A stretch of 64,000 nt of DNA from positions 225,404 to 289,403 of the forward strand of contig CAVWWK010000004.1 in the NCBI GenBank assembly GCA_963758715.1. Reading direction: 5' to 3'. Positions 1 through 64,000 of the stretch are shown in pieces. The translations under genes and the position numbers were made by a program. Position 1 is the stretch's first letter, and each line of letters starts with the position of its first letter. This DNA comes from an uncultured Actinomycetes bacterium (GTDB lineage: Bacteria > Actinomycetota > UBA4738 > HRBIN12). The notes beneath the pieces were generated by a model. It saw only the letters and a list, made by a program, of their open reading frames with translations. It ran no database searches and had not been told where the DNA came from.

Positions 1-1157
1 GCGCGTTCACGAACGAGACGGGCTCGTTCACGGTTCGGCCCAAGATCCCCTTGAGGATCGCAAGGGTCAGGACCCGGGTGTCCGACTCGGCGATCCGCCC
101 GAGGTAGGACGCGACGATCGAGCGGACCCCACTTTCGGCCAACCCTGCCACGAGCGCTCCCAGACGTTCGGCCAGAGGAACGAAGGGACGCACGACCTCG
201 GTGACCTCGGCGCCGGCGCTCACGTTCACGGCGTAGGGGACGAACTCTCCCATCAATGCGAGGCGCACCATCTCGGCGACGGTCGTGCCCGCCTTGTCCT
301 GCGCCTCCTTCGTCGAGGCGCCGAGATGCGGCGTGACCACCACGTTCTCGAGCCCGAACAGCGGCGAGTCCGTCGTGGGCTCGGCGGCGAACACGTCGAT
401 GGCCGCCCCGCCGAGGTGACCTCCCTCGATCGCCTTGGCGAGCGCATCCTCGTCCACGATCCCCCCGCGCGCGGTGTTGATCAGGCGGGCCCCCTCCTTC
501 ATGAGGCCGAGCTCGTGCCCCCCGATCAGGCCCTCTGTCTCGGGCGTGCGTGGCAGGTGGATCGAGACGAAGTCAGCCTGCACCAGGAGCGCCTCGAGCG
601 AAGGCATCGCGTCGACCCCCATCTCCTTGGCGCGCTCGGCGCTGACGTAGGGATCGTAGGCGATCACCCGCATCCCGAACCCCGCCGCGCGTTGTGGCGA
701 CGAGTGGCCCCACGCGGCCCAGGCCCACCAGCCCGATCGTCTTGCCGGCGAGCTCGACGCCCTCCCATCGCGAACGCTCCCACGAGCCCTGCTTCAGCGC
801 GGCGCTCGCCTGGGCGGTGTTCCGAGCCTGCGACAGGAGCAGGGCCATCGCCTGCTCGGCGGCGCTGATGATGTTGGACTGGGGCGCGTTCACCACCATG
901 ACCCCTCGGCGCGTGGCGGCGTCGACGTCGATGTTGTCCAGGCCGATGCCGGCGCGCGCGATCACCTTCAGGTTGGTGGCCGCCGCGAGGACCCGGTCGG
1001 TCACCTGGGTGGCGCTGCGGATGATGAGCGCATCGTAGGGTTCGATCTCGCCCACGAGGTCGCCGCCCGCCAGATCGGTTCTCACGTCGACCTGGAAGTC
1101 CCTGCGCAAGAGCTCCAGGCCCGGTTCGGACAGCTGCTCGGTGACCAGCACCCTCAT
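1..1157 (-). CDS. serA: D-3-phosphoglycerate dehydrogenase SerA. The C-terminus runs past the window start, and there is one frameshift near 695-700.
   Basis: N-terminal 2-Hacid dehydrogenase motifs (GKTIGLVGLGRVG). After about 700 the conserved continuation (QRAAGFGMRVIAYDPYVSAERAKE...HLPRTPETEGLI...ARGGIVDEDAL...PHLGASTKEAQ) is in the -1 frame down to position 1. Confidence 0.85.
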
Positions 1158-1181
1158 CGCGGGCGCCTCACGAGACCGTCC

Positions 1182-2342
1182 TCACGAAGATCGCGACTCC
1201 ATGAACACGCTCTCGGCGGCGGCGACCGCCGCGCCCCGCTTCACGGGATGGCCGAGCTTCTCCAGCGTCATCTCGAGCGCGGCGAGCCCCCGGATGATGT
1301 CGAGCTCGCTGAAGTACCCGAAGTGCCCGATACGGAAGACCTTGCCCTTCAGCGGGCCTTGCCCGGGGGCCAGGACACAGCCGAACTCGGCGCGGATCGT
1401 GTCGCTGATCGTGTCGGCGTCGGCGCTCTCGGGCGCACGGATCGCCGTGACCGTCCAGTTGTCCTCGAGCCCCTCGCCGAACAGGTCCAGCCCGAGGGCT
1501 TTCACGCCTTCCTTCACGGCGCGAGACAACATGTGGTGACGCTCCATCGCGGCGTCGACGCCGTCCTGGAAGTACAGGTCCAGCGCCGCCTGCAACCCCT
1601 GCATGACGCTGATCGCCGGGGTCCACGGGTTCTCGGGATGGGGCAGGTCGGCGAAGGTCTTGTAGGTGGCCCAGTCGAAGTAGAAGCGTGGGTTCGTGGC
1701 GCTGCGAGAAGCCTCCCACGCGCGTTCGCTGATGGCGACGAACGCGATGCCGGGGCTGGCGGACAGGGCCTTCTGGCTCCCGCTCACGGCGACGTCGATC
1801 CCCCACGCGTCGAACTCGAACGGCACCGCACCCAGCGAGGACACGGCATCGACGAACACCATCGCGCCTGCCTCGTTCGCGACCCGGGCCAGCTCCTCGA
1901 TCGGTTGGATCACGCCCGTCGAGGTCTCGGACTGCGTGAGCAGCACGGCCTTCACCGGATGCTCGGCCAGCGCGGCGGAAACCTCGTCCGGACGGATCCT
2001 GGCGCCCCACTCGTACTCGATCGAGCGAACGGTCAGCCCGTAGGCCTCGGCCAGCTTGTGGAACCGCTCGGAGAAGAAGCCGGCGAGCGGCACGAACACC
2101 TCGTCGCCGGGCGAGAAGCAGTTGGAGATCGCGGACTCCAGGCCTCCCGTGCCACTCGAGGTCATGAGCAGCACGTCGGCCGACTCGGTCTTGTAGAGCT
2201 CCTTCAGGCGCGTGGTGACGCTGCGCATGATGTTCCCGAACCCAGGGCCCCGGTGGTAGACGAGGGGACTGCCCTGGGCAAGGAGGACCTCGGGCGGGAT
2301 CGGCGTGGGTCCGGGGGCCAGGATGATCTCGGGCCTGTCCAC
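1182..2342 (-). CDS. Class V (AGXT-family) aminotransferase, a probable phosphoserine aminotransferase.
   Basis: 386 aa. PLP-fold motifs (LMTSSGTGGLE, SGSQKALSASPG). It ends 24 nt upstream of serA, and serC-serA coupling is typical. Confidence 0.8.
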   Translation of the reverse strand: MDRPEIILAPGPTPIPPEVLLAQGSPLVYHRGPGFGNIMRSVTTRLKELYKTESADVLLMTSSGTGGLESAISNCFSPGDEVFVPLAGFFSERFHKLAEAYGLTVRSIEYEWGARIRPDEVSAALAEHPVKAVLLTQSETSTGVIQPIEELARVANEAGAMVFVDAVSSLGAVPFEFDAWGIDVAVSGSQKALSASPGIAFVAISERAWEASRSATNPRFYFDWATYKTFADLPHPENPWTPAISVMQGLQAALDLYFQDGVDAAMERHHMLSRAVKEGVKALGLDLFGEGLEDNWTVTAIRAPESADADTISDTIRAEFGCVLAPGQGPLKGKVFRIGHFGYFSELDIIRGLAALEMTLEKLGHPVKRGAAVAAAESVFMESRSS

Positions 2343-2420
2343 TGTGCGATCACTCCTCGAGCGGTGTCGGAGAGGTCAGCGTATCAAGGCCCTCGCCGCG
2401 GGAAGGAGCCGCGGCCACCG

Positions 2421-2669
2421 TCAGAAGCGCAGCGCCTTCCAGACATCGTCGCCGCGATCCCTGAACGCCTCCGGATCGACATCGATCGACGGCGTCCCCC
2501 CGCCTCGCGCGCGTCCGATGATCCGATCGAGCACGCTCTCCCCGACGCGAGCGCGTCGCACCGCCGTCGCCATCCGGTCGCGGCGCGTCTCACGGATACG
2601 GCGCTGCAGGGCCAGGTCGCAGACGGGGTGGCCGATCGCGAGGTTGCCCGGATGCATCGGGTTCAGTCC
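2421..2669 (-). CDS. Hypothetical small basic protein of 82 aa (MHPGNLAIGHPVCDLALQRRIRETRRDRMATAV...).
   Basis: ATG 4 nt after the ferredoxin-reductase stop, in the tail of a long spurious ORF. No recognisable family, so this is a weak call. Confidence 0.25.
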   Translation of the reverse strand, partial: GLNPMHPGNLAIGHPVCDLALQRRIRETRRDRMATAVRRARVGESVLDRIIGRARGGGTPSIDVDPEAFRDRGDDVWKALRF

Positions 2670-3898
2670 TCCTTCGCAGGAACCAGCGTGCGCAGGTCGA
2701 CGTCGGGGTCCGCAAGCAGGTCGGGGTCGGGGGCGACGTGGGCCGACAGCAGCTTCAGCGATCGCCGGACGTCGCGTTTCCAGTCCAGGCTCACGGTGGA
2801 GATCAGGACGCCGTCGGGGTCGAGCAGGAACGCGCAGAACGAGCGATCCTCGATCGAGCCTCGCACCACCATCCGCTCCCACGTGGGCGCGAACCCTCCC
2901 ATCTGGATCTGGGAGTCGTACTGATCCGACCAGAACCAGTGGGGATCGGCGAACACCTCCCCGGCGTCGAGCATGTTGCGCGCCACGGTTTCGCCCATCT
3001 TGATCGCGTTGTCGTAGTGCTCGACGCGGATCGGCCCGAACACCGGATGGTCGTGGCGGGCCACGTCGCCCGCCGCGAACAGGCCGGGCACGTTCGTCTC
3101 CAGCGTGGGACCCACGGGGATGCCGCCCCCTTGGTCCAGGCCCGTGCCGGCCATGATCTCGACGCACGGCTCGGTGCCGATCCCGACGACGGCGACGTCC
3201 GCCTCGATCCGCTTGCCGCCGCCGGTGACGACGGCCTCGAGCTTTCCGTCGCCCTCGAAGCTGGCCACCGCCTCGTTGAAATGCATCGTCACCCCGTGGT
3301 CCCGGTGCAGGCCCTCGAGCGCCCTTCCGATGTCGGGCCCCAGGATCCGGTACAACGTGGTCTCGAACACCTCCACGACGGTGACGTCGGCGCCGACCTG
3401 ACACAGCGAGGCCGCCACCTCCGCACCGATGAACCCCATGCCCACGCACACCACGTGCGCGCCGCTCCCCACCGCCTCCCGGATCCGGCCCGAGTCGCCG
3501 GCGTCGCGCAGATCGAACACGCCGTGCAGGTCGGTCCCGGGCGCGTCGAGCGAGCGGTTCCGGCTTCCCGTCGCGATCAGGAGCCGGTCGAATCCCACCC
3601 GTTCGCCCCCGGCGAGCACGACCCCGCGTCCTCGGACGTCGATCTGCACGGCCCTGGCCCCGAAGCGGGCATCGATCTCCTGATCGGCGTACCACTGGGG
3701 AGGGCGCACGTACGCCTCTTCCAGCGGTTGCTCGCCACGCAGGTACTCCTTGGAAAGAGGCGGGCGCTCGTACGGGGGCAGCGACTCGGCGCCGATCAGC
3801 ACGACCGAGCCGTCGAAGCCCTCCTGGCGGAGGGTAGCGGCGGCGGTCGCCCCGGTGAGCGACGCGCCCACGATGACGAAGGTGCGATCGGTGGTCAC
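2663..3898 (-). CDS. FAD/NAD(P)-dependent ferredoxin reductase (pyridine nucleotide-disulfide oxidoreductase).
   Basis: 411 aa. Two Rossmann dinucleotide motifs (IVGASLTGATAA, VVCVGMGFIGAEVA). Resembles putidaredoxin/rubredoxin reductases. Confidence 0.85.
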   Translation of the reverse strand: MTTDRTFVIVGASLTGATAAATLRQEGFDGSVVLIGAESLPPYERPPLSKEYLRGEQPLEEAYVRPPQWYADQEIDARFGARAVQIDVRGRGVVLAGGERVGFDRLLIATGSRNRSLDAPGTDLHGVFDLRDAGDSGRIREAVGSGAHVVCVGMGFIGAEVAASLCQVGADVTVVEVFETTLYRILGPDIGRALEGLHRDHGVTMHFNEAVASFEGDGKLEAVVTGGGKRIEADVAVVGIGTEPCVEIMAGTGLDQGGGIPVGPTLETNVPGLFAAGDVARHDHPVFGPIRVEHYDNAIKMGETVARNMLDAGEVFADPHWFWSDQYDSQIQMGGFAPTWERMVVRGSIEDRSFCAFLLDPDGVLISTVSLDWKRDVRRSLKLLSAHVAPDPDLLADPDVDLRTLVPAKED

Positions 3899-3905
3899 GG
3901 GCGCG

Positions 3906-4247
3906 TCAGGCTTCGACCTTCAGCTCGCCGCCCTCGTCGCTGACGTTGAAGGTGGCGATCGGCTCGGTCGCCGGCCCCTCCATCACCTCGCCGGTTCCCA
4001 TGTCGAACACGCTGCCGTGACATTCGCATTCGATGGTCGAGCCGTCGATCTCGCCGCCGTTGGCCAGGTTGCACTGCCGGTGCGTGCAGATGTCGCTGAA
4101 CGCGTACAGCGTGCCGCCCGACCGCGCCACCGCGATCTCCGCGCCCCCGACGGCGAAGGCCGTCGCCTCACCCTCGGGGATGTCGTCCGTCTTGCCGACC
4201 GTGACCCACTCCCCCACGCGAACCTCCTCGTGCCGGCCGGGCCTCAT
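3906..4247 (-). CDS. Rieske [2Fe-2S] ferredoxin.
   Basis: 113 aa. CTHRQC...CECHGSVF (CxH-x15-17-CxxH). Sits immediately upstream of the reductase. Confidence 0.85.
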   Translation of the reverse strand: MRPGRHEEVRVGEWVTVGKTDDIPEGEATAFAVGGAEIAVARSGGTLYAFSDICTHRQCNLANGGEIDGSTIECECHGSVFDMGTGEVMEGPATEPIATFNVSDEGGELKVEA

Positions 4248-4299
4248 GGGATCCCGGCGTCATCCGTCCGGCCAGCTTACGCCGGAAGCGCTCCAGGTC

Positions 4300-5571
4300 T
4301 CACGGGTCGAGTCCGCGGTTCCGCTGATGAGCCCGCGCTCGCGCCACCGACCAGATGGCGAGCACGCCGTAGAAGGCGGCCAGCACCAGGATCCCCTGGC
4401 GGAAGTCGATCGGCAGGATCGCGGGCAGGAGAGCCCCGCCGACCCACGCCAGCTGGAAGAGGACCTCATAGCGCACGAACACCCGGCCTTGCGCCCCCGG
4501 CGGCGCATGCCGCTGCATCAGGCTCTGGAACGCGAGACGTCCGAACTCGGTGGTCGCTCCCGCCACCAGCGCGTAGATCGTCAGGAGCGGCAGACCGAAG
4601 ATCTCGAACGCCAGCAAGGCGCCGATGCAGGCGGCGCTGACGCACGCGATCACGACGGCCTCCTCGCGGGTCGTCGTGGGCACCCGGGGCGCCACAACGT
4701 CGGCGAGGAACGTGCCCACCAGCCCGCCCGCGGCGAGGACAGCGAACCAGTAGGCGGGGGCGTCGTCCAGCCGCAGCGAGAAGGCCAGCAGGAAGAGCAG
4801 GAAGCCGCTCGCGGCTCGCAGGCCCACCGCGCCGACGGCGGGCGCTGCGAGGTCCGGGATGTGGCCGCGCGGCCCTACCGGCGCGGGGGGGGTCCCCCTC
4901 GTGCGCGGGTGCGGGAGCCGGAGGTTGAGCGCCGCGGAGATCGCGTACACCGCCGCGGCCAGGTAGATCGGTCCGGCGGATCCCCACGCCTTGAGCGCGG
5001 CGAACCCCAGCGGTGCCGCGACGACGGCGCCGACCGCGGCGAGGCGCCCGAGCCGCGCGTTCGCGCGCATCAGGCCCTCCTCGTGCGAGGCGTAGGCCAT
5101 CGTCAGCCCGTTCTTCGTGATGACGTGGATCTTGGACAGCACGAGCAGGACCAGCGCGGCGGGGAAGAGCAGCAGGGTCCCGAACCGGGGCGCCGCGTAG
5201 ATCGCCACCGCGGCCCGCCCGGCGGCGGCGGCGAACGAGATCGCGCGCCGGGGCCCTGCCCGATCGAGCAACGGCACGAGCAACGGCCCGGCGAGCGCCA
5301 ACGGAAGCATCGTGATCGCGAGGTACGCGGCGACTTTCAGCTTCGCCTCGCCCACCGGCAGCGAGAAGAACACCGAGTCGGCCAGCGCCACCGCCAGCAT
5401 CGCGTCGCCTGCGACCGACGTGAAATGGCAGAGCGCGTACGTGTCGAGGGGGTCGTTCGAGCGCCACATGCGCTGGAACGGGTGGATCGCGCCGCGCACG
5501 GCGCTCGACGTGCCGTAGACCACGAGTTGCCAGAACGGCACCCGATGCGGCCGTCCCGGCGAGGCGCGCAC
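4300..5571 (-). CDS. MFS transporter (start uncertain).
   Basis: About 12 hydrophobic segments, G/A/L-rich. The long ORF start is probably too far upstream (for example MWRSND at about 5469). Confidence 0.6.
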   Translation of the reverse strand: MRASPGRPHRVPFWQLVVYGTSSAVRGAIHPFQRMWRSNDPLDTYALCHFTSVAGDAMLAVALADSVFFSLPVGEAKLKVAAYLAITMLPLALAGPLLVPLLDRAGPRRAISFAAAAGRAAVAIYAAPRFGTLLLFPAALVLLVLSKIHVITKNGLTMAYASHEEGLMRANARLGRLAAVGAVVAAPLGFAALKAWGSAGPIYLAAAVYAISAALNLRLPHPRTRGTPPAPVGPRGHIPDLAAPAVGAVGLRAASGFLLFLLAFSLRLDDAPAYWFAVLAAGGLVGTFLADVVAPRVPTTTREEAVVIACVSAACIGALLAFEIFGLPLLTIYALVAGATTEFGRLAFQSLMQRHAPPGAQGRVFVRYEVLFQLAWVGGALLPAILPIDFRQGILVLAAFYGVLAIWSVARARAHQRNRGLDP

Positions 5572-5584
5572 CGGCGGCGTCCGC

Positions 5585-7039
5585 CTAGTCCGAGAGCCGC
5601 TCGCGCAGGACCTCCTGCGCGAGCTTGGGGTTGGCCGAGCCGCCGGACCTCTTCATGACCTGCCCCACCAGGAACCCGATCACGCCCTCCTTGCCACCGC
5701 GGAACTGCGCGACGGCATCGGGGTTCTCGGCGATCACCTCGTCGGCGATCGACCCCAGCGCGCCGGTGTCCGAGACCTGGGTCAGGCCCTTCCGCTCGAC
5801 GATGTCGGCGATGGCCTCGCCGGACGCGACCGCCTCTTCCAGCGCCTGCTTCGCCCCCGCCCCGCTCACGGTGTCGCCGGCGACCAGATCGATGAGATCG
5901 GCGAGGTGCCGAGCGGTGACGGGCGAGGCCGCCGGGTCGATCCCCCGCTTGTTGAGGAGCCCCGCCAGGTCCTGGGTGATCCAGTTGGCGGCCGCCTTCG
6001 GGTCGGCGCCGAGGGCCACCGTCTCGTCGAAGAGGCTCGCGGCGGACCGCTCGGCGACCAGCACGCGAGCGACATCGGGCTTGAGCCCGTACGTCTCCTC
6101 GTAGCGCTCGCGCCGCGCCCGGGGCAGCTCGGGCAGGCCCGCGCGGATCTCGGCGATCCACGCGGCGCCGGGCTCCAGCCCGGGGATGTCGGGCTCCGGG
6201 AAGTAGCGGTAGTCGAAGGCTTCCTCCTTGGAACGCATCGACTTCGTGGAGCCTGAGTCCTCGTCCCAGTGGCGCGTCTCCTGCGCGATCGGCTCCCCCG
6301 CCTCCAACGCCTTGGTCTGGCGCTCGATCTCGTGGTGGAGCGCACGCTCGAGCGAGCGGATCGAGTTCATGTTCTTGATCTCGACCTTCGTGCCGAGCTG
6401 CGTCGAGCCCGGGGGCCGCAGCGAGACGTTGGCGTCGCACCGCAGCGACCCCTCCTCCATGCGGACGTCGCTGACGTCGAGGGACTCGAGCGTCGCGCGC
6501 AGCTCACGCAGGTACGCGCCGGCCTCCTCGGGAGAGCGCATGTCGGGCTCACTCACGCATTCCACGAGCGGCACACCCGCCCGGTTGAAGTCGATCAAGG
6601 CGGCATCGGCGTCGTGGATACGGCCCGTTGCGCCCGCATGCTGGGTCTTCCCGGTGTCCTCCTCCATGTGGACCCGCGTGATGCCCACCCGGCTCGTGGA
6701 TCCGTCGGGAAGGTCGACATCGAGCTGACCTCCCACGCAGATCGGCAGGTCGTACTGGCTGATCTGGTAGTTCTTCGGCATGTCCGGATAGAAGTAGTTC
6801 TTCCGGTGGAAGAGCGAGTGCGGCGCGATCTCGCTCCCGAGCGCCAGGCCGATCAGGATGATGCGCCTGATCGCCTCGCGGTTGGGAACCGGAAGGGAAC
6901 CGGGGTGGCCCAGACACACCGGGCACACGTTGGTGTTGGGCGGCGCGCCGAACTCCACTCGGCACCCGCAGAACATCTTGGTGCGCGTGTCGAGCTCGAC
7001 GTGACACTCGAGCCCGATGACGGCCTCGTACTCGGTCAT
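5585..7039 (-). CDS. gatB: Asp-tRNA(Asn)/Glu-tRNA(Gln) amidotransferase subunit B.
   Basis: 484 aa with full-length GatB motifs (GLECHVELDT...CGC, YFYPDMPKNYQISQYD, KNMNSIRS...). Confidence 0.95.
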   Translation of the reverse strand: MTEYEAVIGLECHVELDTRTKMFCGCRVEFGAPPNTNVCPVCLGHPGSLPVPNREAIRRIILIGLALGSEIAPHSLFHRKNYFYPDMPKNYQISQYDLPICVGGQLDVDLPDGSTSRVGITRVHMEEDTGKTQHAGATGRIHDADAALIDFNRAGVPLVECVSEPDMRSPEEAGAYLRELRATLESLDVSDVRMEEGSLRCDANVSLRPPGSTQLGTKVEIKNMNSIRSLERALHHEIERQTKALEAGEPIAQETRHWDEDSGSTKSMRSKEEAFDYRYFPEPDIPGLEPGAAWIAEIRAGLPELPRARRERYEETYGLKPDVARVLVAERSAASLFDETVALGADPKAAANWITQDLAGLLNKRGIDPAASPVTARHLADLIDLVAGDTVSGAGAKQALEEAVASGEAIADIVERKGLTQVSDTGALGSIADEVIAENPDAVAQFRGGKEGVIGFLVGQVMKRSGGSANPKLAQEVLRERLSD

Positions 7040-7094
7040 GAGGCGCCTAGCCTACCGGGAGCCCTTCGGGGAGGCCTCTGTCGCCGGAACGTCT

Positions 7095-7146
7095 TCGGAA
7101 CCCTCGCTCGGAACCCTCGATCGGAACCTTCGATCGGACCCTTCGC
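7095..7146. repeat. Four tandem copies of a 13-bp unit TCGGAACC(C/T)TCG(C/A).
   Basis: tcggaaccctcgc / tcggaaccctcga / tcggaaccttcga / tcggacccttcgc read directly in the gatB-eamA divergent intergenic region, ending about 25 nt before the EamA start. Confidence 0.8.
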
Positions 7147-7170
7147 TGGGAGCTCCTTTCGTATCATCGG

Positions 7171-8256
7171 ATGATGTCCGCCTCCTCCGCCGTCGACGCC
7201 GCGCGCGCCGAGGCCGGACCGTCCCGGGGCTTCTCATGGGCGGCGCTCGGCACGCTCTACATCGTCTGGGGCACGACCTACCTGGGCATCGCGAAGGTCA
7301 ACGGCTCGATCCCGCCGCTGGTGGGCGCCGCCGCGCGGTTCCTGGTTGCGGGCAGCCTTCTGTACGCGTTCCGCCGGTGGCGCACGGGCATCAGGCCCAC
7401 CGCCCGGCAGTGGCGGAGCACAGCGATCATCGGCATCTTCCTGGTGTTCGGGGGCAACGCGCTCGTCGCGATCAGCGAGGAGACGGTGCCCACCGGCATC
7501 GTGGCCCTGATCATCGCCCTAGTGCCGATCTGGCTCGCGTTGATCGACCGCGTGGTGCTCCGGAGCTCACCGCCGAGCTGGCGCACCGTCGTCGGGTTGA
7601 TCGCCGGATTCGGAGGCGCCGTCCTCCTGGTGGGGGGCTCGGCGGCGGGAGACATCGACCTCGTCGGCATGCTGGTCGCGGTGACCGCCTCGCTGGCGTG
7701 GGCAAGCGGGTCGATGTACGCCCGTGGGGCATCGCTACCCGACGACGCGCTGATGGCGAGCGGCATGCAGCAGTTGATGGGCAGCCTGGTGATCGCGAGC
7801 ATCGCCTTGGTGAGCGGCCAGTTCGGTGGTTTCAGCGTGGACCAGGTGACGCGGTCGTCGTGGCTCGGATTGCTCTACCTCATCGTCGTCGGGTCGTTCG
7901 TCGGCTTCAGCTGCTACCTGTGGCTCCTGCGCAACGTGCGCACGTCGCTGGTCTCGACGTACGCGTATGTGAACCCGGTGGTCGCGGTGACGCTGGGGAT
8001 CGTGGTGCTGAACGAGACGCTGACGCTGCGGATGGTCCTCGCGGGATCGGTGATCCTGGCGAGCGTGGCGTTGATCGTGACCTCCGGCGGCATGCACCGC
8101 ACCGACAGGCACGCCGGCCCGGCGTCAGAACCCGGCGACGAGCGGTGGTCGGAGGTCGAGGCCGAGCTCCCCTTCGAGGGCGGCGGCAGCGCGGAACAAC
8201 GTCTGCTCTCTCAGGACGGGGGCGGTGAGCTGCAGCCCGACCGGGAGCCCGGCTGA
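7171..8256 (+). CDS. EamA/DMT-family transporter.
   Basis: 361 aa, 10 predicted TM helices, duplicated EamA domain. Its 3' end overlaps the gatA 3' end convergently. Confidence 0.7.
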
Positions 8257-9600
8257 ATCCAGGCCGCACGGCACGCTGATCGCCGGCACGCCGGCGAGGT
8301 TGGCCGGGATCGTGAAGATGTCGTTCAGATACATCGCCATGGGATCGTCGACTTTGGACCCGATCGGGAATGCCGTCGTGGGCGAGGTCGGCGACACCAG
8401 GACATCGAAGTCGGAGAACGCGGCCTCGTAGTCACGGATGATGAGCGTGCGGACCTTCTGCGCCTGGCCGTAGTAGGCGTCGTAGTACCCGGCCGACAGC
8501 GCGTACGTGCCCAGCATGATCCGGCGCTTGACCTCGGCGCCGAACCCTGCGCCACGCGTTCGGAACATCATCTCGATCGAGTCGGCGCCCTCGACCCGCG
8601 ATCCGTACCGCACGCCGTCGTAGCGGGCCAGGTTGGACGAGGCCTCGCTAGGGGCGATCAGGTAGTAGGCGCTGAGCGCGTACCCGGCGTTCGGCAGCGA
8701 CGTCTCCCCGACCCGGGCGCCGAGCCCCGCGAGACGGTCGACCGCCGACCGCACCGACGCCGCGACGTCGGGCTCCACTCCTTCTCCGAACGCGTCGGCG
8801 AGCACGCCGATCCTCAGGCCTTCGACCCCCTCGGCGAGCCCCTCGCCGTAGTCGGGAACATCGACGTCCAGGCTGGTCGCGTCCCGGTGGTCCCGGCCGG
8901 CGAGCACGCCGAGCAGCGTCGCGGCATCGGTCACGCTCCGGGTGAAGGTCCCGACCGTGTCGAGCGAGGACGCGAACGCCACCAGGCCGAAGCGGCTGAT
9001 CAGCCCGTAGGTGGGCTTGAGGCCGACGACGCCGGTGAGCGAGGCGGGTTGGCGCACCGACCCTCCGGTGTCGGTTCCCAGCGCCCATACCGCGGCGCCC
9101 GCCGCGACGGCGGCGGCCGATCCCCCGCTGGATCCTCCGGGGACGCGGTCGAGGTTCCACGGGTTGTGGACGACGCCGTACGCGGAATTCTCGTTCGAGG
9201 AACCCATCGCGAACTCGTCGCAGTTGGTCTTTCCGACCAGCACGCTCCCCGCGCCCGACAGGCGCGCCCATGCCGTGCAGTCGTACGGGGGAACGTACGT
9301 CTCGAGGATCTTCGAGCCGCACGTGGTCCGGATGCCCTTCGTGGTGAGCACGTCCTTGAGCGCGGTGGGGATCCCCGCGACCCCCGATTGCGGCGCACCC
9401 GTCGCGAGGTAGGTGTCGAGCTCGCCCGCCCGCTCGCGAGCGACCTCGTGGGTGACCGACAGGAACGCGCCGAGGCGTTCGTTCACCGCGTCGAGCCGAG
9501 CCAGGCTGGAATCGGTCAGCTCGACCGCCGTGATCTCCCCCGCTCGCAGGCCCTCCGACAGCTCGCCGCCCGTACGATCGCAGAGCTCGGAGGCGGTCAC
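8125..9600 (-). CDS. gatA: Glutamyl-tRNA(Gln) amidotransferase subunit A (amidase signature).
   Basis: 491 aa. [14 protein letters not shown] amidase signature, [16 protein letters not shown]. Confidence 0.95.
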
Positions 9601-9890
9601 GACCCCGTCTCCGCGATCTTCGGCACCACGAACCGGCCGTCGCCCTGCTCGGGGGCGTTGGCGAGCGCGGCCTCGTGCGGGATCGATGGTTCCGGCGTGT
9701 CCTCCCTGAACACGTTCGAACGAGGGATCGCCGAGGCCGTGGGGGGCACATCGTCTGCCGCGACCTCGCCCACCTTCGCCGCGTGCTCGAGGATCACGCC
9801 CAGCTGCGCCCTCAGCTCGTTCTTCTCTCGGTCGGTGAGCTCGAGTCGCGCGAGACGCGCGACGTGGTCGACGTCGATCTCCACCGGCAT
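9597..9890 (-). CDS. gatC: Glutamyl-tRNA(Gln) amidotransferase subunit C.
   Basis: 97 aa. [13 protein letters not shown]...FVVPK. ATGA overlap with the gatA start. Confidence 0.9.
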
Positions 9891-9922
9891 GGCACGCAGT
9901 GTAGCCGCGGCCGCGAGACGGC

Positions 9923-12678
<2,756 letters not shown>

Positions 12679-12747
12679 CGGGTCATGGTAGTCGCACCGG
12701 AAGACGCGAACGGCCGGCGGCCGGGAGGCTTCCGACGCCTCGCCGGC

Positions 12748-13824
12748 TCAGCGCAGGGACTCCACGATGCGGCCGCCGCCCAACAGGCGTTCCCCCTGGT
12801 AGAGCACCGCGCTCTGCCCGGGAGCCACGGCATGCTGCAGGGAGGAGAACCGCACACGGATCAGGTCGCCGTTGGGCACGACCTCGGCGGGCACGTCCTC
12901 GCCTCGATAGCGGATGCGAACGAGCGCCTCGAATCCTCCGTCGGCGGGAGGCTCCCCCGCCACCCACGAGACGCGGTCGGCGACCAGGCCGCCGCGAGCC
13001 AGGAGCTCCTTCGGTCCCACGACGATCCGATTCGCGGCGGCGTCCACGCCGACGACGTAGGCCGGCTCGCCGAGCGCGACGCCCAGCCCGCGGCGCTGCC
13101 CCACCGTGAACGCGAAGGTTCCGTCGTGTTCGGCGAGGACGCGGCCGGCAGGATCGACAACCTCGCCGCCCGCATGCACGAGCGCAGGCGCGTTGGAACG
13201 GACGAACCCCCCCGCGTCCCCGCTCGGTGCGAAGCACAGCTCCTGCGAATCGGGCTTGGACGCGACCGGGAGGCCGAACCGCTCGGCGTGGGAGCGCGTG
13301 ATCGCCTTCGGCATGCCGCCGACCGGGAAGAGGGATCGCTCGAGCTGAGCCTGGCCGAGCATGTGCAACATGTACGTCTGATCCTTCGCCCGGTCGGCGC
13401 CTCTGTGCAGCTCCCAGCGCCCGTCCGAGCCCTGGACCCGCCGGACGTAGTGACCCGTGGCCACGAAGTCCATCCCCAGCTCGTCGGCCCGGTCCAGGAA
13501 CGACCCGAACTTGATCTCGCCGTTGCAACGGGCGCACGGGTTCGGCGTCCGGCCTTCCCCGAGCTCGTCCGCGAAATCGGCGATCACCCGATCGGCGAAG
13601 ACCTGCGAGTGGTCCACGATCTCGAATCCGAATCCGCCGATCCGCGCGACCTCGGCCGCGTCGCCTCGAGCGGCGGGCCCGCAGCAGCCGTGCTCCACAC
13701 CGTCCAGGTGCACCAGCTCCATGTGGGAGCCCAGCACCTCGTACCCCTGCTCACGGAGCAGGCAGGCCGCGACCGACGAGTCCACCCCGCCCGACATCGC
13801 GACGAGCACCGATCCCTTCGACAT
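12748..13824 (-). CDS. mnmA: tRNA-specific 2-thiouridylase.
   Basis: 358 aa. PP-loop SGGVDSSV, catalytic Cys pair, full length. Confidence 0.93.
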   Translation of the reverse strand: MSKGSVLVAMSGGVDSSVAACLLREQGYEVLGSHMELVHLDGVEHGCCGPAARGDAAEVARIGGFGFEIVDHSQVFADRVIADFADELGEGRTPNPCARCNGEIKFGSFLDRADELGMDFVATGHYVRRVQGSDGRWELHRGADRAKDQTYMLHMLGQAQLERSLFPVGGMPKAITRSHAERFGLPVASKPDSQELCFAPSGDAGGFVRSNAPALVHAGGEVVDPAGRVLAEHDGTFAFTVGQRRGLGVALGEPAYVVGVDAAANRIVVGPKELLARGGLVADRVSWVAGEPPADGGFEALVRIRYRGEDVPAEVVPNGDLIRVRFSSLQHAVAPGQSAVLYQGERLLGGGRIVESLR

Positions 13825-13874
13825 GCACCGAGGCTACCTGCCATCGAGACCACCGCTCACGGGCCGCTCAGCGC

Positions 13875-15686
13875 TTGGTCGGCGAACCTGTCCCTCCGCG
13901 TATCGTTCCCGGCGTGATCGACGCCCGATTCGACGACCTCACGGGGGCTGAGCCGTCGTTTCGGCTCGCCGAACCCGTGGGGGTGCTGGAGGCCGGGCGG
14001 CCCGACGAGGTGCCGGGCATCGTCGCCGCTGCGGAGGCGGCCGCCGGACGAGGGCTGTGGGTCGCCGGGTTCGTGGCGTACGAGGCGGCGCCCGGGCTGG
14101 ATCCCTCGCTCGACGTGCGCGGACGCGGCAAGGGCGATCCGTTCGAGCGGCTCCCGCTCGCCTGGTTCTCGATGTTCGAGCGGCTCGAGGAGACGGTGCT
14201 GCCCGAGCCGCAGCGCGATCCCGAGCCGGTGCACCCGGGGGCGTGGGTCCCATCGATCGATCGGGAGGGCTACGACCGTGCCATCGCGACGATCCGCGGA
14301 CACATCGCGGCGGGAGACACCTACCAGGTCAACCACACGCTGCGGCTCCGCTCGCAGGTCCGAGGGGACGAACGGGGCCTGTACCGCGACCTGTGCTACG
14401 CCCAACGCGGGGCCTACGCCGCGTTCCTGAACGTCGGGCGCTTCCGGATCCTGTCGGCCTCACCCGAGCTCTTCTTCCGGCTCGACGACGACATGCTGAC
14501 CACCAGGCCGATGAAGGGAACCGCGGCGCGCGGACGCTGGCCCGCCGAGGACGCGGAGATCGCCGCCGCCCTCCGCGGCTCGGTGAAGGACCGGGCCGAG
14601 AACGCCATGATCGTGGACCTGCTCCGCAACGACATGGGCCGGATCGCGGTGCCGGGCTCGGTGTCGTGGAGCGACGTCTTCGACCTCGAGCGCTATGAGA
14701 CGGTGTGGCAGCTGACCTCGACCGTCTCGGCCCGCAAGCGCCCGGAGGTGGGGCTCGTCGACGTCTTCAGGGCACTCTTCCCGTGCGGCTCGGTGACCGG
14801 CGCGCCGAAGGTCCGAACCATGGAGATCATCGCCGAGCTCGAGGATTCACCGCGAGGCGTGTACTGCGGTGCGGTGGGGTTCCTCTCCCCGCCGGGCTCG
14901 GGGCGGCCGGCGGCGCGATTCAACGTGCCCATCCGCACGGTGGTGGTCGACGCGGAAACCGGTACGGCGGAGTACGGCGTGGGCGGCGGCATCACGTGGG
15001 GCTCGAGCGCGTCCTCCGAGTACGACGAGACCGTCGCGAAGGCTCGGGTGCTCACCGAGCGGCGGCCCCGGTTCGAGCTGTTCGAGACGATGCGTCACGA
15101 TCCTGGGGAAGGGCTCCTGCACGTCGATCGACACGTCGCTCGCCTGCGCGGCTCCACCGGGTATTTCGGCTTCGACTTCGACGAGCAGGCGCTGCGCTCG
15201 GCGCTGGACGAGGAGGCCGCGAAGCTCTCGGGCAGGGCGGCGAGGGTGCGGGTCACCATGGACCGTCGAGGACGGGTGTCGGTGGGCACCTCGCCGCTTC
15301 CACCCGTCGCCGAACCCGTTCGCCTGGCGGTGGACACGGCGGACCCGGTCGACCCCGGTGACCCGATGCTGTTCCACAAGACCACTCGCCGGCTCCGCTA
15401 CGAAGAGGCGGTCGCCCGCCACCCCGACGAGGACGACGTGGTGCTCACGAACCGCAGGGGCGAGATCACCGAGACCACCGTCGCCAACATCGCGGTCCGC
15501 CTGAACGGTGCCTGGATCACTCCTCCCCTCGACTGCGGGCTCCTGCCGGGCGTGGGACGAGAGGTCGCCCTCGAGGAAGGATGGTGCGTCGAAGGCGTGA
15601 TCCGCCTCGAGGATCTCGCGGTGGCACAAGAGGTAGCGCTGGTCAGCGACGTGCGGGGCCGGCGCCGCGCGGTGGTCGTCGACTGA
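13875..15686 (+). CDS. pabBC: Bifunctional aminodeoxychorismate synthase component I / aminodeoxychorismate lyase (PabB-PabC fusion).
   Basis: 603 aa. The N-terminal 400 aa is a chorismate-binding enzyme (PMKGT, GAVGF). The C-terminal 190 aa has a class IV aminotransferase fold. Confidence 0.85.
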   Translation: MVGEPVPPRIVPGVIDARFDDLTGAEPSFRLAEPVGVLEAGRPDEVPGIVAAAEAAAGRGLWVAGFVAYEAAPGLDPSLDVRGRGKGDPFERLPLAWFSMFERLEETVLPEPQRDPEPVHPGAWVPSIDREGYDRAIATIRGHIAAGDTYQVNHTLRLRSQVRGDERGLYRDLCYAQRGAYAAFLNVGRFRILSASPELFFRLDDDMLTTRPMKGTAARGRWPAEDAEIAAALRGSVKDRAENAMIVDLLRNDMGRIAVPGSVSWSDVFDLERYETVWQLTSTVSARKRPEVGLVDVFRALFPCGSVTGAPKVRTMEIIAELEDSPRGVYCGAVGFLSPPGSGRPAARFNVPIRTVVVDAETGTAEYGVGGGITWGSSASSEYDETVAKARVLTERRPRFELFETMRHDPGEGLLHVDRHVARLRGSTGYFGFDFDEQALRSALDEEAAKLSGRAARVRVTMDRRGRVSVGTSPLPPVAEPVRLAVDTADPVDPGDPMLFHKTTRRLRYEEAVARHPDEDDVVLTNRRGEITETTVANIAVRLNGAWITPPLDCGLLPGVGREVALEEGWCVEGVIRLEDLAVAQEVALVSDVRGRRRAVVVD

Positions 15687-15689
15687 AGG

Positions 15690-15866
15690 TCAGTCCGACT
15701 CGGGGACCTTGTCCTGCGGGAAGAGGAAAGGCCGGACGCCGTTCTCGTCCAACGGACAGGCGCAGAGGGGACACCTGGGCGGTTCCTCGTAGACGAGCAC
15801 GGTTCGCTCGCAGTACGGGCAGGCGCCCTCGCGCATCGCGGGAGGTTCGGCGATCTCGTTCGTCAT
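15690..15866 (-). CDS. Small zinc-ribbon protein of 58 aa (MTNEIAEPPAMREGACPYCERTVLVYEEPPRCPLCACPLDENGVRPFLFPQDKVPESD).
   Basis: Found by hand translation; it is absent from the supplied ORF track, which is limited to ORFs of 60 aa or more. CPYC...CPLC are two CxxC knuckles. Convergent with pabBC (stops 3 nt apart). Confidence 0.45.
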   Translation of the reverse strand: MTNEIAEPPAMREGACPYCERTVLVYEEPPRCPLCACPLDENGVRPFLFPQDKVPESD

Positions 15867-16052
15867 GTGGGTCGCGCTCGGGGGGAGCGGTCACCCCCAG
15901 CATCGGCAGCCTCGACCCCTACCTTGAATCAGGCACTCTTCGACGTGAAGAGCCTCGCTCGCAGACCATCCGGCTCACTGGCCGGCTCACCGGCGACGAC
16001 CCGCCACTGTACGTCGACCAGGGGAGGCGCCAGGGCCACCCCGGCGGATCGC

Positions 16053-16265
16053 TCAGGCAGCTTCGTTGCGGCTCTTACGCTTCCCGCGGGGGACATAGGC
16101 ATGGACGGGCTCGTGCTGCCAACAGAAGTTCCACTTGTTGTAGCGCGAGAGCTTCGTCTCGCACCCCGGCTCCGCGCAGATCCTGCCGGTCGTGTACTGC
16201 TTGTTGGCCCGCGGGAGCGGTCGCACGGATGCGCCCCGGTACCTCTCCTCTGCCACGTCGCTCAC
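16053..16265 (-). CDS. Small basic Cys/His protein of 70 aa (CAEPGC...C..H), a putative zinc-binding protein.
   Basis: ORF track. The C-x4-C...C-x2-H spacing and a basic tail (RGKRKSRNEAA) suggest nucleic-acid binding. Tandem with the 58-aa zinc-ribbon gene. Confidence 0.45.
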   Translation of the reverse strand: MSDVAEERYRGASVRPLPRANKQYTTGRICAEPGCETKLSRYNKWNFCWQHEPVHAYVPRGKRKSRNEAA

Positions 16266-16379
16266 ATCCTTTCGCCGGACCCGGGTCGGGCATCGAGAGC
16301 GGGTCCGCTTGCACGTACTTCGAACGACCCGCGGCGGCGGTTCATTCCGGATCCTCGGGATCTCAACGCCGGCGCAGGC

Positions 16380-17159
16380 TCAGGAAGCGCTCCCATCGAA
16401 GCGAGGTTCGCGCTTCTCGAGGAACGCGTACATGCCTTCTCGCTGGTCAGGGGTGCCGAAGAGCTGCAGGAACGCGGCCCGTTCCCGGGCGATGCCCTCT
16501 GCGCCCGGCGCCTCGATCGCCCAGCGGATCGCGTCCTTCGCGGCCGCAAGGGCAGCTCGCGGGCCGGCGGCCAGCGCCCGGGCGTCGCGCAGGGCCGCGT
16601 CGAAGAGCTCCTCGGCCGGTTCGAGCCGATGGGTGAGCCCGAGGTCCAACGATTCCCGAGCGTCGATCTGGCGGCCGGTGACGACGAGCTCGAGGGTGCG
16701 TCCGGGACCGATGAGCCTGGTCAGCCGCTGGGTGCCGCCCGCGCCGGGGATCACCCCGATGCGGACCTCGGGCTGGCCCAGCCGGGCGTCGTCGGCCAGC
16801 AGACGGAGGTCGGCCGCGAGCGCGAGCTCCATGCCGCCGCCCAGGGCGTAGCCGTTGACGGCGGCGATCGAGATCTTCGGCAGCGACTCGAGCAGGTCGC
16901 ACGCGGTGCCCAGGGCTCCCACGCTGGGTTCGACCTCTGCTGGCCCCCAGTCCGCCATGGCCTTGATGTCGGCGCCCGCCGCGAAGATCTTCGGTCCGCC
17001 CCACACGACCAGGGCGCCGACGTCGTCGCGTTCTCCGGCGTCGCCGATCGCCTGCTGGAGCTCCAACCCCAGCTGAAGGTCGATCGCGTTGGCCGGCGGG
17101 CGGTCGAGCCTGATCACGCCTACGCCGTCGCCGACCTCGAGGCTGACGAACTCGCCCAT
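16380..17159 (-). CDS. Enoyl-CoA hydratase/isomerase (crotonase family).
   Basis: 259 aa. Oxyanion-hole motifs (AAGADIKAM, NGYALGGGMELALA). Confidence 0.85.
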   Translation of the reverse strand: MGEFVSLEVGDGVGVIRLDRPPANAIDLQLGLELQQAIGDAGERDDVGALVVWGGPKIFAAGADIKAMADWGPAEVEPSVGALGTACDLLESLPKISIAAVNGYALGGGMELALAADLRLLADDARLGQPEVRIGVIPGAGGTQRLTRLIGPGRTLELVVTGRQIDARESLDLGLTHRLEPAEELFDAALRDARALAAGPRAALAAAKDAIRWAIEAPGAEGIARERAAFLQLFGTPDQREGMYAFLEKREPRFDGSAS

Positions 17160-17170
17160 GCGCCCGGATG

Positions 17171-18055
17171 CTACTCGTCGGTGACCGCCGCCCGCTCCAG
17201 CGCTCCGCGCACACCCGCAACGAGCGGCGTGCGCGAGATGCCGAACTCATCGGCCGCCGGGGGCGCGTCGGCCCGCGAGGGAGCGGCGAACCGGGCGATC
17301 GTCCACGGGGAGATCGGGATCCCCAGGAGCCCCTCGACGGCCACCCTCGCCGTTTCGCCGTCGACGTGGTCGGGCCTGGGAGAAGCCTCACCCGCCAGCA
17401 GCGTCTCCATCCCGTCGGCCGTGACCACGTCGGGACCCTCGAGGGCCCAGGTCCCCGCCAGACCGCCAGGCCGGTCGTCGACGGCGGCGAGCACGGAGGC
17501 CACGTCCTCGACGGCGACCGGCGCGACCGGCTGCGAGCCATCCCCCACCACCTGCGGGGGAGAGGCGCCGGCCCCCAACACCACGGTGGCGAACCACAGG
17601 CTGCCGGCCCCGTAGGCGTGCGTGCTCCGGATCACCGCGTGGTCGAGCCCGCTGGTGACCACCGCCTCCTCGGCCAGGCCCCTCGCGCGCAGGTACGGGT
17701 CGTCCGCGTCCACGGAAGCGCCGGGCGCCGAGATCAGCACGAAGCGGTGGACACCGGCGACCTTGGCCGCGGAAAGGGCACGCACCACCGACCCGTGATT
17801 GGCGTCGAGCAGCGCCTCCTCGTCCGGCTGGTTCGGACCACCCACGAGGTGGATCACCGTGTATACGTAGCGGAGGACCTCCGCCAGCGCGTCGGCGTCG
17901 TCGAGCCGTCCCACCGTGACCTTGGCACCCAGCCCACGGAGCGCTTCGGCCGCATGCGGGCTCCGCACCGCTGCCCGAACTTCGTCGTCGCGGAGGAGCA
18001 GCGGGACCAGCGCGTGCCCGATGGGCCCCGAGGCCCCCGTCACCATGACCGTCAT
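17171..18055 (-). CDS. NAD(P)-binding NmrA-like/SDR-family oxidoreductase.
   Basis: 294 aa. N-terminal VTGASGPIG Rossmann motif. 12 nt upstream of the hydratase. Confidence 0.7.
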   Translation of the reverse strand: MTVMVTGASGPIGHALVPLLLRDDEVRAAVRSPHAAEALRGLGAKVTVGRLDDADALAEVLRYVYTVIHLVGGPNQPDEEALLDANHGSVVRALSAAKVAGVHRFVLISAPGASVDADDPYLRARGLAEEAVVTSGLDHAVIRSTHAYGAGSLWFATVVLGAGASPPQVVGDGSQPVAPVAVEDVASVLAAVDDRPGGLAGTWALEGPDVVTADGMETLLAGEASPRPDHVDGETARVAVEGLLGIPISPWTIARFAAPSRADAPPAADEFGISRTPLVAGVRGALERAAVTDE

Positions 18056-18117
18056 GGCTCCGAAGGCTACCTACCCGCAGGTCCTGCGAACCGACGATCG
18101 CCCACCGCCTGAAGCGG

Positions 18118-18146
18118 CACCTGCAACGCTTCTTGCACCTGCAACG
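18118..18146. promoter_or_regulatory. Candidate operator in the fur-family promoter: CACCTGCAACG-N7-CACCTGCAACG, containing the palindrome TTGCAccTGCAA.
   Basis: Direct reading. The 15-mer CTTGCAccTGCAACG (18132-18146) recurs as CTTGCAgtTGCAACG upstream of cbiM (21308-21322). Confidence 0.45.
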
Positions 18147-18198
18147 TGCTGCTACCATCGACGACGTGAACCGGAACGCGCACGAATTCACCGACGTG

Positions 18199-18606
18199 AT
18201 GTCCCTGCTCCGCAGCAAGGGACTGCGCATGACCCCGCAACGCCGGGCGATCGTGACCGAAGTCATGCGCACCCGGGGCCACATCTCCCCCACGTCGATC
18301 GCCCGCAAGGTGCAGGGTGAGATGCCCGGGGTCAACGCGTCGACCGTCTACCGGACGCTGACCTTGCTCGAAGAGGTCGGGGTGTTGTCCCACTCGCACC
18401 TGGAGTCCGGCGCCGAGTACCACAAGGCCGAGGAAGCCGAGCACGTGCACCTGACCTGCTCGCGGTGCGGCAAGGACGATCCCCTTTCTCTGCTCGAGGC
18501 GCAGGCGATGCACGAGCTGATCCGCCGCCACCACGGGTTCGAGGCCGACCTCACGCATTTCGCGATCACGGGCCTGTGCTCGTCGTGCGCCGCGCTTGCG
18601 GGCTGA
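18199..18606 (+). CDS. Fur-family metalloregulator (Zur/Nur-like).
   Basis: MTPQRRAIV...HSHLE...HxH...CSRCG...CSSC gives a Fur fold with two CxxC pairs. The ORF track starts at TTG 18133, but ATG 18199 (MSLLRSKG) is the more likely start. Confidence 0.85.
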   Translation: MSLLRSKGLRMTPQRRAIVTEVMRTRGHISPTSIARKVQGEMPGVNASTVYRTLTLLEEVGVLSHSHLESGAEYHKAEEAEHVHLTCSRCGKDDPLSLLEAQAMHELIRRHHGFEADLTHFAITGLCSSCAALAG

Positions 18607-18615
18607 CGCCGCGGG

Positions 18616-19374
18616 CTAGCGGAAGGCTCGGTCGGGGAAGAACCCGAAGGGGAGCTCCAGGCGGTTGGCGGCCATCAGGGTCTCGTCGGCCAACAGATCC
18701 CTGGTCGGGCCGTCGGCGGCCAGGACGCCCTCGTTCATGACCACGGCACGAGGGCACAGCTCCAAGGCATACGGGAGGTCGTGGGTCACCATCAGCATCG
18801 TGATCTGCAGCGACAGCAGGATGTCGGCGAGCTCCCGTCGGCCGGCGGGATCCAGGTTCGAAGACGGCTCGTCGAGCACCAGGATCTCGGGCTCCATCGC
18901 GAGCACCGTTGCGACCGCGACCCGGCGGCGTTGCCCGAAGCTCAGGTGATGGGGAGGCCGGTCGGCGTATCCCTCCATGCCGACGGCACGCAGGGCTCGA
19001 TCGACGCACACGTCCAGCGCGTCCCCGCGCACACCCATGTTGGCGGGACCGAACGCGACGTCGTCGCGAACTGTGGGCATGAACAGCTGATCGTCGGGAT
19101 CCTGGAAGACGATCCCCACCCGGCGGCGGATCTCCTTCATGTGCTCCTTGGTGATCGGCAACCCTCCCACCAGCACCGACCCGTGCTGAGCCGTGTTGAT
19201 GCCGTTGAGGTGCATCACGAGCGTGGTCTTCCCTGCGCCGTTGGGCCCCAGAAGCGCGACGCGCTCGCCGACCCCGATCGTGAGGTCGATGCCGAAGAGC
19301 GCCTGGTGGCCGTCCGGGTAGGCGAACGCCAGGCGGGTGACCTCGAGCGCGGGCGCCGGGGACATCGCGCTCAT
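18616..19374 (-). CDS. cbiO: ECF transporter ATPase CbiO/EcfA.
   Basis: Walker A GPNGAGKTT, signature LSFGQRRR, Walker B LVLDEPSS. ATGA overlap with the cbiQ stop. Confidence 0.9.
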   Translation of the reverse strand: MSAMSPAPALEVTRLAFAYPDGHQALFGIDLTIGVGERVALLGPNGAGKTTLVMHLNGINTAQHGSVLVGGLPITKEHMKEIRRRVGIVFQDPDDQLFMPTVRDDVAFGPANMGVRGDALDVCVDRALRAVGMEGYADRPPHHLSFGQRRRVAVATVLAMEPEILVLDEPSSNLDPAGRRELADILLSLQITMLMVTHDLPYALELCPRAVVMNEGVLAADGPTRDLLADETLMAANRLELPFGFFPDRAFR

Positions 19375-20138
19375 GGCAGGAGGACCCAGGCCGCGATCGC
19401 GACGATCGTCGCGATGGCGGGCAGGGTCAGCGCCACGGCCCACTGGGCGACGCTCGCGCGACCCGTCTCCACCTCGGGGAGCCGGCCGTCGAAACCACGC
19501 GAGACCATCGCGAGATGGACCCGCTCCCCGCGTTCGTACGATCGGATGAACAGCGCGCCGGCCGAGGCCGCGAACCCCTTGGCCTGCCACAGCCACCGCG
19601 CGTCATAGCCCCGCGACTCACGCGCCACCTTCATGCGTCGCGCCTCTCCCGAGATGACCTCGGAGTAGCGGATCATGAACCCCGTGATCGAGGTGAACAC
19701 CGAGGGCAGGTAGAGGCGCTCCAACCCCCGGAGGAACTCGGGCACCGGCGTGGTGGCCGCGAGGATCACGCTGGCGGCCACGCCGATCGTGCCCTTGACC
19801 AGGATGTTCCACATCGCCCACAGGCCTTCGACCGACAACGAGAGACCGAGCACGTCGATCCGTTCACCCTGTCCCACCAACGGCAGGAACACGGCGAACA
19901 GGACGAACGGCACCTCGATCACCAGCCGCCTGGCCACGAAGCGCGGCGTGAGGTCGGCCAGCTGGGTGAGCGCCAGGAGCATCAGCGCATAGACCCCGAA
20001 TGCCCAGAACGCTTCCCGCGGGGTGGCGACCACAGCGAACACGAACAGCACGTGCGCCGCCAGCTTGCACTCGGGCCGGAGTCGGTGGATCGGGCTGTCC
20101 CCGTGGACGAAGAGCGCGTGCGCGTGGCCACCGGTCAT
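19371..20138 (-). CDS. cbiQ: ECF transporter transmembrane (T) component CbiQ/EcfT.
   Basis: Hydrophobic 5-6 TM protein, a CbiQ-family member by position. Start chosen at MTGGHAHALF (20138). Confidence 0.8.
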   Translation of the reverse strand: MTGGHAHALFVHGDSPIHRLRPECKLAAHVLFVFAVVATPREAFWAFGVYALMLLALTQLADLTPRFVARRLVIEVPFVLFAVFLPLVGQGERIDVLGLSLSVEGLWAMWNILVKGTIGVAASVILAATTPVPEFLRGLERLYLPSVFTSITGFMIRYSEVISGEARRMKVARESRGYDARWLWQAKGFAASAGALFIRSYERGERVHLAMVSRGFDGRLPEVETGRASVAQWAVALTLPAIATIVAIAAWVLLP

Positions 20139-20166
20139 GGCCGATCGCCCTCGAGACGCCGGCGGT

Positions 20167-20541
20167 TCACGTCGATGCGCCGGAGGACGCGGTGGCCGCG
20201 CCCGCTTCCCCCTCACCGTTCGGCTCACCCTTCAGCTTCGGGCGGAGGCTGAAGACCCCGAAGACCAGGAGTCCGGCCCCGAACGTCACGGCAACCCCGA
20301 TGACTCCGGACAGACCGGTGGCGAGGTCCTCGTCGTCCACGCCCCGGACCCCGTAGTCGGCCAGCGGGCTCTCGGCGGTCGTATGCTCGGTCGCCGTGTC
20401 GGCGAAGCCTTCGTCCTGGGCGACCTTCTCGAGACCATCGGGCGAGCTGCTCGCGAAGCGGCTGACGACGAACGCCAACCCGAGCACGACCAACAGACCT
20501 CCGATCATCAGCGCCCAGCTGCCCGCCCGCCTCCGCGCCAT
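20167..20541 (-). CDS. PDGLE-domain membrane protein (CbiN-like auxiliary component).
   Basis: 124 aa. Literal SPDGLEKVA motif, flanked by an N-terminal and a C-terminal TM helix. Its ATG overlaps the cbiM stop (TGATG). Confidence 0.7.
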   Translation of the reverse strand: MARRRAGSWALMIGGLLVVLGLAFVVSRFASSSPDGLEKVAQDEGFADTATEHTTAESPLADYGVRGVDDEDLATGLSGVIGVAVTFGAGLLVFGVFSLRPKLKGEPNGEGEAGAATASSGAST

Positions 20542-21236
20542 CACGACCTCCCCACGATGGCCTGCTGGTCGCGCAGCTGCAGGTCCGGGAGCAGATCCTG
20601 CGCTCCGTAGACGAGGTCGGGTCGAACACCGATCACGACGCCCACGGTCATCGCGGTGATGATGCCCTCGCCGATCCCGATCAGGAAGTGGGTGCCGACC
20701 ATGGCGGCGAGCACCGTTCCGATGGACGCTCCGCCGTTGCCGCCGAGGGAGTACTCGAGCACGAACCCCGCGGCCGCGAGCACGACCGAGAGCATCGCGG
20801 CGATCGCCGAGGCGGCAACGACCGACCCGCGATTGGCGGGCAGCACACCGCGGATCCCCTTGAACACCAGATACCCGCCCCAGCCGGCGATCAGGGACAT
20901 GTTGAGCACGTTGAGCCCCAACGCGGTCAGCCCACCGTCGGCGAAGAGCAGCGCCTGCACCAGCAGCACCACCGCAACGGCGACGGCGCCAGCGTACGGC
21001 CCGACCAGGATCGCCGCGAGACACCCGCCGAGGAGGTGGCCGCTCGTGCCCGATGCGACGGGGAAGTTCAGCATCTGGACCGCGAAGATGAAGGCGGCGA
21101 CCAGACCCGCCATGGGCGCCAGCCGCTCCGACAAGGTCTCCTTGGCCTTGACCAGGCTGTAGCCGATACCTCCGGCGGAGACCACCCCGGCGGCGGCGGA
21201 CACACCCGCGTTGATGAACCCGTCCGGTATGTGCAC
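20541..21236 (-). CDS. cbiM: Cobalt/nickel ECF transporter substrate-capture subunit CbiM.
   Basis: MHIPDGF N-terminus, a CbiM/NikM hallmark. GTG start preceded by GAGGGG. Confidence 0.9.
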   Translation of the reverse strand: MHIPDGFINAGVSAAAGVVSAGGIGYSLVKAKETLSERLAPMAGLVAAFIFAVQMLNFPVASGTSGHLLGGCLAAILVGPYAGAVAVAVVLLVQALLFADGGLTALGLNVLNMSLIAGWGGYLVFKGIRGVLPANRGSVVAASAIAAMLSVVLAAAGFVLEYSLGGNGGASIGTVLAAMVGTHFLIGIGEGIITAMTVGVVIGVRPDLVYGAQDLLPDLQLRDQQAIVGRS

Positions 21237-21307
21237 GTGCTTCCCCTCGCTTCAGGCCCCTCGCTTCAGACGACCGGTCTTCAGGAGCCCCGTTTCAGGT
21301 GCCGGGC

Positions 21308-21374
21308 CTTGCAGTTGCAACGAACTGCGAGAAGTCATGCCCCCTGTATATCGCTCGACATCGCCGAACGTCAA
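21308..21374 (-). promoter_or_regulatory. Candidate cbi promoter (-35 TTGACG, 18-nt spacer, -10 TATACA on the minus strand) with operator-like CGTTGCAACTGCAAG just downstream.
   Basis: Reverse complement of 21345-21374 reads TTGACG-N18-TATACA. The 15-mer at 21308-21322 matches the motif in the fur promoter at 13 of 15 positions. Confidence 0.5.
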
Positions 21375-21399
21375 GGAACGACCCGGCGGGTCGCGGCGG

Positions 21400-23043
21400 T
21401 CAGAAGCGCGGCGTCTCCCGGTAATCGCCGAAGACCTCGATGAGCGCGCGGACGATCTCCCCTTCCGTGCAGCCCGCCCGGGCGCACGCGACCATCGGAT
21501 CGATCAGGTTCGCGTCGGTGTTCGCGGCGGCTGTGAGGGCCGTCAGTGCAGAGGCGGAGGCGCCCCCGTCACGGCCTGCGCGCATCCGCGACACCGCTTC
21601 TCGTTGGGCGGCCTCGGCCTGCGGCCCGATCACCAGCGTGTCGATCGGGCGTTCGTCTGACTCGATGAACGCGTTGACGCCCACCTTCACCAGGTCGCCC
21701 GACTCGTATCGGCGTTGCTCCTCGAACGCGGCGTCGGCGATCCGCTGCTGGAACCATCCCCGGTCGATCCCCGCCAGCACCCCCTCGAGGATCGACCCGC
21801 CTCCCATCGCGTCGATGTGCTCGAAGAGCTCCTCGGCCTGTGCCTCGATGCGGTCGGTCATCGACTCCATGAAGTAGGAACCGGCGAGAGGATCGATCGT
21901 GTCGGGGACACCGGATTCGAAGGCGATCACCTGCTGGGTGCGCAGCGCGAGCTTCGCGGCCTGCTCCGTCGGAAGGGCGAGCACCTCGTCGAGCGCGTTC
22001 GTGTGCAGCGACTGCGTGCCGCCGAGCACCGCCGCGAGCGCCTCCGTGCTCGTGCGCACCACGTTGTTCATGGGCTGCTGCGCCGTGTTCGACACGCCGG
22101 CCGTCTGCGTGTGGAAGCGCATAAGCATCGCCGAGGGCGCGTTCGCTCCGTAGCGGTCGCGCAACCAACGGGCCCAGATCCGTCGAGCGGCGCGGAACTT
22201 CGCGATCTCCTCGAAGAAGTCGATGTGGCTGTTGAAGAAGAACGACAACCCTGACGCGAAGTCGTCGACGTCCAGTCCGCGCTGCAGGCCAAGCTCGACG
22301 TAGGCGAACCCGTCGGCCAGCGTGAAGGCCAGCTCCTGCGCGGCGGTCGAGCCAGCCTCACGGATGTGGTAGCCGCTGACGCTGACCGGATGGAACTTGG
22401 GGCACCGCTCCGCGCAGAAGGCCATGAGATCGCCGATCAGCCGCAGGTGCGGCCGCGGCGGGAAGATCCACTCCTTCTGCGCGATGTATTCCTTCAGGAT
22501 GTCGGTCTGCAGGGTTCCGTCGAGTCGCTCCCAGGGCACGCCCTGTCGTTCAGCGGCAGCCAGGAAGAACGCGAACGCCACGGTCGCGGGTCCGCTGATC
22601 GTCATCGAGGTCGTGATCTCGCCGAGCGGGATGCCGTCGAAGAGCGCCTCGAAGTCCGCCAGGGAATCGGTGGCGACGCCGCAGCGGCCGACCTCGCCTT
22701 CGCTCCGGGGATCGTCGGAGTCCAGGCCCATCAACGTCGGCATGTCGAACGCGACACTGAGGCCGCCCTGCCCCTGCTCGAGCAGGAATCGATAGCGGGC
22801 GTTGGTCTCCGCGGGGGTACCGAATCCGGCGAACTGCCGCATGGTCCACAGACGCCCGCGGTACATCGTCGGATAGACGCCGCGGGTGAAGGGATAGCTC
22901 CCGGGTTCGCCCAGCCGCTCGTCGGGACGCCAACCCTCCAGGTCCTCCGGGGCCGCGAGAGCGGGGACGGGCTCGCCCGAGATGGTTCGATGCGAACGCT
23001 CCTGGGACGGGGCGGTCTCGGTCCGTTCTGAGGCGTCGGTCAC
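21400..23043 (-). CDS. Acyl-CoA mutase large (catalytic TIM-barrel) subunit, methylmalonyl/isobutyryl-CoA mutase family. There is no B12-binding domain.
   Basis: 547 aa. FTRGVYPTMYRGRLWTMRQFAGFG and SGYHIREAG motifs. It ends before the B12-binding domain would begin. Confidence 0.9.
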   Translation of the reverse strand: MTDASERTETAPSQERSHRTISGEPVPALAAPEDLEGWRPDERLGEPGSYPFTRGVYPTMYRGRLWTMRQFAGFGTPAETNARYRFLLEQGQGGLSVAFDMPTLMGLDSDDPRSEGEVGRCGVATDSLADFEALFDGIPLGEITTSMTISGPATVAFAFFLAAAERQGVPWERLDGTLQTDILKEYIAQKEWIFPPRPHLRLIGDLMAFCAERCPKFHPVSVSGYHIREAGSTAAQELAFTLADGFAYVELGLQRGLDVDDFASGLSFFFNSHIDFFEEIAKFRAARRIWARWLRDRYGANAPSAMLMRFHTQTAGVSNTAQQPMNNVVRTSTEALAAVLGGTQSLHTNALDEVLALPTEQAAKLALRTQQVIAFESGVPDTIDPLAGSYFMESMTDRIEAQAEELFEHIDAMGGGSILEGVLAGIDRGWFQQRIADAAFEEQRRYESGDLVKVGVNAFIESDERPIDTLVIGPQAEAAQREAVSRMRAGRDGGASASALTALTAAANTDANLIDPMVACARAGCTEGEIVRALIEVFGDYRETPRF

Positions 23044-23073
23044 ACGGATCTGGTCCTCGCGACCGGCCGCGAT

Positions 23074-24009
23074 CTACTCCGCGGCCCGGGAGGCCAGCAT
23101 AGCGGCGGCGCCGTAGGGATCGAGCCGGCGGGCCTCGAGATCGGCCACGAGCGTCGTCTCCGCCTCGAGGACCACGGAGGCTCGCGATCGGAACCGCTCG
23201 GCGGCCAGGCTCTCCACCTCGCGAAGCATCCGAGCCCGGCGCTTCGCGGCGAGCGCGCCAGAGGCGGCAAGGTGCGTCCGGTGGGACTCGATCGCCTCCC
23301 ACAGCTCGTCGATCCCCTCACCCTGCAGGGCGGAGGCCGTCAGGACCGGCGGGTCCCACTCGCGCGCCGCGCCCAGGTGCAACATCTGGCGCAGCTCGCG
23401 GACGACCTCGGGCGCGCCTTCGCGGTCGGCCTTGTTCACGACGAAGACGTCCGCGATCTCCAGGATCCCGGCCTTCGCCATCTGCACGGCGTCCCCGAGC
23501 CCGGGCGCCATGACGACCACCGCGGTGTCGGTCGCCGCCGCCACGTCGACCTCTGCCTGGCCCACGCCGACGGTCTCGACGACGACGTGCAGGTATCCCG
23601 CGGCATCGAGGATGCGGACGGCCTCCGGCGCCGCCAAGGCCATGCCCCCGAGGTGCCCGCGCGTCGCCATCGATCGGATGAAGACACCGGGATCGGTGGC
23701 GTGCTCCTGCATCCGAACGCGATCGCCGAGCAGCGCGCCGCCGGTGTAGGGCGAGGTCGGATCGACGGCGAGCACGGCGACGGGGATGTCGCGCGAGCGC
23801 GCCGCGCCGACGAGGCCCGCCGCCAACGTCGACTTGCCGACCCCCGGCGCGCCGGTGAGCCCGATCGTGACCGCGGTGCCGGTGCTGGAGTAGATGCCGG
23901 CGGACAGCTCGGGGAGCTCGGCGACGCCATCCTCGACGGCGGAGATGGCCCGTGCGACGGCGCGCCGGTCCCGTGACAGGACCCCTCGCACCAGCGCCTC
24001 CACGTCCAC
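23074..24009 (-). CDS. meaB: Methylmalonyl-CoA mutase-associated GTPase MeaB (ArgK family).
   Basis: 311 aa. P-loop GAPGVGKST, and NKAD. Confidence 0.9.
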   Translation of the reverse strand: MDVEALVRGVLSRDRRAVARAISAVEDGVAELPELSAGIYSSTGTAVTIGLTGAPGVGKSTLAAGLVGAARSRDIPVAVLAVDPTSPYTGGALLGDRVRMQEHATDPGVFIRSMATRGHLGGMALAAPEAVRILDAAGYLHVVVETVGVGQAEVDVAAATDTAVVVMAPGLGDAVQMAKAGILEIADVFVVNKADREGAPEVVRELRQMLHLGAAREWDPPVLTASALQGEGIDELWEAIESHRTHLAASGALAAKRRARMLREVESLAAERFRSRASVVLEAETTLVADLEARRLDPYGAAAMLASRAAE

Positions 24010-24019
24010 GGCCTGCAGA

Positions 24020-25237
24020 CTACCGGGCGTCTGCGGGGCTCTCGGCAGGCGCTGCGCCCGGGATCGCCTGCAGCGCGTCGCGAAGCGACCGGCAATATTC
24101 CCGCTGCCGCGTGAGCGCCGGGTCCTCGGGCGAGGCGACCCGCGAGGCCACCATCGCCAGGTTCACCTGTTCGCGCTGGAGGCGGTGCAGGACCGAGCCC
24201 GCATGCGACCCGGCGCGCCGGCGCATCTGCGCGCGGGCGACGCGCCGGCGCCTGGGAGACTCGAGCAACGTGAGCTCGTCTGCCGAGATGCCGGAGAGGC
24301 CGAGCTCGCCGGCGAGCGACGCATGGAGCCACCGCCGTTCACGCCTGCGCGCCAGCCACACCGCGAGCGTGACGAACGCCAGCAGAGGCAGCCCCTTGAT
24401 CGCGGTCGCGACGAGCACCATGAACCAGTCGGCGCCGGTCCACGGCTCGGGAGGGAAGAAGTCCAGGAGCGGCGAGTTCCAGAGGAAATGACCGAACACC
24501 GCGAGCGCGCACAGCCCGGCGGCGATCGCGAGGCGTTGCGCGAGCGGCTCCTCCGCGCGCCGGGAGACGACGACACCGACCGCCATGCCCACGAGCCCGG
24601 TGTAGAGCACGTGGGAGTACAGGCCGCTGGCGACGACCCTCAGGAAGAACCCCTGCAGGACGCCCTCGGGCTGGCCGCCGAACACGCTCATGAAGTAGAA
24701 GACGTCCTCAACGATCGCGAACCCCAGGCCGCACACCGCCCCATACACGAACCCGTCCATGACGTCGTCGACCTCGTCACGCGCGATGAGATAGAGCAGC
24801 ACGACGCCACAACCCTTCAGCGTCTCCTCGACGAGCGGCGCGGTGAGGGCCGCGGTCCAGCGCGCGGCGAACTCCGGGCCGCCGATCCGCGCGACGGTGA
24901 GCCCCCAGCCGCCGTTGCCGATCGCCGACAACGTCGTCGCGGCGATGGCACCCCACACGAACGCCGCCGCCACGAGCGACAGCGGCTCTCGTTCGTACAG
25001 GTCCAGGAAGTACACGACCACGAAGACCGGCAGGGCGTACAGGGCCAGCAGCGCCCACGACAGCAGCCAGCCGGCGCCGGAGACCTCTCGGTAGAAGCTC
25101 TGCTCCGCGAGGGCGACGACACCGGTGAGCGCCACGACGATCACGTACAACCAGAAGGCCGGCTGCCGGGGACGCAGGAACCGCGCGTGGTGCAAGGTGG
25201 ATCGGCGCGGGCGCAGCGTGCGCGAGGAGGTCGTCAC
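24020..25237 (-). CDS. PrsW-family intramembrane metalloprotease with a long cytoplasmic C-terminal extension.
   Basis: EETLKG, FAIVED, HFLWN motifs in a polytopic core. GTG start overlaps the stop of the upstream gene (GTGA). Confidence 0.7.
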   Translation of the reverse strand: MTTSSRTLRPRRSTLHHARFLRPRQPAFWLYVIVVALTGVVALAEQSFYREVSGAGWLLSWALLALYALPVFVVVYFLDLYEREPLSLVAAAFVWGAIAATTLSAIGNGGWGLTVARIGGPEFAARWTAALTAPLVEETLKGCGVVLLYLIARDEVDDVMDGFVYGAVCGLGFAIVEDVFYFMSVFGGQPEGVLQGFFLRVVASGLYSHVLYTGLVGMAVGVVVSRRAEEPLAQRLAIAAGLCALAVFGHFLWNSPLLDFFPPEPWTGADWFMVLVATAIKGLPLLAFVTLAVWLARRRERRWLHASLAGELGLSGISADELTLLESPRRRRVARAQMRRRAGSHAGSVLHRLQREQVNLAMVASRVASPEDPALTRQREYCRSLRDALQAIPGAAPAESPADAR

Positions 25238-25836
25238 GGCCCCACCCTCGCCTGCTCGACCATCGTATGGAGGTCGCCGTCGATGAAGGCGAGCAGCCCC
25301 TCGGGCGCGAGCCCGATGAAGACGACGCCCCGTCCGGATGGGTCGACCACGGTCGTCACCTCCCCCTCCACGGAGCCGCCCGTATCCGGGTCCGAGCCGA
25401 CGAACGTGAAGCGGCTCCCCGGAGTGCCGTCGGCGAGCGTCACGCCCTCCAGGCGGTCGGACACCGTGAGCTGCGCGAACGAGGGCCCCAGCAGCTCGTC
25501 GACGACGGCGCGGGCGAGCGAGCCCGCGTCGCCGGGGGCGATCCCCCAGTCGAGGATGACGAGGGTGCCGTTGCCTCGCGTGACGGCCACGAACGGCCGG
25601 CTCTCCAGCGTGCCGGGCGGCGCCTGTTCCCAGCCTGACAGGGGCTGCACCTCCACCAGGCCCGGGAAGCCGACCGGCGGTCCCTGTGGTTGCGCGAGCG
25701 CCCCCGCCGCGACGTAGCCACCGAATGTCGCGAACCCGATCACCGCCAGGACGGCCAGGGCCGGGAGCCAGGCCCGTTCGCGGCGGTGGAGCCATGCCGC
25801 TTCGTCCGGGCGCTGCGGGGTCGAGACACCGCTCAT
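25234..25836 (-). CDS. Membrane-anchored hypothetical protein with one N-terminal TM helix and an extracytoplasmic domain of about 150 aa.
   Basis: MSGVSTPQRPDEAAWLHRRERAWLPALAVLAVIGFATFGGYV.... ATGA overlap with the upstream gene, GTGA overlap with PrsW. Confidence 0.5.
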   Translation of the reverse strand: MSGVSTPQRPDEAAWLHRRERAWLPALAVLAVIGFATFGGYVAAGALAQPQGPPVGFPGLVEVQPLSGWEQAPPGTLESRPFVAVTRGNGTLVILDWGIAPGDAGSLARAVVDELLGPSFAQLTVSDRLEGVTLADGTPGSRFTFVGSDPDTGGSVEGEVTTVVDPSGRGVVFIGLAPEGLLAFIDGDLHTMVEQARVGP

Positions 25837-26252
25837 CGCGGGGCCTCGTGCACGTTGAGGAGCCGCATGAGCCTCACCAGTCGGAGCGGGTGACGGAGCA
25901 GCCCGTCGATACGGATCCGGCCACGAACCAGGTCGGCGAGGATCGTGCGGCCTTCGGCGCTCGCCACGTCGGGCACACCCCACCGCAATGGACAGGCAGC
26001 GATCGCGAGCAGGCGGTCGGAGCCGGCCCGGATCCGCAGGTCCGCCGCGCGATCGAGGCCGTTCGCGACGCGCACACACCCCGGCGCGATGTGGAGGCTC
26101 ACCGCGACCCGCACGTCGGGCGCCGCGATCGCGACCGTGGACGACTGCAGGAAGGCGCGTCGCGAGGGATGGGCCTGCAGGTTCTGCTCGATCAGGCCGC
26201 CGAGCAACTCGGCGAGCCCGCTCGGGTCGGGATCGGCGAAGGTCACGGTCAT
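25833..26252 (-). CDS. SCP2 sterol-binding-like domain protein.
   Basis: 139 aa. Pattern typical of actinobacterial SCP2-like proteins. ATGA overlaps on both sides. Confidence 0.5.
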   Translation of the reverse strand: MTVTFADPDPSGLAELLGGLIEQNLQAHPSRRAFLQSSTVAIAAPDVRVAVSLHIAPGCVRVANGLDRAADLRIRAGSDRLLAIAACPLRWGVPDVASAEGRTILADLVRGRIRIDGLLRHPLRLVRLMRLLNVHEAPR

Positions 26253-27289
26253 GGCGTCAGGACGACCTTGGTGGCCTCGCGGCGGTCGAAGAGCTCATAC
26301 CCCCTGGCCCCGTCGCTCAGCGGCAGCCGGTGGCTCACCAAGGGAAGCGGGTCGATGGTGCCCTCCCGGACCATCGCCATCGCGCGTTCCCACCACGCGT
26401 GCACCGGACACGGGCCGGTGAACCGGACATCGAGCGCGCGAGCCCAGTACACGCCGAGCTGCACCTCGACCGTCTCGCCGGCGTACACGCCCACCACCAC
26501 GACGCGCCCGCCGCGGCGGACGATGTCGATGGCCGACCCGAACGCGTCAGGATGACCCACCGCCTCGAGCACGACGTCGGCGCCGCGGCCGTCGGTGAGG
26601 TCGTCCAGCGCCACCTGCGGGTTCCGTTCGCCCACCCGCACCGTGACCGCGCCGGCGTTCGCCGCGAGTGCGAGCCGGGCGGCCTCACGATCGAGGGCCA
26701 CGACCGTTCGCACCCCCGAGGCGCGGAGCGCCTGCACCGTCAGCAGCCCCACCGGTCCCATCCCCACGACCGCGACGACGTCGTCCGCGCGCGGATCGGC
26801 GATCGACACCGCGTACACGGCGGTCGTCAGGGCGTCGCCCACGAACAGCGCCCGCTCGTCCTCCACCCCCTCCGGCACCGCGAGGAGGTTGGTCGCCGCC
26901 CAGGGCACGCGGACCAGCTCCGCCTGGGCGCCGGGCAGATCGCCGCCGAACGTCCCGGCGCCCAGGACGGCCGAGCGTTCGCAGAGCTGGGTCTGGCCGT
27001 TCCGGCAGAACCAGCACGTCCCACACGCGATGTCGAAGGCCACGACCACCCTGTCCCCGCGAGAGAACCCGGTGACCTCCGGGCCCACGGCCTCGACGAC
27101 GCCGACCGCCTCGTGACCCATGACGTCGCCGGGCGCCATCGGCGCCTTCTGGTGATAGAAGTGCAGGTCGGAGCCGCAGATGGCCGAACGACGGACGCGG
27201 ACGATGGCGTCCGAGTCCTCCACGAGCACGGGCTCGTCGACCTCCTCCACCCGCACCACGCCCGGTTCGACGAAGACGAGCGCGCGCAC
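26249..27289 (-). CDS. Zinc-dependent alcohol dehydrogenase (MDR family).
   Basis: CGSDLH...GHE catalytic Zn site, CGTCWFC structural Zn site, VVGMGPVGL Rossmann motif. GTG start at 27289. Confidence 0.85.
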   Translation of the reverse strand: MRALVFVEPGVVRVEEVDEPVLVEDSDAIVRVRRSAICGSDLHFYHQKAPMAPGDVMGHEAVGVVEAVGPEVTGFSRGDRVVVAFDIACGTCWFCRNGQTQLCERSAVLGAGTFGGDLPGAQAELVRVPWAATNLLAVPEGVEDERALFVGDALTTAVYAVSIADPRADDVVAVVGMGPVGLLTVQALRASGVRTVVALDREAARLALAANAGAVTVRVGERNPQVALDDLTDGRGADVVLEAVGHPDAFGSAIDIVRRGGRVVVVGVYAGETVEVQLGVYWARALDVRFTGPCPVHAWWERAMAMVREGTIDPLPLVSHRLPLSDGARGYELFDRREATKVVLTP

Positions 27290-27296
27290 CTGCGAT

Positions 27297-27746
27297 TCAG
27301 CCTTCGTCGGGGAAGGTGGTCTCGACGGTGCTGCACAGGTGAACGAGCTCGTCGGCGGCACGGACGTAGCGCACGATCGTCGGCAGGTCGCCCTGCACGC
27401 GGAGCTTGCCCTGCATCATCGCCCGGACGGGGTCGAGCTCGCCGAGCACCACGTCCTTCCAGCGAGAGTAGGGAGCCCTGATCACGAACTGGGCCGCGAC
27501 GCCCTTCTCATGGTCGACGACGCCGCCTCCCCGGCAGCTGCCGTGCCACAGGTCGAGGTATCCCCAGGTGTCGGCGACGATCCCGCGATCGGGCTCGGAC
27601 TCGATGAGGAAGGCGACGTCTCCCTCCCAGCCCTCGGCGGCATCCCGATACGCGGGCGAGTCGTTGATCCTGTCGATGAGCTCCTGGAACCACGGGTCCG
27701 TCGGGAACTGCGGCAACGTGGACACCTCCGATGTCCGCCTCAGCAT
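27297..27746 (-). CDS. SCP2 sterol-binding domain protein.
   Basis: 149 aa. C-terminal MMQGKLRVQGDLP is the classic SCP2 motif. Confidence 0.7.
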   Translation of the reverse strand: MLRRTSEVSTLPQFPTDPWFQELIDRINDSPAYRDAAEGWEGDVAFLIESEPDRGIVADTWGYLDLWHGSCRGGGVVDHEKGVAAQFVIRAPYSRWKDVVLGELDPVRAMMQGKLRVQGDLPTIVRYVRAADELVHLCSTVETTFPDEG

Positions 27747-27768
27747 ACGGGGCAGGCTTCCGCGAGCT

Positions 27769-28515
27769 TCAGCCGCTGAAGGCGAGGATCAGCGTCACGC
27801 CGATGGCGTTGAAGGCCATGTGCGCCACGATCGGCACGAGCAGGTTGCCCCGCCGTTCGTAGATCCACGCCAGCGCCAGGCCGGTGAACACCATGACCGA
27901 TTGCAGCAGGACGGTGTCCTGCCAGGGTGCGGGCACGAAGTGGACCGCACCGAAGATCAGCGCCGAGACTGCCGCTCCGGCCCAGAAGCCACGGCGGTCG
28001 CGGATGGCGCGGAACAGCACGCCGCGGAACAGGAACTCCTCGGTGATCGGGGCCACGATGACCGCGACGACCACGGTGAGGACCTTCCCGGCGGCCGAGA
28101 GCCCGTCCGCATCGATCTGGTCGGGCGCAACCGCCTCCTCCCCGGAGATCGCTCCGAACAACGCCGCCAGCACGGCCGCGACCAGGAAGGCGATGCCGAG
28201 GTAGATCGCCGGCCCTGCCAGCACGCCGAACCAGATCTCGCGCCACCGCTTCTCCTTGGGTGGCCACCCCAGGACCTCGACCCACCCGGGGTACCGCCGC
28301 TGCAGCCAGATCGCCAGCGTCGCGACGGTGGCGATGTCGGCCCCCAGCGTGGCCGCGAGCTCGGGCGCGCCGGCCCCTCCCGTGGAGAGCTGCTCGACGC
28401 CCATGATCAGGAGGATCACCGTCGCGACCAGGACCTGGCCGATCAGGAGATTCCCCAGCAGGAAGATCAGCAGGGCTTCCCAGATCGACCACCGCGCCGG
28501 CGGACGACCCTTCAT
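27769..28515 (-). CDS. CPBP-family (CAAX) intramembrane glutamic endopeptidase.
   Basis: ITEEFLFRG, FGAVHF, HMAFNAI motifs. Start taken at MKGRPP. The upstream part of the long ORF is an R-rich artefact. Confidence 0.7.
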   Translation of the reverse strand: MKGRPPARWSIWEALLIFLLGNLLIGQVLVATVILLIMGVEQLSTGGAGAPELAATLGADIATVATLAIWLQRRYPGWVEVLGWPPKEKRWREIWFGVLAGPAIYLGIAFLVAAVLAALFGAISGEEAVAPDQIDADGLSAAGKVLTVVVAVIVAPITEEFLFRGVLFRAIRDRRGFWAGAAVSALIFGAVHFVPAPWQDTVLLQSVMVFTGLALAWIYERRGNLLVPIVAHMAFNAIGVTLILAFSG

Positions 28516-28589
28516 GCCCGTGCGGACGGATGCTCCAGGAAGCGGCGGCGCGGAGGGGCCCAGGTCGGGCCGGGGCGGCGTCCCGTCGA

Positions 28590-29864
28590 TCACCAGGGCT
28601 CCATGGTCGCGGGCTCGGCGACGCGGCGCACCTCGGCGCCCAGGCCGCCGAGCTTGTCCTCGAAGTTCTCGTATCCGCGGTCGACATGGTGAAGCTCGTT
28701 GATCTCGGTCACCCCGTCGGCGACGAGCGCCGCGATGACCATGGCGGCTCCCGCCCTGATGTCGAGCGAACGGACCGGGGCGGCGGACAGCCGCGGCACG
28801 CCGCGGATCACCGCGTGGTGGCCCTCGGTCCGGATGTCGGCCCCCATGCGCCGCAGCTCGTCGACGTACAGGAACCGGCTCTCGAACACGTTCTCGGTGG
28901 CGATGCTGGTGCCGTCCGCGGTCGCGAGCATCGCCATCAGGATGGGCTGGAAGTCGGTCGCGACCCCCGGGTAGGGCAGGGTCACGAAGTCGATCGAACG
29001 GGCCCGGGATGCCTGACGGACCCGAAGGCCGTCCTGGACGAGATCCACCGACGCGCCCGCGTCGACCAGCTTCTGCAGGAACAGGTCGAGGTGATCGGGC
29101 CGGGCGTTCCGCAGGGTGACGTCCCCGCCCGTCGCGACCGCGGCCGCGGCCCACGTGCCGGCCTCGATGCGGTCCGCGATCGTCGTGTGCTCACCGGATG
29201 CGAGACCTTCGACGCCGTCGATCTCGATCGTGCTGCTGCCGGCGCCGTGGATCCGAGCACCCATCGAGACCAGGAACGCGGCGATGTCGGCGATCTCGGG
29301 CTCACGCGCCGCGTTGTCGATCACGGTCGTTCCCCGCGCGCAGACCGCCGCCATCATCAGGTTCTCGGTGGCTCCCACGCTGGGGTAGTCCAGGGTGATC
29401 GAGGCCCCGCGAAGCCCGGTCGAGCGCGCGACGAGGAATCCGTGCTCGGACCCGACCTCGGCGCCCATCGCCCTCAGCCCCGCGATGTGCAGGTCGATGG
29501 GCCGCGATCCGATCTCGTCTCCGCCCGGCATCGCCACGCGCGCCTGGCCCGCCCGAGCGAGCAGCGACCCCAGGACGGCGGTGGACGCGCGCATCCGACG
29601 CACCAGCTCGTAGGGCGCCTCCACCGACGTGAGGGTGGAGGCGTCGATCGTCACCGTGTTCCCGTCCCAGGCCACGCCCGCCCCCAGGTGGTCGAGCACA
29701 TCGCCCATCGTGAGGCAGTCCTGGATCCGCGGGACGTTGCGCAGCACCGTGCGGCCGGGCGCGAGGAGCGCGGCGGCCATGAGCTTGAGCGCGGAGTTCT
29801 TGGCGCCCGAGATCGTCACCGATCCGGTCAGGCGCGCTCCTCCGGTCACGAGGAGTCGATCCAT
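28590..29864 (-). CDS. murA: UDP-N-acetylglucosamine 1-carboxyvinyltransferase.
   Basis: 424 aa, full-length MurA. The active-site loop reads PGGDEIGSRPIDLH, with Asp where the E. coli Cys115 sits. Confidence 0.95.
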   Translation of the reverse strand: MDRLLVTGGARLTGSVTISGAKNSALKLMAAALLAPGRTVLRNVPRIQDCLTMGDVLDHLGAGVAWDGNTVTIDASTLTSVEAPYELVRRMRASTAVLGSLLARAGQARVAMPGGDEIGSRPIDLHIAGLRAMGAEVGSEHGFLVARSTGLRGASITLDYPSVGATENLMMAAVCARGTTVIDNAAREPEIADIAAFLVSMGARIHGAGSSTIEIDGVEGLASGEHTTIADRIEAGTWAAAAVATGGDVTLRNARPDHLDLFLQKLVDAGASVDLVQDGLRVRQASRARSIDFVTLPYPGVATDFQPILMAMLATADGTSIATENVFESRFLYVDELRRMGADIRTEGHHAVIRGVPRLSAAPVRSLDIRAGAAMVIAALVADGVTEINELHHVDRGYENFEDKLGGLGAEVRRVAEPATMEPW

Positions 29865-29902
29865 GGGGCAACCAGTGTATGGGCGAGGAGGCCTTCGGAG
29901 GC

Positions 29903-30361
29903 TTAGCCGGCGATGTTGATCCGGGCGAGCGCCATGTCGAGCTCAGCCTGGGCGGCCTCGACCCCCGCCTCGGCCGAGGCGTCGTCTCGGGCCTGTCGCA
30001 CCTGCTCCTCGAGGTCGGGAACCCGCCGGCGCGCCGCTTCGACATCGATCTCGTCCGCGAACTGGGCGCCGGCGGCGAGCACGTCCACCCGGGTGTCGCC
30101 ACCTTCGGAGGTCACGTGCATGAACCCGCCGTCGACGACAGCCGCCATCTCGGGCTCACCCTCGCGAAGGATCCGCAGCGGACCGATCGCGAGGCGGATC
30201 ATGAGCGGCGCGTGCCCCGCCAGGATGCCCACCTCGCCGGCCACCCCGCGCGCGACGACGGTCGAGGCCTGGCCCGACCACAGTTCGCGTTCGGGGGTGA
30301 CGACGTGGACGTCGAGCGAGTCGAGTCACGGCGCTATCGCCTTCGGCTGCTTGAGCGCCAT
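29903..30361 (-). CDS. atpC: ATP synthase epsilon chain, with an in-frame TGA at codon 12 (30326-30328).
   Basis: ATG 7 nt after the atpD stop, then MALKQPKAIAP-TGA-LDSLDVHVVTPERELWSGQASTVVARGVAGEVGILAGHAPL.... The conserved N-terminal beta-sandwich is in frame downstream of the TGA. Confidence 0.8.
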
Positions 30362-30365
30362 CAGC

Positions 30366-34369
<4,004 letters not shown>

Positions 34370-34384
34370 GCCGTCACACGCTCC

Positions 34385-34930
34385 CTACTGTCCAGTTGCG
34401 AGTCGTTGTTTGGCTCGATCGAGCCGGGTGGCGACCGAGCCGTCGAACACCTCGTCGCCGACGCGCGCCACGATGCCCCCCACGACCGTCGGGTCGACCA
34501 CGACCTTGACGTCGACGGTGCGTCCCGTCGCGTGCGACAGGGCCTGGGCGAGCCGGTCGCGTTGTGCATCGGTGAGGTCGACGGCGCTGCGGACCTCCGC
34601 GAGCGCGTGGTCGCGTTCCCTCGCAGCGCGCTCCGCGAGCTCCTCGACCACGCCGGGGATCTGCTTCGCGCGCCCCGCATCGATCACGAAGCCCAACAGG
34701 CTGACGGTGACCGGGTTCACACGGTCGCCGAGCAGCTCGGCCATGACCGCCTTCTTGTTCTCGGCCGGCAGCGTGGCGTCGGTGAGCGCTTCCCGCAGGG
34801 GCGTGTTCTGTTCGAGCGCCTTGGCGAAGCCGTACAGCTCGTCCTCGACCACCGGCAGCACGCCTTCGGCCCGCGCGACCGAGAACATGGCCTCGGCGTA
34901 CCCCTGGATCAGGTCCTGGTCGCGCGTCAT
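34385..34930 (-). CDS. atpH: ATP synthase delta subunit.
   Basis: OSCP-like. Start MTRDQD at 34930 overlaps the atpF stop (ATGA). Confidence 0.85.
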   Translation of the reverse strand: MTRDQDLIQGYAEAMFSVARAEGVLPVVEDELYGFAKALEQNTPLREALTDATLPAENKKAVMAELLGDRVNPVTVSLLGFVIDAGRAKQIPGVVEELAERAARERDHALAEVRSAVDLTDAQRDRLAQALSHATGRTVDVKVVVDPTVVGGIVARVGDEVFDGSVATRLDRAKQRLATGQ

Positions 34931-34931
34931 C

Positions 34932-35486
34932 TCAGTTCTGTCCGTTCCCGCTGGTGACCTCGTCGATGTAGTCATCGATCAGCCGCGCATGCGCGCCCTC
35001 GTCGAGGGACTGGCCGACCACGCGTCCGGCGAGCTCGACGGCGATCTCCCCGACCTGCGCACGCAGCTCGGAGAAGACGCGATCGCGTTCCACGCGGATC
35101 TCCTCCTGCGCCCGGGACACGGTGGCCTGGGCCTCCTCCTCGGCCGCGGACTGGATGTCCATGCGGACCTGGTCGGCGGCGCGGCGGGCCTCCTCGATGA
35201 TCCGGTTGGCCTCCTCCTTGGAGTTCGCGAGCTGGGCCCGGTAGTCCGCGAGGAGGGTGTCGGCCTCCTGGCGGGTGGTCTCGGCCTTCTCGAGCTCCCC
35301 CTGGATCTTGGAACGGCGTTCCTCGAGCATGGTGTTGAGCCGCGGCAGCACCCACTTCCACATGAAGAAGAACAGGATCGCGAACGCGAGCGCGCCCACG
35401 ACGAGCTCTTCCCAGTGCGGGTAGAGGTCCGCCGGATCGTTGGTGTGCTCCTCGGCTTGGGCGAGGAGCGCCAGGATCGTTGCCAT
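34932..35486 (-). CDS. atpF: ATP synthase Fo subunit b.
   Basis: 184 aa. One N-terminal TM helix, then a long charged helix. Confidence 0.9.
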   Translation of the reverse strand: MATILALLAQAEEHTNDPADLYPHWEELVVGALAFAILFFFMWKWVLPRLNTMLEERRSKIQGELEKAETTRQEADTLLADYRAQLANSKEEANRIIEEARRAADQVRMDIQSAAEEEAQATVSRAQEEIRVERDRVFSELRAQVGEIAVELAGRVVGQSLDEGAHARLIDDYIDEVTSGNGQN

Positions 35487-35501
35487 CGATGCGGCCCCCC
35501 T

Positions 35502-35765
<264 letters not shown>

Positions 35766-36563
35766 TCAGTGCTCCTCGGCCATCGCGCCGCCGATGTAGG
35801 AGGCGGTCAGGATGGAGAAGATGAACGCTTGAAGTCCGGACACGAAGATCTCGAAGCCGACGAGCGCGACGCCGATCGCGAACGAGAACGGCGCGAAGAT
35901 GACCGCGGGGAAGCCACCCTCGAGCATCGCGATCGTGCCGAGGAAGAACACGGCGAGCAGGAAGTGGCCGGCCATGAAGTTGGCCCAGAGTCGGACGGAC
36001 AGGGTGATCGGCCGGATGATGATCTGGGTGAAGAACTCGATGGGCACGAGCAGGGGGTAGAGCCACCAGGGGGCGCCCGGCGGGAAGCACACATGGCGCA
36101 GGTATCCCAGGAAGCCGTGCTTGGCGATGCCCACCGCGTTGTAGGTGACCCACGCGATGAGCGCCATCACCAGGGGGAAGGCGATCCGGCTGTTCGAGGA
36201 GAAGTTGATGCCCGGCGCCACCTCGAAGATGTTCCAGAAGAAGATCGCGAAGAAGAACGTCGCGAGCAGCGGCATGAACCTGTCGCTGTCGGTCCCGAGC
36301 ATGGGGAAGGCGATGCTCTCGCGGACGAACTGGATGCCCACCTCGGTGAGGCTCTGCATCTTGCTCGGCACGACCTTGGTGCGTCTCAGCCCGAAGTAGA
36401 AGAACGCGATGAAGCCGACCATCCCGAGCAAGACGAGGAAGTTGATGAAGTTGAGGCAGAACTCGAGGTCGCCGATGTGCAGCGACGGACCCCAGCAGTC
36501 CCAGACGAAGTCCTTGGTGGTGGGCGGCTCGAAGGCCGCGATGAGCCCGAGGAGTCCCATCAT
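35766..36563 (-). CDS. atpB: ATP synthase Fo subunit a.
   Basis: Conserved Arg helix (RLWANFMAGH). Start MMGLLG overlaps the atpI stop (ATGA). Confidence 0.9.
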   Translation of the reverse strand: MMGLLGLIAAFEPPTTKDFVWDCWGPSLHIGDLEFCLNFINFLVLLGMVGFIAFFYFGLRRTKVVPSKMQSLTEVGIQFVRESIAFPMLGTDSDRFMPLLATFFFAIFFWNIFEVAPGINFSSNSRIAFPLVMALIAWVTYNAVGIAKHGFLGYLRHVCFPPGAPWWLYPLLVPIEFFTQIIIRPITLSVRLWANFMAGHFLLAVFFLGTIAMLEGGFPAVIFAPFSFAIGVALVGFEIFVSGLQAFIFSILTASYIGGAMAEEH

Positions 36564-36985
36564 CGGCCGGCCCCGCGGCCCTCGGGAAGGCTCCACAGGT
36601 CGGCCTGCATCCTGCCGGAGATCATCTGGATCTCGACCGCCAGCAGCGCCACCGTGCACACGACGAACGCGGCGATGAAGGCGCCCACCGAGAACCAGGA
36701 GAGATCCTGGAGCAGGAGCAGCAGCACGACCAGGACCGCCATGCGGACGAGGAACCCGCCCAGCGCCACGCCGTAGAGGAGCGTCAGCGAGATGCGCGCC
36801 GCGTACGCGACCGAGTACGCGAAGAACACGAAGTTCGCGGAAACGACGACGATCGCCAGCGCCGCCGAGAGCGCGGCGTCACGACCTCCGAACAGCCCCC
36901 CGAGGATGGCGGCTGCGGCGATGGCTGGAACGGAGAGCGGGAGCACCCTCCGGACGAGCTCGAGTTCGGGCTCAGCTGTCGCCAC
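36560..36985 (-). CDS. atpI: ATP synthase protein I (AtpI-like hydrophobic protein).
   Basis: 141 aa, 4 TM. Position immediately upstream of atpB. Confidence 0.6.
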   Translation of the reverse strand: MATAEPELELVRRVLPLSVPAIAAAAILGGLFGGRDAALSAALAIVVVSANFVFFAYSVAYAARISLTLLYGVALGGFLVRMAVLVVLLLLLQDLSWFSVGAFIAAFVVCTVALLAVEIQMISGRMQADLWSLPEGRGAGR

Positions 36986-37202
36986 TGTCTCCCTTGCCGT
37001 ACCTCAGGTACACGATGTAGATGGAGCAAGCCGCACCCAGGACGGTGCCGAACGCGAAGAACACGTTCGGCGCCCCGACCAGGCGGTCGATGACGTACCC
37101 GACGCCGCCCCAGAAGACGACCCCCGCGATCATGGTCGCGGTGACGCTCCATCCGGTCCCCATGCCCGACCACGCCTGATCTCGCTGAGGTGGGGCAGCC
37201 AT
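36972..37202 (-). CDS. AtpZ/AtpR-like small membrane protein (ATPase_gene1 family).
   Basis: GWSVTATMIAGVVFWGGVGYVIDRLVGAPNVFFAFGTVLGAACSIYIVYLRY has two TM helices and fits the AtpZ pattern. The real start is probably an internal Met. Confidence 0.55.
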   Translation of the reverse strand: MAAPPQRDQAWSGMGTGWSVTATMIAGVVFWGGVGYVIDRLVGAPNVFFAFGTVLGAACSIYIVYLRYGKGDSGDS

Positions 37203-37290
37203 TGCGCGCGGAGTATAGCGGTGGCCACCGAGGGCGTCAAAATCGCGAGAACAGCGTTTCCGCAGGTCCGAGGCCGTTTTCTCGTGACCT

Positions 37291-37306
37291 TGTGAAAGTT
37301 TTCACG
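37291..37306. promoter_or_regulatory. CRP/FNR-type site TGTGA-N6-TCACG (tGTGAAAgtTTTCACg), with an adjacent half-palindrome CGAAgtTTCG.
   Basis: AT-rich inverted repeat in 70%-GC DNA, 90-140 nt upstream of the atpZ/atpI start in the potC-atp intergenic region. Confidence 0.45.
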
Positions 37307-37383
37307 AAGTTTCGGACGCACGCCGCGCCCCGCACGGGGACCGAAGGGGACGCGGTTTCGTCGCTGGCTGGCGCGGGTCTCGC

Positions 37384-38268
37384 TCAGTTCTTGCGCCTGC
37401 TCGCGCGCGTGCCCACGATGAGGTTGGTGCCCGCCGCCAGGAGCCCGGCCGAGAACAACACCGTGCCCCAGACGTTCACCTGGGGCGGCACGCCCAGCCG
37501 CGTCGCGCCGTAGACCCAGGTCGGGAAGGTGTTGGTCTGCCCCTGGACGAAGTTCGTGATGACGAAGTCGTCGAGCGACAGCACGAACGCCAGCAGGAAT
37601 CCCGCCACGATGCCGGGCAGGATCAGCGGGAAGGTCACACGGAAGAAGGCCTGGAGCGGGGTCGCGAACAGGTCCTGGGCGGCGTTCTCCAGGGAACGGT
37701 CGAGCCCCTGCACGCGCGCCCGGACCGTGATCGCGACGAACGCGATCGCGAAGCCGATGTGGGAGAACAGGATCGTGGGGTATCCGATGCCGATCGCGAC
37801 GCCGGCCGGCTGCGTGGAGTTCAGACGCACGAACATCGCGAGCAGGGCCGACCCCAGCACGATCTCGGGCACCGCGATCGCGAGGAAGATCACGAAGTTC
37901 ACGCCGCCGCGGCCGTGGAAACGGTACCTGCCGAGCACCAGGCCGATCAACGCGCCGAGCGCGGTCGCGATCAGCGCGGCGGGCACGGCCACGGCGATCG
38001 AGGTCTTCAGGGACTCGTTCAGCGGGGGGATCGCCGCGATGTTCTTCCACCAGTTGAGCGTGCAGCAGGTGAAGCGCGCGACCTGGCGCTCCCCCGCGAT
38101 GTCGTTGAATCCGTAGAGGATCATCACGAAGATCGGGCTCGCCAGGTAGACGATCATGGCGACGGTGAAGATGCCCATGATGTAGAGGCCGATGGGGCGG
38201 CGCTTCTTCCGCAGCGGCGGCCGTTCGATCTCGGTTGCGGGCGGACGGTCGACCGTGACGGCGCTCAT
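37384..38268 (-). CDS. potC: Spermidine/putrescine ABC transporter permease PotC.
   Basis: 294 aa, 6 TM, EAA-like loop. ATGA overlap with the potB stop. Confidence 0.85.
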   Translation of the reverse strand: MSAVTVDRPPATEIERPPLRKKRRPIGLYIMGIFTVAMIVYLASPIFVMILYGFNDIAGERQVARFTCCTLNWWKNIAAIPPLNESLKTSIAVAVPAALIATALGALIGLVLGRYRFHGRGGVNFVIFLAIAVPEIVLGSALLAMFVRLNSTQPAGVAIGIGYPTILFSHIGFAIAFVAITVRARVQGLDRSLENAAQDLFATPLQAFFRVTFPLILPGIVAGFLLAFVLSLDDFVITNFVQGQTNTFPTWVYGATRLGVPPQVNVWGTVLFSAGLLAAGTNLIVGTRASRRKN

Positions 38269-39237
38269 GTGGCGGCTCCCGCGGCGAGGGCATCGTCCTC
38301 GGTACCCAGCAGCTTCGCGTAGATCAGCGCCAGGATCAGCATGCCGATCATCAGGATCACCGAGAGCGCCGAGGCGATCGGGTAGTTGAACTGGGTCAGG
38401 AACTCCCGCTGGATCACCTGGCCGATCATGTAGGTCTGGGGAGACCCGAGCACCTGGGAGTTCACGTAGTCGCCCGTCGGCCGGCACGAACGTCAGGACC
38501 ACGGCCGCGAAGACGCCCGGGAACGAGAGCGGGAGCACCACCTTGCGGAACGCCTGGAACTTCGTCGCGTACAGGTCCTTGGCGGCCTCCACGAGGCGTC
38601 GGTCGATCCGCTCGAGCGCGACGTACAGGGGCAGCGCGGTGAACGGCAGGAAGTTGTACGTGATGCCGGCGATCACCGCGGTCGGCGTAGCCAGCACCTG
38701 GAAGTCCTCGGGCAGCAACCCGATGCTCTTCAACGGTGCGAACAACAGCCCGTCGTCGGCGAGGATGAACTTCCACTGCACGGTCCTGATGACGAACGAC
38801 ACGAAGAACGGGACCAGGATCAGGAAGAACAGGGTCGACTTCCAGCGCCCGCCGTAGAACGCGACCCAGTACATCATCGGGTAGGCCAGCAGGATGCAGA
38901 TCACGGTCGCGATCCCCGAGTACAGGAGCGACTTCGCGTAGAAGCCCTTGTACTGGGAGAACGCGTCCGTGTAGTTGCTGAACTCCCACGTGAAGGTGTA
39001 GCCGCCCGAGAGCAAGCCGCCGCTCTGCAACGACGTGAACACCACGATGAACATCGGAACGATGAACGCGATCAGTAGGTAGATCGTGCCCGGCGCGAGG
39101 AGGCCGTACGCGACGCGACGTTGCCGCTTCGCCAGGACCTGGTCGGCGCGCTCCGGCGGCTCGTCACCGCCCGCGGTGAGGACGTGCTCGGCGGCGAGCG
39201 CGTCGCCGAGCGACTCGTGCCCTCCCTCCACGGTCAT
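38265..39237 (-). CDS. potB: Spermidine/putrescine ABC transporter permease PotB (one frameshift at the CCC run 38473-38475).
   Basis: The two halves are contiguous if one base is removed (...TFVPADG / DYVNSQVLGSPQTYMIGQVIQ...). Confidence 0.8.
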
Positions 39238-39256
39238 GTGTTCAGCTTCCTCGAGG

Positions 39257-40546
39257 TCAGCTCTCGGACAGCGGGACGAAGATCGCGTCCCACTCGTCCC
39301 GCTCCTCTTCGGTGGTGAGGTTGCGCCCGAACGGTGTCTTCTCCAGCAGCGCCTCGTCCGGCCACAGGAACTTGTTGTTGGCCATGCCGTCGAGCGCCTT
39401 GGCGGTGGCGGGGTCCTTCTCCGTCTTCGCGTGGTCGGCGAGCAGGTCCTGCACGGCGGGCACGGGCGACATGTAGGCCACCCACTCGGTGATCAGCTGC
39501 GCGACCTCGGGCGTGTAGACGAAGTCCATCAGCTGGAGCGCGCCCTGCGGGTTGGCCGAGTTCGCGGGATCAGCATGTTGTCGATCCACAGGAGGGCGCC
39601 GCCCTCCGGCACGATGAACTCGAAGGGGTAGTTCTCCCAGAGCTTGTAGTACAGGACGTCGCCCGACCACGCCATCGAGGCCGACAGGTTCCCGGCGGTG
39701 AAGTCGTCGATGTAGCCCTGGTCGTAGAACTGGCGCACCGTGCCGGAGTCCTTCAGCATCTGGATCCAGGCGGCGGCCTCCTTCCACTCCTCGGGCCCCG
39801 AGTCCGCCGGCGTGATGCCGAGGTTGATCATCACGACGTCGGGCATGTCCTGGTTCAACATGCCGATCGCGTTCGTCCCCACGATGTCGGGGTTCATGAG
39901 GTCGTCCATCTTGGTGAGCGGGCCGCTGACCTTGTCGAGGTTGTAGCCCACGCCCGTGAGCCCCGACTGCCAGGCCATCGAGTACTTGTTGGCCTCATCG
40001 AACTCGGGGTCCTTGGCCCAGGTGGCGGCGTTCGCGTCGAAGTTGGGACGCATGGACGGATCGAGCTCGGTCGACCCACCCGTTGGTCGTGAGGTTCACG
40101 AACTCTCGCCCGTTCGTGATGACGATGATGTCCCAGCCCGTGTCCTGCCCGGCCTGGAGCTGCGGCAACAGCTTGCCGAAGAAGCTGTCGTTGCCGTTGA
40201 TCACGTCCTCGTAGTTGACCGCGATGCCCGTCTCTTCCTCGAACATCACCAGCGACGTGTGAACGCGATCGCCGTTCTCGTCCTTGGCCGTGTCGATGTA
40301 GAGCGGCCAGTTCGCGAAGTTGAGCGAGCTTCCCGGTTCGGCGCCGAAGTCGACCGCGGGTCCCGTGGCAGCGCCCGGAGGGGTGGTGGAGCCGCCGCAG
40401 GCGGCGAGGATGGATGCGAGGCTCAACGTGCCCACGGTCGCCCCGCCGTACTTGATCAGGTCCCGGCGGGAGACCCGGCGCTGCGTCATGCCCCGCATGA
40501 ACGCGCTCTCGGACCCTGGCATCCGGCTGGGGCGATCGTCTGTCAT
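39257..40546 (-). CDS. potD: Spermidine/putrescine-binding periplasmic protein PotD (two frameshifts, at about 39565 and about 40075).
   Basis: Three ORF fragments join into one PotD-like SBP. Both breaks are at G/C homopolymers. The N-terminus has a lipoprotein-like signal (LASILAACGG). Confidence 0.8.
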
Positions 40547-41685
40547 TCTTCTTCCTCCTCGAGGTTCAGGTCTTCCTGCGGCGTGACCGCGAAAGTGTTC
40601 TGCGGGCTCCACGACACCGTGACGGCATCTCCCTGGCGCGGTGCTTGGCCCTCACCGAGGTTCTGGACGTAGGCGGTGATCGTCGTGCCTCCCACGGACT
40701 CGATCTTGTACTGGTGGCTCACGCCGATGTACGTGCTCATCGTGACCGTGCCCTTGACGTGGTTCTCCTGCGAGGCGCCGTTCTCGCCGAGGGTGATCGT
40801 GAGCTTCTCGGGGCGCACGCCCACCTTGAGGCGCTCGCCGGCGTCGGCGGGGATGCGATCCGAGGGCACCTTCACGGTGCCCCCCGCGCTCAGCTGCACG
40901 GTCGCCACACCATCCGTCGTCTCGCGAACCTGGCCTTCCAGCATGTTGGAGGCGCCCAGGAACCCCGCGACGAACTCGGTCGCGGGGTTCTCGTAGACCT
41001 CCTCGGGGGCCCCGAGCTGCTCGATCTTGCCCAGGCGCATGACCGCGAACCGGTCGGACATCGTCATGGCCTCTTCCTGGTCGTGGGTCACGTAGATGAA
41101 CGTGATCCCCACCTCCTGCTGGATGCGCTTGAGCTCGAGCTGCATCTGCTTGCGCAGCTTGAGGTCCAGAGCGCCGAGGGGTTCGTCGAGCAGCAGGACC
41201 TTCGGCTGGTTGACCAGGGCGCGGGCGAGGGCCACGCGCTGCTGCTGGCCGCCCGACATCTGCGGTGGCTTGCGGTCTTCGAAGCCGGTCAGGTCGACGA
41301 GCCGCATCGCCTCCTTCGCGCGCGTCGCGATCTCGTCCTTGGGGACCTTCTTGCGTCGCAGGCCGAACGCCACGTTGTCCGCCACGTTCAGGTGTGGGAA
41401 CAGGGCGTAGGACTGGAAAACCGTGTTGACGTCTCGCTTGTACGGAGGCAGGTCCGTGACGTCTCGTCCGCCGAGGTAGACCGTGCCGTAGGTGGGATCC
41501 TCGAACCCGCCGATCATGCGGAGCGTCGTGGTCTTGCCGCACCCCGACGGGCCCAGCATCGAGAAGAACTCCCCCTCCTCGATGTCGAGCGACAGGTCGT
41601 CCACCGCGGCAACGCCACCGAACACCTTCGTGACGCGCTCGACGCGCACGTCGATCTCGTTCGGCACCTCCACCCCCTTTTCCAC
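40543..41685 (-). CDS. potA: Spermidine/putrescine ABC transporter ATPase PotA.
   Basis: 380 aa. GPSGCGKTT, LSGGQQQRVALARAL, a TOBE-like C-terminal domain. Confidence 0.92.
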   Translation of the reverse strand: MEKGVEVPNEIDVRVERVTKVFGGVAAVDDLSLDIEEGEFFSMLGPSGCGKTTTLRMIGGFEDPTYGTVYLGGRDVTDLPPYKRDVNTVFQSYALFPHLNVADNVAFGLRRKKVPKDEIATRAKEAMRLVDLTGFEDRKPPQMSGGQQQRVALARALVNQPKVLLLDEPLGALDLKLRKQMQLELKRIQQEVGITFIYVTHDQEEAMTMSDRFAVMRLGKIEQLGAPEEVYENPATEFVAGFLGASNMLEGQVRETTDGVATVQLSAGGTVKVPSDRIPADAGERLKVGVRPEKLTITLGENGASQENHVKGTVTMSTYIGVSHQYKIESVGGTTITAYVQNLGEGQAPRQGDAVTVSWSPQNTFAVTPQEDLNLEEEEE

Positions 41686-41810
41686 CCCGCCCGTGAGGGC
41701 CTTGCGGCGGGGCGATCATCACCCGTCGTAACCGCTCCCGCACCCGGCGGGATCGGACATGCATCATCGACCACTTGTACGGAACGGACAAGGGGCAGGA
41801 TGGAGCAACC

Positions 41811-42974
41811 TCAGGCGGGGTGCTCCGTGGACGGCGCCGCCGGCGCGTCGCCGTCCACGGGGCCCTGCTCGGGGGGGCCACCGTTGGGCCGGCGCCATCG
41901 GTCGAGCGCGGGCAACGCCGTGATCAGGAACAGGATCACCGCCCCCAGCAGGATCAGCCCCACGGTCGTCCGGCCATCGATGAGCCCCACCGCGAGCGCG
42001 CTCCCCGAGATCAGCACGCTCCACAGGTACATCAGCAGGACCGCTCGCGAGTGGCTGTGCCCGATCTCCATCAGGCGGTGATGGATGTGCTCCTTGTCTG
42101 CGTGGCCGATCCCCTGTCCGCGGAACGTCCGTCGCGCCACAGCGAGCGCCACGTCCAGGAACGGGATGAACAACACCAACAGGGGAACGACCAGGACGCC
42201 CGCGATCGCGGCGAGGTCGCCCCCGGAGGGCGGGAGCGGGTTCCGGCCGACACCCGAGATCGTGAACGTCGCCACCAGCATCCCCAGCAACATCGATCCC
42301 GAGTCACCCATGAAGATCTTGGCGGGATGGAAGTTCCACGGCAGGAAGCCGACGCAGATGCCCACGGTGATCGCCGACAGCAGCGCCGCGGCCGACGCGT
42401 CGCCGAACGAGCTCGGCGTGCGCACCACGTAGATGAAGAACGCCCCGGCGGCGATCGCCACCATGCCCGCCGCCAGCCCGTCGAGGCCGTCGACCAGGTT
42501 CACCGCGTTCGCGATCGCCAGCACCCACAGGATCGTGAGCAGGGCCGCGAGGTCGGGCGTGAGGTCGACCACGCCGAGCCCCGGGAGCCAGAAGTAGGCC
42601 AGCGAGGCGCCCATCAGCACCAGGACGCCGGCGATGAAGATCTGCGCGGTCCCCTTGGCCAGTGCGGACGTCCCGCGCCGATCATCGATGACGCCGAGGC
42701 CGACCATGAGCGTGCAGGTCACCAGTGCGGCGAGCGGTTCCGGGCTGCCTGCGCGCATCGCCGAGAAGAACGGCAGGACGAACGACAGTCCCAGGCCCGC
42801 GAGGAACCCCACGTACATCGCCAGGCCGCCCATCGTGGGCGTGGGCACGGGATGAACCTTCCGGTCGCCCGGACGATCGATCGCGCCGATCCGGATCACG
42901 AGCCGTCGCACGAGCGGCGTGGCCAGGAACGTCGTCCCCGCGCTCACGAGGAAGATCAACAGGTAGGCGCTCAC
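41811..42974 (-). CDS. wecA: UDP-GlcNAc:undecaprenyl-phosphate GlcNAc-1-phosphate transferase (WecA/Rfe, GT4/MraY-like).
   Basis: 387 aa polytopic. DRKVHPVPTPTMGG, VNLVDGLDGLAAG. Confidence 0.85.
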   Translation of the reverse strand: MSAYLLIFLVSAGTTFLATPLVRRLVIRIGAIDRPGDRKVHPVPTPTMGGLAMYVGFLAGLGLSFVLPFFSAMRAGSPEPLAALVTCTLMVGLGVIDDRRGTSALAKGTAQIFIAGVLVLMGASLAYFWLPGLGVVDLTPDLAALLTILWVLAIANAVNLVDGLDGLAAGMVAIAAGAFFIYVVRTPSSFGDASAAALLSAITVGICVGFLPWNFHPAKIFMGDSGSMLLGMLVATFTISGVGRNPLPPSGGDLAAIAGVLVVPLLVLFIPFLDVALAVARRTFRGQGIGHADKEHIHHRLMEIGHSHSRAVLLMYLWSVLISGSALAVGLIDGRTTVGLILLGAVILFLITALPALDRWRRPNGGPPEQGPVDGDAPAAPSTEHPA

Positions 42975-43040
42975 GCTGGCGCCAGTGTGGTGGCCCGGTC
43001 GCGGCGCGGCAACCAGGCCGGTGACGAGAGGCCGGTCACC

Positions 43041-44309
43041 CTACGGGTAGAGCGGGAACCGTTGCATCAGGTCGCGGACCCGCGCGCGAGCCTTCTCCTT
43101 GACGCCGGAGTCCTCGGGGCTCTTCATCACGTCGCCCATGATGCTCGCGATCTCACGCATCTCGGGCTCGTCCATGCCCAGCGTCGACGGGCCCGGCGTG
43201 CCGACCCTGATGCCCGAGGGCGTCGACGGCGGGTTGGGGTCGTAGGGGATCTGGTTCTTGTTGAGCGCGATGCCCACCTCGTCTGCGACGGCCTCCGCCG
43301 TTTTGCCGTCGATCCCCAACGGCCGAAGGTCCGCCAGGATCAGATGCGAGTCCGTGCCACCGGAGACGATGCGGAGCCCCTCATCCCCCAGGCCGGCCGC
43401 GAGGGCGCGCGCGTCGCGAACGGTGCGCTCGGCGTAGTCCCGGAACTCCTGGGTCGAGGCCTCCTTGAGCGCCACGGCCTTGGCGGCGATGCAGTGTTCG
43501 AGCGGACCGCCCTGCATCATGGGGAACACGGCCTTGTCGATGGCCTTGGCCTGTTCCTCCTTGCACAGGATCATCGCCCCGCGAGGCCCGCGCAGCGCCT
43601 TGTGCGTCGTGAAGGTGACGACGTCGGCATAGGGAACCGGCGAGCTGTACGCGCCGCCGGCCACCAGGCCGATGAAGTGCGAGGCATCCACCCACAGCAG
43701 GGCGCCCACCTCGTCGGCGATCTGGCGGAACGCCGCGAAGTCGATGTCACGCGGGTAGGCGGTGTAGCCGCTCAAGATGATCTTCGGCCGCTCCGCCTTC
43801 GCGAGGTCGCGGATCCGGTCCATGTCGAGCCGCTCGGTCTCCCGGTCCACCTCGTAGCCGATGAAGTTGAACCACTTGCCGCTGACGTTGACCGGGGAGC
43901 CGTGGGTGAGGTGCCCGCCGTGCGCCAGCACCATCCCCAGCACCTTGTCGTCGGAGCCGGGCGTCAGGAACGCCCCGAACACGGCCATGTTGGCCGAGGC
44001 GCCGGAATGGGGCTGTACGTTGGCGTGCTCGGCCCCGAAGAGGGCCTTCGCGCGATCGATCGCGAGCTGTTCTGTGACGTCGACGAACTCACAGCCACCG
44101 TAGTAGCGGCGGCCGGGGTAGCCCTCGGCGTACTTGTCGTTCATGGTGGAGCCGAGAGCGGCCAGGACCGCCGGGCTCGCGTAGTTCTCGGATGCGATCA
44201 AGCGAAGGTTCGTCCGTTCGCGCTCCAGCTCGTTCACCAGCGCCTCGGCGACCTCCGGATCGGTGGCCTTCAGGGCCTCCCAGTCCGCTGCGTACTCCCT
44301 GTTCGTCAT
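43041..44309 (-). CDS. glyA: Serine hydroxymethyltransferase.
   Basis: Start MTNREYAADW. THKALRGPRGAMIL (the PLP lysine). Confidence 0.93.
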   Translation of the reverse strand: MTNREYAADWEALKATDPEVAEALVNELERERTNLRLIASENYASPAVLAALGSTMNDKYAEGYPGRRYYGGCEFVDVTEQLAIDRAKALFGAEHANVQPHSGASANMAVFGAFLTPGSDDKVLGMVLAHGGHLTHGSPVNVSGKWFNFIGYEVDRETERLDMDRIRDLAKAERPKIILSGYTAYPRDIDFAAFRQIADEVGALLWVDASHFIGLVAGGAYSSPVPYADVVTFTTHKALRGPRGAMILCKEEQAKAIDKAVFPMMQGGPLEHCIAAKAVALKEASTQEFRDYAERTVRDARALAAGLGDEGLRIVSGGTDSHLILADLRPLGIDGKTAEAVADEVGIALNKNQIPYDPNPPSTPSGIRVGTPGPSTLGMDEPEMREIASIMGDVMKSPEDSGVKEKARARVRDLMQRFPLYP

Positions 44310-44759
44310 CTCGGTGACTCCCCTCGTTCGATCTGCGCGATCTGCTCCAATCTCGGGACATGCCGGCCACCCTGGAACTCGGTGGCCAGCCATACTCGGG
44401 CGACCTCGCGTGCGTACTCGGGCGCGACCACCCTGGCGCCCATGCTCAACACGTTGGCATCGTTGTGTTCGCGCGAAAGTTGCGCCAGGTACAGGTCATG
44501 GCAGAGCGCGGCGCGGATCCCGCGCACCTTGTTGGCCGCGATCTGCTCCCCCTGACCCGAACCCCCGAGCACGATCCCGCGGTCCGCCTCGCCGCCTGCC
44601 ACCTTCTCGCGCCGCCGCCGCGCAGAACAGCGGATAGTCCACGGGTTCGGTCGAATCGGTGCCGCAGTCGAGGACCGCGTGACCATGGCCGGTGAGGAAC
44701 TCCTTGAGGTCCTCCTTCAGCGGGTAGCCCGCGTGATCGCTGCCCATCGCGATGCGCAC
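44306..44759 (-). CDS. rpiB: Ribose-5-phosphate isomerase B (one frameshift at about 44615).
   Basis: MRIAMGSDHAGY...LFCAAAA / ...GIVLGGSGQGEQIAANKVRGIRAAL sit in two frames. Confidence 0.8.
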
Positions 44760-44762
44760 GGC

Positions 44763-45357
44763 TCAGGCTCCCTCGCTCGCGGCCGGCAGGTCGACGGTTC
44801 CGTACAGTCCGTCCACGAGGCGGGCGATCCACCGATCGAGCTCCCACGCGATCGCGCGGTAGGCATCCAGCGGCATGCCGAGGGGATCCGCGACGTCGTC
44901 GTCGTGCGGGTTCCCGGTGAATCCCGAGCGCCTGAGCTCGTCGGCCTGGGCGATCCGTGCCTGGAGGTCGTCCGGCCGCGCGTCGCCGTCGGCCTCCCCA
45001 AGCCCCTCGAGCAGCCGCGTGAGCTCCTTCAGGCTGAAGGTCTTGGCCCGGAGCCCAGGGTCGGAGCGCACGAGGTCATCGACGTGCTCCATCGCCATGC
45101 ACACCACCAGGTCCGCCTCCCGAGGCATGGAGGGCGCCACGACGCGCGCTCGGTGGCGAGCGATGTCACTGCCGAGCTCGGCCGCGGCCATGGATCGACT
45201 CGGGACGGGCGCCCGAACCCTCGAGGCCGGCCGTTCCGGCCGAGGACACCGCGGGCGCGCGGTCCGCGAACCGCGCCAGGAGCGCATCACGCAGCAGCCC
45301 CTCGGCCATCGGGGAGCGGCAGATGTTGCCCGTGCACATGACGAGGATGGCGGTCAT
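44763..45357 (-). CDS. Low-molecular-weight protein-tyrosine phosphatase (one frameshift at about 45190).
   Basis: N-terminal P-loop VMCTGNICRSPMAE (CX5R); the C-terminal part lies in another frame. Confidence 0.75.
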
Positions 45358-45985
45358 GACGAGGGCCGCGAGTCTAGCAGCGGCCCTTCTTCGAGCGACC
45401 CCTCGATGCGTTCGAGCGGGACCTGTCCCCGGCGGAGCAGCCGGGCCGGGCCGTGAGCCAGGTCCACGACGGTGGAGGCATCGCCGACGAGAGGGGCCTC
45501 GTCACACAGGTAGACCGCGACCAGGTCGCCGAACGTCTCCTCGAGCTCGTCGCAGGTCTCCAAGGGCGCGCTCCCAGACCGGTTGGCGCTGGTGACCGCC
45601 AACGGGCCCGAGCGCGCGAGCACGGCCGCGGCCAGGCGATGGCGCGGCACCCGGACACCGACCGTGGTGGGGTCCCCGCCGAGATCCCAATCGCGACTCG
45701 AGGGCCCGCGTTCCAGCACCAGGGTGAGGGCCCCGGGCCAGCAGGAGGCCGCGAGCCGCGCGGCGCGTTCATCCACGACGCGCGATCCGCTCGGCTTCCT
45801 GCAGGGACCCGACGAGCACGGGAAGGGCGCGGTCGTCGGTCCCGCACCTTCGCGTCGAACAGCCGGGCGGTCGCGCCCTCGACGCCGGGCGCGGTGCCGA
45901 TGCCGTAGACGGTGTCGGTCGGCATGACGATCAGCTCGCCTCGCCGTGCCGCGGCTGCGGCGTCGGCGATCGGGTCGGACTTCAC
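45354..45985 (-). CDS. tsaC: L-threonylcarbamoyladenylate synthase TsaC/YrdC-domain protein (two frameshifts).
   Basis: GTG start overlaps the prmC stop (GTGA). PTDTVYGIG...AKGR / TDDRALPVLVGS / ...LTLVLERG...AVTSANRSG sit in three frames. Confidence 0.75.
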
Positions 45986-46815
45986 GCGAGCCTCGCGACG
46001 ATCACCCTGTCGCGGCCGTTGAGGTCGGCCACCGTGATCGGAGCGTCGAATCCGGCGGCGACGGCCAGGTCCGCCACCGCGCCCGCCATCGTCTCGGCGA
46101 TCTCGACGGCGACGATCCCCCCTCGGCGGAGCACGGTGGCGGCGTCCTCGAACAACGCCGCGTAGACCTCGAGCCCACCCACGAGCGCCGAGACGGGATC
46201 GGCCCGCACCTCGGCGGGCAGCCCGTCGAACGCATCCCGCTCCACGTAGGGAGGGTTGCTGACGACCGCGTCGACATGACCTGCGAGCGACGCCGGGACG
46301 GGGTCGAGCCCGTCCCCCAGGAGGATCTCGATCGTCGAGGCGAGCCGGGCGGCGTTCTCGCGAGCGAGCGCCACGGCGGCCGGATCGAGGTCCGTGGCGA
46401 GCACACGCGCATCCCGCCGCTCGTCGGCCACGGCGAGCGCGATCGCGCCGGTGCCGGTCCCCACGTCGACGACGATCGGCGACGGCACCGGCTCGAGGGC
46501 GCGCAACACCTCCTCGACGAGCACCTCCGTCTCGGGCCGGGGGATGAACACACCCGGCCGCACGGCCACGACGATGTGGCGGAAGGCCTGGGTTCCCGTG
46601 ATGTGCTGGGTGGGGGTGCCCGTGCATCGACGGCACAAGGCCCGGCCGAAGGCCTTGGCCTCGGCGGCGCTCAGCCCATGCTCCCGGGAGTAGATGCCGG
46701 TCCGGTCCGTCTCGAGGACCCCGGCGAGCAGGAGCTCCGCGGTCGTGCGCGGGCTTTCCACGTCGTGACGCGCGAGGTAGTCGGTGGCCCTGCGAACCAC
46801 CGCCGCGGGTCTCAT
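45982..46815 (-). CDS. prmC: Release-factor glutamine methyltransferase PrmC/HemK.
   Basis: 277 aa. [20 protein letters not shown] overlap with the prfA stop. Confidence 0.88.
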
Positions 46816-47907
46816 CGCTCCTGGGCGTCGCCCGCCAGCTGTTCGGATCGCTCGGCGGCGTTGAGCCGGTCGACGAACCCGTCGAGCTCCTGTCCCCCCG
46901 CCAGGACGTCCTGAAGCTGGTGCGACGTGTACTTGATGCGGTGGTCGGTGACGCGGCCGTCGGGGAAGTTGTAGGTCCGGATCTTCTCCGCGCGGTCGCC
47001 GGTCCCGAGCTGGGAACGGCGTGCCGCGGCCTCCTTGGCCTGGGCCTCGTCCTGGGCCTTCTGCAGGAGCCGCGCGCGCAGGTAGCGCAGGGCCTTCTCC
47101 TTGTTCTGGAGCTGGGAGCGCTCCTCCTGGCATTCGACCTTGATGCCGGTCGGCAGGTGCACGACGCGCACCGCCGAATCGGTCGTGTTGACCGACTGCC
47201 CGCCGGGGCCGCTGGATCGGTACACCTCGATCCTCAGATCCTCCGGACGGAGCTCGACCTCGACGTCTTCGGCCTCGGGGAGCACGGCGATGGTCGCGGT
47301 GGAGGTGTGGATGCGGCCCGACGACTCGGTGACGGGCACGCGCTGCACACGGTGCACCCCGGACTCGTGCTTGAGCTTGGCGTGCGCCGTCTTGCCTCGG
47401 ACCTCGAGCGAGACCTCCTTGAACCCACCGATGTCGCTCGGCGAGGACGCGAGCACATCGGTCTTCAGGCGGTGGCGCTCGGCGAAGCGTCGGTACATCT
47501 CGAAGAGCTCGCCCGCCCAGAGCGCGGCCTCCTGCCCGCCCGCGCCCGCGCGGATCTCGACGATCAGATCCTTTCCGTCGTTGGGGTCCTTCGGAACCAA
47601 CAGGTGTTCGAGCGTGGCGCGAAGCTCGTCCGCCCGCTGCTCCGCGCGTTCCGCCTCCTCTTCGAAGAATGCCTGCATCTCCGGATCGGCTTCGGACAGC
47701 GCCAGGTCTCGCGGCGTCTCGCGACTGACCGGATGCGGCCACGTACTCGCGAAAAGGGTGGACGATCTCCTCCAGCTCGGCGAGCGCGATCCCCAGCTCA
47801 CGCATGCGATCGGGGTCGGCCGAGACCTCCGGCGTGGCCATCTCGGCCGCCACCTGCTCGTACCGGGCCTCCACGTCCCGCAGCCGATGTTCCAGATCGG
47901 TCGCCAT
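46812..47907 (-). CDS. prfA: Peptide chain release factor 1 (one frameshift at about 47735).
   Basis: N-terminus [19 protein letters not shown] in one frame. PVT/GGQ core ([24 protein letters not shown]) in another. Confidence 0.88.
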
Positions 47908-47982
47908 GGACCGATCATCCCAGCCGCGGACCGCGATCGCCCGCGACGCGACGCCACGCGGTGCGCCGCAGGAGCCGTGTGC

Positions 47983-48895
47983 CTACGACGAGGCGCCGGG
48001 GTCCGGGCGGTCGTCCTCGAAGTCGAGCTCGATGGATGCGAGGTCGGGGATGTCGACCGCCGTGTCGGTGTCCTCATCGGACGCGCCCCCGGCGAACAGG
48101 TCGTCCAGGTCGACCTCACGGGTGGGTTGCGGGGTGTCCTCCCCCGAGACCCACAGGTCCTCGTAGCGGGGGTCGACGAGGTCCTCGGACGCCTCTGGGC
48201 CCGTCCCTTCGGCCTGGGCCACGGTCTCGGTTTCGGTCGTCCTCGGCGTCGGTCACGGTCACCGTCTCGCCGTCCGCGCCCGCCTCCGGCTCGGCTTCGG
48301 CGCTCGCCGTCTCGGCTTCGTCTTCGACGGCGGGGGGCGACTCCACGACGACCTCGAGGTCCTTCGCCACCGAGAGCAGACGCGACTGCATCTCCTGGAG
48401 CTGCCCCACGAGCAGGTCGCGCCGGGCGGTGAGCCCGGCGAGGATGCGATCGGCTTCGTCTCGCGCGCCTTCGAGCGCCTCGTGTCCCTGCTGGCGGTCC
48501 TGCTCCGCCCGACTCTGCGCGTCGACCCGGATACGATCCGCCTGGGTCTTGGCCTCGACCACCACGCGGTCCGCCTCGGTGTTGGCCTCATCCACGATGC
48601 GGCTCGCCTCGCGGTCGGCGGTGGCGATCAGGCCGGCGAACCGCTTCGAGATCCGCTCGTACGGGTCGCCTTTGGGCTCGGCGGGCATCGGCGGGGCCGG
48701 TTCGGCGGCCTTGGACTCGAGCTTGAGACGGGCATCCTTCAGGTCCTTCTCCAGCGTCTGGACTTGGGTGGCGACGGCCTCGAGATAGTCGCGCACCTGT
48801 TCGGGGTCATAGCCACGGCGGACGGTGGCGAACTCTCGGCGTTTGATCTGTTCGGCACTGGGCAGCAACGGCAGATCGAGGTCGCTGGTGGGCAT
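47983..48895 (-). CDS. DivIVA-domain protein with an acidic C-terminal tail (one frameshift at about 48240).
   Basis: N-terminus [32 protein letters not shown] is DivIVA-like. Coiled coil, then a D/E-rich tail ending ...[12 protein letters not shown]. Confidence 0.7.
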
Positions 48896-49000
48896 GGGGC
48901 GAACCTCCCTTGAGGGGAATCCGGTCGGTTTCACCGAGCATATTGCGGCCGCTCGGACCGCGTTTCAACGACCTGGAACGATGCCCCGTTCGTTCCAGCC

Positions 49001-49917
49001 CTAGCCCGGTGCGCCCGCCGCTTCCTCTTCCCTGCGCCGAACCTCCCTGAAGGAGGCGACGGCGACCTCGATCTGATCGCCGGTGGGCTCCTGGGTGGTG
49101 ATCTTCTGGAGCCAGATGCCCGGCGCCATCAGCGTTCGCATGACCAGCGAGCGTGGGAAGCGTGCGCCCAGGCGCAGCGCCTCGTAGGCGATGCCCGCGA
49201 TCACGGGGATCGCGACGATGCGCGAGCCGATCCGCCACCAGATGCCGGGGGTGCCGAAGAGCGTGAACACGAAGATCGTGATCACCATGACGATGATCAG
49301 GAAGTTCGTGCCGCAGCGGACGTGTTCCTTGGGGTAGCCGTCGATCGCGTCGGGGATCGTCCAGCTCGACGTCGTGCTCGAAGGCGGCGATCGTCTTGTG
49401 CTCGGCGCCGTGGTACATGAACACTCGGTGGATGTCCTTCGTGCGGCCGATCAGCCACAGGTAGCCCACGAACAGCAGCAACACGGAACAGCCCCTCGGC
49501 GATCAACGTCAGCACGCCGCCGCCGAACCGATCCTCCACCCAGGCGAAGGCGGCCGTGGGCCCGAGGATGAAGACGCCGACGAACAGCAGGAGCGCGATC
49601 GCCAGCGAGACCCCCACTTGCCTCGACGTGAGTTGCTCTTCGTCTTCGACCGACTGATTGGCCGCGATCATCAGCGCGCGGATGCCGATCGCGAGCGACT
49701 GGCCCAGGACGATGATCCCTCGCAGGAACGGCTTGCGAAGGATCGGGTGCGCGTCGGCGACCGACTCGATGTCGTGAGACTCGACGTGCATGTCGCCGGC
49801 CGGACGGCGGACGGCGACCGCCCAATGGTGGGCGCCGCGCATCATCACGCCCTCCACGACGGCCTGGCCGCCGTAGAGGTGCGTGGGCGTCTGCGCTGAC
49901 GGATCTTCGTCGGCCAT
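49001..49917 (-). CDS. DUF1385-family protein (at least two frameshifts).
   Basis: [15 protein letters not shown]...HWAVAVR; ...[17 protein letters not shown]...; the C-terminal TM segment lies in a third frame. Confidence 0.65.
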
Positions 49918-49933
49918 CGCGGCGGTGACCGGC

Positions 49934-50161
49934 CTATGCCTTCGCGGCCTGCTGCGCCTGCTTGGTCTTCTCGGCCCGGCGCTGGAAGCGCTCGACGCGG
50001 CCGCCGGTGTCGACGAGCTTCTGCTTGCCCGTGTAGAACGGGTGGCAGTTCGAGCAGATCTCCGCGCGGATCTCGCTGACGGTCGAGCGGGTCTGGAACG
50101 TGTTCCCGCACGAGCAGTGGACGTCAGCGATCTGGTAGTCGGGGTGGATGTCCGGTTTCAT
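49934..50161 (-). CDS. rpmE: 50S ribosomal protein L31, zinc-binding type.
   Basis: 75 aa. CSCG...[10 protein letters not shown]. Confidence 0.93.
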
Positions 50162-50238
50162 CGTGGGTCATGTCTCCTTCTGGGCGCCGCGCCGGGCTCC
50201 CCAGACGTCGTGCAAGGGTACCGTTCACTCCGTAACAA

Positions 50239-50263
50239 CGCCTCGCTATTCCCGGGCGAGGCG
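50239..50263 (-). terminator. Hairpin CGCCUCGC-N10-GCGAGGCG followed by UUGUUACGG on the minus-strand transcript, between rho and rpmE.
   Basis: 8-bp GC stem read directly from the sequence. The 3' tail is only modestly U-rich. Confidence 0.35.
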
Positions 50264-50272
50264 CGCCGAGGA

Positions 50273-51968
50273 TCAGCTTCCGGTTTTCGCGATCTCCTTC
50301 AGGAACTGCTCGTTGGACTTGGTGGCCCGGATCTTGTCGGTGAGCAGCTCGAGCGCGGCGCCGGGCTCCAGCGCGTGGAGGACCCGGCGAAGCTTGATCA
50401 CCTGCGCGAGCTCGGCGGGCGGGAGCAGCAGCTCCTCCTTGCGCGTGCCGCTCGCATCGACGTTGATCGCGGGGAACAGACGCTTCTCCGCGAGCTGCCG
50501 GTCGAGCCGGATCTCCATGTTGCCCGTGCCCTTGAACTCCTCGAAGATCCCCTCGTCCATGCGCGAGCCCGTCTCGATCAGGGCGCTGGCGATGATCGAC
50601 ACGGATCCGCCCTCTTCGATGTTGCGGGCTGCGCCGAAGAAGCGGCGCGGCGGATAGAGGGCTGCGGAGTCGATACCCCCGGACAGGATCTTGCCCGAGG
50701 TGGGCATCGCCAGGTTGTAGGCGCGCGCCAGTCGCGTGAGCGAGTCCAGGATGATGGCGACGTCCTGCCCCTGCTCGGCCAGGCGCTTCGCGCGCTCCAG
50801 CACCAGCTCGGTGACCTGCACGTGCTGATCGGTGGGCTTGTCGAAGGTCGAGTACACGACCTCGGCGGCCGAGACCGTGCGCTGCCAGTCCGTGACCTCT
50901 TCGGGCCGTTCGTCGACGAGCAGCACGATCAGGTGCACCTCGGGGTTCGACGCGACGATGCCGTTGGCGATCTGCTTCAGGATCGTGGTCTTGCCCGCCT
51001 TCGGCGGCGACACGACCATGCCGCGCTGACCCTTGCCGATCGGCGCGATCATGTCGATGATGCGCTCGGCCACGGCGAGCGGCGCGTTCTCGAGGCGGAA
51101 CCGCTCCTCCGGGAACAGCGGCGTGAGCTTGTCGAAGTTGGGCCGGTCCTTCGCCTTCTCGGGGTCCATGTCGTTCACGGACTCGACCTCGAGCAAGGCC
51201 CAGTACTTCTCGTTGTCGCGGGCCTTGCGCACCTTGCCGGTCACGACGTCGCCCTTGCGCAGCGACATCTTGCGAACCTGCGAGAGGGAGACGTAGATGT
51301 CCTCGGACCCGGGCGTGTACCCGGACGTGCGCATGAAGCCGTATCCATCGGGGAGCAGGTCGAGGATCCCGGTCTGCGTCGGCGCGGTCAGGATCTCCTC
51401 GGCGCGCTCCTGCTCTTCGCGGACGCGGCGCTCCTCACGGTTGCGCCGGCGCTCCTCGCGAGAAGGACGCTGCCGCCTGCCGCGGTCCCCGCCCTGGCCA
51501 CCCTGGCCGCCCTGGCCCTGCTGGCCCTGTCCAGGACCACGGTCGCCACGGCCGCGCTCGTCCGGCTGCGACTCGTCACGGTCGCGTCGCCGCGACCTCG
51601 GTCGTCGCGACCCCGTCGTCCGCGCCGGTCGCCCGACCGGTCTTCGTCCGTTGACTCCGGCCCTCGGCTGCGTGCCGCCGGGCGCGGGCGCCGTGTCGGT
51701 CGGACGACGCCTCGGCAGCGGCGCCTGATGCGGCGCCGCCGCTGCTCTCCTCCGTTGTCGCCGCGCGGGGGCGCGGTCGCCCGGTGGCCTCGGCGGTGGC
51801 TCCGGCGCCGGCCTTCGCCGGGCTGCCGTTGCCGCCCGCGACGATCGCGTCGATCAGGCCCGCCTTGCGGAGCCGTTGCGTGCCCTCGATGCCCATGTCC
51901 TGGGCGATGCGCTGCAGCTCGGGTATGAGCTTCTGCTCGAGGGCGCTGCGGTCGGTCGTGGTGTCCAT
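50273..51968 (-). CDS. rho: Transcription termination factor Rho with an actinobacterial R/D/G-rich N-terminal insertion (one frameshift within the insertion, about 51600-51720).
   Basis: N-terminal domain LIPELQRIAQDMGIEGTQRLRKAGLIDAI; insertion ...RRPRSRRRDRDESQPDERGRGDRGPGQGQQGQGGQGG...; core from ...TGILDLLPDGYGFMRTSGY through the ATPase P-loop PPKAGKTT. Confidence 0.88.
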
Positions 51969-51972
51969 GAGG

Positions 51973-52637
51973 CTATGCCTCTCCCTTCAGGTCGTTCTGG
52001 AGCGTGTGCCAGTCGGCCAGGAACTTGTCCAGGCCTTGGTCGGTCAATGGGTGCTTCACCAGCTTGGTGAAGACGTCGTAAGGCATGGTCGCGATGTCTG
52101 CGCCGGCCATCGCCGATTCGATGACATGCATGGGGTGGCGGAGCGAGGCGGCCAGCACGTTGGTGTCGTAGCCCTGCACCGCGTAGATCTCGGTGATCGC
52201 GCGCAGCATACCCATGCCGTCGCTGCCGACGTCATCGAGCCGGCCGAGGAACGGCGAGACGATGTACGCGCCGATCTCGGCCGCCAGGATCGCCTGGGCG
52301 GGCGAGAACACGAGCGTGACGTTGATCTTGATCCCGTCGTCCATCAGTCGCTTGCCCGCCGTGAGCCCGTCGGTCGTCATCGGGACCTTCACGACCGCGT
52401 TCGGCGCCATCTGCGAGAGCCCGACCCCCTGCTCGTACATCGCGTCGGCCTCGCGTCTCGGTGGTCTCGAGCGAGATGTCGCCGGGAACGGCCTCGAGGA
52501 TCTCCTTCCAGACGATGTCGGGGTCCTGGCCCTCCTTCGCGACCAGCGAAGGGTTGGTCGTGACGCCCGACAGCACGCCCCAGCGGCTGGATCTCTCGGA
52601 TCTCCTCGATATCGGCCGTATCAAGGAACAGCTTCAT
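51973..52637 (-). CDS. Fructose-6-phosphate aldolase/transaldolase (Fsa/TalC type), two frameshifts.
   Basis: [20 protein letters not shown] / [15 protein letters not shown]...ETTET / ...[11 protein letters not shown]...[30 protein letters not shown].... Confidence 0.75.
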
Positions 52638-53629
52638 GCGGATCTTCCCTGCCTCTCTGTGGCCGTCGTCCGCCTCGTCGTCGCGGCTCGTGCCGGCGCC
52701 GCGCGGATCTCTGCGGCGCGCTGCGGTGGCGCGCTCCATCACCAGGTCCATCACCGCGGCGATCGACTGGTCGAAGCTGTAGTTCGGCAGCACCGGCACG
52801 CCGTGGGAGAGCGCCTGGCTCTTGACGTAGCTTCTGGAGCCGCCGGATGTTCTCGAATCCTGCCGAGTACCGTTCGGCCGGCCGCGTGGCCACCGCTTCC
52901 TCGCGGGTCGCGAAGTGGGTGAGATGCCGGCCCTCGTCGTCGACACCGAGGATGAACGGCACCGCCAGGATACCGGTCCGGCGTGCGCATCCAGATCGAG
53001 GAATCCGGGCACGATGTGCGCGCCTTCGATGATGATGCCCGTGCCCTCGGTGGCCGCCCGTTCGATCAGCGCGTTGATGCCCACGGAGACCGCGGCGGTC
53101 TGCTCGCGGAACCCGAGCAGCAGGGGGTCGGCCGACTTGCCGGGCTCCCGCAGCGCCAGGTCGGCGTGGAACGAGGACGTGTGCAACGTGGGCATCAGCT
53201 CGGGCGAGAGCATCGAGCGCATGACCTCGCGGATGGCGTCGGTCGCGACCACGCGGACGATGCCCAGACGCGCCGCGAGCTGCGTCGCGATCGTGGACTT
53301 GCCGACCCCGGTCGTGCCCCCGATCAGGATCACGAGCGGGACGTCGAGCCGCTCGACCTCGCGCCAGCGGACGAAGTTCTTCGCGTATCGGTCGCCCGCG
53401 ATCTCGGCGATCACCGCGTGCGCGACGTCGGCGAGCTCATCGCTGGTGACCGAGTCGCATCCCCGGCTCGTGCAGGCTGGTCCTCGATCGCCTCGGCGAC
53501 CTGATACGCGCGGTACGGCGACAGGCCCGTCACCATGACCTGCGAGGCCATCAAGCCCTTGGAGAAGGGCAGGCCGGGCTCACGGTCGGTGATCACGATG
53601 TGGGTGGTCTTGGGTTCCCTCTGGTTCAC
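52621..53629 (-). CDS. 2-phosphoglycerate kinase (COG2074), several frameshifts. The 3' end is uncertain.
   Basis: GTG start overlaps the upstream stop (GTGA). ...[42 protein letters not shown]..., P-loop [46 protein letters not shown]... Confidence 0.6.
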
Positions 53630-54988
53630 CGGCTCGTCCCCCGTCGGGCGACCGCGGCTCGCGCCCTGGCGAGGTCGAGCATGTCGCCCAGCGCCGTGTC
53701 GAGGTCGATCGACCCCTCCACGACGACCGCGCGGTTGTCCACGAACACGACCTCCGCCCCTCGAGCGAGGGCTCGCTCGACGCCGATGTCGACGGCGGCG
53801 GCCTTCAGCTCCGTGAGGAGGACGTCGTATCCCTGGGCTGCATCGAGGTCCTCCGCGAGCCCGGCCCGGTCGGCCAGCCGCGCGCTCCACCCCACGACCT
53901 CGCATCCGTGGCCGCCTGCGAGATGCTCGACCTGTCGCGCGGCCACGCCGCCCGGCGCGGTGGTGGCGAAGAACACCCGCGCGCCCTGCACGTCCGCCAG
54001 AGGCACCGGGATGAAGTCGGTGACCAGCAGCTGCGACCATCCAGGAACCGGAGGACGTGGGAGCGCAGTGCGGGGAGGTTCTCGGGCCCAGAAGCGGGCC
54101 GGAAGCCATGGTAACAACCGCCAGGTCGGAGCGCAACAGCCGGTAGGGGCCCGAGATAGCCCCCCAGGTACTCGGGCGGCAGCGCTCGCCGGGCACGACC
54201 AGGACGCCCGCGTCCCACGGCACGGGAGGGACGGCGGCGCCGCTGCCCTCGAGGACGAGCGACCCCGGGTCGAACGAGCCGCGGCCAGCTCGGCGGCCTC
54301 CCGGACGTTCGTGGCGTACGGCGCTCCCGCGAGGCCGCCGCCGGCCCGCCGCGCGCCGATCGTCGTCACGCCGGTGGTGAGGGCGTCCTCGAGGTAGTCG
54401 GAGGCCGCGTGCTGGCCGTCGCGGACCAGCTCGACGAGCCGATCGAGGTCGACGCTGCCCGCCTCGGCGACCTGCGGCTCGGCGGGCCCTCCCCTGCCCA
54501 TCGCCACGACGACCGGGGTGCAGCGCCGCGGCGCGCGGCGAGCCGGGCGACCTCGCCGCTGATGGCGGTCTTGCCCGGTGCGTTTGCCCGTGCCGATCAC
54601 GGCGATCGTGGGGACCGGGACGGCGGGCCGTCGAGCGGGCGGCGCGAGCCGGAAGTCCGGCGCCCACGTAGCGGCACGCCGCGCGTCAGTGCCACGCGCC
54701 GCAAGCTCCATGCGCTCGCGGTAGCCGAGAACCGGCTCGTCCGACAGGTCGAGCACGACCTCGGGGCCGCCATCGCGTCGATCGCGTCGGCGAGCGCCGG
54801 CCATGCGGTCGGGTCCCGCCGCCACGCTCGGAACGCCGAGGTCGGGCAGCGAACCCGGGTCGATCTTCTCGATGCCGCCGACGAAGACAGCGCCGACCAC
54901 CTCGTGGCCGCGTTCGGTCGCGGTCGCGATGCGCCCATCGGGTCACCGGTGGGTAGTGCTCGCCGTCGACGAGCACCACGGTTCGCAT
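53626..54988 (-). CDS. Cyclic 2,3-diphosphoglycerate synthetase-like protein (CpgS homologue), several frameshifts.
   Basis: Reconstructed across frames: MRTVVLVDGEHYPPVTRW..., AVFVGGIEKIDPG, VLDLSDEPV, IGTGKRTG, VVAMGRGGPAEP, GQHAASDYLEDAL, LVLEGSGAAVPPV, GPYRLLRSDLAVVT, VFFATTAPGG, VLLTELKAAAVDIG. The motif match is from memory of the archaeal enzymes. Confidence 0.55.
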
Positions 54989-55046
54989 CGGTGGATTCCC
55001 TCCTCGGGGCGATGCCGCGTGTCGGTTCGGTGTCGCGAGGTGGTCG

Positions 55047-55838
55047 CTACTCGCCGACGGGCACGGTGCGTTGCTGGATGGGCGCCTCGTGCTCGCGATG
55101 GAGCTGATCGCCCGCGAGCGAGAAGTGGGTCATCACGTGGCTGTCGCCGAACGGGAACCGGCGGTGGATGCTGGACCTGGTCGCCGTCGAACTCCAGCAC
55201 GTTGTAGCACGGCTTGGTGTACCCGCGGACCCGCAAGGACGACACCGTGCCGGCGTTGGCGACGTACATGTTCTCCAGCCGCCAGACGTACGGCACGTGC
55301 TTGTGGCCCGGAAAGCACGACCTGCACGCCGGCGTTGATGAGCACCTCGAGCAGGTCGCCGGCATCCATCACCGTGCTGCGCTCGCGCCCGGTGCCGGGG
55401 ATCGGCAGCAGGTGGTGGTGCAGCACGAACACCTTCAGCGCCGCGGGCTCCTCGAACTGGCGGCGGATCCAGTCGTAGTGGACGCGGCCGACCTTGCCCT
55501 CGTTGAGGTCGGGCTCGCTGGAGTCGACCCCCACGATGCGAACGCCGTCGACGTCGTGAGACCACATGCGAGGGCCGATCAGATCCTCGAAGTGCAGGTA
55601 GCCGACGTTGCGGGAGTCGTGGTTGCCCGGAACGGTGATGATCGGGCGCCTGGATGCGCTCGGCGTAGGCGACCCAGTTCTTGTACTCCTGCCGGTAGCC
55701 CTCGGCGGTGAGGTCCCCGCTGCAGACGACGACGTCGGGCTGCATCTCGTTGATCTCGGCGATCACCCGGTTCATGAGGTTGGGCACGAAGAACGGCGAG
55801 CCGACGTGGGGATCGGAGATGTGGGCGAGGGTGACCAC
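55047..55838 (-). CDS. Calcineurin-like metallophosphoesterase, about three frameshifts.
   Basis: VTLAHISDPHVG...VVCSGDLT...GNHD.../...VFVLHHHLLP...GHKHVPYVW... Confidence 0.6.
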   Translation of the reverse strand: MVTLAHISDPHVGSPFFVPNLMNRVIAEINEMQPDVVVCSGDLTAEGYRQEYKNWVAYAERIQAPDHHRSGQPRLPQRRLPALRGSDRPSHVVSRRRRRSHRGGRLQRARPQRGQGRPRPLRLDPPPVRGARGAEGVRAAPPPAADPRHRARAQHGDGCRRPARGAHQRRRAGRAFRATSTCRTSGGWRTCTSPTPARCRPCGSAGTPSRATTCWSSTATRSSIHRRFPFGDSHVMTHFSLAGDQLHREHEAPIQQRTVPVGE

Positions 55839-55954
55839 GGGTGGCTCCAGTCTAGTGCGGACGCGCGACGCTCGCGTGGCGGCCGGGCGCAGGAGTCCTC
55901 GCCGGTCAATCCGATGGTCTGGCCTCCCACGCGGACCCCTCGATGCCTGGGACG

Positions 55955-57146
55955 ATGACGTCTCGTGAGTGGCTCGACGTGATGCTCGTGGTGCTGCTCG
56001 CCGCCGCCCTCTCTCGGGGTACCGGCGCGGCGCCGTCCTCCAGGTGTTCGGATCGGCGGCCTGCTGGTCGGCGTGGCGGCCGGGCATGGCCATCGCACCG
56101 AGCGTCGCCGGCTTCGCCGAGTCCCCCGCGAGCGGCGGCCTTCGTGCTCGGCCGCGGTGCTGGTCGCGGCGGCCATCGGGAACATGCTCGGGTATGGCCG
56201 GATCGTGGCTGCGTCCGCGTGACGCGCAAGACCCCCCTGCGCCGCGCCGACGCGCTGGGCGGCTCCGCCCTGTCCGCGGCGTTCCTGCTGCTCGCCGACT
56301 GGTTCCTGGCGCTGAACCTGGCGAGGGCCCCTTCCCCGGGTGGCGCGAGGGGTCCGCGAATCGCGATCGTGCAGACGCTGGACGCCACGCTCCCACCGCC
56401 GCCCTCGCTCCTGGCGAGGCTGGGGCGGGTGCTGACGCTGCTCGGGTTCGCCGACGTGTTCATCGGACTCCCGGCGTAGCCCGCCGATCCGGTCGATCCG
56501 CCCACGGGCGCCGAAGCGGTCGCCGCCGCGCAGGCGGCCGAGGGGTCAGCACGGTCGAGGTGGCCGCGGAGGGATGCTTCCAGGGGTTCATGAATCAAGG
56601 GAGCGGGTTCGTCGTCGCCGCACGGCCTCGTGGTCACGAACGCCCATGTCGTGGCCGGCACCGAACGGCAATGGGTCCACGTCCGAAGGCGACACGGCGG
56701 GGCCACGGTGGTCGTCTTCGACCCGGACCTCGACATCGCCCTGCTGCACGTGCCCGACCTCGATCTCGCGCCGCTCCCGCTGCTCGCGGGCGAGGCGAGG
56801 CGAGGCGGTGCCGGGGCGCGTCCTCGGGTATCCCGAGCGGCGGACCCCTCACGCGCAAGCCGCCGCGGCGATCAGGGCGGTGATCGAGCCGGTCGGCCGC
56901 AACATCTACGGCGAGGGTCAGGTGCAGCGCCGGCGTACCTACGAGATGCAGGCGGCATCCACCGGGGCAACAGCGGCGGCCCGTTCGTGCTCCCGAGCGG
57001 CAGGGTCGCCGGCGTGGTGTTCGCGAACTCGGTGGTCGCCGACGGCGTGGGCTACGCGATCGTCTCCACGACAGGTGGTGCCGAAGCGTCGCGGAGGGTC
57101 GGCGACGAGGAACCGGCGCGGCGTGACCGGATCGTGCACGGGCTGA
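55955..57146 (+). CDS. MarP-like membrane serine protease (CvpA-like N-terminal TM domain plus trypsin-like S1 domain), several frameshifts.
   Basis: MTSREWLDVMLVVLLAAALSRG...; VVTNAHVVAG, DIALLHV, GNSGGP; ends ...GVTGSCTG, resembling the MarP C-terminus. Confidence 0.55.
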
Positions 57147-57149
57147 GGA

Positions 57150-58055
57150 GCCGTCAGCTCCTCGACCAGATCGAAGCCGGTCGAGCGGACCCCGGGCCGC
57201 AGGACGCGCCATCCATCCCCGGGATCCGGCAGGCGGAACCGCGACGCCTCTCGAACGCGAGCAGGGTCGGACCCGCAGCCCGAGACGCACACGGGGACAC
57301 GCGTGGACCGGAGCGCGTCGAAGAGCTCCTTCACGGCCGGCACGAGCGCCAGGCGGACGTCCTGATGCAGCCGGTCCTGCAGCGCATCGGCGATACAGGC
57401 CGGGATCGTCGCGTCAGCGGCCTCGCACCATCAGCGCTGCGTGCGCCGCGTTGAAGACGGCGTCCGGCCCTCGGGACCAGACGGCGGGCAGGACCGCGCG
57501 CGCCTCGGCGGTGGGGAGCCGGACGCCCGTCGGCACGAGCAGCGACCGGCCGAAGATCCGGATGCGGGTCGAGACGATGGACGGCTCCTTCCGGCGGCGC
57601 GATCGTGAACCCTCCGAAGCGCGCCGGCGCCGCGTTGTCGGGATGCCCCTCGATCTCGCCGGCCAGCCGCGACCGGGTGAAGGTCGTGCCCGATCGGCGG
57701 GTCGAGCCCGTCGATCGACCCGCGGAGCAGGCGCGAGCGCCAGCGACCACCCCGGCCACCGCCGCGGCCGAGGACGAGCCGAGGCCCCGCTCGAGCGGGA
57801 TCGCGGTTCACGCCGTGGATCCGCAGCGGGGGCGACGCCAGGCCGTGGCCGACCCGACCCTGGACGATCGTCTCGCTGACCAGGTCCGAGCCGTCGGTCG
57901 GAAGCTCGTCCGCGCCTTCGCCTTCCCAGGTGACTCCGGGCTCGGCGTCGGTGTCGATCGTGACCTCGTTGCACAGGTCGAGCGCGAGCCCGAAGCAGTC
58001 GAAGCCCGGCCCGAGGTTGGCCGAGGTCGCGGGGACGCGGACGGTCGACGCGCAT
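57150..58055 (-). CDS. thrB: Homoserine kinase, heavily frameshifted. The 3' end is approximate.
   Basis: ATG right after the thrC stop. ...VRVPATSANLGPGFDCFGLALDL..., ...EIEGHPDNAAPARFGGFTIA, ...PDAVFNAAHAALMV, ...VCVSGCG. Confidence 0.55.
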
Positions 58056-58076
58056 CGTGCGCGCGAGCCTACCCGG

Positions 58077-59105
58077 TTAGAGGCCGAGCTCGCCCGCGAC
58101 CGCCGCCGGCGTCGGGCGGCACCGCCGGTCGGATGCGCCGGCGCCGGCGATCGCCCACTCCGGGTCCTTCAGCCCGTGCCCGGTGAGGACGCAGACGACC
58201 GTGGCGCCCCGGCGGGAGCGACGCCCTCGGCGTGCAGGTGCAGCAGCCCGGCCACGCTCGCGGCGCTGGCCGGCTCGGCGAACAGGCCCTCGTGGGCGAC
58301 CCGGCGGTAGGCGGCCAGGATCTCCCGGTCGGTGACGGCCGCGATCGCCCCCTCGGACTCCCGGGCCGCGGCGACCGCCTTGTCCCACGACGCCGGGTTC
58401 CCGATGCGGATCGCGGTCGCGATCGTCTGCGGGTCCGTCACGGGCTCGCCGCGCACGATGCGGCGCGGCACCCTGCGCCTGGAATCCCATCAGCTGCGGG
58501 GGCTCGGCGATGATCGCCGTCGGCGAGGTACTCGGAGTAGCCGATCCAGTGGCTGGAGATGTTGCCGGCGTTGCCGACGGGGACGCAGTGGATGTCGGGC
58601 GCCCGGCCGAGCGCGTCGACGATCTCGAACGCGCCGTCTTCTGGCCCTGCAGCCGGTAGGGGTTCACGCAGTTCACGAGCGTGACCGGGTACCGATCCGC
58701 CAGGTCCCTGGCCAGCTCCAGCGACTCGTCGAAGTTGCCCTCCACCTCGAGGACCCGCGCGCCGTGCACGAGCGTCTGGGCCATCTTCCCCATCGCGACC
58801 TTGCCCTTGGGCACGAGCACCGCGCACGTGAGCCCCGCCTTGGCGGCGTAGGCCGCCGCGCTGGCGCTCGTGTTGCCCGTCGAGGCGCACACGACGGCCT
58901 TCGCGCCTTCCTCGAGCGCCTTGGAGATCGCCAGCGTCATGCCACGGTCCTTGAACGAGCCGGTCGGGTTCGCCCCGTCGTACTTGAGCCACACGTCGCA
59001 GCCGGTCTCCTCGGACAGCGGCCTCGGATCGAACGAGCGGCGTGCCGCCTTCGCCCAGCGTGACGACCGGCGTGGACGCCGTCACCGGCAGACGTTCGCG
59101 GTACT
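58077..59105 (-). CDS. thrC: Threonine synthase (about five frameshifts).
   Basis: [44 protein letters not shown] (the PLP lysine), [45 protein letters not shown]. Confidence 0.8.
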
Positions 59106-59158
59106 CCTCGATCACGACCGCGCCACTGGTGCGCCGCGGGGCATCGGACCGTCGGCGC

Positions 59159-60463
59159 TCACGACTCCTCGCCCTCGACCCGGAGCACGCTCGCGACCGA
59201 GCGCACGGCGTCGGACTCGCGGAGCTCCTGCAGGGTCTTCTGCAGGGCGCCCTCCTGGGCCCGGTGGGTGATGAACACGAGCGTCGCCTCGTCGCCGAAT
59301 CCCTCCTGCCAGACGCGTTCGATCGAGACGCCGTTGTGGCCGAAGTCGCCCGGCGATCTCGGCGAGCACCCCCGGGCGGTCGGCGACGTGGAGGTTGAGG
59401 TAGTACTGCCCCTGGCGTGTCGTCCATCGGACGGATGCGTCGATCGAGCGCGCACGTGCAGCCCATCGCCCGCCCGCCGTTCACGCAGGTTGCGGGCGGC
59501 CGAGACCAGGTCGCCGACGACCGCCGAGTCGCGGTCGCGTCGCCCCCGGCGCCGGGCCCGTAGAACATCAGCTGGCCCACCTTGCTCGCCCTCGACGAAC
59601 ACCGCGTTGAACGCGTCGCGCACCGAGGCGAGCGGATGCGCGAGCCGGGATCATCGCGGGGTGGACGCGGGCGCAGATCTCCTCGTCCTCGAGCTCGGCG
59701 ATCGCGAGCAGCTTCACGACGTAGCCCATGCGCGTCGGCGTCGGCGATGTCCTGCGCGGTGACGTTCGCGATGCCCTCGCGGTAGACGTCGCCGGCCACG
59801 ACCCGGGAGTTGAAGGCGATCGACGCGAGGATCGCGCACTTGGCGGCGGCGTCGTAGCCCTCGACGTCGGCGGTGGGATCGGCCTCGGCGTAGCCGAGCG
59901 TCTGCGCCTCGGCGAGCGCCTCGTCGAACGACCACCCGTGCTCGGACATCTGGGTGAGGATGAAGTTCGTGGTGCCGTTCACGATGCCGAACATCCGCGT
60001 GACGCGCTCGCCGGCGAGCGACTCCTTCAGGGGCCGGATCAGCGGGACCCCTCCGGCGACCGAGGCCTCGAACAACAGGTCGCGATCGGCGGCGTCGGCG
60101 GCGTCGAACACGTCCTTGCCCGGCGTTCGCGAGCAGCTCCTTGTTCGCGGTCACGACCGGCTTGCCGTTCGCGAACGAGCGCAGCAGGAGCGAGCGCGCG
60201 CGGGCTCGACCCCGCCGATCAGCTCGCAGATCACGTCGACGTCCGGGATCATCGACGATCGAGACCCCGTCGGTCGTGAAGGCCTCGCGCGGGACGGGCA
60301 CGTCGCGGTCGCGGTCGAGATCGCGGACGGCGACGCGCGTGACCTCGACGCGGCAGCCCGCGCGCAGCGCGATGTCGTCGGCGTGCTCGTGCAGCATGCG
60401 GATCACCGCGCTTCCGACGGTGCCGCATCCCAGCATGCCCACCGTGATCGTGCGTTCGCTCAT
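59159..60463 (-). CDS. hom: Homoserine dehydrogenase with a C-terminal ACT domain (several frameshifts).
   Basis: MSERTITVGMLGCGTVGSAV, ...FGIVNGTTNFILTQM..., ACT tail ...ITHRAQEGALQKTLQELRESDAVRSVASVLRVEG. Confidence 0.8.
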
Positions 60464-61010
60464 GTTCCCGTTCCCCCACGATCCTCGGCCCCGGGCCCGA
60501 TCCAGGCCGCCATCAGTATCTCGTCCTCGTCACCGTAGGACTTGCGCGAGTGCCGCGACAGCCGACCCTCCTGCTGGAACCCGAACCTGCGGTAGAGCGC
60601 GATCGCCCCCGTGTTGTGCGGGTAGACCGACAGCACGATCTTGTCGACGCCCACCGCCCGGGCCCATCCGATCGCCTCGGCGAGCAGGGCCGAGCCCGAT
60701 CCCACGGCCCCGTCGATCGGCGGCGACCGCGATCCCGAGCGTCGCGACGTGCCTGGTGACCGGATGGTGCTCGCGCTGGGCGTACACGTGGCCGACCACC
60801 CTTCCCGTGTCCTCGACCGCCACGATCTGGACCTGATGATCGGTCCAGGGACGCCGGAATCGCGGACCGATAGGCCCGTGCGCGGATGGCGGACCCGCTC
60901 GGTGCGCACGTACCGGCCCTCGGCGACGACGCGGTCCAGAACTCGAGATAGGAGGTCACGTCGCGCGGGCTCGCGGGGCGGATCGTGATGCCGTCGGGGA
61001 GGCGGCGGCG
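60460..61010 (-). CDS. GNAT-family N-acetyltransferase (frameshifted; the 5' end is approximate).
   Basis: ...VVGHVYAQRE...LGIAVAADRRGRGIGSALLAEAIGWARAVGVDKIVLSVYPHNTGAIALYRRFGF. ATGA overlap with the hom start. Confidence 0.55.
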
Positions 61011-62270
61011 TGACCCGCGGGGGGACGTGCGCCTCCAGGTTCTCGAGGTCGCCCTCGTCCTCGCGCCGCAGCCAGAGGGTCGCGACCGCGTCCCGCACGC
61101 CGATCGACAGCGGGCCGCCCGACGCTGTTGTAGGTGCTGGCGAGCGAGTACGTGTAGGCGCCGGTCGCGGCGAACGCGAGCAGGTCGCCCGGCCCGACGT
61201 CGCCGGCAGCAGCACGTCCTCGGCGAGGGTGTCGCCGGACTCGCAATGCCGGCCGACGATCGGTGAACGTCGACGAGGCTCGCCCGACGCCGCGACCGCC
61301 GAGACCGTGTAGCGAGCGTCGTAGAGCATCGGGCGGGGGTTGTCGGACATGCCGCCGTCGACCGCGAGGAGCATGCGGCCGCCGCGCCACCTGCTTGCGC
61401 GAGCCCACGCGGTACAGGGTGACGCCGGCGTTCGCGACCAGTGACCGCCCGGGCTCGACGACGAGCTGCGGCACCGGGAGCCCGTGGTCGGCGCACAGCG
61501 TCTCGAGCCGGTCGCGCGAGCACGTCCGCGAGCCGCGCCGATCCGCAAGCGCTGTCTCGTCGGTGTAGGTGACGCCGAACCCTCCGCCGACGTCGAGCAC
61601 GGTCGCGACCGAGCCGATCTCGTCCCGGATGCCGCGAGCAGCGTCACCAGGCGCTCGAGCGAACGCAGGTAGGGTTCGTCGTCCAGGAGCTGCGAGCCGA
61701 TGTGCGCATGCACGCCCTCGAAGCGCACGCCCGGCATACCCGATCGCCTCCCGCACCACGGCCGGGGCGTCCGCCAACGACGTGCCGAACTTGGACGCGT
61801 CGTGCCCGGTCGCGATCGCCTCGTGCGTCTGGACCTCGACCTCGGGCACGACCCGGAGCAGGATCGGCTGGACCCGGTGCTTCGCGCGCGCCATGCGAAT
61901 CGAGCCGTTCGAGCTCCGCGCCGTTGTCGACGATCACCAGCGAGAGGCCCGAGTCGACCGCGAGCTCGAGCTCGTCGTCGGACTTGTTGTTGCCGTGCAG
62001 CACGATGCGGGAGGCCGGGGCGCCGGCACGCAGGCACGCCTCGACCTCGCCGCCGGTGGACGCGAGCAGGTCGAGCCCCTCGTCGAGCGCGAGCCGCACG
62101 ACGGCATGCGCGGTGAACGCCTTGACCGCGTAGCAACACGCGGGGGAACCGCGCGCGCACGTCGCGGGCACGCGCTCGGATCTCGTCCTCGTCGAACACG
62201 ACGAGCGGCGTCCCGAAACGGGCGGCGAGCGCGGTCGCGGCCAGGCCCCCGAGCTCGAGGCCCGTCGGGA
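60990..62270 (-). CDS. lysA: Diaminopimelate decarboxylase (several frameshifts; both ends approximate).
   Basis: VFDEDEIRARARDV, YAVKAFTAHAVVRLALDEGLDLLASTGGE, RIVLHGNNKS, HAHIGSQL, ...EPGRSLVANAG... Confidence 0.75.
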
Positions 62271-62336
62271 CCGGTGCGGGCCGACCGCGGCCACGGAGGA
62301 GACGACGATGCGTCCGGAGAGGCCCCGGCCGCCCGC

Positions 62337-64000
62337 TCAGTCATCGGTGCGTTCCATCGACTCGGGGGCCGACACGCCCACGATGCCGAGGAGGTTCGCG
62401 ATGACCTGCTTCGTGGCGGCCGACGAGCCAGAGCCGGGCCGCGATCAGGTTCTCGTCGTCGGCGGCCAGGACCGGGCACGACGTGTAGAAGCGGTGGAAC
62501 CGCGCCGGCGAGGTCCTGCAGGCGCGTGGGTCAGGCGATGGGGAGCACGCAGGTCGGCCGCCATCGCGATCTGCGCCGGGAGCATCGGCGAGCCCACGCA
62601 GCAGCTGGAGCTCGGCCTCGTGCGTCAGCACGGTGAGATCGACGTCCTCGACGGGCGCGAGCTCGACGCCCTGGTCGGCGGCCTTGCGGAGCAGCGACGC
62701 GATCCGTGCGTGCCCGTACTGCACGTAGTAGACCGGGTTGTCCATCGAGCGTTGCTTCACCGCCTCGATGTCGAAGTTCAGCGCGGCGTCGTTGCCGTAG
62801 AGCAACAGGTGGAACCGGGTCGCGTCGGCGCCCGACCTCGTCGAGCAGCTCGTCCAGCGTGATGAAGTTTCCCGAGCGCTTGCCCATGGCGACCGGCTCG
62901 CCGTCGCGCAGGAACGAGACCCACTGGTAGATCAGCATCTCCACGGCGCCGGGGTCATAGCCGAGCGCCTGCGCCGCGCCCTTGACCCGCGCCACGTCGC
63001 CATGGTGGTCGGCGCCCCACACGTACACGAGGTGGTCGAACCCGCGGGAGAACTTGTCGATGACGTAGGCGCAGTCGGCCGCGAAGTACGTGTGCCGTCC
63101 GTTGGATCTGATCACAACCCGGTCCTTGTCGTCGCCGTATTCGGTCGACCGGAACCACACCGCGCCCTCGGCGTCGTAGACCTTGCCGGCGTCGCGCAGG
63201 CGCTCGACCGCCGCGTCGATCTCGCCCTTGCGCGCCAGCTCGGCCTCGCTGAAGAACACGTCGAACCGCACGCCGAACCGTTCCAGCGTGGCTTCGATCC
63301 AACCGAGGACGCGGCGAACGGCTTCCTCGCGGATCCGCACGAGCCGATCGGGGTCGGGCAGATCGGCCAGCCCGGCGCCCTCGTCGCTCAGGATGTCCTC
63401 GGCGAGCCCGGCGATGTAGTCACCGTGATAGCCGTCGTCGGGGACCTGGGCCTCGCGACCGACCAGCTGCAGGTACCGCGCTTCGACCGAGGCGACCGAA
63501 CCGGTCCATCTGCCCGCCCGCGTCGTTGAAGTAGTACTCGCGCTCGACCGTGTGACCCGGAGGCCTCGAACAGGCGGGCAACGGCATCGCCGATCGCGGC
63601 GTTGCGCGCGTGGCCGAGGGTGAGCGGACCGGTCGGGTTCGCGCTCACGAATTCCACCTGGACCTTCTCGCCGGTCGGCGCCGCGCGGCCGTACGCCGTC
63701 GCCGTCGGCCACGATCCGCCGCAGCGTGTCGTGCAGCCACGTGTCGGTGGTGAACACGTTCAGGAATCCGGGGCCGGCGACCTCGACCTTCTCGACGAAG
63801 GGAACCCGGGGAAGCGCGTCGGCGATGGCCTGGGCGACGTCGCGCGGGGGGGCGCCCGCCCGCTTGGCGAGCGCGAGCGCGACGTTCGTCGCGAAGTCCC
63901 CGTGGTCCTTCTGCTTGGGTGCCAAGAGCTCCGGCGTGGGCAGGTCTCCGTCGATCCCGAGGCCCGGCGCCGCCGTCGCGAGGCCCTCGCCGAACCAGGA
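62337..64000 (-). CDS. argS: Arginine--tRNA ligase. The N-terminus is beyond the window end, and there are frameshifts.
   Basis: ...[20 protein letters not shown]..., ...[15 protein letters not shown]..., [18 protein letters not shown]-terminal ...[13 protein letters not shown]. Confidence 0.85.

Follow-up and report, generated by a model that had tools for sequence, protein, structure and literature searches.

Two copies of a palindromic motif, one ahead of a Fur-family gene and the other ahead of an ECF-type nickel/cobalt transporter operon, are probably (at about 0.8) the operators of a Nur-type metalloregulator encoded at 18166-18606. Judged from its sequence and sites, this regulator most likely shuts off its own gene together with the neighbouring nickel/cobalt uptake system. 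The circuit is of a known kind; the layout of its sites is unusual. All coordinates refer to the window, the whole stretch of 64,000 nucleotides from an uncultured Actinomycetes bacterium.

Two copies of a hexamer array

The sequence CTTGCAccTGCAACG lies at 18132-18146 on the forward strand, where the original prediction had placed it, and CTTGCAgtTGCAACG lies at 21308-21322 on the same strand, identical at 13 of 15 positions as described. The direct repeat CACCTGCAACG-N7-CACCTGCAACG noted ahead of the regulator gene is also present, with copies at 18118-18128 and 18136-18146. Within the window alone, the statistics of the motif are weak to modest. The 15-mer with up to two mismatches matched four times against 0.66 expected, a count that none of 100 shuffles reached and to which one palindromic site, read on both strands, contributes two. 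The 12-mer TTGCANNTGCAA with up to one mismatch matched twice against 0.35 expected, and exact TTGCA-N2-TGCAA likewise occurs twice against 0.35.

At both sites a third hexamer follows 4 nt past the 12-mer, CTGCTA at 18149-18154 and CTGCGA at 21325-21330. The 15-bp core first described therefore stands, but its extent does not: the shared element, TTGCAN/NTGCAA-N4-nTGCnn, runs on to the third hexamer. The pattern GCA-N6-TGCA-N2-TGC matches only these two sites in the window.

Conservation across related loci

We compared 80 related loci (964 kb) from uncultured Actinomycetota. They hold 100 exact copies of the 12-mer, against about 0.2 in shuffles, and these are concentrated at regulator and metal-transport promoters: 78 immediately precede the Fur-family ortholog, 22 lie upstream of cbiM-type genes (one of them at locus L064, where a cbiM-like gene is inferred because the sequence resembles locus L075), and none lies elsewhere. 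The palindrome is present in all 80 orthologous regulator promoters, 78 times exactly and twice with one mismatch, and is retained in nearly all cbiM-type promoters, where the exact 12-mer extends to distant CbiM types of 35-38% identity. The three-hexamer pattern gave 115 matches, compared with 0-4 in shuffles; regulator promoters account for 75, and almost all others belong to transporter promoters. Information content peaks over the hexamers and falls to near zero in the flanking intergenic sequence, and the positions of the sites are fixed relative to conserved promoter elements.

The 12-mer accompanies the regulator gene whether or not the locus carries cbiMNQO. Where the cbi operon is missing, a NiCoT-type nickel/cobalt permease (PF03824, with a His-rich loop) is found at the same position behind the same kind of hexamer array. 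This replacement occurs in at least 15 loci; ten of the arrays have a strict 6-4-6-0-6 arrangement and five are variants. The presence of the motif at regulator promoters with or without the cbi operon, and at cbiM-type and NiCoT promoters besides, agrees with the autoregulation and transporter repression originally proposed. We regard this comparative evidence as decisive for reading the motif as an operator and not a chance similarity, because the palindrome has been kept at both promoter classes while the surrounding intergenic sequence has diverged.

A scan of metagenome contigs with GCAAN{3,7}TTGCANNTGCAA was uninformative for regulon discovery: among the matches listed, none had a Fur or CbiM relative, and almost all were chance matches from low-GC organisms.

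The regulator gene and its promoter

The following features lie in and ahead of the regulator gene.

18121..18126, forward strand: upstream auxiliary hexamer CTGCAA, within the direct repeat, 6 nt upstream of the core
18133..18144, forward strand: core palindrome TTGCAC/CTGCAA, made of two adjoining hexamers and placed at about -33 to -22 in the regulator promoter
18149..18154, forward strand: third hexamer CTGCTA, separated from the core by 4 nt and overlapping the extended -10
18153..18158, forward strand: predicted -10 TACCAT (TANNNT); the promoter would be leaderless or nearly so
18166..18606, forward strand: gene for a Nur-like Fur-family regulator of 146 aa (PF01475), with a GTG start

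The start codon is most likely GTG 18166. Homolog N-termini align there, the database protein P0001 (146 aa) is identical to the product read from it, and ATG 18199 is internal. The motif thus ends 20 nt before the start, which revises an earlier placement about 55 nt upstream of an ATG. The GTG begins 7 nt after the predicted -10, which is of the extended type, with TG at 18150-18151 before TACCAT at 18153-18158, and the arrangement cTGcTAnnnT followed by GTG or ATG 6-11 nt on is conserved across the 80 loci. The promoter is therefore predicted to be leaderless or nearly so.

The 6-4-6 spacing at the regulator gene is that of the cbiM sites. TGC occupies the third-hexamer position in about 90% of the sites at fur orthologs, with CTGCTA as the full hexamer in 67 of 76; because this hexamer coincides with the extended -10, its conservation here could reflect promoter function alone. 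An upstream GCA core is more variable among 78 orthologous sites, standing at N5 in 14, N6 in 25 and N7 in 4, and being absent or distant in the rest.

A strict sigma-70 scan of 17950-21500 called no promoter, because the -10 of the transporter promoter, TATACA, is without its final T and the regulator promoter is without a -35. Our promoter assignments therefore rest on conservation across loci.

The regulator is Nur-like

The protein matches PF01475 with an E-value of 4.3e-22 (79 bits, cut-off 23.1), and the NCBIfam models for Fur, Zur and PerR all stay below their cut-offs. Its best match among solved structures is S. coelicolor Nur, 3EYY, with 106.6 bits and 44% identity, followed by Fur (61 bits), PerR (59) and the Zur-type chains compared, Mycobacterium tuberculosis FurB 2O03 and 3MWM (34-44).

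The Ni-site residues H70, H72 and H126 of Nur correspond to H76, H78 and H131, which are invariant in 21 family members; An et al. (2009) describe conservation of these histidines as confined to Nur orthologs. In the M-site, H33, H88 and H90 correspond to H39, H93 and H95, invariant in the family alignment. The fourth M-site residue, H86 of Nur, aligns to Ala91; a Nur H86A mutant still bound DNA, with H81 proposed as substitute, and Nur H81 corresponds to H86 here. The recognition helix, STVYRTL, is the same as that of Nur, including the DNA-contacting Y56 and R57, and is invariant in the family alignment. Taken together, the best structural match and the invariant Ni-site histidines support the earlier assignment of the regulator as Nur-like, and not as a Zur or Fur.

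The transporter operon and its promoter

The operon lies on the reverse strand, with its promoter elements upstream of the cbiM start at 21236.

18616..19374, reverse strand: ECF transporter ATPase, CbiO/NikO (PF00005, TIGR01166), its start overlapping the cbiQ stop (ATGA)
19371..20138, reverse strand: ECF T component, CbiQ/NikQ (PF02361; TIGR02454 above its cut-off)
20167..20541, reverse strand: small membrane N component with a PDGLE domain (PF13190, E 5e-21), its start overlapping the cbiM stop
20541..21236, reverse strand: S component, CbiM/NikM (PF01891, E 8e-58), with N-terminus MHIPDG
21309..21320, reverse strand: core palindrome, sense TTGCAA/CTGCAA, spanning about +18 to +29 relative to the predicted start of transcription
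21325..21330, reverse strand: third hexamer, sense TCGCAG, separated from the core by 4 nt towards the promoter, at about +8 to +13
21345..21350, reverse strand: predicted -10 TATACA, after an 18-nt spacer and without the usual final T
21369..21374, reverse strand: predicted -35 TTGACG, found in 22 of 23 sites with its distance conserved

The genes for the M, N, Q and O components form a single operon, and at two of its three junctions the stop codon of one gene overlaps the start codon of the next. CbiM/NikM retains His67, Gln94, Gly101, Gly102 and Asn109 and has the Met1-His2 N-terminus; the roles of these residues are described in PMC3945884. With these M-component ligands and the N, Q and O components, the operon has the make-up of a Nik/CbiMNQO ECF-type importer. 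The closest solved structure to CbiM/NikM is TtNikM2 (4M5B/4M58, about 77 bits), ahead of RcCbiM (5X3X, 51 bits).

The promoter first proposed for cbiM (TTGACG at 21374-21369, an 18-nt spacer and TATACA at 21350-21345) recurs in the relatives: along with the conserved TTGACG, 22 of 23 sites have a TANNN(T/A) hexamer behind a spacer of 17-18 nt. The whole array spans about +7 to +29, downstream of this conserved TTGACG-N17/18-TANNNT/A promoter, and GCA is found at the third-hexamer offset in 22 of 22 cbiM-type sites compared with 1.7% background. A cobalamin or other riboswitch in the cbiM leader was considered and rejected, since Rfam returned no riboswitch in 17900-21700 at the gathering score or at E up to 10, and no match in the whole window and 10 related loci.

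Proposed circuit

We infer that the metal-loaded protein, most likely with Ni(II) and possibly with Co(II), binds an array of TTGCAA-like hexamers made of two abutting hexamers, TTGCAN/NTGCAA, and a third separated from them by 4 nt. In the promoter of the regulator gene, this array extends over about -33 to -11 and takes in the extended -10, so that the bound protein would block RNA polymerase and give negative autoregulation. At nik/cbiMNQO, the array lies just downstream of the promoter, where binding would block open-complex formation or promoter escape; nickel/cobalt uptake would thus be shut off through this operator once metal is sufficient. Each 6-4-6 unit may be viewed as a shortened 6-5-6 Nur box, and the likely stoichiometry would be two dimers on two abutting 6-4-6 units.

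Sensed metal and other readings

The strongest competing reading keeps the circuit and changes the metal: the regulator would sense cobalt, and the transporter would supply cobalt for B12. We consider this improbable, though it deserves weight. Directly upstream of the operon are genes for a B12-dependent methylmalonyl-CoA mutase (MCM) and MeaB, the M component is named CbiM by both Pfam and NCBIfam models, the TtNikM2 site takes cobalt as well as nickel (PMC3945884), and NiCoT permeases transport either metal. The mutase adjacency looks incidental, however, because the same neighbourhood persists in loci without the transporter. A search for nickel or cobalt enzymes across the window found no nickel enzyme, the genes being of a housekeeping kind apart from the B12-dependent MCM/MeaB next door. 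Nickel is favoured by the regulator, which keeps the Ni-site histidine triad of the nickel-selective Nur, and by the M component, which is nearer TtNikM2 than RcCbiM; the N component is of the PDGLE type, with no Pfam CbiN-family match reported, and the usual marks of cobalt-specific systems, a B12 riboswitch and nearby cob genes, are missing.

A second reading, to which we give little credence, accepts the operator but assigns it to another transcription factor encoded elsewhere, with the Fur-family gene as a target. The geometry of the sites, unlike that of the published Nur box, would fit such a factor, and binding by the Fur-family protein is itself deduced from sequence. Against it, the site stands with the Fur-family gene in 80 of 80 loci whatever the neighbours, its hexamer equals the half-site of Nur, and the protein has the very recognition helix of Nur; moreover, no second regulator gene is conserved in the neighbourhood.

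Chance, a core promoter element or RNA structure as the source of the similarity is already refuted by the comparative data: two copies of the 12-mer did arise in 7 of 100 shuffles of the window, but not 100 exact copies confined to two promoter classes; TTGCAC, loosely like a -35 hexamer, was rejected as one because just 14 nt separate it from the -10 and because the palindrome at cbiM falls downstream of the start site, so that a motif at -33 to -22 in one promoter and +18 to +29 in the other is not the same core promoter element; and, as RNA, a stem of 5 bp closed by a loop of 2 nt cannot fold, leader lengths vary from 19 to 72 nt, and Rfam gave no match in the window or in 10 related loci.

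Comparison with known systems

To our knowledge, the only Nur characterised so far is that of Streptomyces coelicolor, with footprints at four promoters. The regulator described here shares with it the Fur-family fold, the Ni-site histidine triad, three of four M-site histidines and the recognition helix, and differs in having Ala in place of His86. The targets are also alike: S. coelicolor Nur binds the nikM promoter in a nickel-dependent manner, an ECF-type nikM operon is a target there and a predicted target here, and the sites lie over or beside promoters, as expected of a repressor. The half-site is the same, TTGCAA, as had been pointed out, but the spacing is not. The published Nur box is tTGCaa-N5-ttGCAA (6-5-6), whereas here an invariant 6-0-6 junction is accompanied by further hexamers at N4; in 14 regulator-promoter sites of relatives, the upstream hexamer stands at N5. 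A search of the window for TTGCAA-N5-TTGCAA with up to three mismatches gave no match, and DNA recognition as known from S. coelicolor is therefore not simply transferable.

Gene context and autoregulation set the two systems apart as well. Streptomyces nur lies in a nitrobindin-nur-ygfZ cluster, whereas the present regulator gene adjoins its transporter target. The nur genes of Streptomyces and Nonomuraea have leaderless -10 elements and no TTGCA motif, whereas the gene here has its own operator; we accordingly rejected autoregulation as a general feature of Nur.

It is conceivable, if doubtful, that the Nur ortholog of this lineage reads an operator geometry other than that of S. coelicolor, namely 6-4-6 units that abut at an invariant 6-0-6 palindrome and are bound by two side-by-side dimers, is autoregulated through a leaderless promoter, and perhaps senses cobalt. 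If so, the notion that the Ni-site fixes Nur to long-spacer 6-5-6 boxes would fail across the subfamily, and the Nur box would have to be redefined as a hexamer array. The Nur branch has been argued not to recognise short-spacer boxes (An et al. 2009).

Nik/CbiMNQO operons controlled by NikR or a B12 riboswitch would share with this one the metal-dependent shut-off of an ECF-type nickel/cobalt importer; here, there is no riboswitch and the candidate regulator belongs to the Fur family. For most actinobacterial Cbi/NikMNQO systems, no regulator or metal has so far been assigned; Zhang et al. (2009) gave no metal for 13 of 15. The present comparison adds about 140 natural sites from a lineage widespread in soil, distributed over regulator, cbiM-type and NiCoT promoters. 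Together they appear to define a conserved Nur-type regulon of regulator, ECF importer and NiCoT permease, and offer a testable operator grammar, built on hexamer arrays of a geometry unlike the textbook Nur box, that could serve in annotating nickel/cobalt homeostasis in uncultured Actinomycetota.

How Fur-family proteins interpret the spacing of half-sites could also be tested on this natural set. Classical Fur, PerR and Zur boxes are 7-1-7 inverted repeats or hexamer arrays bound by two overlapping dimers, and resemble the present sites as compact palindromes of hexamer units in arrays of three to four. They differ in sequence, the hexamer here being TTGCAA-like and not GATAAT-like, and in spacing, with 2 nt at the centre of the palindrome here, or 0 nt when counted between hexamers. 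Adjacent units are offset by 6 bp, which is reminiscent of the overlapping-dimer model that Baichoo and Helmann are said to have described in 2002 for the 19-bp Fur box.

Putative operator sites and gene layout

The Fur-family regulator gene and the ECF-type cbiM operon are each preceded by a copy of a 15-bp element, within the following arrangement.

17171-18055, minus strand, NAD-dependent epimerase-like gene
18132-18146, 15-mer copy on the regulator side, CTTGCAccTGCAACG, read from the sequence
18166, plus strand, GTG start of the Fur-family regulator gene, placed by protein identity and homolog N-termini
18616-19374, minus strand, cbiO
19371-20138, minus strand, cbiQ
20167-20541, minus strand, PDGLE-domain N component
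20541-21236, minus strand, cbiM
21308-21322, 15-mer copy on the transporter side, CTTGCAgtTGCAACG, read from the sequence

The two copies are identical at 13 of 15 positions and share the palindromic core TTGCA-N2-TGCAA, as the original prediction had read. Equally present as claimed are the direct repeat CACCTGCAACG-N7-CACCTGCAACG at 18118-18146 and, on the minus strand upstream of cbiM, TTGACG and TATACA separated by an 18-nt spacer. The regulator start codon, previously placed at an ATG, is most likely GTG 18166: a database protein of 146 aa (P0001) is identical to the regulator from this codon and homolog N-termini align to it, which makes ATG 18199 internal. The cbiM operon, with methylmalonyl-CoA mutase (mcm) and MeaB genes upstream, converges on the regulator gene, with 9 bp separating the stop codons (18604-18618). 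No terminator-like hairpin was found in this interval between the regulator gene and cbiO, so transcription of either may enter the opposite gene. The remaining genes of the window, which derives from an uncultured Actinomycetota bacterium and has a G+C content of 70%, are housekeeping genes (gatAB, ligA, mnmA, pabB, the ATP synthase operon, glyA, prfA and rho).

Motif statistics from the window alone are only suggestive. The 12-mer core with up to one mismatch occurs twice against 0.35 expected, a count reached in 7 of 100 shuffles, and the 15-mer with up to two mismatches occurs four times against 0.66 expected. A two-mismatch match to the 15-mer at 13516-13530 (CTCGCCGTTGCAACG), within an mnmA-like coding region, has no first half-site and most likely occurs by chance.

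The 15-bp motif is indeed shared by both promoters, but the true element is longer, with a third hexamer after a 4-nt spacer. On the plus strand, both sites conform to gTTGCA-NN-TGCAAc-N4-nTGCnn, the regulator site reading TTGCAC/CTGCAA-cgtg-CTGCTA and the transporter site TTGCAG/TTGCAA-cgaa-CTGCGA (slash, abutting hexamers). The pattern GCA-N6-TGCA-N2-TGC has exactly two matches in the window, namely these two sites. An extra hexamer, CTGCAA at 18121-18126, lies ahead of the regulator core; such a hexamer precedes the core by 5-7 nt in about half of the regulator promoters of related loci.

Conservation across related loci

Scanning species-representative genomes yielded 80 loci (964 kb) carrying regulator orthologs at 71-87% identity, with the gene order epimerase, regulator, (cbiOQNM), mcm. 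Exact TTGCANNTGCAA occurs 100 times in these loci, against about 0.2 in shuffles. Of these copies, 78 are located no more than 80 nt ahead of the regulator gene. A further 21 precede cbiM or distant cbiM-like genes (35-38% identity), and the remaining one, in locus L064, falls in a region closely similar to the cbiM-like upstream region of locus L075, giving 22 cbiM-type copies. In the two loci whose regulator promoter has no exact copy, a one-mismatch version is present, and the site is thus found at 80 of 80 regulator promoters. Information is maximal over the hexamers and near zero in the diverged intergenic flanks, a pattern that marks a phylogenetic footprint and not recent common ancestry.

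The third hexamer is conserved as well. Against a background of 1.7%, its core GCA (cbiM sense strand) stands at a fixed offset in 22 of 22 cbiM-type sites, and the equivalent TGC in about 90% of regulator sites. GCA-N6-TGCA-N2-TGC has 115 matches in the related loci against 0-4 in shuffles, nearly all at regulator or transporter promoters. Four-hexamer arrays also occur, symmetric (6-4-6-0-6-4-6) in L001 (about 10034-10061) and L003-L005, and extending back to the -10 element (6-4-6-4-6-0-6) upstream of cbiM in L050 and L052. These sites suggest that operator strength may be graded among relatives.

In loci without cbiMNQO, a 322-aa membrane protein fills the slot between regulator and mcm. 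It has a His-rich loop, the motif FRHGIDWDH and a NicO/NiCoT Pfam match (31.3 bits; cut-off 27.7), and was found in at least 15 loci (L014, 7460-8428; L025, L027, L042-L044, L046, L047, L051, L055, L063, L065, L066, L076 and L080). A strict 6-4-6-0-6 array, for example TCGCAA-tagc-TTGCAG/TTGCCG, precedes the NiCoT gene in 10 loci; in the other five the array varies, for example 6-4-6 or 6-4-6-4-6. The slot is polymorphic: depending on the locus it is occupied by cbiMNQO, an ECF system of a distant cbiM type or a NiCoT permease, and some loci have no importer of the Cbi or NiCoT type there. Hexamer arrays lie upstream of the importers. That two different Ni/Co importers share one slot and one kind of operator provides strong functional evidence.

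Two other features of the related loci were observed. About half have a gene of about 320 aa between epimerase and regulator (for example L001, 5985-6947), missing from the window; its end is about 10 nt away from the operator, and by eye only it is apparently phosphotransferase-like. L075 (JBLMXP010000239.1) is labelled a Planctomycetaceae MAG, yet has actinobacterial synteny, the operator and a 75%-identical regulator; the label probably reflects a binning error.

Placement at promoters

At regulator genes, every core leads into N4-cTGcTAnnnT, a predicted extended -10 element, with GTG or ATG 6-11 nt further on. The promoter thus looks leaderless or near-leaderless, without a usable -35 element, and this conserved spacing would place the array over the -10, from about -33 to -11. 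At cbiM-type promoters, TTGACG is found in 22 of 23 sites with a TANNN(T/A) hexamer 17-18 nt downstream, and the third hexamer begins 12-15 nt past the latter; here the array would span about +7 to +29. As judged from conservation, both positions are expected to favour repression by bound protein. A strict sigma-70 scan called no promoter at the regulator or cbiM region.

The cbiM leader of the window contains a perfect 14-nt tandem duplication at 21243-21269 (CCCCTCGCTTCAGG, 1.9 copies), which doubles a Shine-Dalgarno-like GAGGGG on the sense strand. At 72 nt, the distance from operator to start is the longest among 23 relatives (range 19-72 nt).

Regulator identity, proposed mechanism and probable metal

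Among solved structures, the regulator matches S. coelicolor Nur best (3EYY; E 1.3e-29, 106.6 bits, 44% identity), with a Fur second at 61 bits. Residues H76, H78 and H131 align to the Nur Ni-site H70, H72 and H126, and H39, H93 and H95 to the M-site H33, H88 and H90. Nur H86 is replaced by Ala, but a Nur H86A mutant retained DNA binding. The recognition helix STVYRTL, including DNA-contact residues Y56 and R57, is the same in both proteins, and these Ni-site, M-site and helix residues do not vary across the family alignment. The proposal of a Nur-like protein rather than a Zur or Fur is thereby supported.

We propose that a metal-loaded Nur-like dimer would bind the hexamer array and repress two promoters, the leaderless one of its own gene and that of the importer. 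Plausibly, two dimers occupy two abutting 6-N4-6 units, the invariant 12-mer being the junction of their inner half-sites, a model consistent with the symmetric four-hexamer sites. Alternatively, a single dimer may bind the compact palindrome in the manner of classical Fur proteins on 7-1-7 boxes, with the outer hexamers assisting. The observation behind the original prediction is confirmed, and its interpretation, autoregulation with repression of the ECF transporter, is supported by the regulator sites, the 22 cbiM-type sites and the NiCoT arrays.

Several points favour nickel as the metal: the Nur Ni-site histidines are present, the M component scores about 77 bits to TtNikM2 against 51 bits to RcCbiM, the N component is PDGLE-type with no Pfam CbiN-family match, and neither a B12 riboswitch (Rfam searches of the window and 10 related loci) nor cob genes were found. 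The metal may instead be cobalt, since NiCoT permeases carry either ion. The adjoining mcm and meaB are B12-dependent, although their adjacency is also kept in loci without a transporter. The NikM2 site itself binds both Ni and Co (PMC3945884).

Binding by a different transcription factor is unlikely, because the site accompanies the regulator gene in every one of the 80 loci and both half-site and recognition helix match Nur. Chance is excluded by the comparative counts, a promoter element by the differing motif positions in the two promoters, and an RNA structure by the impossible 2-nt loop, variable leader lengths and empty Rfam searches.

Comparison with known Nur systems

Control of Ni/Co import by a Nur-type repressor is a circuit of known kind; operator geometry, the proposed autoregulation and genomic coupling are new relative to known Nur circuits. 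The published Nur box is tTGCaa-N5-ttGCAA, and Nur binding at nikM is nickel-dependent (An et al. 2009, PMC2691836). The TTGCAA-type half-site, whose likeness to this box had been pointed out, and the nikM-type target agree with known Nur. The spacing differs, being 6-0-6 and 6-4-6 in the window sites against 6-5-6; the canonical box with up to three mismatches has no match in the window.

Streptomyces nur (L081-L086) lies in a nitrobindin-nur-ygfZ cluster, 15 nt after the nitrobindin-like (THAP4 heme-binding) gene, whereas nur of Nonomuraea gerenzanensis (L209) stands alone. Both have leaderless-type -10 elements (TAGACT, TAGTAT) 6-7 nt before the start codon, and no TTGCA motif was found upstream of nur in these loci. 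Autoregulation through a TTGCA-type operator seems specific to the lineage of the window.

Upstream of a N. gerenzanensis cbiM homolog (59% identity) is TTGCCA-N5-GTGCAG/CTGCAA (L207, about 4930-4960, NZ_LT559118.1), a three-hexamer array but with the N5 spacer of the Streptomyces type. From this single Nonomuraea example there is a hint that abutting hexamers may occur more widely than the published Nur box would suggest. Although PLSDB lists NZ_LT559118.1 (11.85 Mb) as 'plasmid I', the record is evidently chromosomal.

Follow-up and report, generated by a model that had tools for sequence, protein, structure and literature searches.

The window analyzed here, a stretch of 64,000 nucleotides from an uncultured Actinomycetota genome, carries many reading frames that are interrupted by single-base insertions and deletions, and the question raised is whether these indels are genuine or are errors in the deposited sequence. 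The original prediction, made from the sequence alone, had favored an artefact over pseudogenisation. Frame-changing indels were located by frameshift-aware protein-to-DNA alignment against intact orthologues from ~160 related contigs. Plain tblastn was rejected for placing frameshifts, as its HSPs were continued in the wrong frame at ~50% identity, and our own protein-to-DNA aligner with frameshift states was used in its place. The nearest reference had ~74% DNA identity and 89 to 90% protein identity to the window; no reference of the same species was present in the genome and metagenome collections.

A total of ~104 frame-changing indels was detected in the window. Maximum-likelihood change points at 38.4 and 52.4 kb separated a low-error zone (positions 1 to 38400) with 2 events (0.05 per kb), an intermediate zone (38400 to 52400) for which the event list and alignments gave ~16 events (1.1 per kb) and a high-error zone (52400 to 64000) with ~86 events (7.4 per kb, or ~0.8% of bases), which reaches the end of the window. 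The change point at 52.4 kb and the three rates therefore bear out the predicted sharp rise after about 52 kb, and the error rate differs ~150-fold within one contig. A reference-free count of segments of coding frame without a terminal stop gave 0 to 2 in each 4-kb interval as far as 48 kb and 12 to 14 in each interval between 52 and 64 kb, so that the proposed dependence on position, with breaks far commoner towards the 3′ end, was seen even without a reference. Both change points disregard gene boundaries and strand, and they fall inside operons. No repeats or duplications marking these two change points were found, and G+C content did not explain them. Searches of the window for tRNA genes and Rfam RNA genes, which might have offered an independent check, found none.

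The first 37 kb had been described as almost clean, which held true: serA is split at ~694, and the atpC start near 30322 is disrupted, reading GTG-A-CTC with TGA in frame. No events were detected in 15 genes between 7.2 and 21.2 kb by alignment to the genes of locus L163 or between 29.9 and 38.4 kb by alignment to L161 and L162; the regions from 1 to 7 kb and 21 to 30 kb were examined by the reference-free method only. Beyond this part, all the genes listed as broken were indeed hit (rho with less certainty), but the claim that nearly every gene from potC onwards is affected was too broad, as potC, potA, the GT4 gene, glyA, prmC and rpmE were free of events.

Affected genes from potB to rho all lie on the reverse strand. 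The permease gene potB (38268 to 39237) has one inserted base at ~38478-38480, a break that results in a potB-potC fusion in a 617-aa ORF (37384-39237). In potD (39260 to 40546), encoding a polyamine-binding protein, there is an inserted base at ~40072 and a deleted base at ~39569. One inserted base each was detected in rpiB (44318 to 44759; base at ~44606), the low-molecular-weight phosphatase gene (44769 to 45357; ~45190) and prfA (46818 to 47907; ~47712), and two each were detected in tsaC of the Sua5/YciO/YrdC family (45360 to 45997; ~45777 and ~45835) and the DUF1385 gene (49004 to 49917; ~49355 and ~49477). The DivIVA-domain gene (48001 to 48941) has one event at ~48217-48253. The C-terminal 1.1 kb of rho (50276 to 51986) is clean, and about two less certain events (~51602 and ~51676) were placed in its low-complexity N-terminal domain.

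The dense zone starts in fsa (51976 to 52660, transaldolase/FSA family), which has two to three inserted bases (52453, 52589 and ~52641). From here on, all affected genes but one are again on the reverse strand. Six to seven inserted bases were found in the 2-phosphoglycerate kinase gene (52660 to 53640), ~15 events amounting to 17 bases in cpgS (53653 to 54990), the gene for cyclic 2,3-diphosphoglycerate synthetase, and three inserted bases (55170, 55309 and 55646) in the metallophosphoesterase gene (55050 to 55840). The exception in strand is the marP-like gene (55949 to 57143, forward strand), encoding CvpA and trypsin-like protease parts, with ~16 events. Four to six events are present in thrB (57158 to 58045), ~10 in thrC (58080 to 59140), ~5 in the GNAT acetyltransferase gene (60499 to 61010; one reference only) and ~8 in lysA (61033 to 62270). 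The 10 events in hom (59165 to 60463) comprise 12 inserted bases and no deleted base; correspondingly, 12 bases were unique to the window and none were missing in the DNA alignment. Eight inserted bases were detected in argS (62343 to 64000), which runs off the window. The one to five frame changes per gene given in the original prediction were, hence, far too few for the marP-like gene, cpgS, thrC, hom, lysA and argS.

In five related loci (L001, L003, L161, L162 and L163), the same genes occur in the same order and each is a single ORF; the comparison with related genomes that had been put forward as a check thus found uninterrupted orthologues where the genes of the window carry indels. Both hom and thrC were frameshift-free in 52 of 55 other genomes, compared to 20 frameshifts in the window. 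The only other loci of the panel with frameshifts in either gene (L045, L056 and L069) belong to three MAGs from a Nanopore-only workflow (PMC12313526). Programmed frameshifting or transcriptional slippage does not fit up to 16 shifts per gene with none in the orthologues. Correction of the indels raised the identity of the proteins to their relatives from ~50% to 80 to 89%, level with that of the clean genes (50% to 80% for thrC and 54% to 86% for cpgS, with hom at 84.5% after correction), and Pfam, NCBIfam and PDB matches became full-length. No extra amino-acid substitutions were detected on the window-specific branch of the most damaged genes, the length of this branch being 0.055 to 0.084 for cpgS, the phosphoesterase gene and hom versus 0.09 to 0.15 for rho, the DUF1385 gene and prfA. 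Apart from one or two doubtful cases in thrB and the marP-like gene, the corrected genes contained no in-frame stops.

Insertions make up most of the errors, which show no dependence on sequence context. Insertions outnumbered deletions by 84 to 20 (P = 2e-10), with an uneven spectrum along the zone in that the two were about equal in number in the marP-like gene. Among the single-base insertions placed by DNA alignment (n = 61), 35 were isolated, 24 were in runs of 2 and 2 were in runs of at least 3, the last number being below that expected for random insertion (P = 0.004 to 0.0002). The deletions examined were also outside homopolymer runs. All four bases were represented among the inserted ones, of which, as a rough estimate only, ~60 to 70% were G or C. 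The prediction that the breakpoints sit in G/C homopolymers was, therefore, contradicted by these data. With respect to its three named sites, the potD deletion at ~39569 does abut a CCC/GGG run, but the insertions in potB and at ~40072 in potD lie outside the runs that had been named. An artefact of the homopolymer type, in which G/C runs are miscounted as with 454, Ion Torrent, older Nanopore or CCS consensus data, could draw on this potD site and on the fact that homopolymer indels are the commonest consensus error of long reads (PMC12007338, PMC9262707). As the indels are not concentrated in mononucleotide runs, this explanation was considered highly improbable. In the DNA alignment, CG was apparently in excess directly before inserted bases, with gap placement being arbitrary within variable third codon positions.

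Avoidance of homopolymers, inserted bases that differ from their neighbors and a regional distribution are also features that would fit a mixture of strains, in which the consensus kept both SNP alleles of co-assembled strains and so gained one-base insertions. In line with this model, 34 of 46 insertions were compatible with a site adjoining the third codon position. The remaining 12, however, were uniquely placed between codon positions 1 and 2, a proportion in keeping with random placement, for which chance predicts one third, and not with synonymous polymorphisms (P = 8e-11 against 2% mislocalisation), and the 20 deletions are left unexplained. Retention of both alleles was rejected as the main cause on the basis of this codon-position test, and strain mixing was judged very unlikely.

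The same spectrum bears on the possibility that the indels are genuine and mark a recent block of pseudogenes produced by reductive evolution or by decay of a duplicate. The frameshifted ORFs look like pseudogenes, and the deposited record itself carries the indels. Against this, argS, prfA, thrC, hom, lysA and rho are indispensable genes and are hit together. Natural decay yields many more substitutions than indels, whereas ~100 indels are present here without an excess of substitutions or nonsense codons. Natural indels in bacteria are biased towards deletion, contrary to the excess of insertions observed, and natural slippage prefers the homopolymers that are avoided in the window. The steps in density inside operons also count against decay. 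An intact second copy at 90% identity or more was not found in the public collection. Neither the raised substitution load and nonsense codons of relaxed selection nor the deletion bias and slippage at repeats of a natural indel spectrum was found, and a pseudogene block is, hence, extremely unlikely. In mass pseudogenisation of the Mycobacterium leprae type, numerous substitutions are mixed with deletions and nonsense mutations, and the damage is genome-wide but leaves essential genes untouched. The window is similar in that an actinobacterial genome has many consecutive frameshifted ORFs of the housekeeping type but differs in showing almost only single-base indels without extra substitutions, in having essential genes hit and in the restriction of the damage to one stretch. 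There is a similarly slight chance that the extra bases are real and were produced by a very recent, regional and insertion-biased process, such as error-prone repair synthesis spanning tens of kilobases or a dead duplicated segment, which would have scattered +1 insertions through the block before substitutions accrued.

It is, in contrast, highly probable that the indel zone is a sequencing or assembly artefact in an unevenly accurate deposited contig and that the genes themselves are intact, as the original prediction had proposed. Genes interrupted in the window are uninterrupted in close relatives, removal of the indels yields full-length and normally conserved proteins without extra substitutions and with near-zero stops, and the excess of insertions is accompanied by a placement that is blind to codon position, gene boundaries and essentiality. 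The artefact is an indirect conclusion from these arguments, which are evolutionary and statistical ones. The window belongs to a 375.6-kb contig that was deposited for an uncultured, ~70% G+C Actinomycetota genome. The consensus accuracy of this contig is uneven along its length, with wrong bases amounting to essentially zero up to 38.4 kb, ~0.1% between 38.4 and 52.4 kb and ~0.8% from 52.4 to at least 64 kb. The errors consist of ~80% single-base insertions and ~20% deletions with few or no substitutions. They shift the frame every ~100 bases, and gene callers then produce truncated, fused or garbled proteins from intact genes. Most probably, this part of a long-read assembly had low coverage or went unpolished: the single-molecule long reads behind its consensus would have been too sparse or too noisy, or polishing would have missed the stretch. 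The feature is not biology, and no biological novelty attaches to it.

Random insertions are the most frequent error in raw continuous long reads, for instance in the default profile of read simulators. The window shares with these reads context-free insertions that exceed deletions and a small number of substitutions but differs in its error level of ~0.8% as opposed to 10 to 15%, indicating that some consensus was made. For long-read assemblies, indel-driven gene fragmentation is known to depend on coverage (PMC9262707, PMC12007338). As in Nanopore and PacBio assemblies and MAGs, where the error level is set by coverage and polishing, single-base consensus indels in the window break conserved ORFs and inflate pseudogene counts. 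The usual consensus signature of Nanopore and PacBio CCS data consists of homopolymer indels, often deletions (PMC12007338, PMC9262707), whereas insertions prevail in the window by ~4 to 1 and homopolymers are avoided. For continuous long reads, published insertion-to-deletion ratios are inconsistent, with deletions exceeding insertions in one data set (PMC5964698). A further difference from the Nanopore and PacBio case is the confinement of the errors to part of an otherwise accurate contig.

Two ORFs generated by frameshifts, one at 59714-60463 encoding a truncated Hom of 249 aa and the other at 52389-53414, matched the public protein collection residue for residue. Broken ORFs and intact proteins of the clean part all came from a single 375,604-bp NCBI/ENA contig, and the errors therefore sit in the deposit. 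No intact Hom of more than 89% identity was found among 5.8 billion clusters. Alteration of the window after download, with errors due to handling and absent from the public record, had nothing in its favor except the odd pattern and was refuted by the exact public copies of the two ORFs, leaving it with practically no probability.

The value of these observations is as a quality warning, since public collections already contain the contig and the proteins predicted from it. Distortion is to be expected in pseudogene counts, completeness estimates, protein clustering and structure prediction, and pathway calls for threonine, lysine and arginyl-tRNA are at risk. The range of error density within one contig means that genome-wide quality scores hide such zones. 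The context-free signature bears both on guesses as to the platform and on the polishing strategy: homopolymer-aware correction would miss errors that are not linked to homopolymers, and repair requires read-based polishing or protein-guided frameshift repair. Misleading public proteins include not only the truncated Hom and the PotB-PotC fusion but also a product that is open and garbled, and in high-G+C DNA a sequence can be wrong even where the ORF is open. This last product is encoded by the cpgS ORF at 53626-54900 (424 aa), in which sets of three closely spaced insertions bring the frame back.

Frame-changing indels were counted against intact orthologues from related contigs. Plain tblastn carried one frame across the shifts, at ~50% identity, and a protein-to-DNA aligner with frameshift states was therefore written. 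Each gene was aligned with its best five orthologues from 163 loci, and an event was counted if found with at least three references. A total of 104 frame-changing indels were detected, and a Poisson fit with two change points put the rate shifts at 38.4 and 52.4 kb; the three successive zones have 0.05, 1.1 and 7.4 events per kb (log-likelihood of −654 versus −772 for a single rate). A reference-free check, based on a codon-usage path through all six frames with the long ORFs of the window as training set, gave coding segments of ~1 kb up to ~44 kb and of 50 to 400 nt past 52 kb. Per 4 kb, 0 to 2 segments lacked a terminal stop codon before 48 kb, against 4 at 48 to 52 kb and 12 to 14 at 52 to 64 kb. 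The clean zone was verified with references at 7.2 to 21.2 kb, where no event was found in 15 genes, and at 29.9 to 38.4 kb, the remainder being covered by the reference-free method only.

The window has a G+C content of ~70% and nearly all genes are on the minus strand. The genes are arranged as in an uncultured Actinomycetota lineage; five related loci (L161, L162, L163, L001 and L003) have the same order, with each gene a single ORF. The nearest relatives have only ~74% DNA identity, with protein identities of up to 89 to 90%, and none is near-identical. The 5′ block runs from serA (one frame change at ~694, isolated in the clean part) to gatCAB and from ligA to the atp operon, potCBDA, a GT4 gene, glyA and rpiB (1 to 2 events). 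The predicted in-frame stop of atpC does exist, as a TGA at ~30322 where the start context is lost (GTG A CTC), but this single event is most simply read as one extra base directly 3′ of the start codon. One event, an insertion in GGCCG at ~38478 to 38480, was located in potB, and two in potD, an insertion in TCGACC at ~40072 and a deletion at ~39569. The middle block contains genes for a low-molecular-weight phosphatase (1 event), tsaC (2), prmC, prfA (1 to 2), a DivIVA-domain gene (1), a DUF1385 gene (2), rpmE and rho (~2). On alignment, potC, potA, the GT4 gene, glyA, prmC, rpmE and the other atp genes were event-free. The end block consists of fsa (2 to 3 events), 2PGK (2-phosphoglycerate kinase; 6 to 7), cpgS (cyclic 2,3-diphosphoglycerate synthetase; ~15), a phosphoesterase gene (3), a marP-like gene (~16), thrB (4 to 6), thrC (10), hom (10), a GNAT gene (~5), lysA (8) and argS (8). 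The original prediction of a high indel density was, hence, correct in substance, but its per-gene counts were wrong, as for cpgS, thrC and hom.

The two rho events are less certain because alignments are unreliable at 51400 to 51990 (minus strand), a low-complexity domain where the N-terminal part has a long Arg-, Gly- and Asp-rich insertion and which the codon-usage model assigns to the opposite strand. A 46-base stretch in the acidic low-complexity tail of the DivIVA-domain gene (48193 to 48238, minus strand) was present in none of the five relatives compared at this gene and is probably natural length variation plus one nearby frameshift. The lysA and GNAT genes lie between argS and hom (60425 to 62337), as in L003; in L001, the closest genome, hom directly follows argS (8596 to 8633) and both genes are missing from that position.

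Insertions outnumbered deletions by 84 to 20 (p = 2e-10), with 76 single-base and 8 two-base insertions and 17 single-base and 3 two-base deletions. DNA alignments gave window-only versus missing bases of 12 to 0 in hom, 8 to 0 in argS and 14 to 1 in cpgS, the exception being the marP-like gene, with similar numbers of insertions and deletions. Inserted bases included all four. The breakpoints had been predicted to sit in G/C homopolymers, but among 61 single-base insertions 35 were isolated bases, 24 belonged to a run of two and just 2 to a run of at least three, a share below the 15 to 20% expected in such longer runs for random insertions (p = 0.004 to 0.0002). The inspected deletions were likewise outside homopolymer runs. 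Of the three sites named in the prediction, the potD deletion at ~39569 abuts CCC/GGG; the potB insertion was not in CCC at 38473 to 38475 nor the potD insertion in CCCACCC at 40075 to 40081.

Natural gene decay would be accompanied by abundant substitutions, premature stop codons, a bias towards deletions and repeat slippage, and none of these marks was observed. At the level of protein sequence, corrected proteins match relatives as closely as clean genes do, with identities of 85.7% for cpgS, 89% for the phosphoesterase, 86% for thrC, 84.5% for hom and 86 to 88% for fsa, and of 78 to 84% for potA, 87 to 91% for glyA and 80% for rho among clean or lightly affected genes. In a three-taxon comparison, the window branch was not longer in the most damaged genes (0.055 to 0.084); in rho, DUF1385 and prfA it was 0.09 to 0.15. 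Corrected frames contained no stop codons, bar one or two doubtful ones in the marP-like gene and thrB. Repaired proteins matched domain models end to end (TAL_FSA, 1 to 283 of 285; PALP, 1 to 295 of 295), thrC and thrB were equivalogs above cut-off, argS had three ArgRS domains and lysA its LysA domains, and residues 3 to 436 of cpgS aligned to a solved cyclic 2,3-diphosphoglycerate synthetase, PDB 8ORU (E = 9e-92). The sole optimal repair site was between codon positions 1 and 2 for 12 of 46 insertions, in keeping with the one third expected by chance; the insertions ignore the code. This result rejects retained alleles of synonymous polymorphisms as the main source of the insertions. As thrC, hom and argS are each scattered over all three frames, their products would be non-functional if the sequence were real. 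Frameshift-free hom and thrC were present in 52 of 55 other genomes, and the three exceptions (L045, L056 and L069) had 1 to 2 events each. These exceptions, representative genomes with MFD isolate names, are Nanopore-only MAGs (methods, PMC12313526); their single frameshifts are at ~9584 in L045, ~9782 in L056 and ~9310 and ~10673 in L069, three of the four being one-base insertions. Normal corrected identity, the absence of a longer branch, near-zero stops and the insertion bias bear out the prediction of an artefact rather than pseudogenisation: the indel zone is an artefact in a deposited database entry rather than a feature of the organism.

Exact matches in public collections were found for RpmE, AtpE, GlyA, AtpA, AtpH, AtpG, PrmC and LigA, all from one 375,604-bp NCBI/ENA contig. 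Two frameshift-made ORFs, 59714 to 60463 (249 aa) and 52389 to 53414 (341 aa), are recorded from this same contig, indicating that the errors reside in the deposited assembly. Hom is shortened to 249 aa by the frameshifts, and no intact Hom of >89% identity is on record in the public protein collection. The potB insertion shifts the 5′ portion of that gene into the potC frame, generating a 617-aa fusion ORF (37384 to 39237, minus strand) that gene calling might present as a permease fusion. The cpgS ORF (53626 to 54900, minus strand; 424 aa) is unbroken despite its indels and partly out of frame, with 54% single-frame identity to L001 and, after repair, 86% to L088. Insertions lying close together in threes return the ORF to its proper frame, and with 70% G+C few stops occur in the wrong frames; openness of an ORF in this region does not show that the sequence is correct.

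The error signature differs from the usual homopolymer type. Single-molecule continuous reads show random-insertion noise, to which the signature is similar, though published ratios vary and no platform is assigned. A long contig, mostly accurate in the window, with an ~0.8% context-free indel zone points to a long-read assembly, in which the consensus of the error zone may derive from few or noisy reads or have been missed by polishing. Indel loads that vary with coverage, and gene fragmentation as their result, have been described (PMC9262707, PMC12007338).

2PGK followed by cpgS (52660 to 54990, minus strand) also occurs in L001, L003, L081, L088 and L098. No model for cyclic 2,3-diphosphoglycerate synthetase was found in Pfam or NCBIfam. 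Hyperthermophilic methanogens are the best-known source of the solute that this gene pair makes, and in this Actinomycetota lineage the pair is kept between fsa and the phosphoesterase gene.

Follow-up and report, generated by a model that had tools for sequence, protein, structure and literature searches.

A conserved actinobacterial operon predicted to make cyclic 2,3-diphosphoglycerate from 2-phosphoglycerate

Within a 64,000-nucleotide stretch of DNA from an uncultured Actinomycetes bacterium (contig CAVWWK010000004.1; hereafter, the window), positions 51973–54988 of the minus strand resolve into three genes once ~24 single-base indels are corrected by frameshift-aware alignment against intact relatives; none of the reconstructed genes contains an in-frame stop. 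The first, cpgS (54988..53626, minus strand; 451 aa, 15 single-base indels), runs from an ATG at 54988 to a TGA at 53628-53626 and encodes a homolog of cyclic 2,3-diphosphoglycerate (cDPG) synthetase with 85% identity to the intact relative P0003. The second (53629..~52634, minus strand; ~329 aa, 7 indels) encodes a 2-phosphoglycerate kinase (2PGK) homolog of the COG2074 type, 86% identical to its intact relative, whose GTG start codon overlaps the cpgS stop as GTGA (cgGTGAacc). The third is a TalC/Fsa-family gene, tal (52637..51973, minus strand; 220 aa, 2 indels; 87% identity to the intact relative), joined to the kinase gene by an ATGA overlap, by way of which the C-terminal end of the kinase was inferred. 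The TAG stop of tal ends 4 nt before the ATG of rho (50276..51968, minus strand). A preliminary description of this DNA had placed three genes here and proposed that the cpgS stop overlaps the kinase start, and both points are borne out on the minus strand.

Directly upstream of cpgS lies a gene for a calcineurin-like metallophosphoesterase (MPE; 55047..55838, minus strand; 262 aa, 3 indels), and the 58-nt spacer between its stop and cpgS holds a Shine-Dalgarno-like GAGGAGGG (54998..55005, minus strand; read directly from the sequence), 9 nt 5' of the cpgS ATG. Further out, on the strand opposite to cpgS, is a MarP-like membrane serine protease with Colicin_V and trypsin domains (55964..57143, plus strand), followed by thrB (57158..58055, minus strand), the last gene of hom-thrC-thrB. 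All of the flanking genes claimed earlier are thus present: thrB, the protease and the MPE beyond the start of cpgS, and rho beyond the end of tal. No Rfam family matched anywhere in the window, and a promoter and terminator scan was uninformative at the window's GC content.

Judged against the solved enzyme, the cpgS product is a genuine homolog of cDPG synthetase (cDPGS) along its entire length. A phmmer search aligned residues 3-438 of its 451, in a single stretch, with residues 7-452 of the chain in PDB 8ORK/8ORU (E=1.7e-90; 39% identity over 433 columns), and this alignment takes in the unique ~127-aa N-terminal domain of the characterised enzyme. The Walker A motif reads GTGKRTGKT, with its frame restored across an indel at 54576, and K145, R146, K149 and T150 are all identical to the solved enzyme. 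The residues that the structure paper (PMC10690619) names for binding of 2,3-diphosphoglycerate (2,3-DPG), Mg and phosphate comprise these four together with E45, D208, E404 and K406; all eight are kept, and they vary hardly at all across 77 family representatives. Among the 2,3-DPG and Mg contacts, E45 and K46 (both of the partner subunit), D208, T353, E404 and K406 are identical, and these six positions are conserved in 67-73 of the 77 representatives. The adenosine contact E305 is Ser in the window protein; this position is variable across the family (E in 38 of the 77 representatives), and is therefore not truly defining for cDPGS. Pfam and NCBIfam scans of both the raw and the reconstructed protein gave no match, so that family membership rests on the PDB comparison; the closest CpgS homologs do carry PF27272 (CpgS_N) in precomputed annotation. 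Every motif from which the gene had first been recognised is found (MRTVVLVDGEHYPPVTRW, AVFVGGIEK, DLSDEPV, IGTGKRTG, VAMGRGGP, HAASD, EGSGAAVPPV, FFATTAP and LTELKAAAVD), and its identification as an archaeal-type synthetase holds over the full length of the protein, with substrate contacts kept, rather than as a P-loop match.

The second gene is, by its profile matches, a COG2074/2PGK-type kinase translationally coupled to cpgS through the GTGA overlap, as had been proposed. Its best matches are two NCBIfam 2-phosphoglycerate kinase models, both full length (NF003259, 297.3 bits, E=1.3e-88, model positions 3-297 of 306; NF008994, 287 bits, E=1.9e-85). The top score falls below the NCBIfam equivalog cutoff (297.3 vs 343 bits), a shortfall that is no artefact of reconstruction, since the intact relative's kinase gives the same score. 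In Pfam terms, the protein consists of a weak ATP-cone-like N-terminus (20.4 bits) and a P-loop kinase domain (AAA_33, 27.4 bits). A mevalonate-3-phosphate 5-kinase model also matches, at 66 bits, and COG2074 includes kinases that act on other substrates. A search of the PDB for a 2PGK structure found none.

The third gene had been described as an Fsa/TalC aldolase following the pair on the same strand, and its family and strand stand: the protein passes the TIGR00875 cutoff (264 vs 245.95 bits). That model is named 'fructose-6-phosphate aldolase', yet E. coli FSA (1L6W) scores only 123 bits in comparison with the window protein, and FSAs altogether 111-124 bits, against 211-240 bits for transaldolases. 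Its best PDB matches are the transaldolases 1VPX (240 bits), 3R8R (231) and 1WX0 (229), and the short (~220 aa) enzymes of Thermotoga maritima (1VPX), Bacillus subtilis (3R8R), Thermus (1WX0) and Thermoplasma (3S0C) all match over their full length. We therefore reject a fructose-6-phosphate aldolase proper, of the E. coli FsaA type, characterised transaldolases scoring higher; the gene most likely encodes a short, subfamily-4-like transaldolase. What is not supported is its membership in the pathway: besides its nearest characterised relatives being transaldolases, tal is bound as tightly to rho (the 4-nt gap) as to the kinase. It is probably an ordinary pentose-phosphate transaldolase that is merely transcribed together with the pair and takes no part in the pathway.

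The order MPE-cpgS-2PGK-tal-rho recurs in 80 of the 80 nearest species-level genomes, down to 66% CpgS identity, with an NTGA overlap between cpgS and 2PGK in 60 of these relatives. The presence of the MarP-like protease between thrB and cpgS, by contrast, varies: it occurs in only some of the 80 loci. At 40-48% CpgS identity, a thr operon followed by cpgS-2PGK-tal-rho is found again in Acidimicrobiia and in two other deep CpgS clusters, which thus have this neighbourhood in common with the window. Adjacency of cpgS and 2PGK extends to Streptomyces, Acidimicrobiia and three other divergent clusters; in Streptomyces the pair is located on an arm of the chromosome and is not linked to rho, whereas the window pair adjoins tal-rho. 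Bipolaricaulota differ in that cpgS is coupled to a phosphoglycerate mutase, which makes 2-phosphoglycerate (2PG), and not to a kinase; a 304-aa ORF after iPGM in these genomes was considered as a 2PGK and rejected.

In all, relatives of CpgS are present in at least 568 species genomes, among them cultured Streptomyces such as Streptomyces sp. WAC 01529 and S. anatolicus, as well as metagenome-derived genomes of Bipolaricaulota and Cloacimonadota, so that the earlier impression of something unusual in an actinobacterial chromosome has to be given up. Many of the close relatives are metagenome-assembled genomes with MFD isolate names, a prefix presumably derived from Microflora Danica, which surveys temperate habitats in Denmark. 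Nor is the locus a new system, since its genes are already named in public annotation: NCBI and JGI both call the bacterial homologs cDPG synthetase, and Streptomyces RefSeq proteins carry the name 2,3-diphosphoglycerate synthetase (for example, WP_125510701.1). Relative to these other annotated homologs, the window clade forms a distinct branch, at 40-48% identity and with an invariant MPE upstream. Our literature search found no paper addressing these bacterial cDPG synthetase and kinase genes.

Full-length homology, residue conservation, coupling, synteny, purifying selection (dN/dS ~0.22 for both cpgS and 2PGK) and taxonomic breadth together support the reading that we favour, with a probability of roughly 0.7: a core operon passed on vertically within an uncultured Actinomycetota clade, (MPE)-cpgS-2PGK-tal-rho, that would make cDPG from 2PG, its substrates and product being those that we infer from homology. 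The kinase would convert 2-phosphoglycerate to 2,3-diphosphoglycerate, and the CpgS homolog would then close this intermediate to cyclic 2,3-diphosphoglycerate by ATP-driven, intramolecular formation of a phosphoanhydride, presumably through P-loop phosphoryl transfer as in the Methanothermus fervidus enzyme. Given the 4-bp stop/start overlaps, the genes would be translationally coupled and expressed in roughly stoichiometric amounts. The same two enzyme families constitute the cDPG pathway of M. fervidus (PDB 8ORK/8ORU; PMC10690619, PMC12136491), whose synthetase shares with that of the window the N-terminal domain, a Walker A motif of the form GTGKRxGKT and the residues that bind Mg and contact 2,3-DPG. 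The window differs in its bacterial host, in the replacement of E305 by Ser, in a kinase that scores under the equivalog cutoff, and in the arrangement of the genes as a coupled operon with transaldolase and rho. Caution is called for by the 39% identity, which leaves room for a shifted substrate, as well as by the serine at position 305 and the sub-cutoff kinase. The product may serve in heat protection, as a reserve of phosphate, carbon or energy, or as a general anionic stress solute.

These cautions are also what speaks for a different function, which we consider fairly unlikely: that the pair is functional but that cDPG is not its accumulated solute, the kinase instead supplying 2,3-BPG, for example as cofactor of a dPGM-type mutase, or both enzymes acting on a related phosphorylated acid, from which the CpgS homolog would form another cyclic or linear pyrophosphate. 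To the kinase's sub-equivalog scores and the other specificities within COG2074, and to the distance of the synthetase from its characterised counterpart and its altered E305, may be added the literature: one abstract describes cDPG as exclusive to thermophilic methanogens, its role as a heat protectant has been described only in thermophilic archaea, and our searches for bacterial cDPG, cDPGS or 2PGK found nothing relevant. Against this, every 2,3-DPG contact of the crystal structure is kept, down to the partner-subunit residues E45 and K46, and synthetase and kinase are paired in the actinobacterial loci examined, a pairing that would be needless were 2,3-BPG the end product. The linkage of cpgS to phosphoglycerate mutase in Bipolaricaulota further suggests that 2PG is what enters the pathway.

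A bolder version of the cDPG operon would bring in the upstream MPE. This protein matches Pfam Metallophos at 72.6 bits and retains the motifs of its fold (DxH, GD, GNHD and GHxH); it reaches none of the curated family cutoffs, and its best PDB matches, the class-III metallophosphoesterases Rv0805, GpdQ and CpdA, which act on cyclic nucleotides or glycerophosphodiesters, are distant, at 38-48 bits. Wherever the sequence of the 80 nearest species-level loci extends beyond the cpgS start, the MPE gene is the immediate upstream neighbour, as it is in the divergent locus L090. We know of no gene identified so far for a cDPG hydrolase. It is conceivable, if doubtful, that a large Actinomycetota clade, together with some Streptomyces, Acidimicrobiia and Bipolaricaulota, makes a hitherto unreported bacterial cDPG through this core operon, as a phosphate, carbon or energy buffer or a general stress solute beyond thermoprotection in hyperthermophiles, and that the MPE is the cDPG hydrolase. 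Such a hydrolase would close a cycle of synthesis and degradation, co-expressed with transaldolase and rho.

The preliminary description had taken the operon for an accessory insertion, possibly of horizontal origin, and had pointed to the tie between cDPG and hyperthermophilic methanogens; in its explicit form—an accessory island that (hyper)thermophilic archaea recently donated to the canonical thrB-rho junction—we find this origin highly improbable. In its favour, model Actinomycetes, M. tuberculosis for one, have thrB and rho side by side, the only characterised members of the family are archaeal, and, because the family is shared between the two domains, some ancient inter-domain transfer must have happened. 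But the block is identical in all 80 relatives, across CpgS divergence down to 66% identity, and its layout recurs at 40-48% in Acidimicrobiia and the two other clusters. The GC content of the locus (0.67-0.75) is the same as that of its flanks, no mobility genes (integrase, transposase) or tRNA were found at its borders, and the low dN/dS values likewise run counter to an accessory insertion. A recently acquired genomic island is accordingly rejected: we see neither patchy presence nor compositional deviation nor mobility genes.

Phylogeny and gene order also separate the locus from the methanogens. In a deep neighbour-joining (NJ) tree of CpgS (100 bootstraps), Methanobacteriales stand apart from all other sequences with 100% support, and the window clade is a well-supported branch of its own (bootstrap 95-100) that is not nested within them; the window protein is closer to those of Streptomyces and Acidimicrobiales (47-48% identity) than to that of any archaeon (39-40%). 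Moreover, in Methanothermobacter cpgS is not adjacent to 2PGK, unlike in the window operon. The backbone of the tree has supports of 0-39, too low to say which way genes may have passed between the domains in the distant past. Recent transfer is contradicted by the comparative evidence, whereas the actinobacterial stem may have acquired the genes by an ancient transfer.

The papers that we found, from 2023-2025, restrict cDPG to thermophilic methanogens and take the presence of its synthetase to indicate thermophily, as when the ancestors of ammonia-oxidising archaea are reconstructed. In hundreds of bacterial species, however, the two enzymes are encoded by a core locus that is conserved and under selection, a distribution that weakens this use of the synthetase gene. 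The enzymes of these high-GC bacteria could also be useful for extremolyte production.

The least credible account of the locus, that cpgS, 2PGK and tal are decaying pseudogenes, could appeal to the multiple frameshifts per gene (24 over the three ORFs) and to the fact that only one third of the indels lie near homopolymer runs of at least 4 bases, but it is rejected because indels occur in every gene, rho included, essential genes of the window (rho, thrB and others) having an equal indel density, and because the restored frames are free of stops, 85-87% identical to intact relatives and complete in their catalytic residues, those relatives being themselves intact and under purifying selection. 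Since rho, thrB and other neighbours are affected too (9 indels in thrB, 17 in the MarP-like gene, at least 3 in rho and 3 in the MPE gene), the frameshifts are read as technical, that is, as artefacts of sequence quality. Their proximity to homopolymer runs of at least 4 bases amounts to a modest enrichment, 33% vs 14%.

Single-base frameshifts run throughout the window (GC ~70%), breaking rho, prfA, thrC and hom. Translating the three minus-strand frames and aligning them, frameshift-aware, to the intact proteins of a relative (locus L001), we recovered three back-to-back minus-strand genes at 54988-51973: a cyclic 2,3-diphosphoglycerate (cDPG) synthetase homolog, cpgS (54988..53626; 451 aa, 15 indels, 85% identity to the relative), a 2-phosphoglycerate kinase (2PGK) homolog (53629..~52634; ~329 aa, 7 indels, 86%) and a TalC/Fsa-family gene, tal (52637..51973; 220 aa, 2 indels, 87%), with no in-frame stops left in the restored frames. 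The genes thus lie where the preliminary description had put them, with the GTGA overlap and every motif it quoted present in the restored sequence. Read directly, the stop of cpgS and the start of the kinase gene share bases in cgGTGAacc, as do the kinase stop and the start of tal in cgcATGAagc; the tal TAG is followed 4 nt on by the rho ATG (51973-51968), and a ribosome-binding site, GAGGAGGG, lies 9 nt ahead of the cpgS ATG within a 58-nt spacer downstream of a metallophosphoesterase (MPE) gene. Because neighbouring genes treated identically also carry indels (MPE 3, rho at least 3, thrB 9, MarP-like protease 17), these belong to the sequence record rather than to the cpgS locus. They occur at ~1 per 100-300 bp in every gene examined across 45982-60463 (including rho, prfA, thrB, thrC and hom), are insertions for the most part, show only a modest excess near homopolymers (~1/3 near runs of at least 4 bases), and look like unpolished or noisy sequence, not biology.

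The CpgS-like protein, raw or reconstructed, matched nothing in local Pfam and NCBIfam copies. Against the solved M. fervidus cDPG synthetase (8ORK/8ORU) it aligns in a single stretch, residues 3-438 against 7-452 (E=1.7e-90; 433 columns), and against a second synthetase structure, 9SXB, at 4e-89. The structural account (PMC10690619) assigns 2,3-diphosphoglycerate (2,3-DPG) binding and charge shielding to K145, R146, K149, K406 and the partner subunit's E45 (with K46), Mg coordination to T150 and D208, and ATP binding to E305, P335, T353 and E404. All residues named there are identical in the window protein except E305, which is Ser, and the FxPxP segment keeps its two prolines; among 77 full-length family representatives the named positions are near-invariant, with position 305 variable. 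Over the 433 aligned columns the two enzymes are 39% identical. The kinase, a weak ATP-cone-like N-terminus joined to a P-loop kinase core, finds its best matches, end to end, in two NCBIfam 2-phosphoglycerate-kinase equivalogs, reaching neither curated cutoff (NF003259, 297 bits against 343, positions 3-297 of 306; NF008994, 287 against 603); since the kinase of an intact relative scores equally, the shortfall reflects real divergence. A search for a solved structure of any 2PGK found none. The pathway first proposed, a putative cDPG synthetase with a 2PGK, is upheld.

In the best-supported reading, the kinase would use ATP to turn 2-phosphoglycerate (2PG) into 2,3-DPG, from which CpgS, with ATP and Mg, would make cDPG, ADP and Pi. 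Its chemistry would be that put forward for the archaeal synthetase, a pair of SN2 steps (PMC10690619), and translational coupling is predicted to fix the ratio of kinase to CpgS. The data show homology, conserved residues, coupled genes, shared synteny and selection; product and physiological role of the window pair we infer, with heat protection, a reserve function and a general solute function all possible. The main rival is an enzyme pair with a different product or substrate, favoured by the sub-cutoff kinase score, by a CpgS just 39% identical to the M. fervidus enzyme, and by a literature in which we found no report of bacterial cDPG.

The product of the third gene exceeds the TIGR00875 cutoff (264 against 246 bits). 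Short transaldolases that have been characterised match it far better (240 bits for T. maritima, 231 for B. subtilis, 229 for Thermus, 211 for Thermoplasma) than does the fructose-6-phosphate aldolase of E. coli (123 bits); we therefore read it as a probable transaldolase, and not as the Fsa pathway enzyme suggested earlier. Upstream, the gene 5' of cpgS (55047-55838, minus strand) encodes a calcineurin-like metallophosphoesterase with all metal motifs, distant kin of Rv0805 and GpdQ, that matched no curated family. Wherever a relative's contig extends upstream (loci L003-L082), it stands immediately 5' of cpgS, and the linkage also holds in a cluster only ~47% identical (L090:5490-6317); speculatively, it is a candidate cDPG or 2,3-DPG phosphohydrolase.

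A homolog search returned >5,700 relatives, the best being 447-aa proteins of Actinomycetota MAGs, 85-87% identical after correction, to which JGI and NCBI annotation already gives the name 'cyclic 2,3-diphosphoglycerate synthetase'. With one genome taken per GTDB species, at least 568 genomes carry a relative; the best 80 of these are all uncultured Actinomycetota, many of them titled with an MFD isolate name. Every one of these 80 loci has the order hom-thrC-thrB-[MarP][SDR]-MPE-cpgS-2PGK-tal-rho-rpmE-DUF1385-...-prmC, only the protease and SDR genes varying; cpgS stop and kinase start overlap (NTGA) in 60 of the 80, and kinase and tal in 48 of those 60. Pairwise dN/dS is ~0.22 for both cpgS and 2PGK.

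An exhaustive representative search (E<=1e-30) gave ~240 clusters at 50% identity, where look-ups found cultured Streptomyces (RefSeq '2,3-diphosphoglycerate synthetase'), Acidimicrobiia/Acidimicrobiales, other Actinomycetota, Bipolaricaulota, Cloacimonadota and Thermococcus. In Streptomyces, cpgS overlaps a 2PGK homolog in a chromosome arm; Acidimicrobiia have hom-thrC-(apgM-like 'proposed homoserine kinase')-cpgS-2PGK-tal-rho, Acidimicrobiales hom-thrC ... cpgS-kinase, and two divergent-cluster loci hom-thrC-HSK-MPE-cpgS-kinase-tal-rho-rpmE-DUF1385-prfA-prmC (L090) and hom-thrC-thrB-x-cpgS-kinase-tal-rho (L091). Because the arrangement recurs outside the window clade, the position of cpgS-2PGK, with the threonine operon on one side and tal-rho on the other, is both old and widespread among Actinomycetota. 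Methanothermobacter cpgS, by contrast with the overlapping genes of the window, has no adjoining kinase, and among the loci examined the coupled pair occurs in bacteria only. Neither the supposed rarity of the pair, given this many carriers and cultured Streptomyces among the clusters, nor its description as an accessory insertion between thrB and rho, given the invariant order, its recurrence in Acidimicrobiia, L090 and L091, and a GC content (0.67-0.75) like that of the flanks, is supported.

In a neighbour-joining tree (100 bootstraps) the window clade has support of 95-100 and Methanobacteriales separate from all others at 100, the backbone lacking resolution. Window CpgS shares 48% identity with Streptomyces, 47% with Acidimicrobiales, 44% with Bipolaricaulota and 39-40% with Thermococcus and methanogen homologs. 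Nothing points to a recent archaeal donor, and the horizontal origin first entertained is unsupported; an old transfer between the domains, whichever its direction, is possible. Searching with the M. fervidus enzyme gave, at >=67% identity, only Methanobacteriales, including species from throughout Methanobacterium and Methanobrevibacter (homologs P0328-P0442). Both genera are largely mesophilic, and if these carriers indeed are, the synthetase would be no marker of hyperthermophily even within archaea.

The window locus is a bacterial member of a known cDPG synthetase/2PGK system, for which public annotation already has a name and Pfam a family, PF27272. In the literature consulted, cDPG and its synthetase count as traits of thermophilic archaea, whereas in bacteria the genes are core and under selection in hundreds of species; cultured Streptomyces are among the carriers and open to a direct test.

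In some lineages thrB is substituted by an apgM-like gene between thrC and cpgS-2PGK, immediately before cpgS in one locus (L084:6782-7969) and one gene off in another (L090:4181-5368). Its product exceeds the cutoffs of both 'cofactor-independent phosphoglycerate mutase' (505 bits) and 'proposed homoserine kinase' (498 bits); the latter assignment is ambiguous here, because a real mutase would supply 2PG to the pathway. In Bipolaricaulota (L086:6920-10908 and L087), downstream of an ABC transporter operon, cpgS overlaps a bona fide GpmI-type phosphoglycerate mutase (iPGM); no 2PGK lies within 8 kb, and the 304-aa ORF following the mutase matches no family. The whole actinobacterial MarP-MPE-cpgS-2PGK-tal-rho-rpmE block, with 70% CpgS identity, also appears on a contig labelled 'Candidatus Velamenicoccus archaeovorus' (JBHGAT010000023.1, L037), which is probably mis-binned.

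The tal-rho adjacency is kept in all relatives. B. subtilis has the order tal...glpX-rho-rpmE...prfA-prmC-sua5-ywlE-rpiB-glyA, similar to the window flanks; if that order holds, the linkage would be an old Gram-positive synteny. The rho product (50276-51968) bears a long Arg/Gly/Asp-rich N-terminal insertion, and a DUF1385 gene (49004-49881, minus strand) between rpmE and prfA is kept in all relatives.
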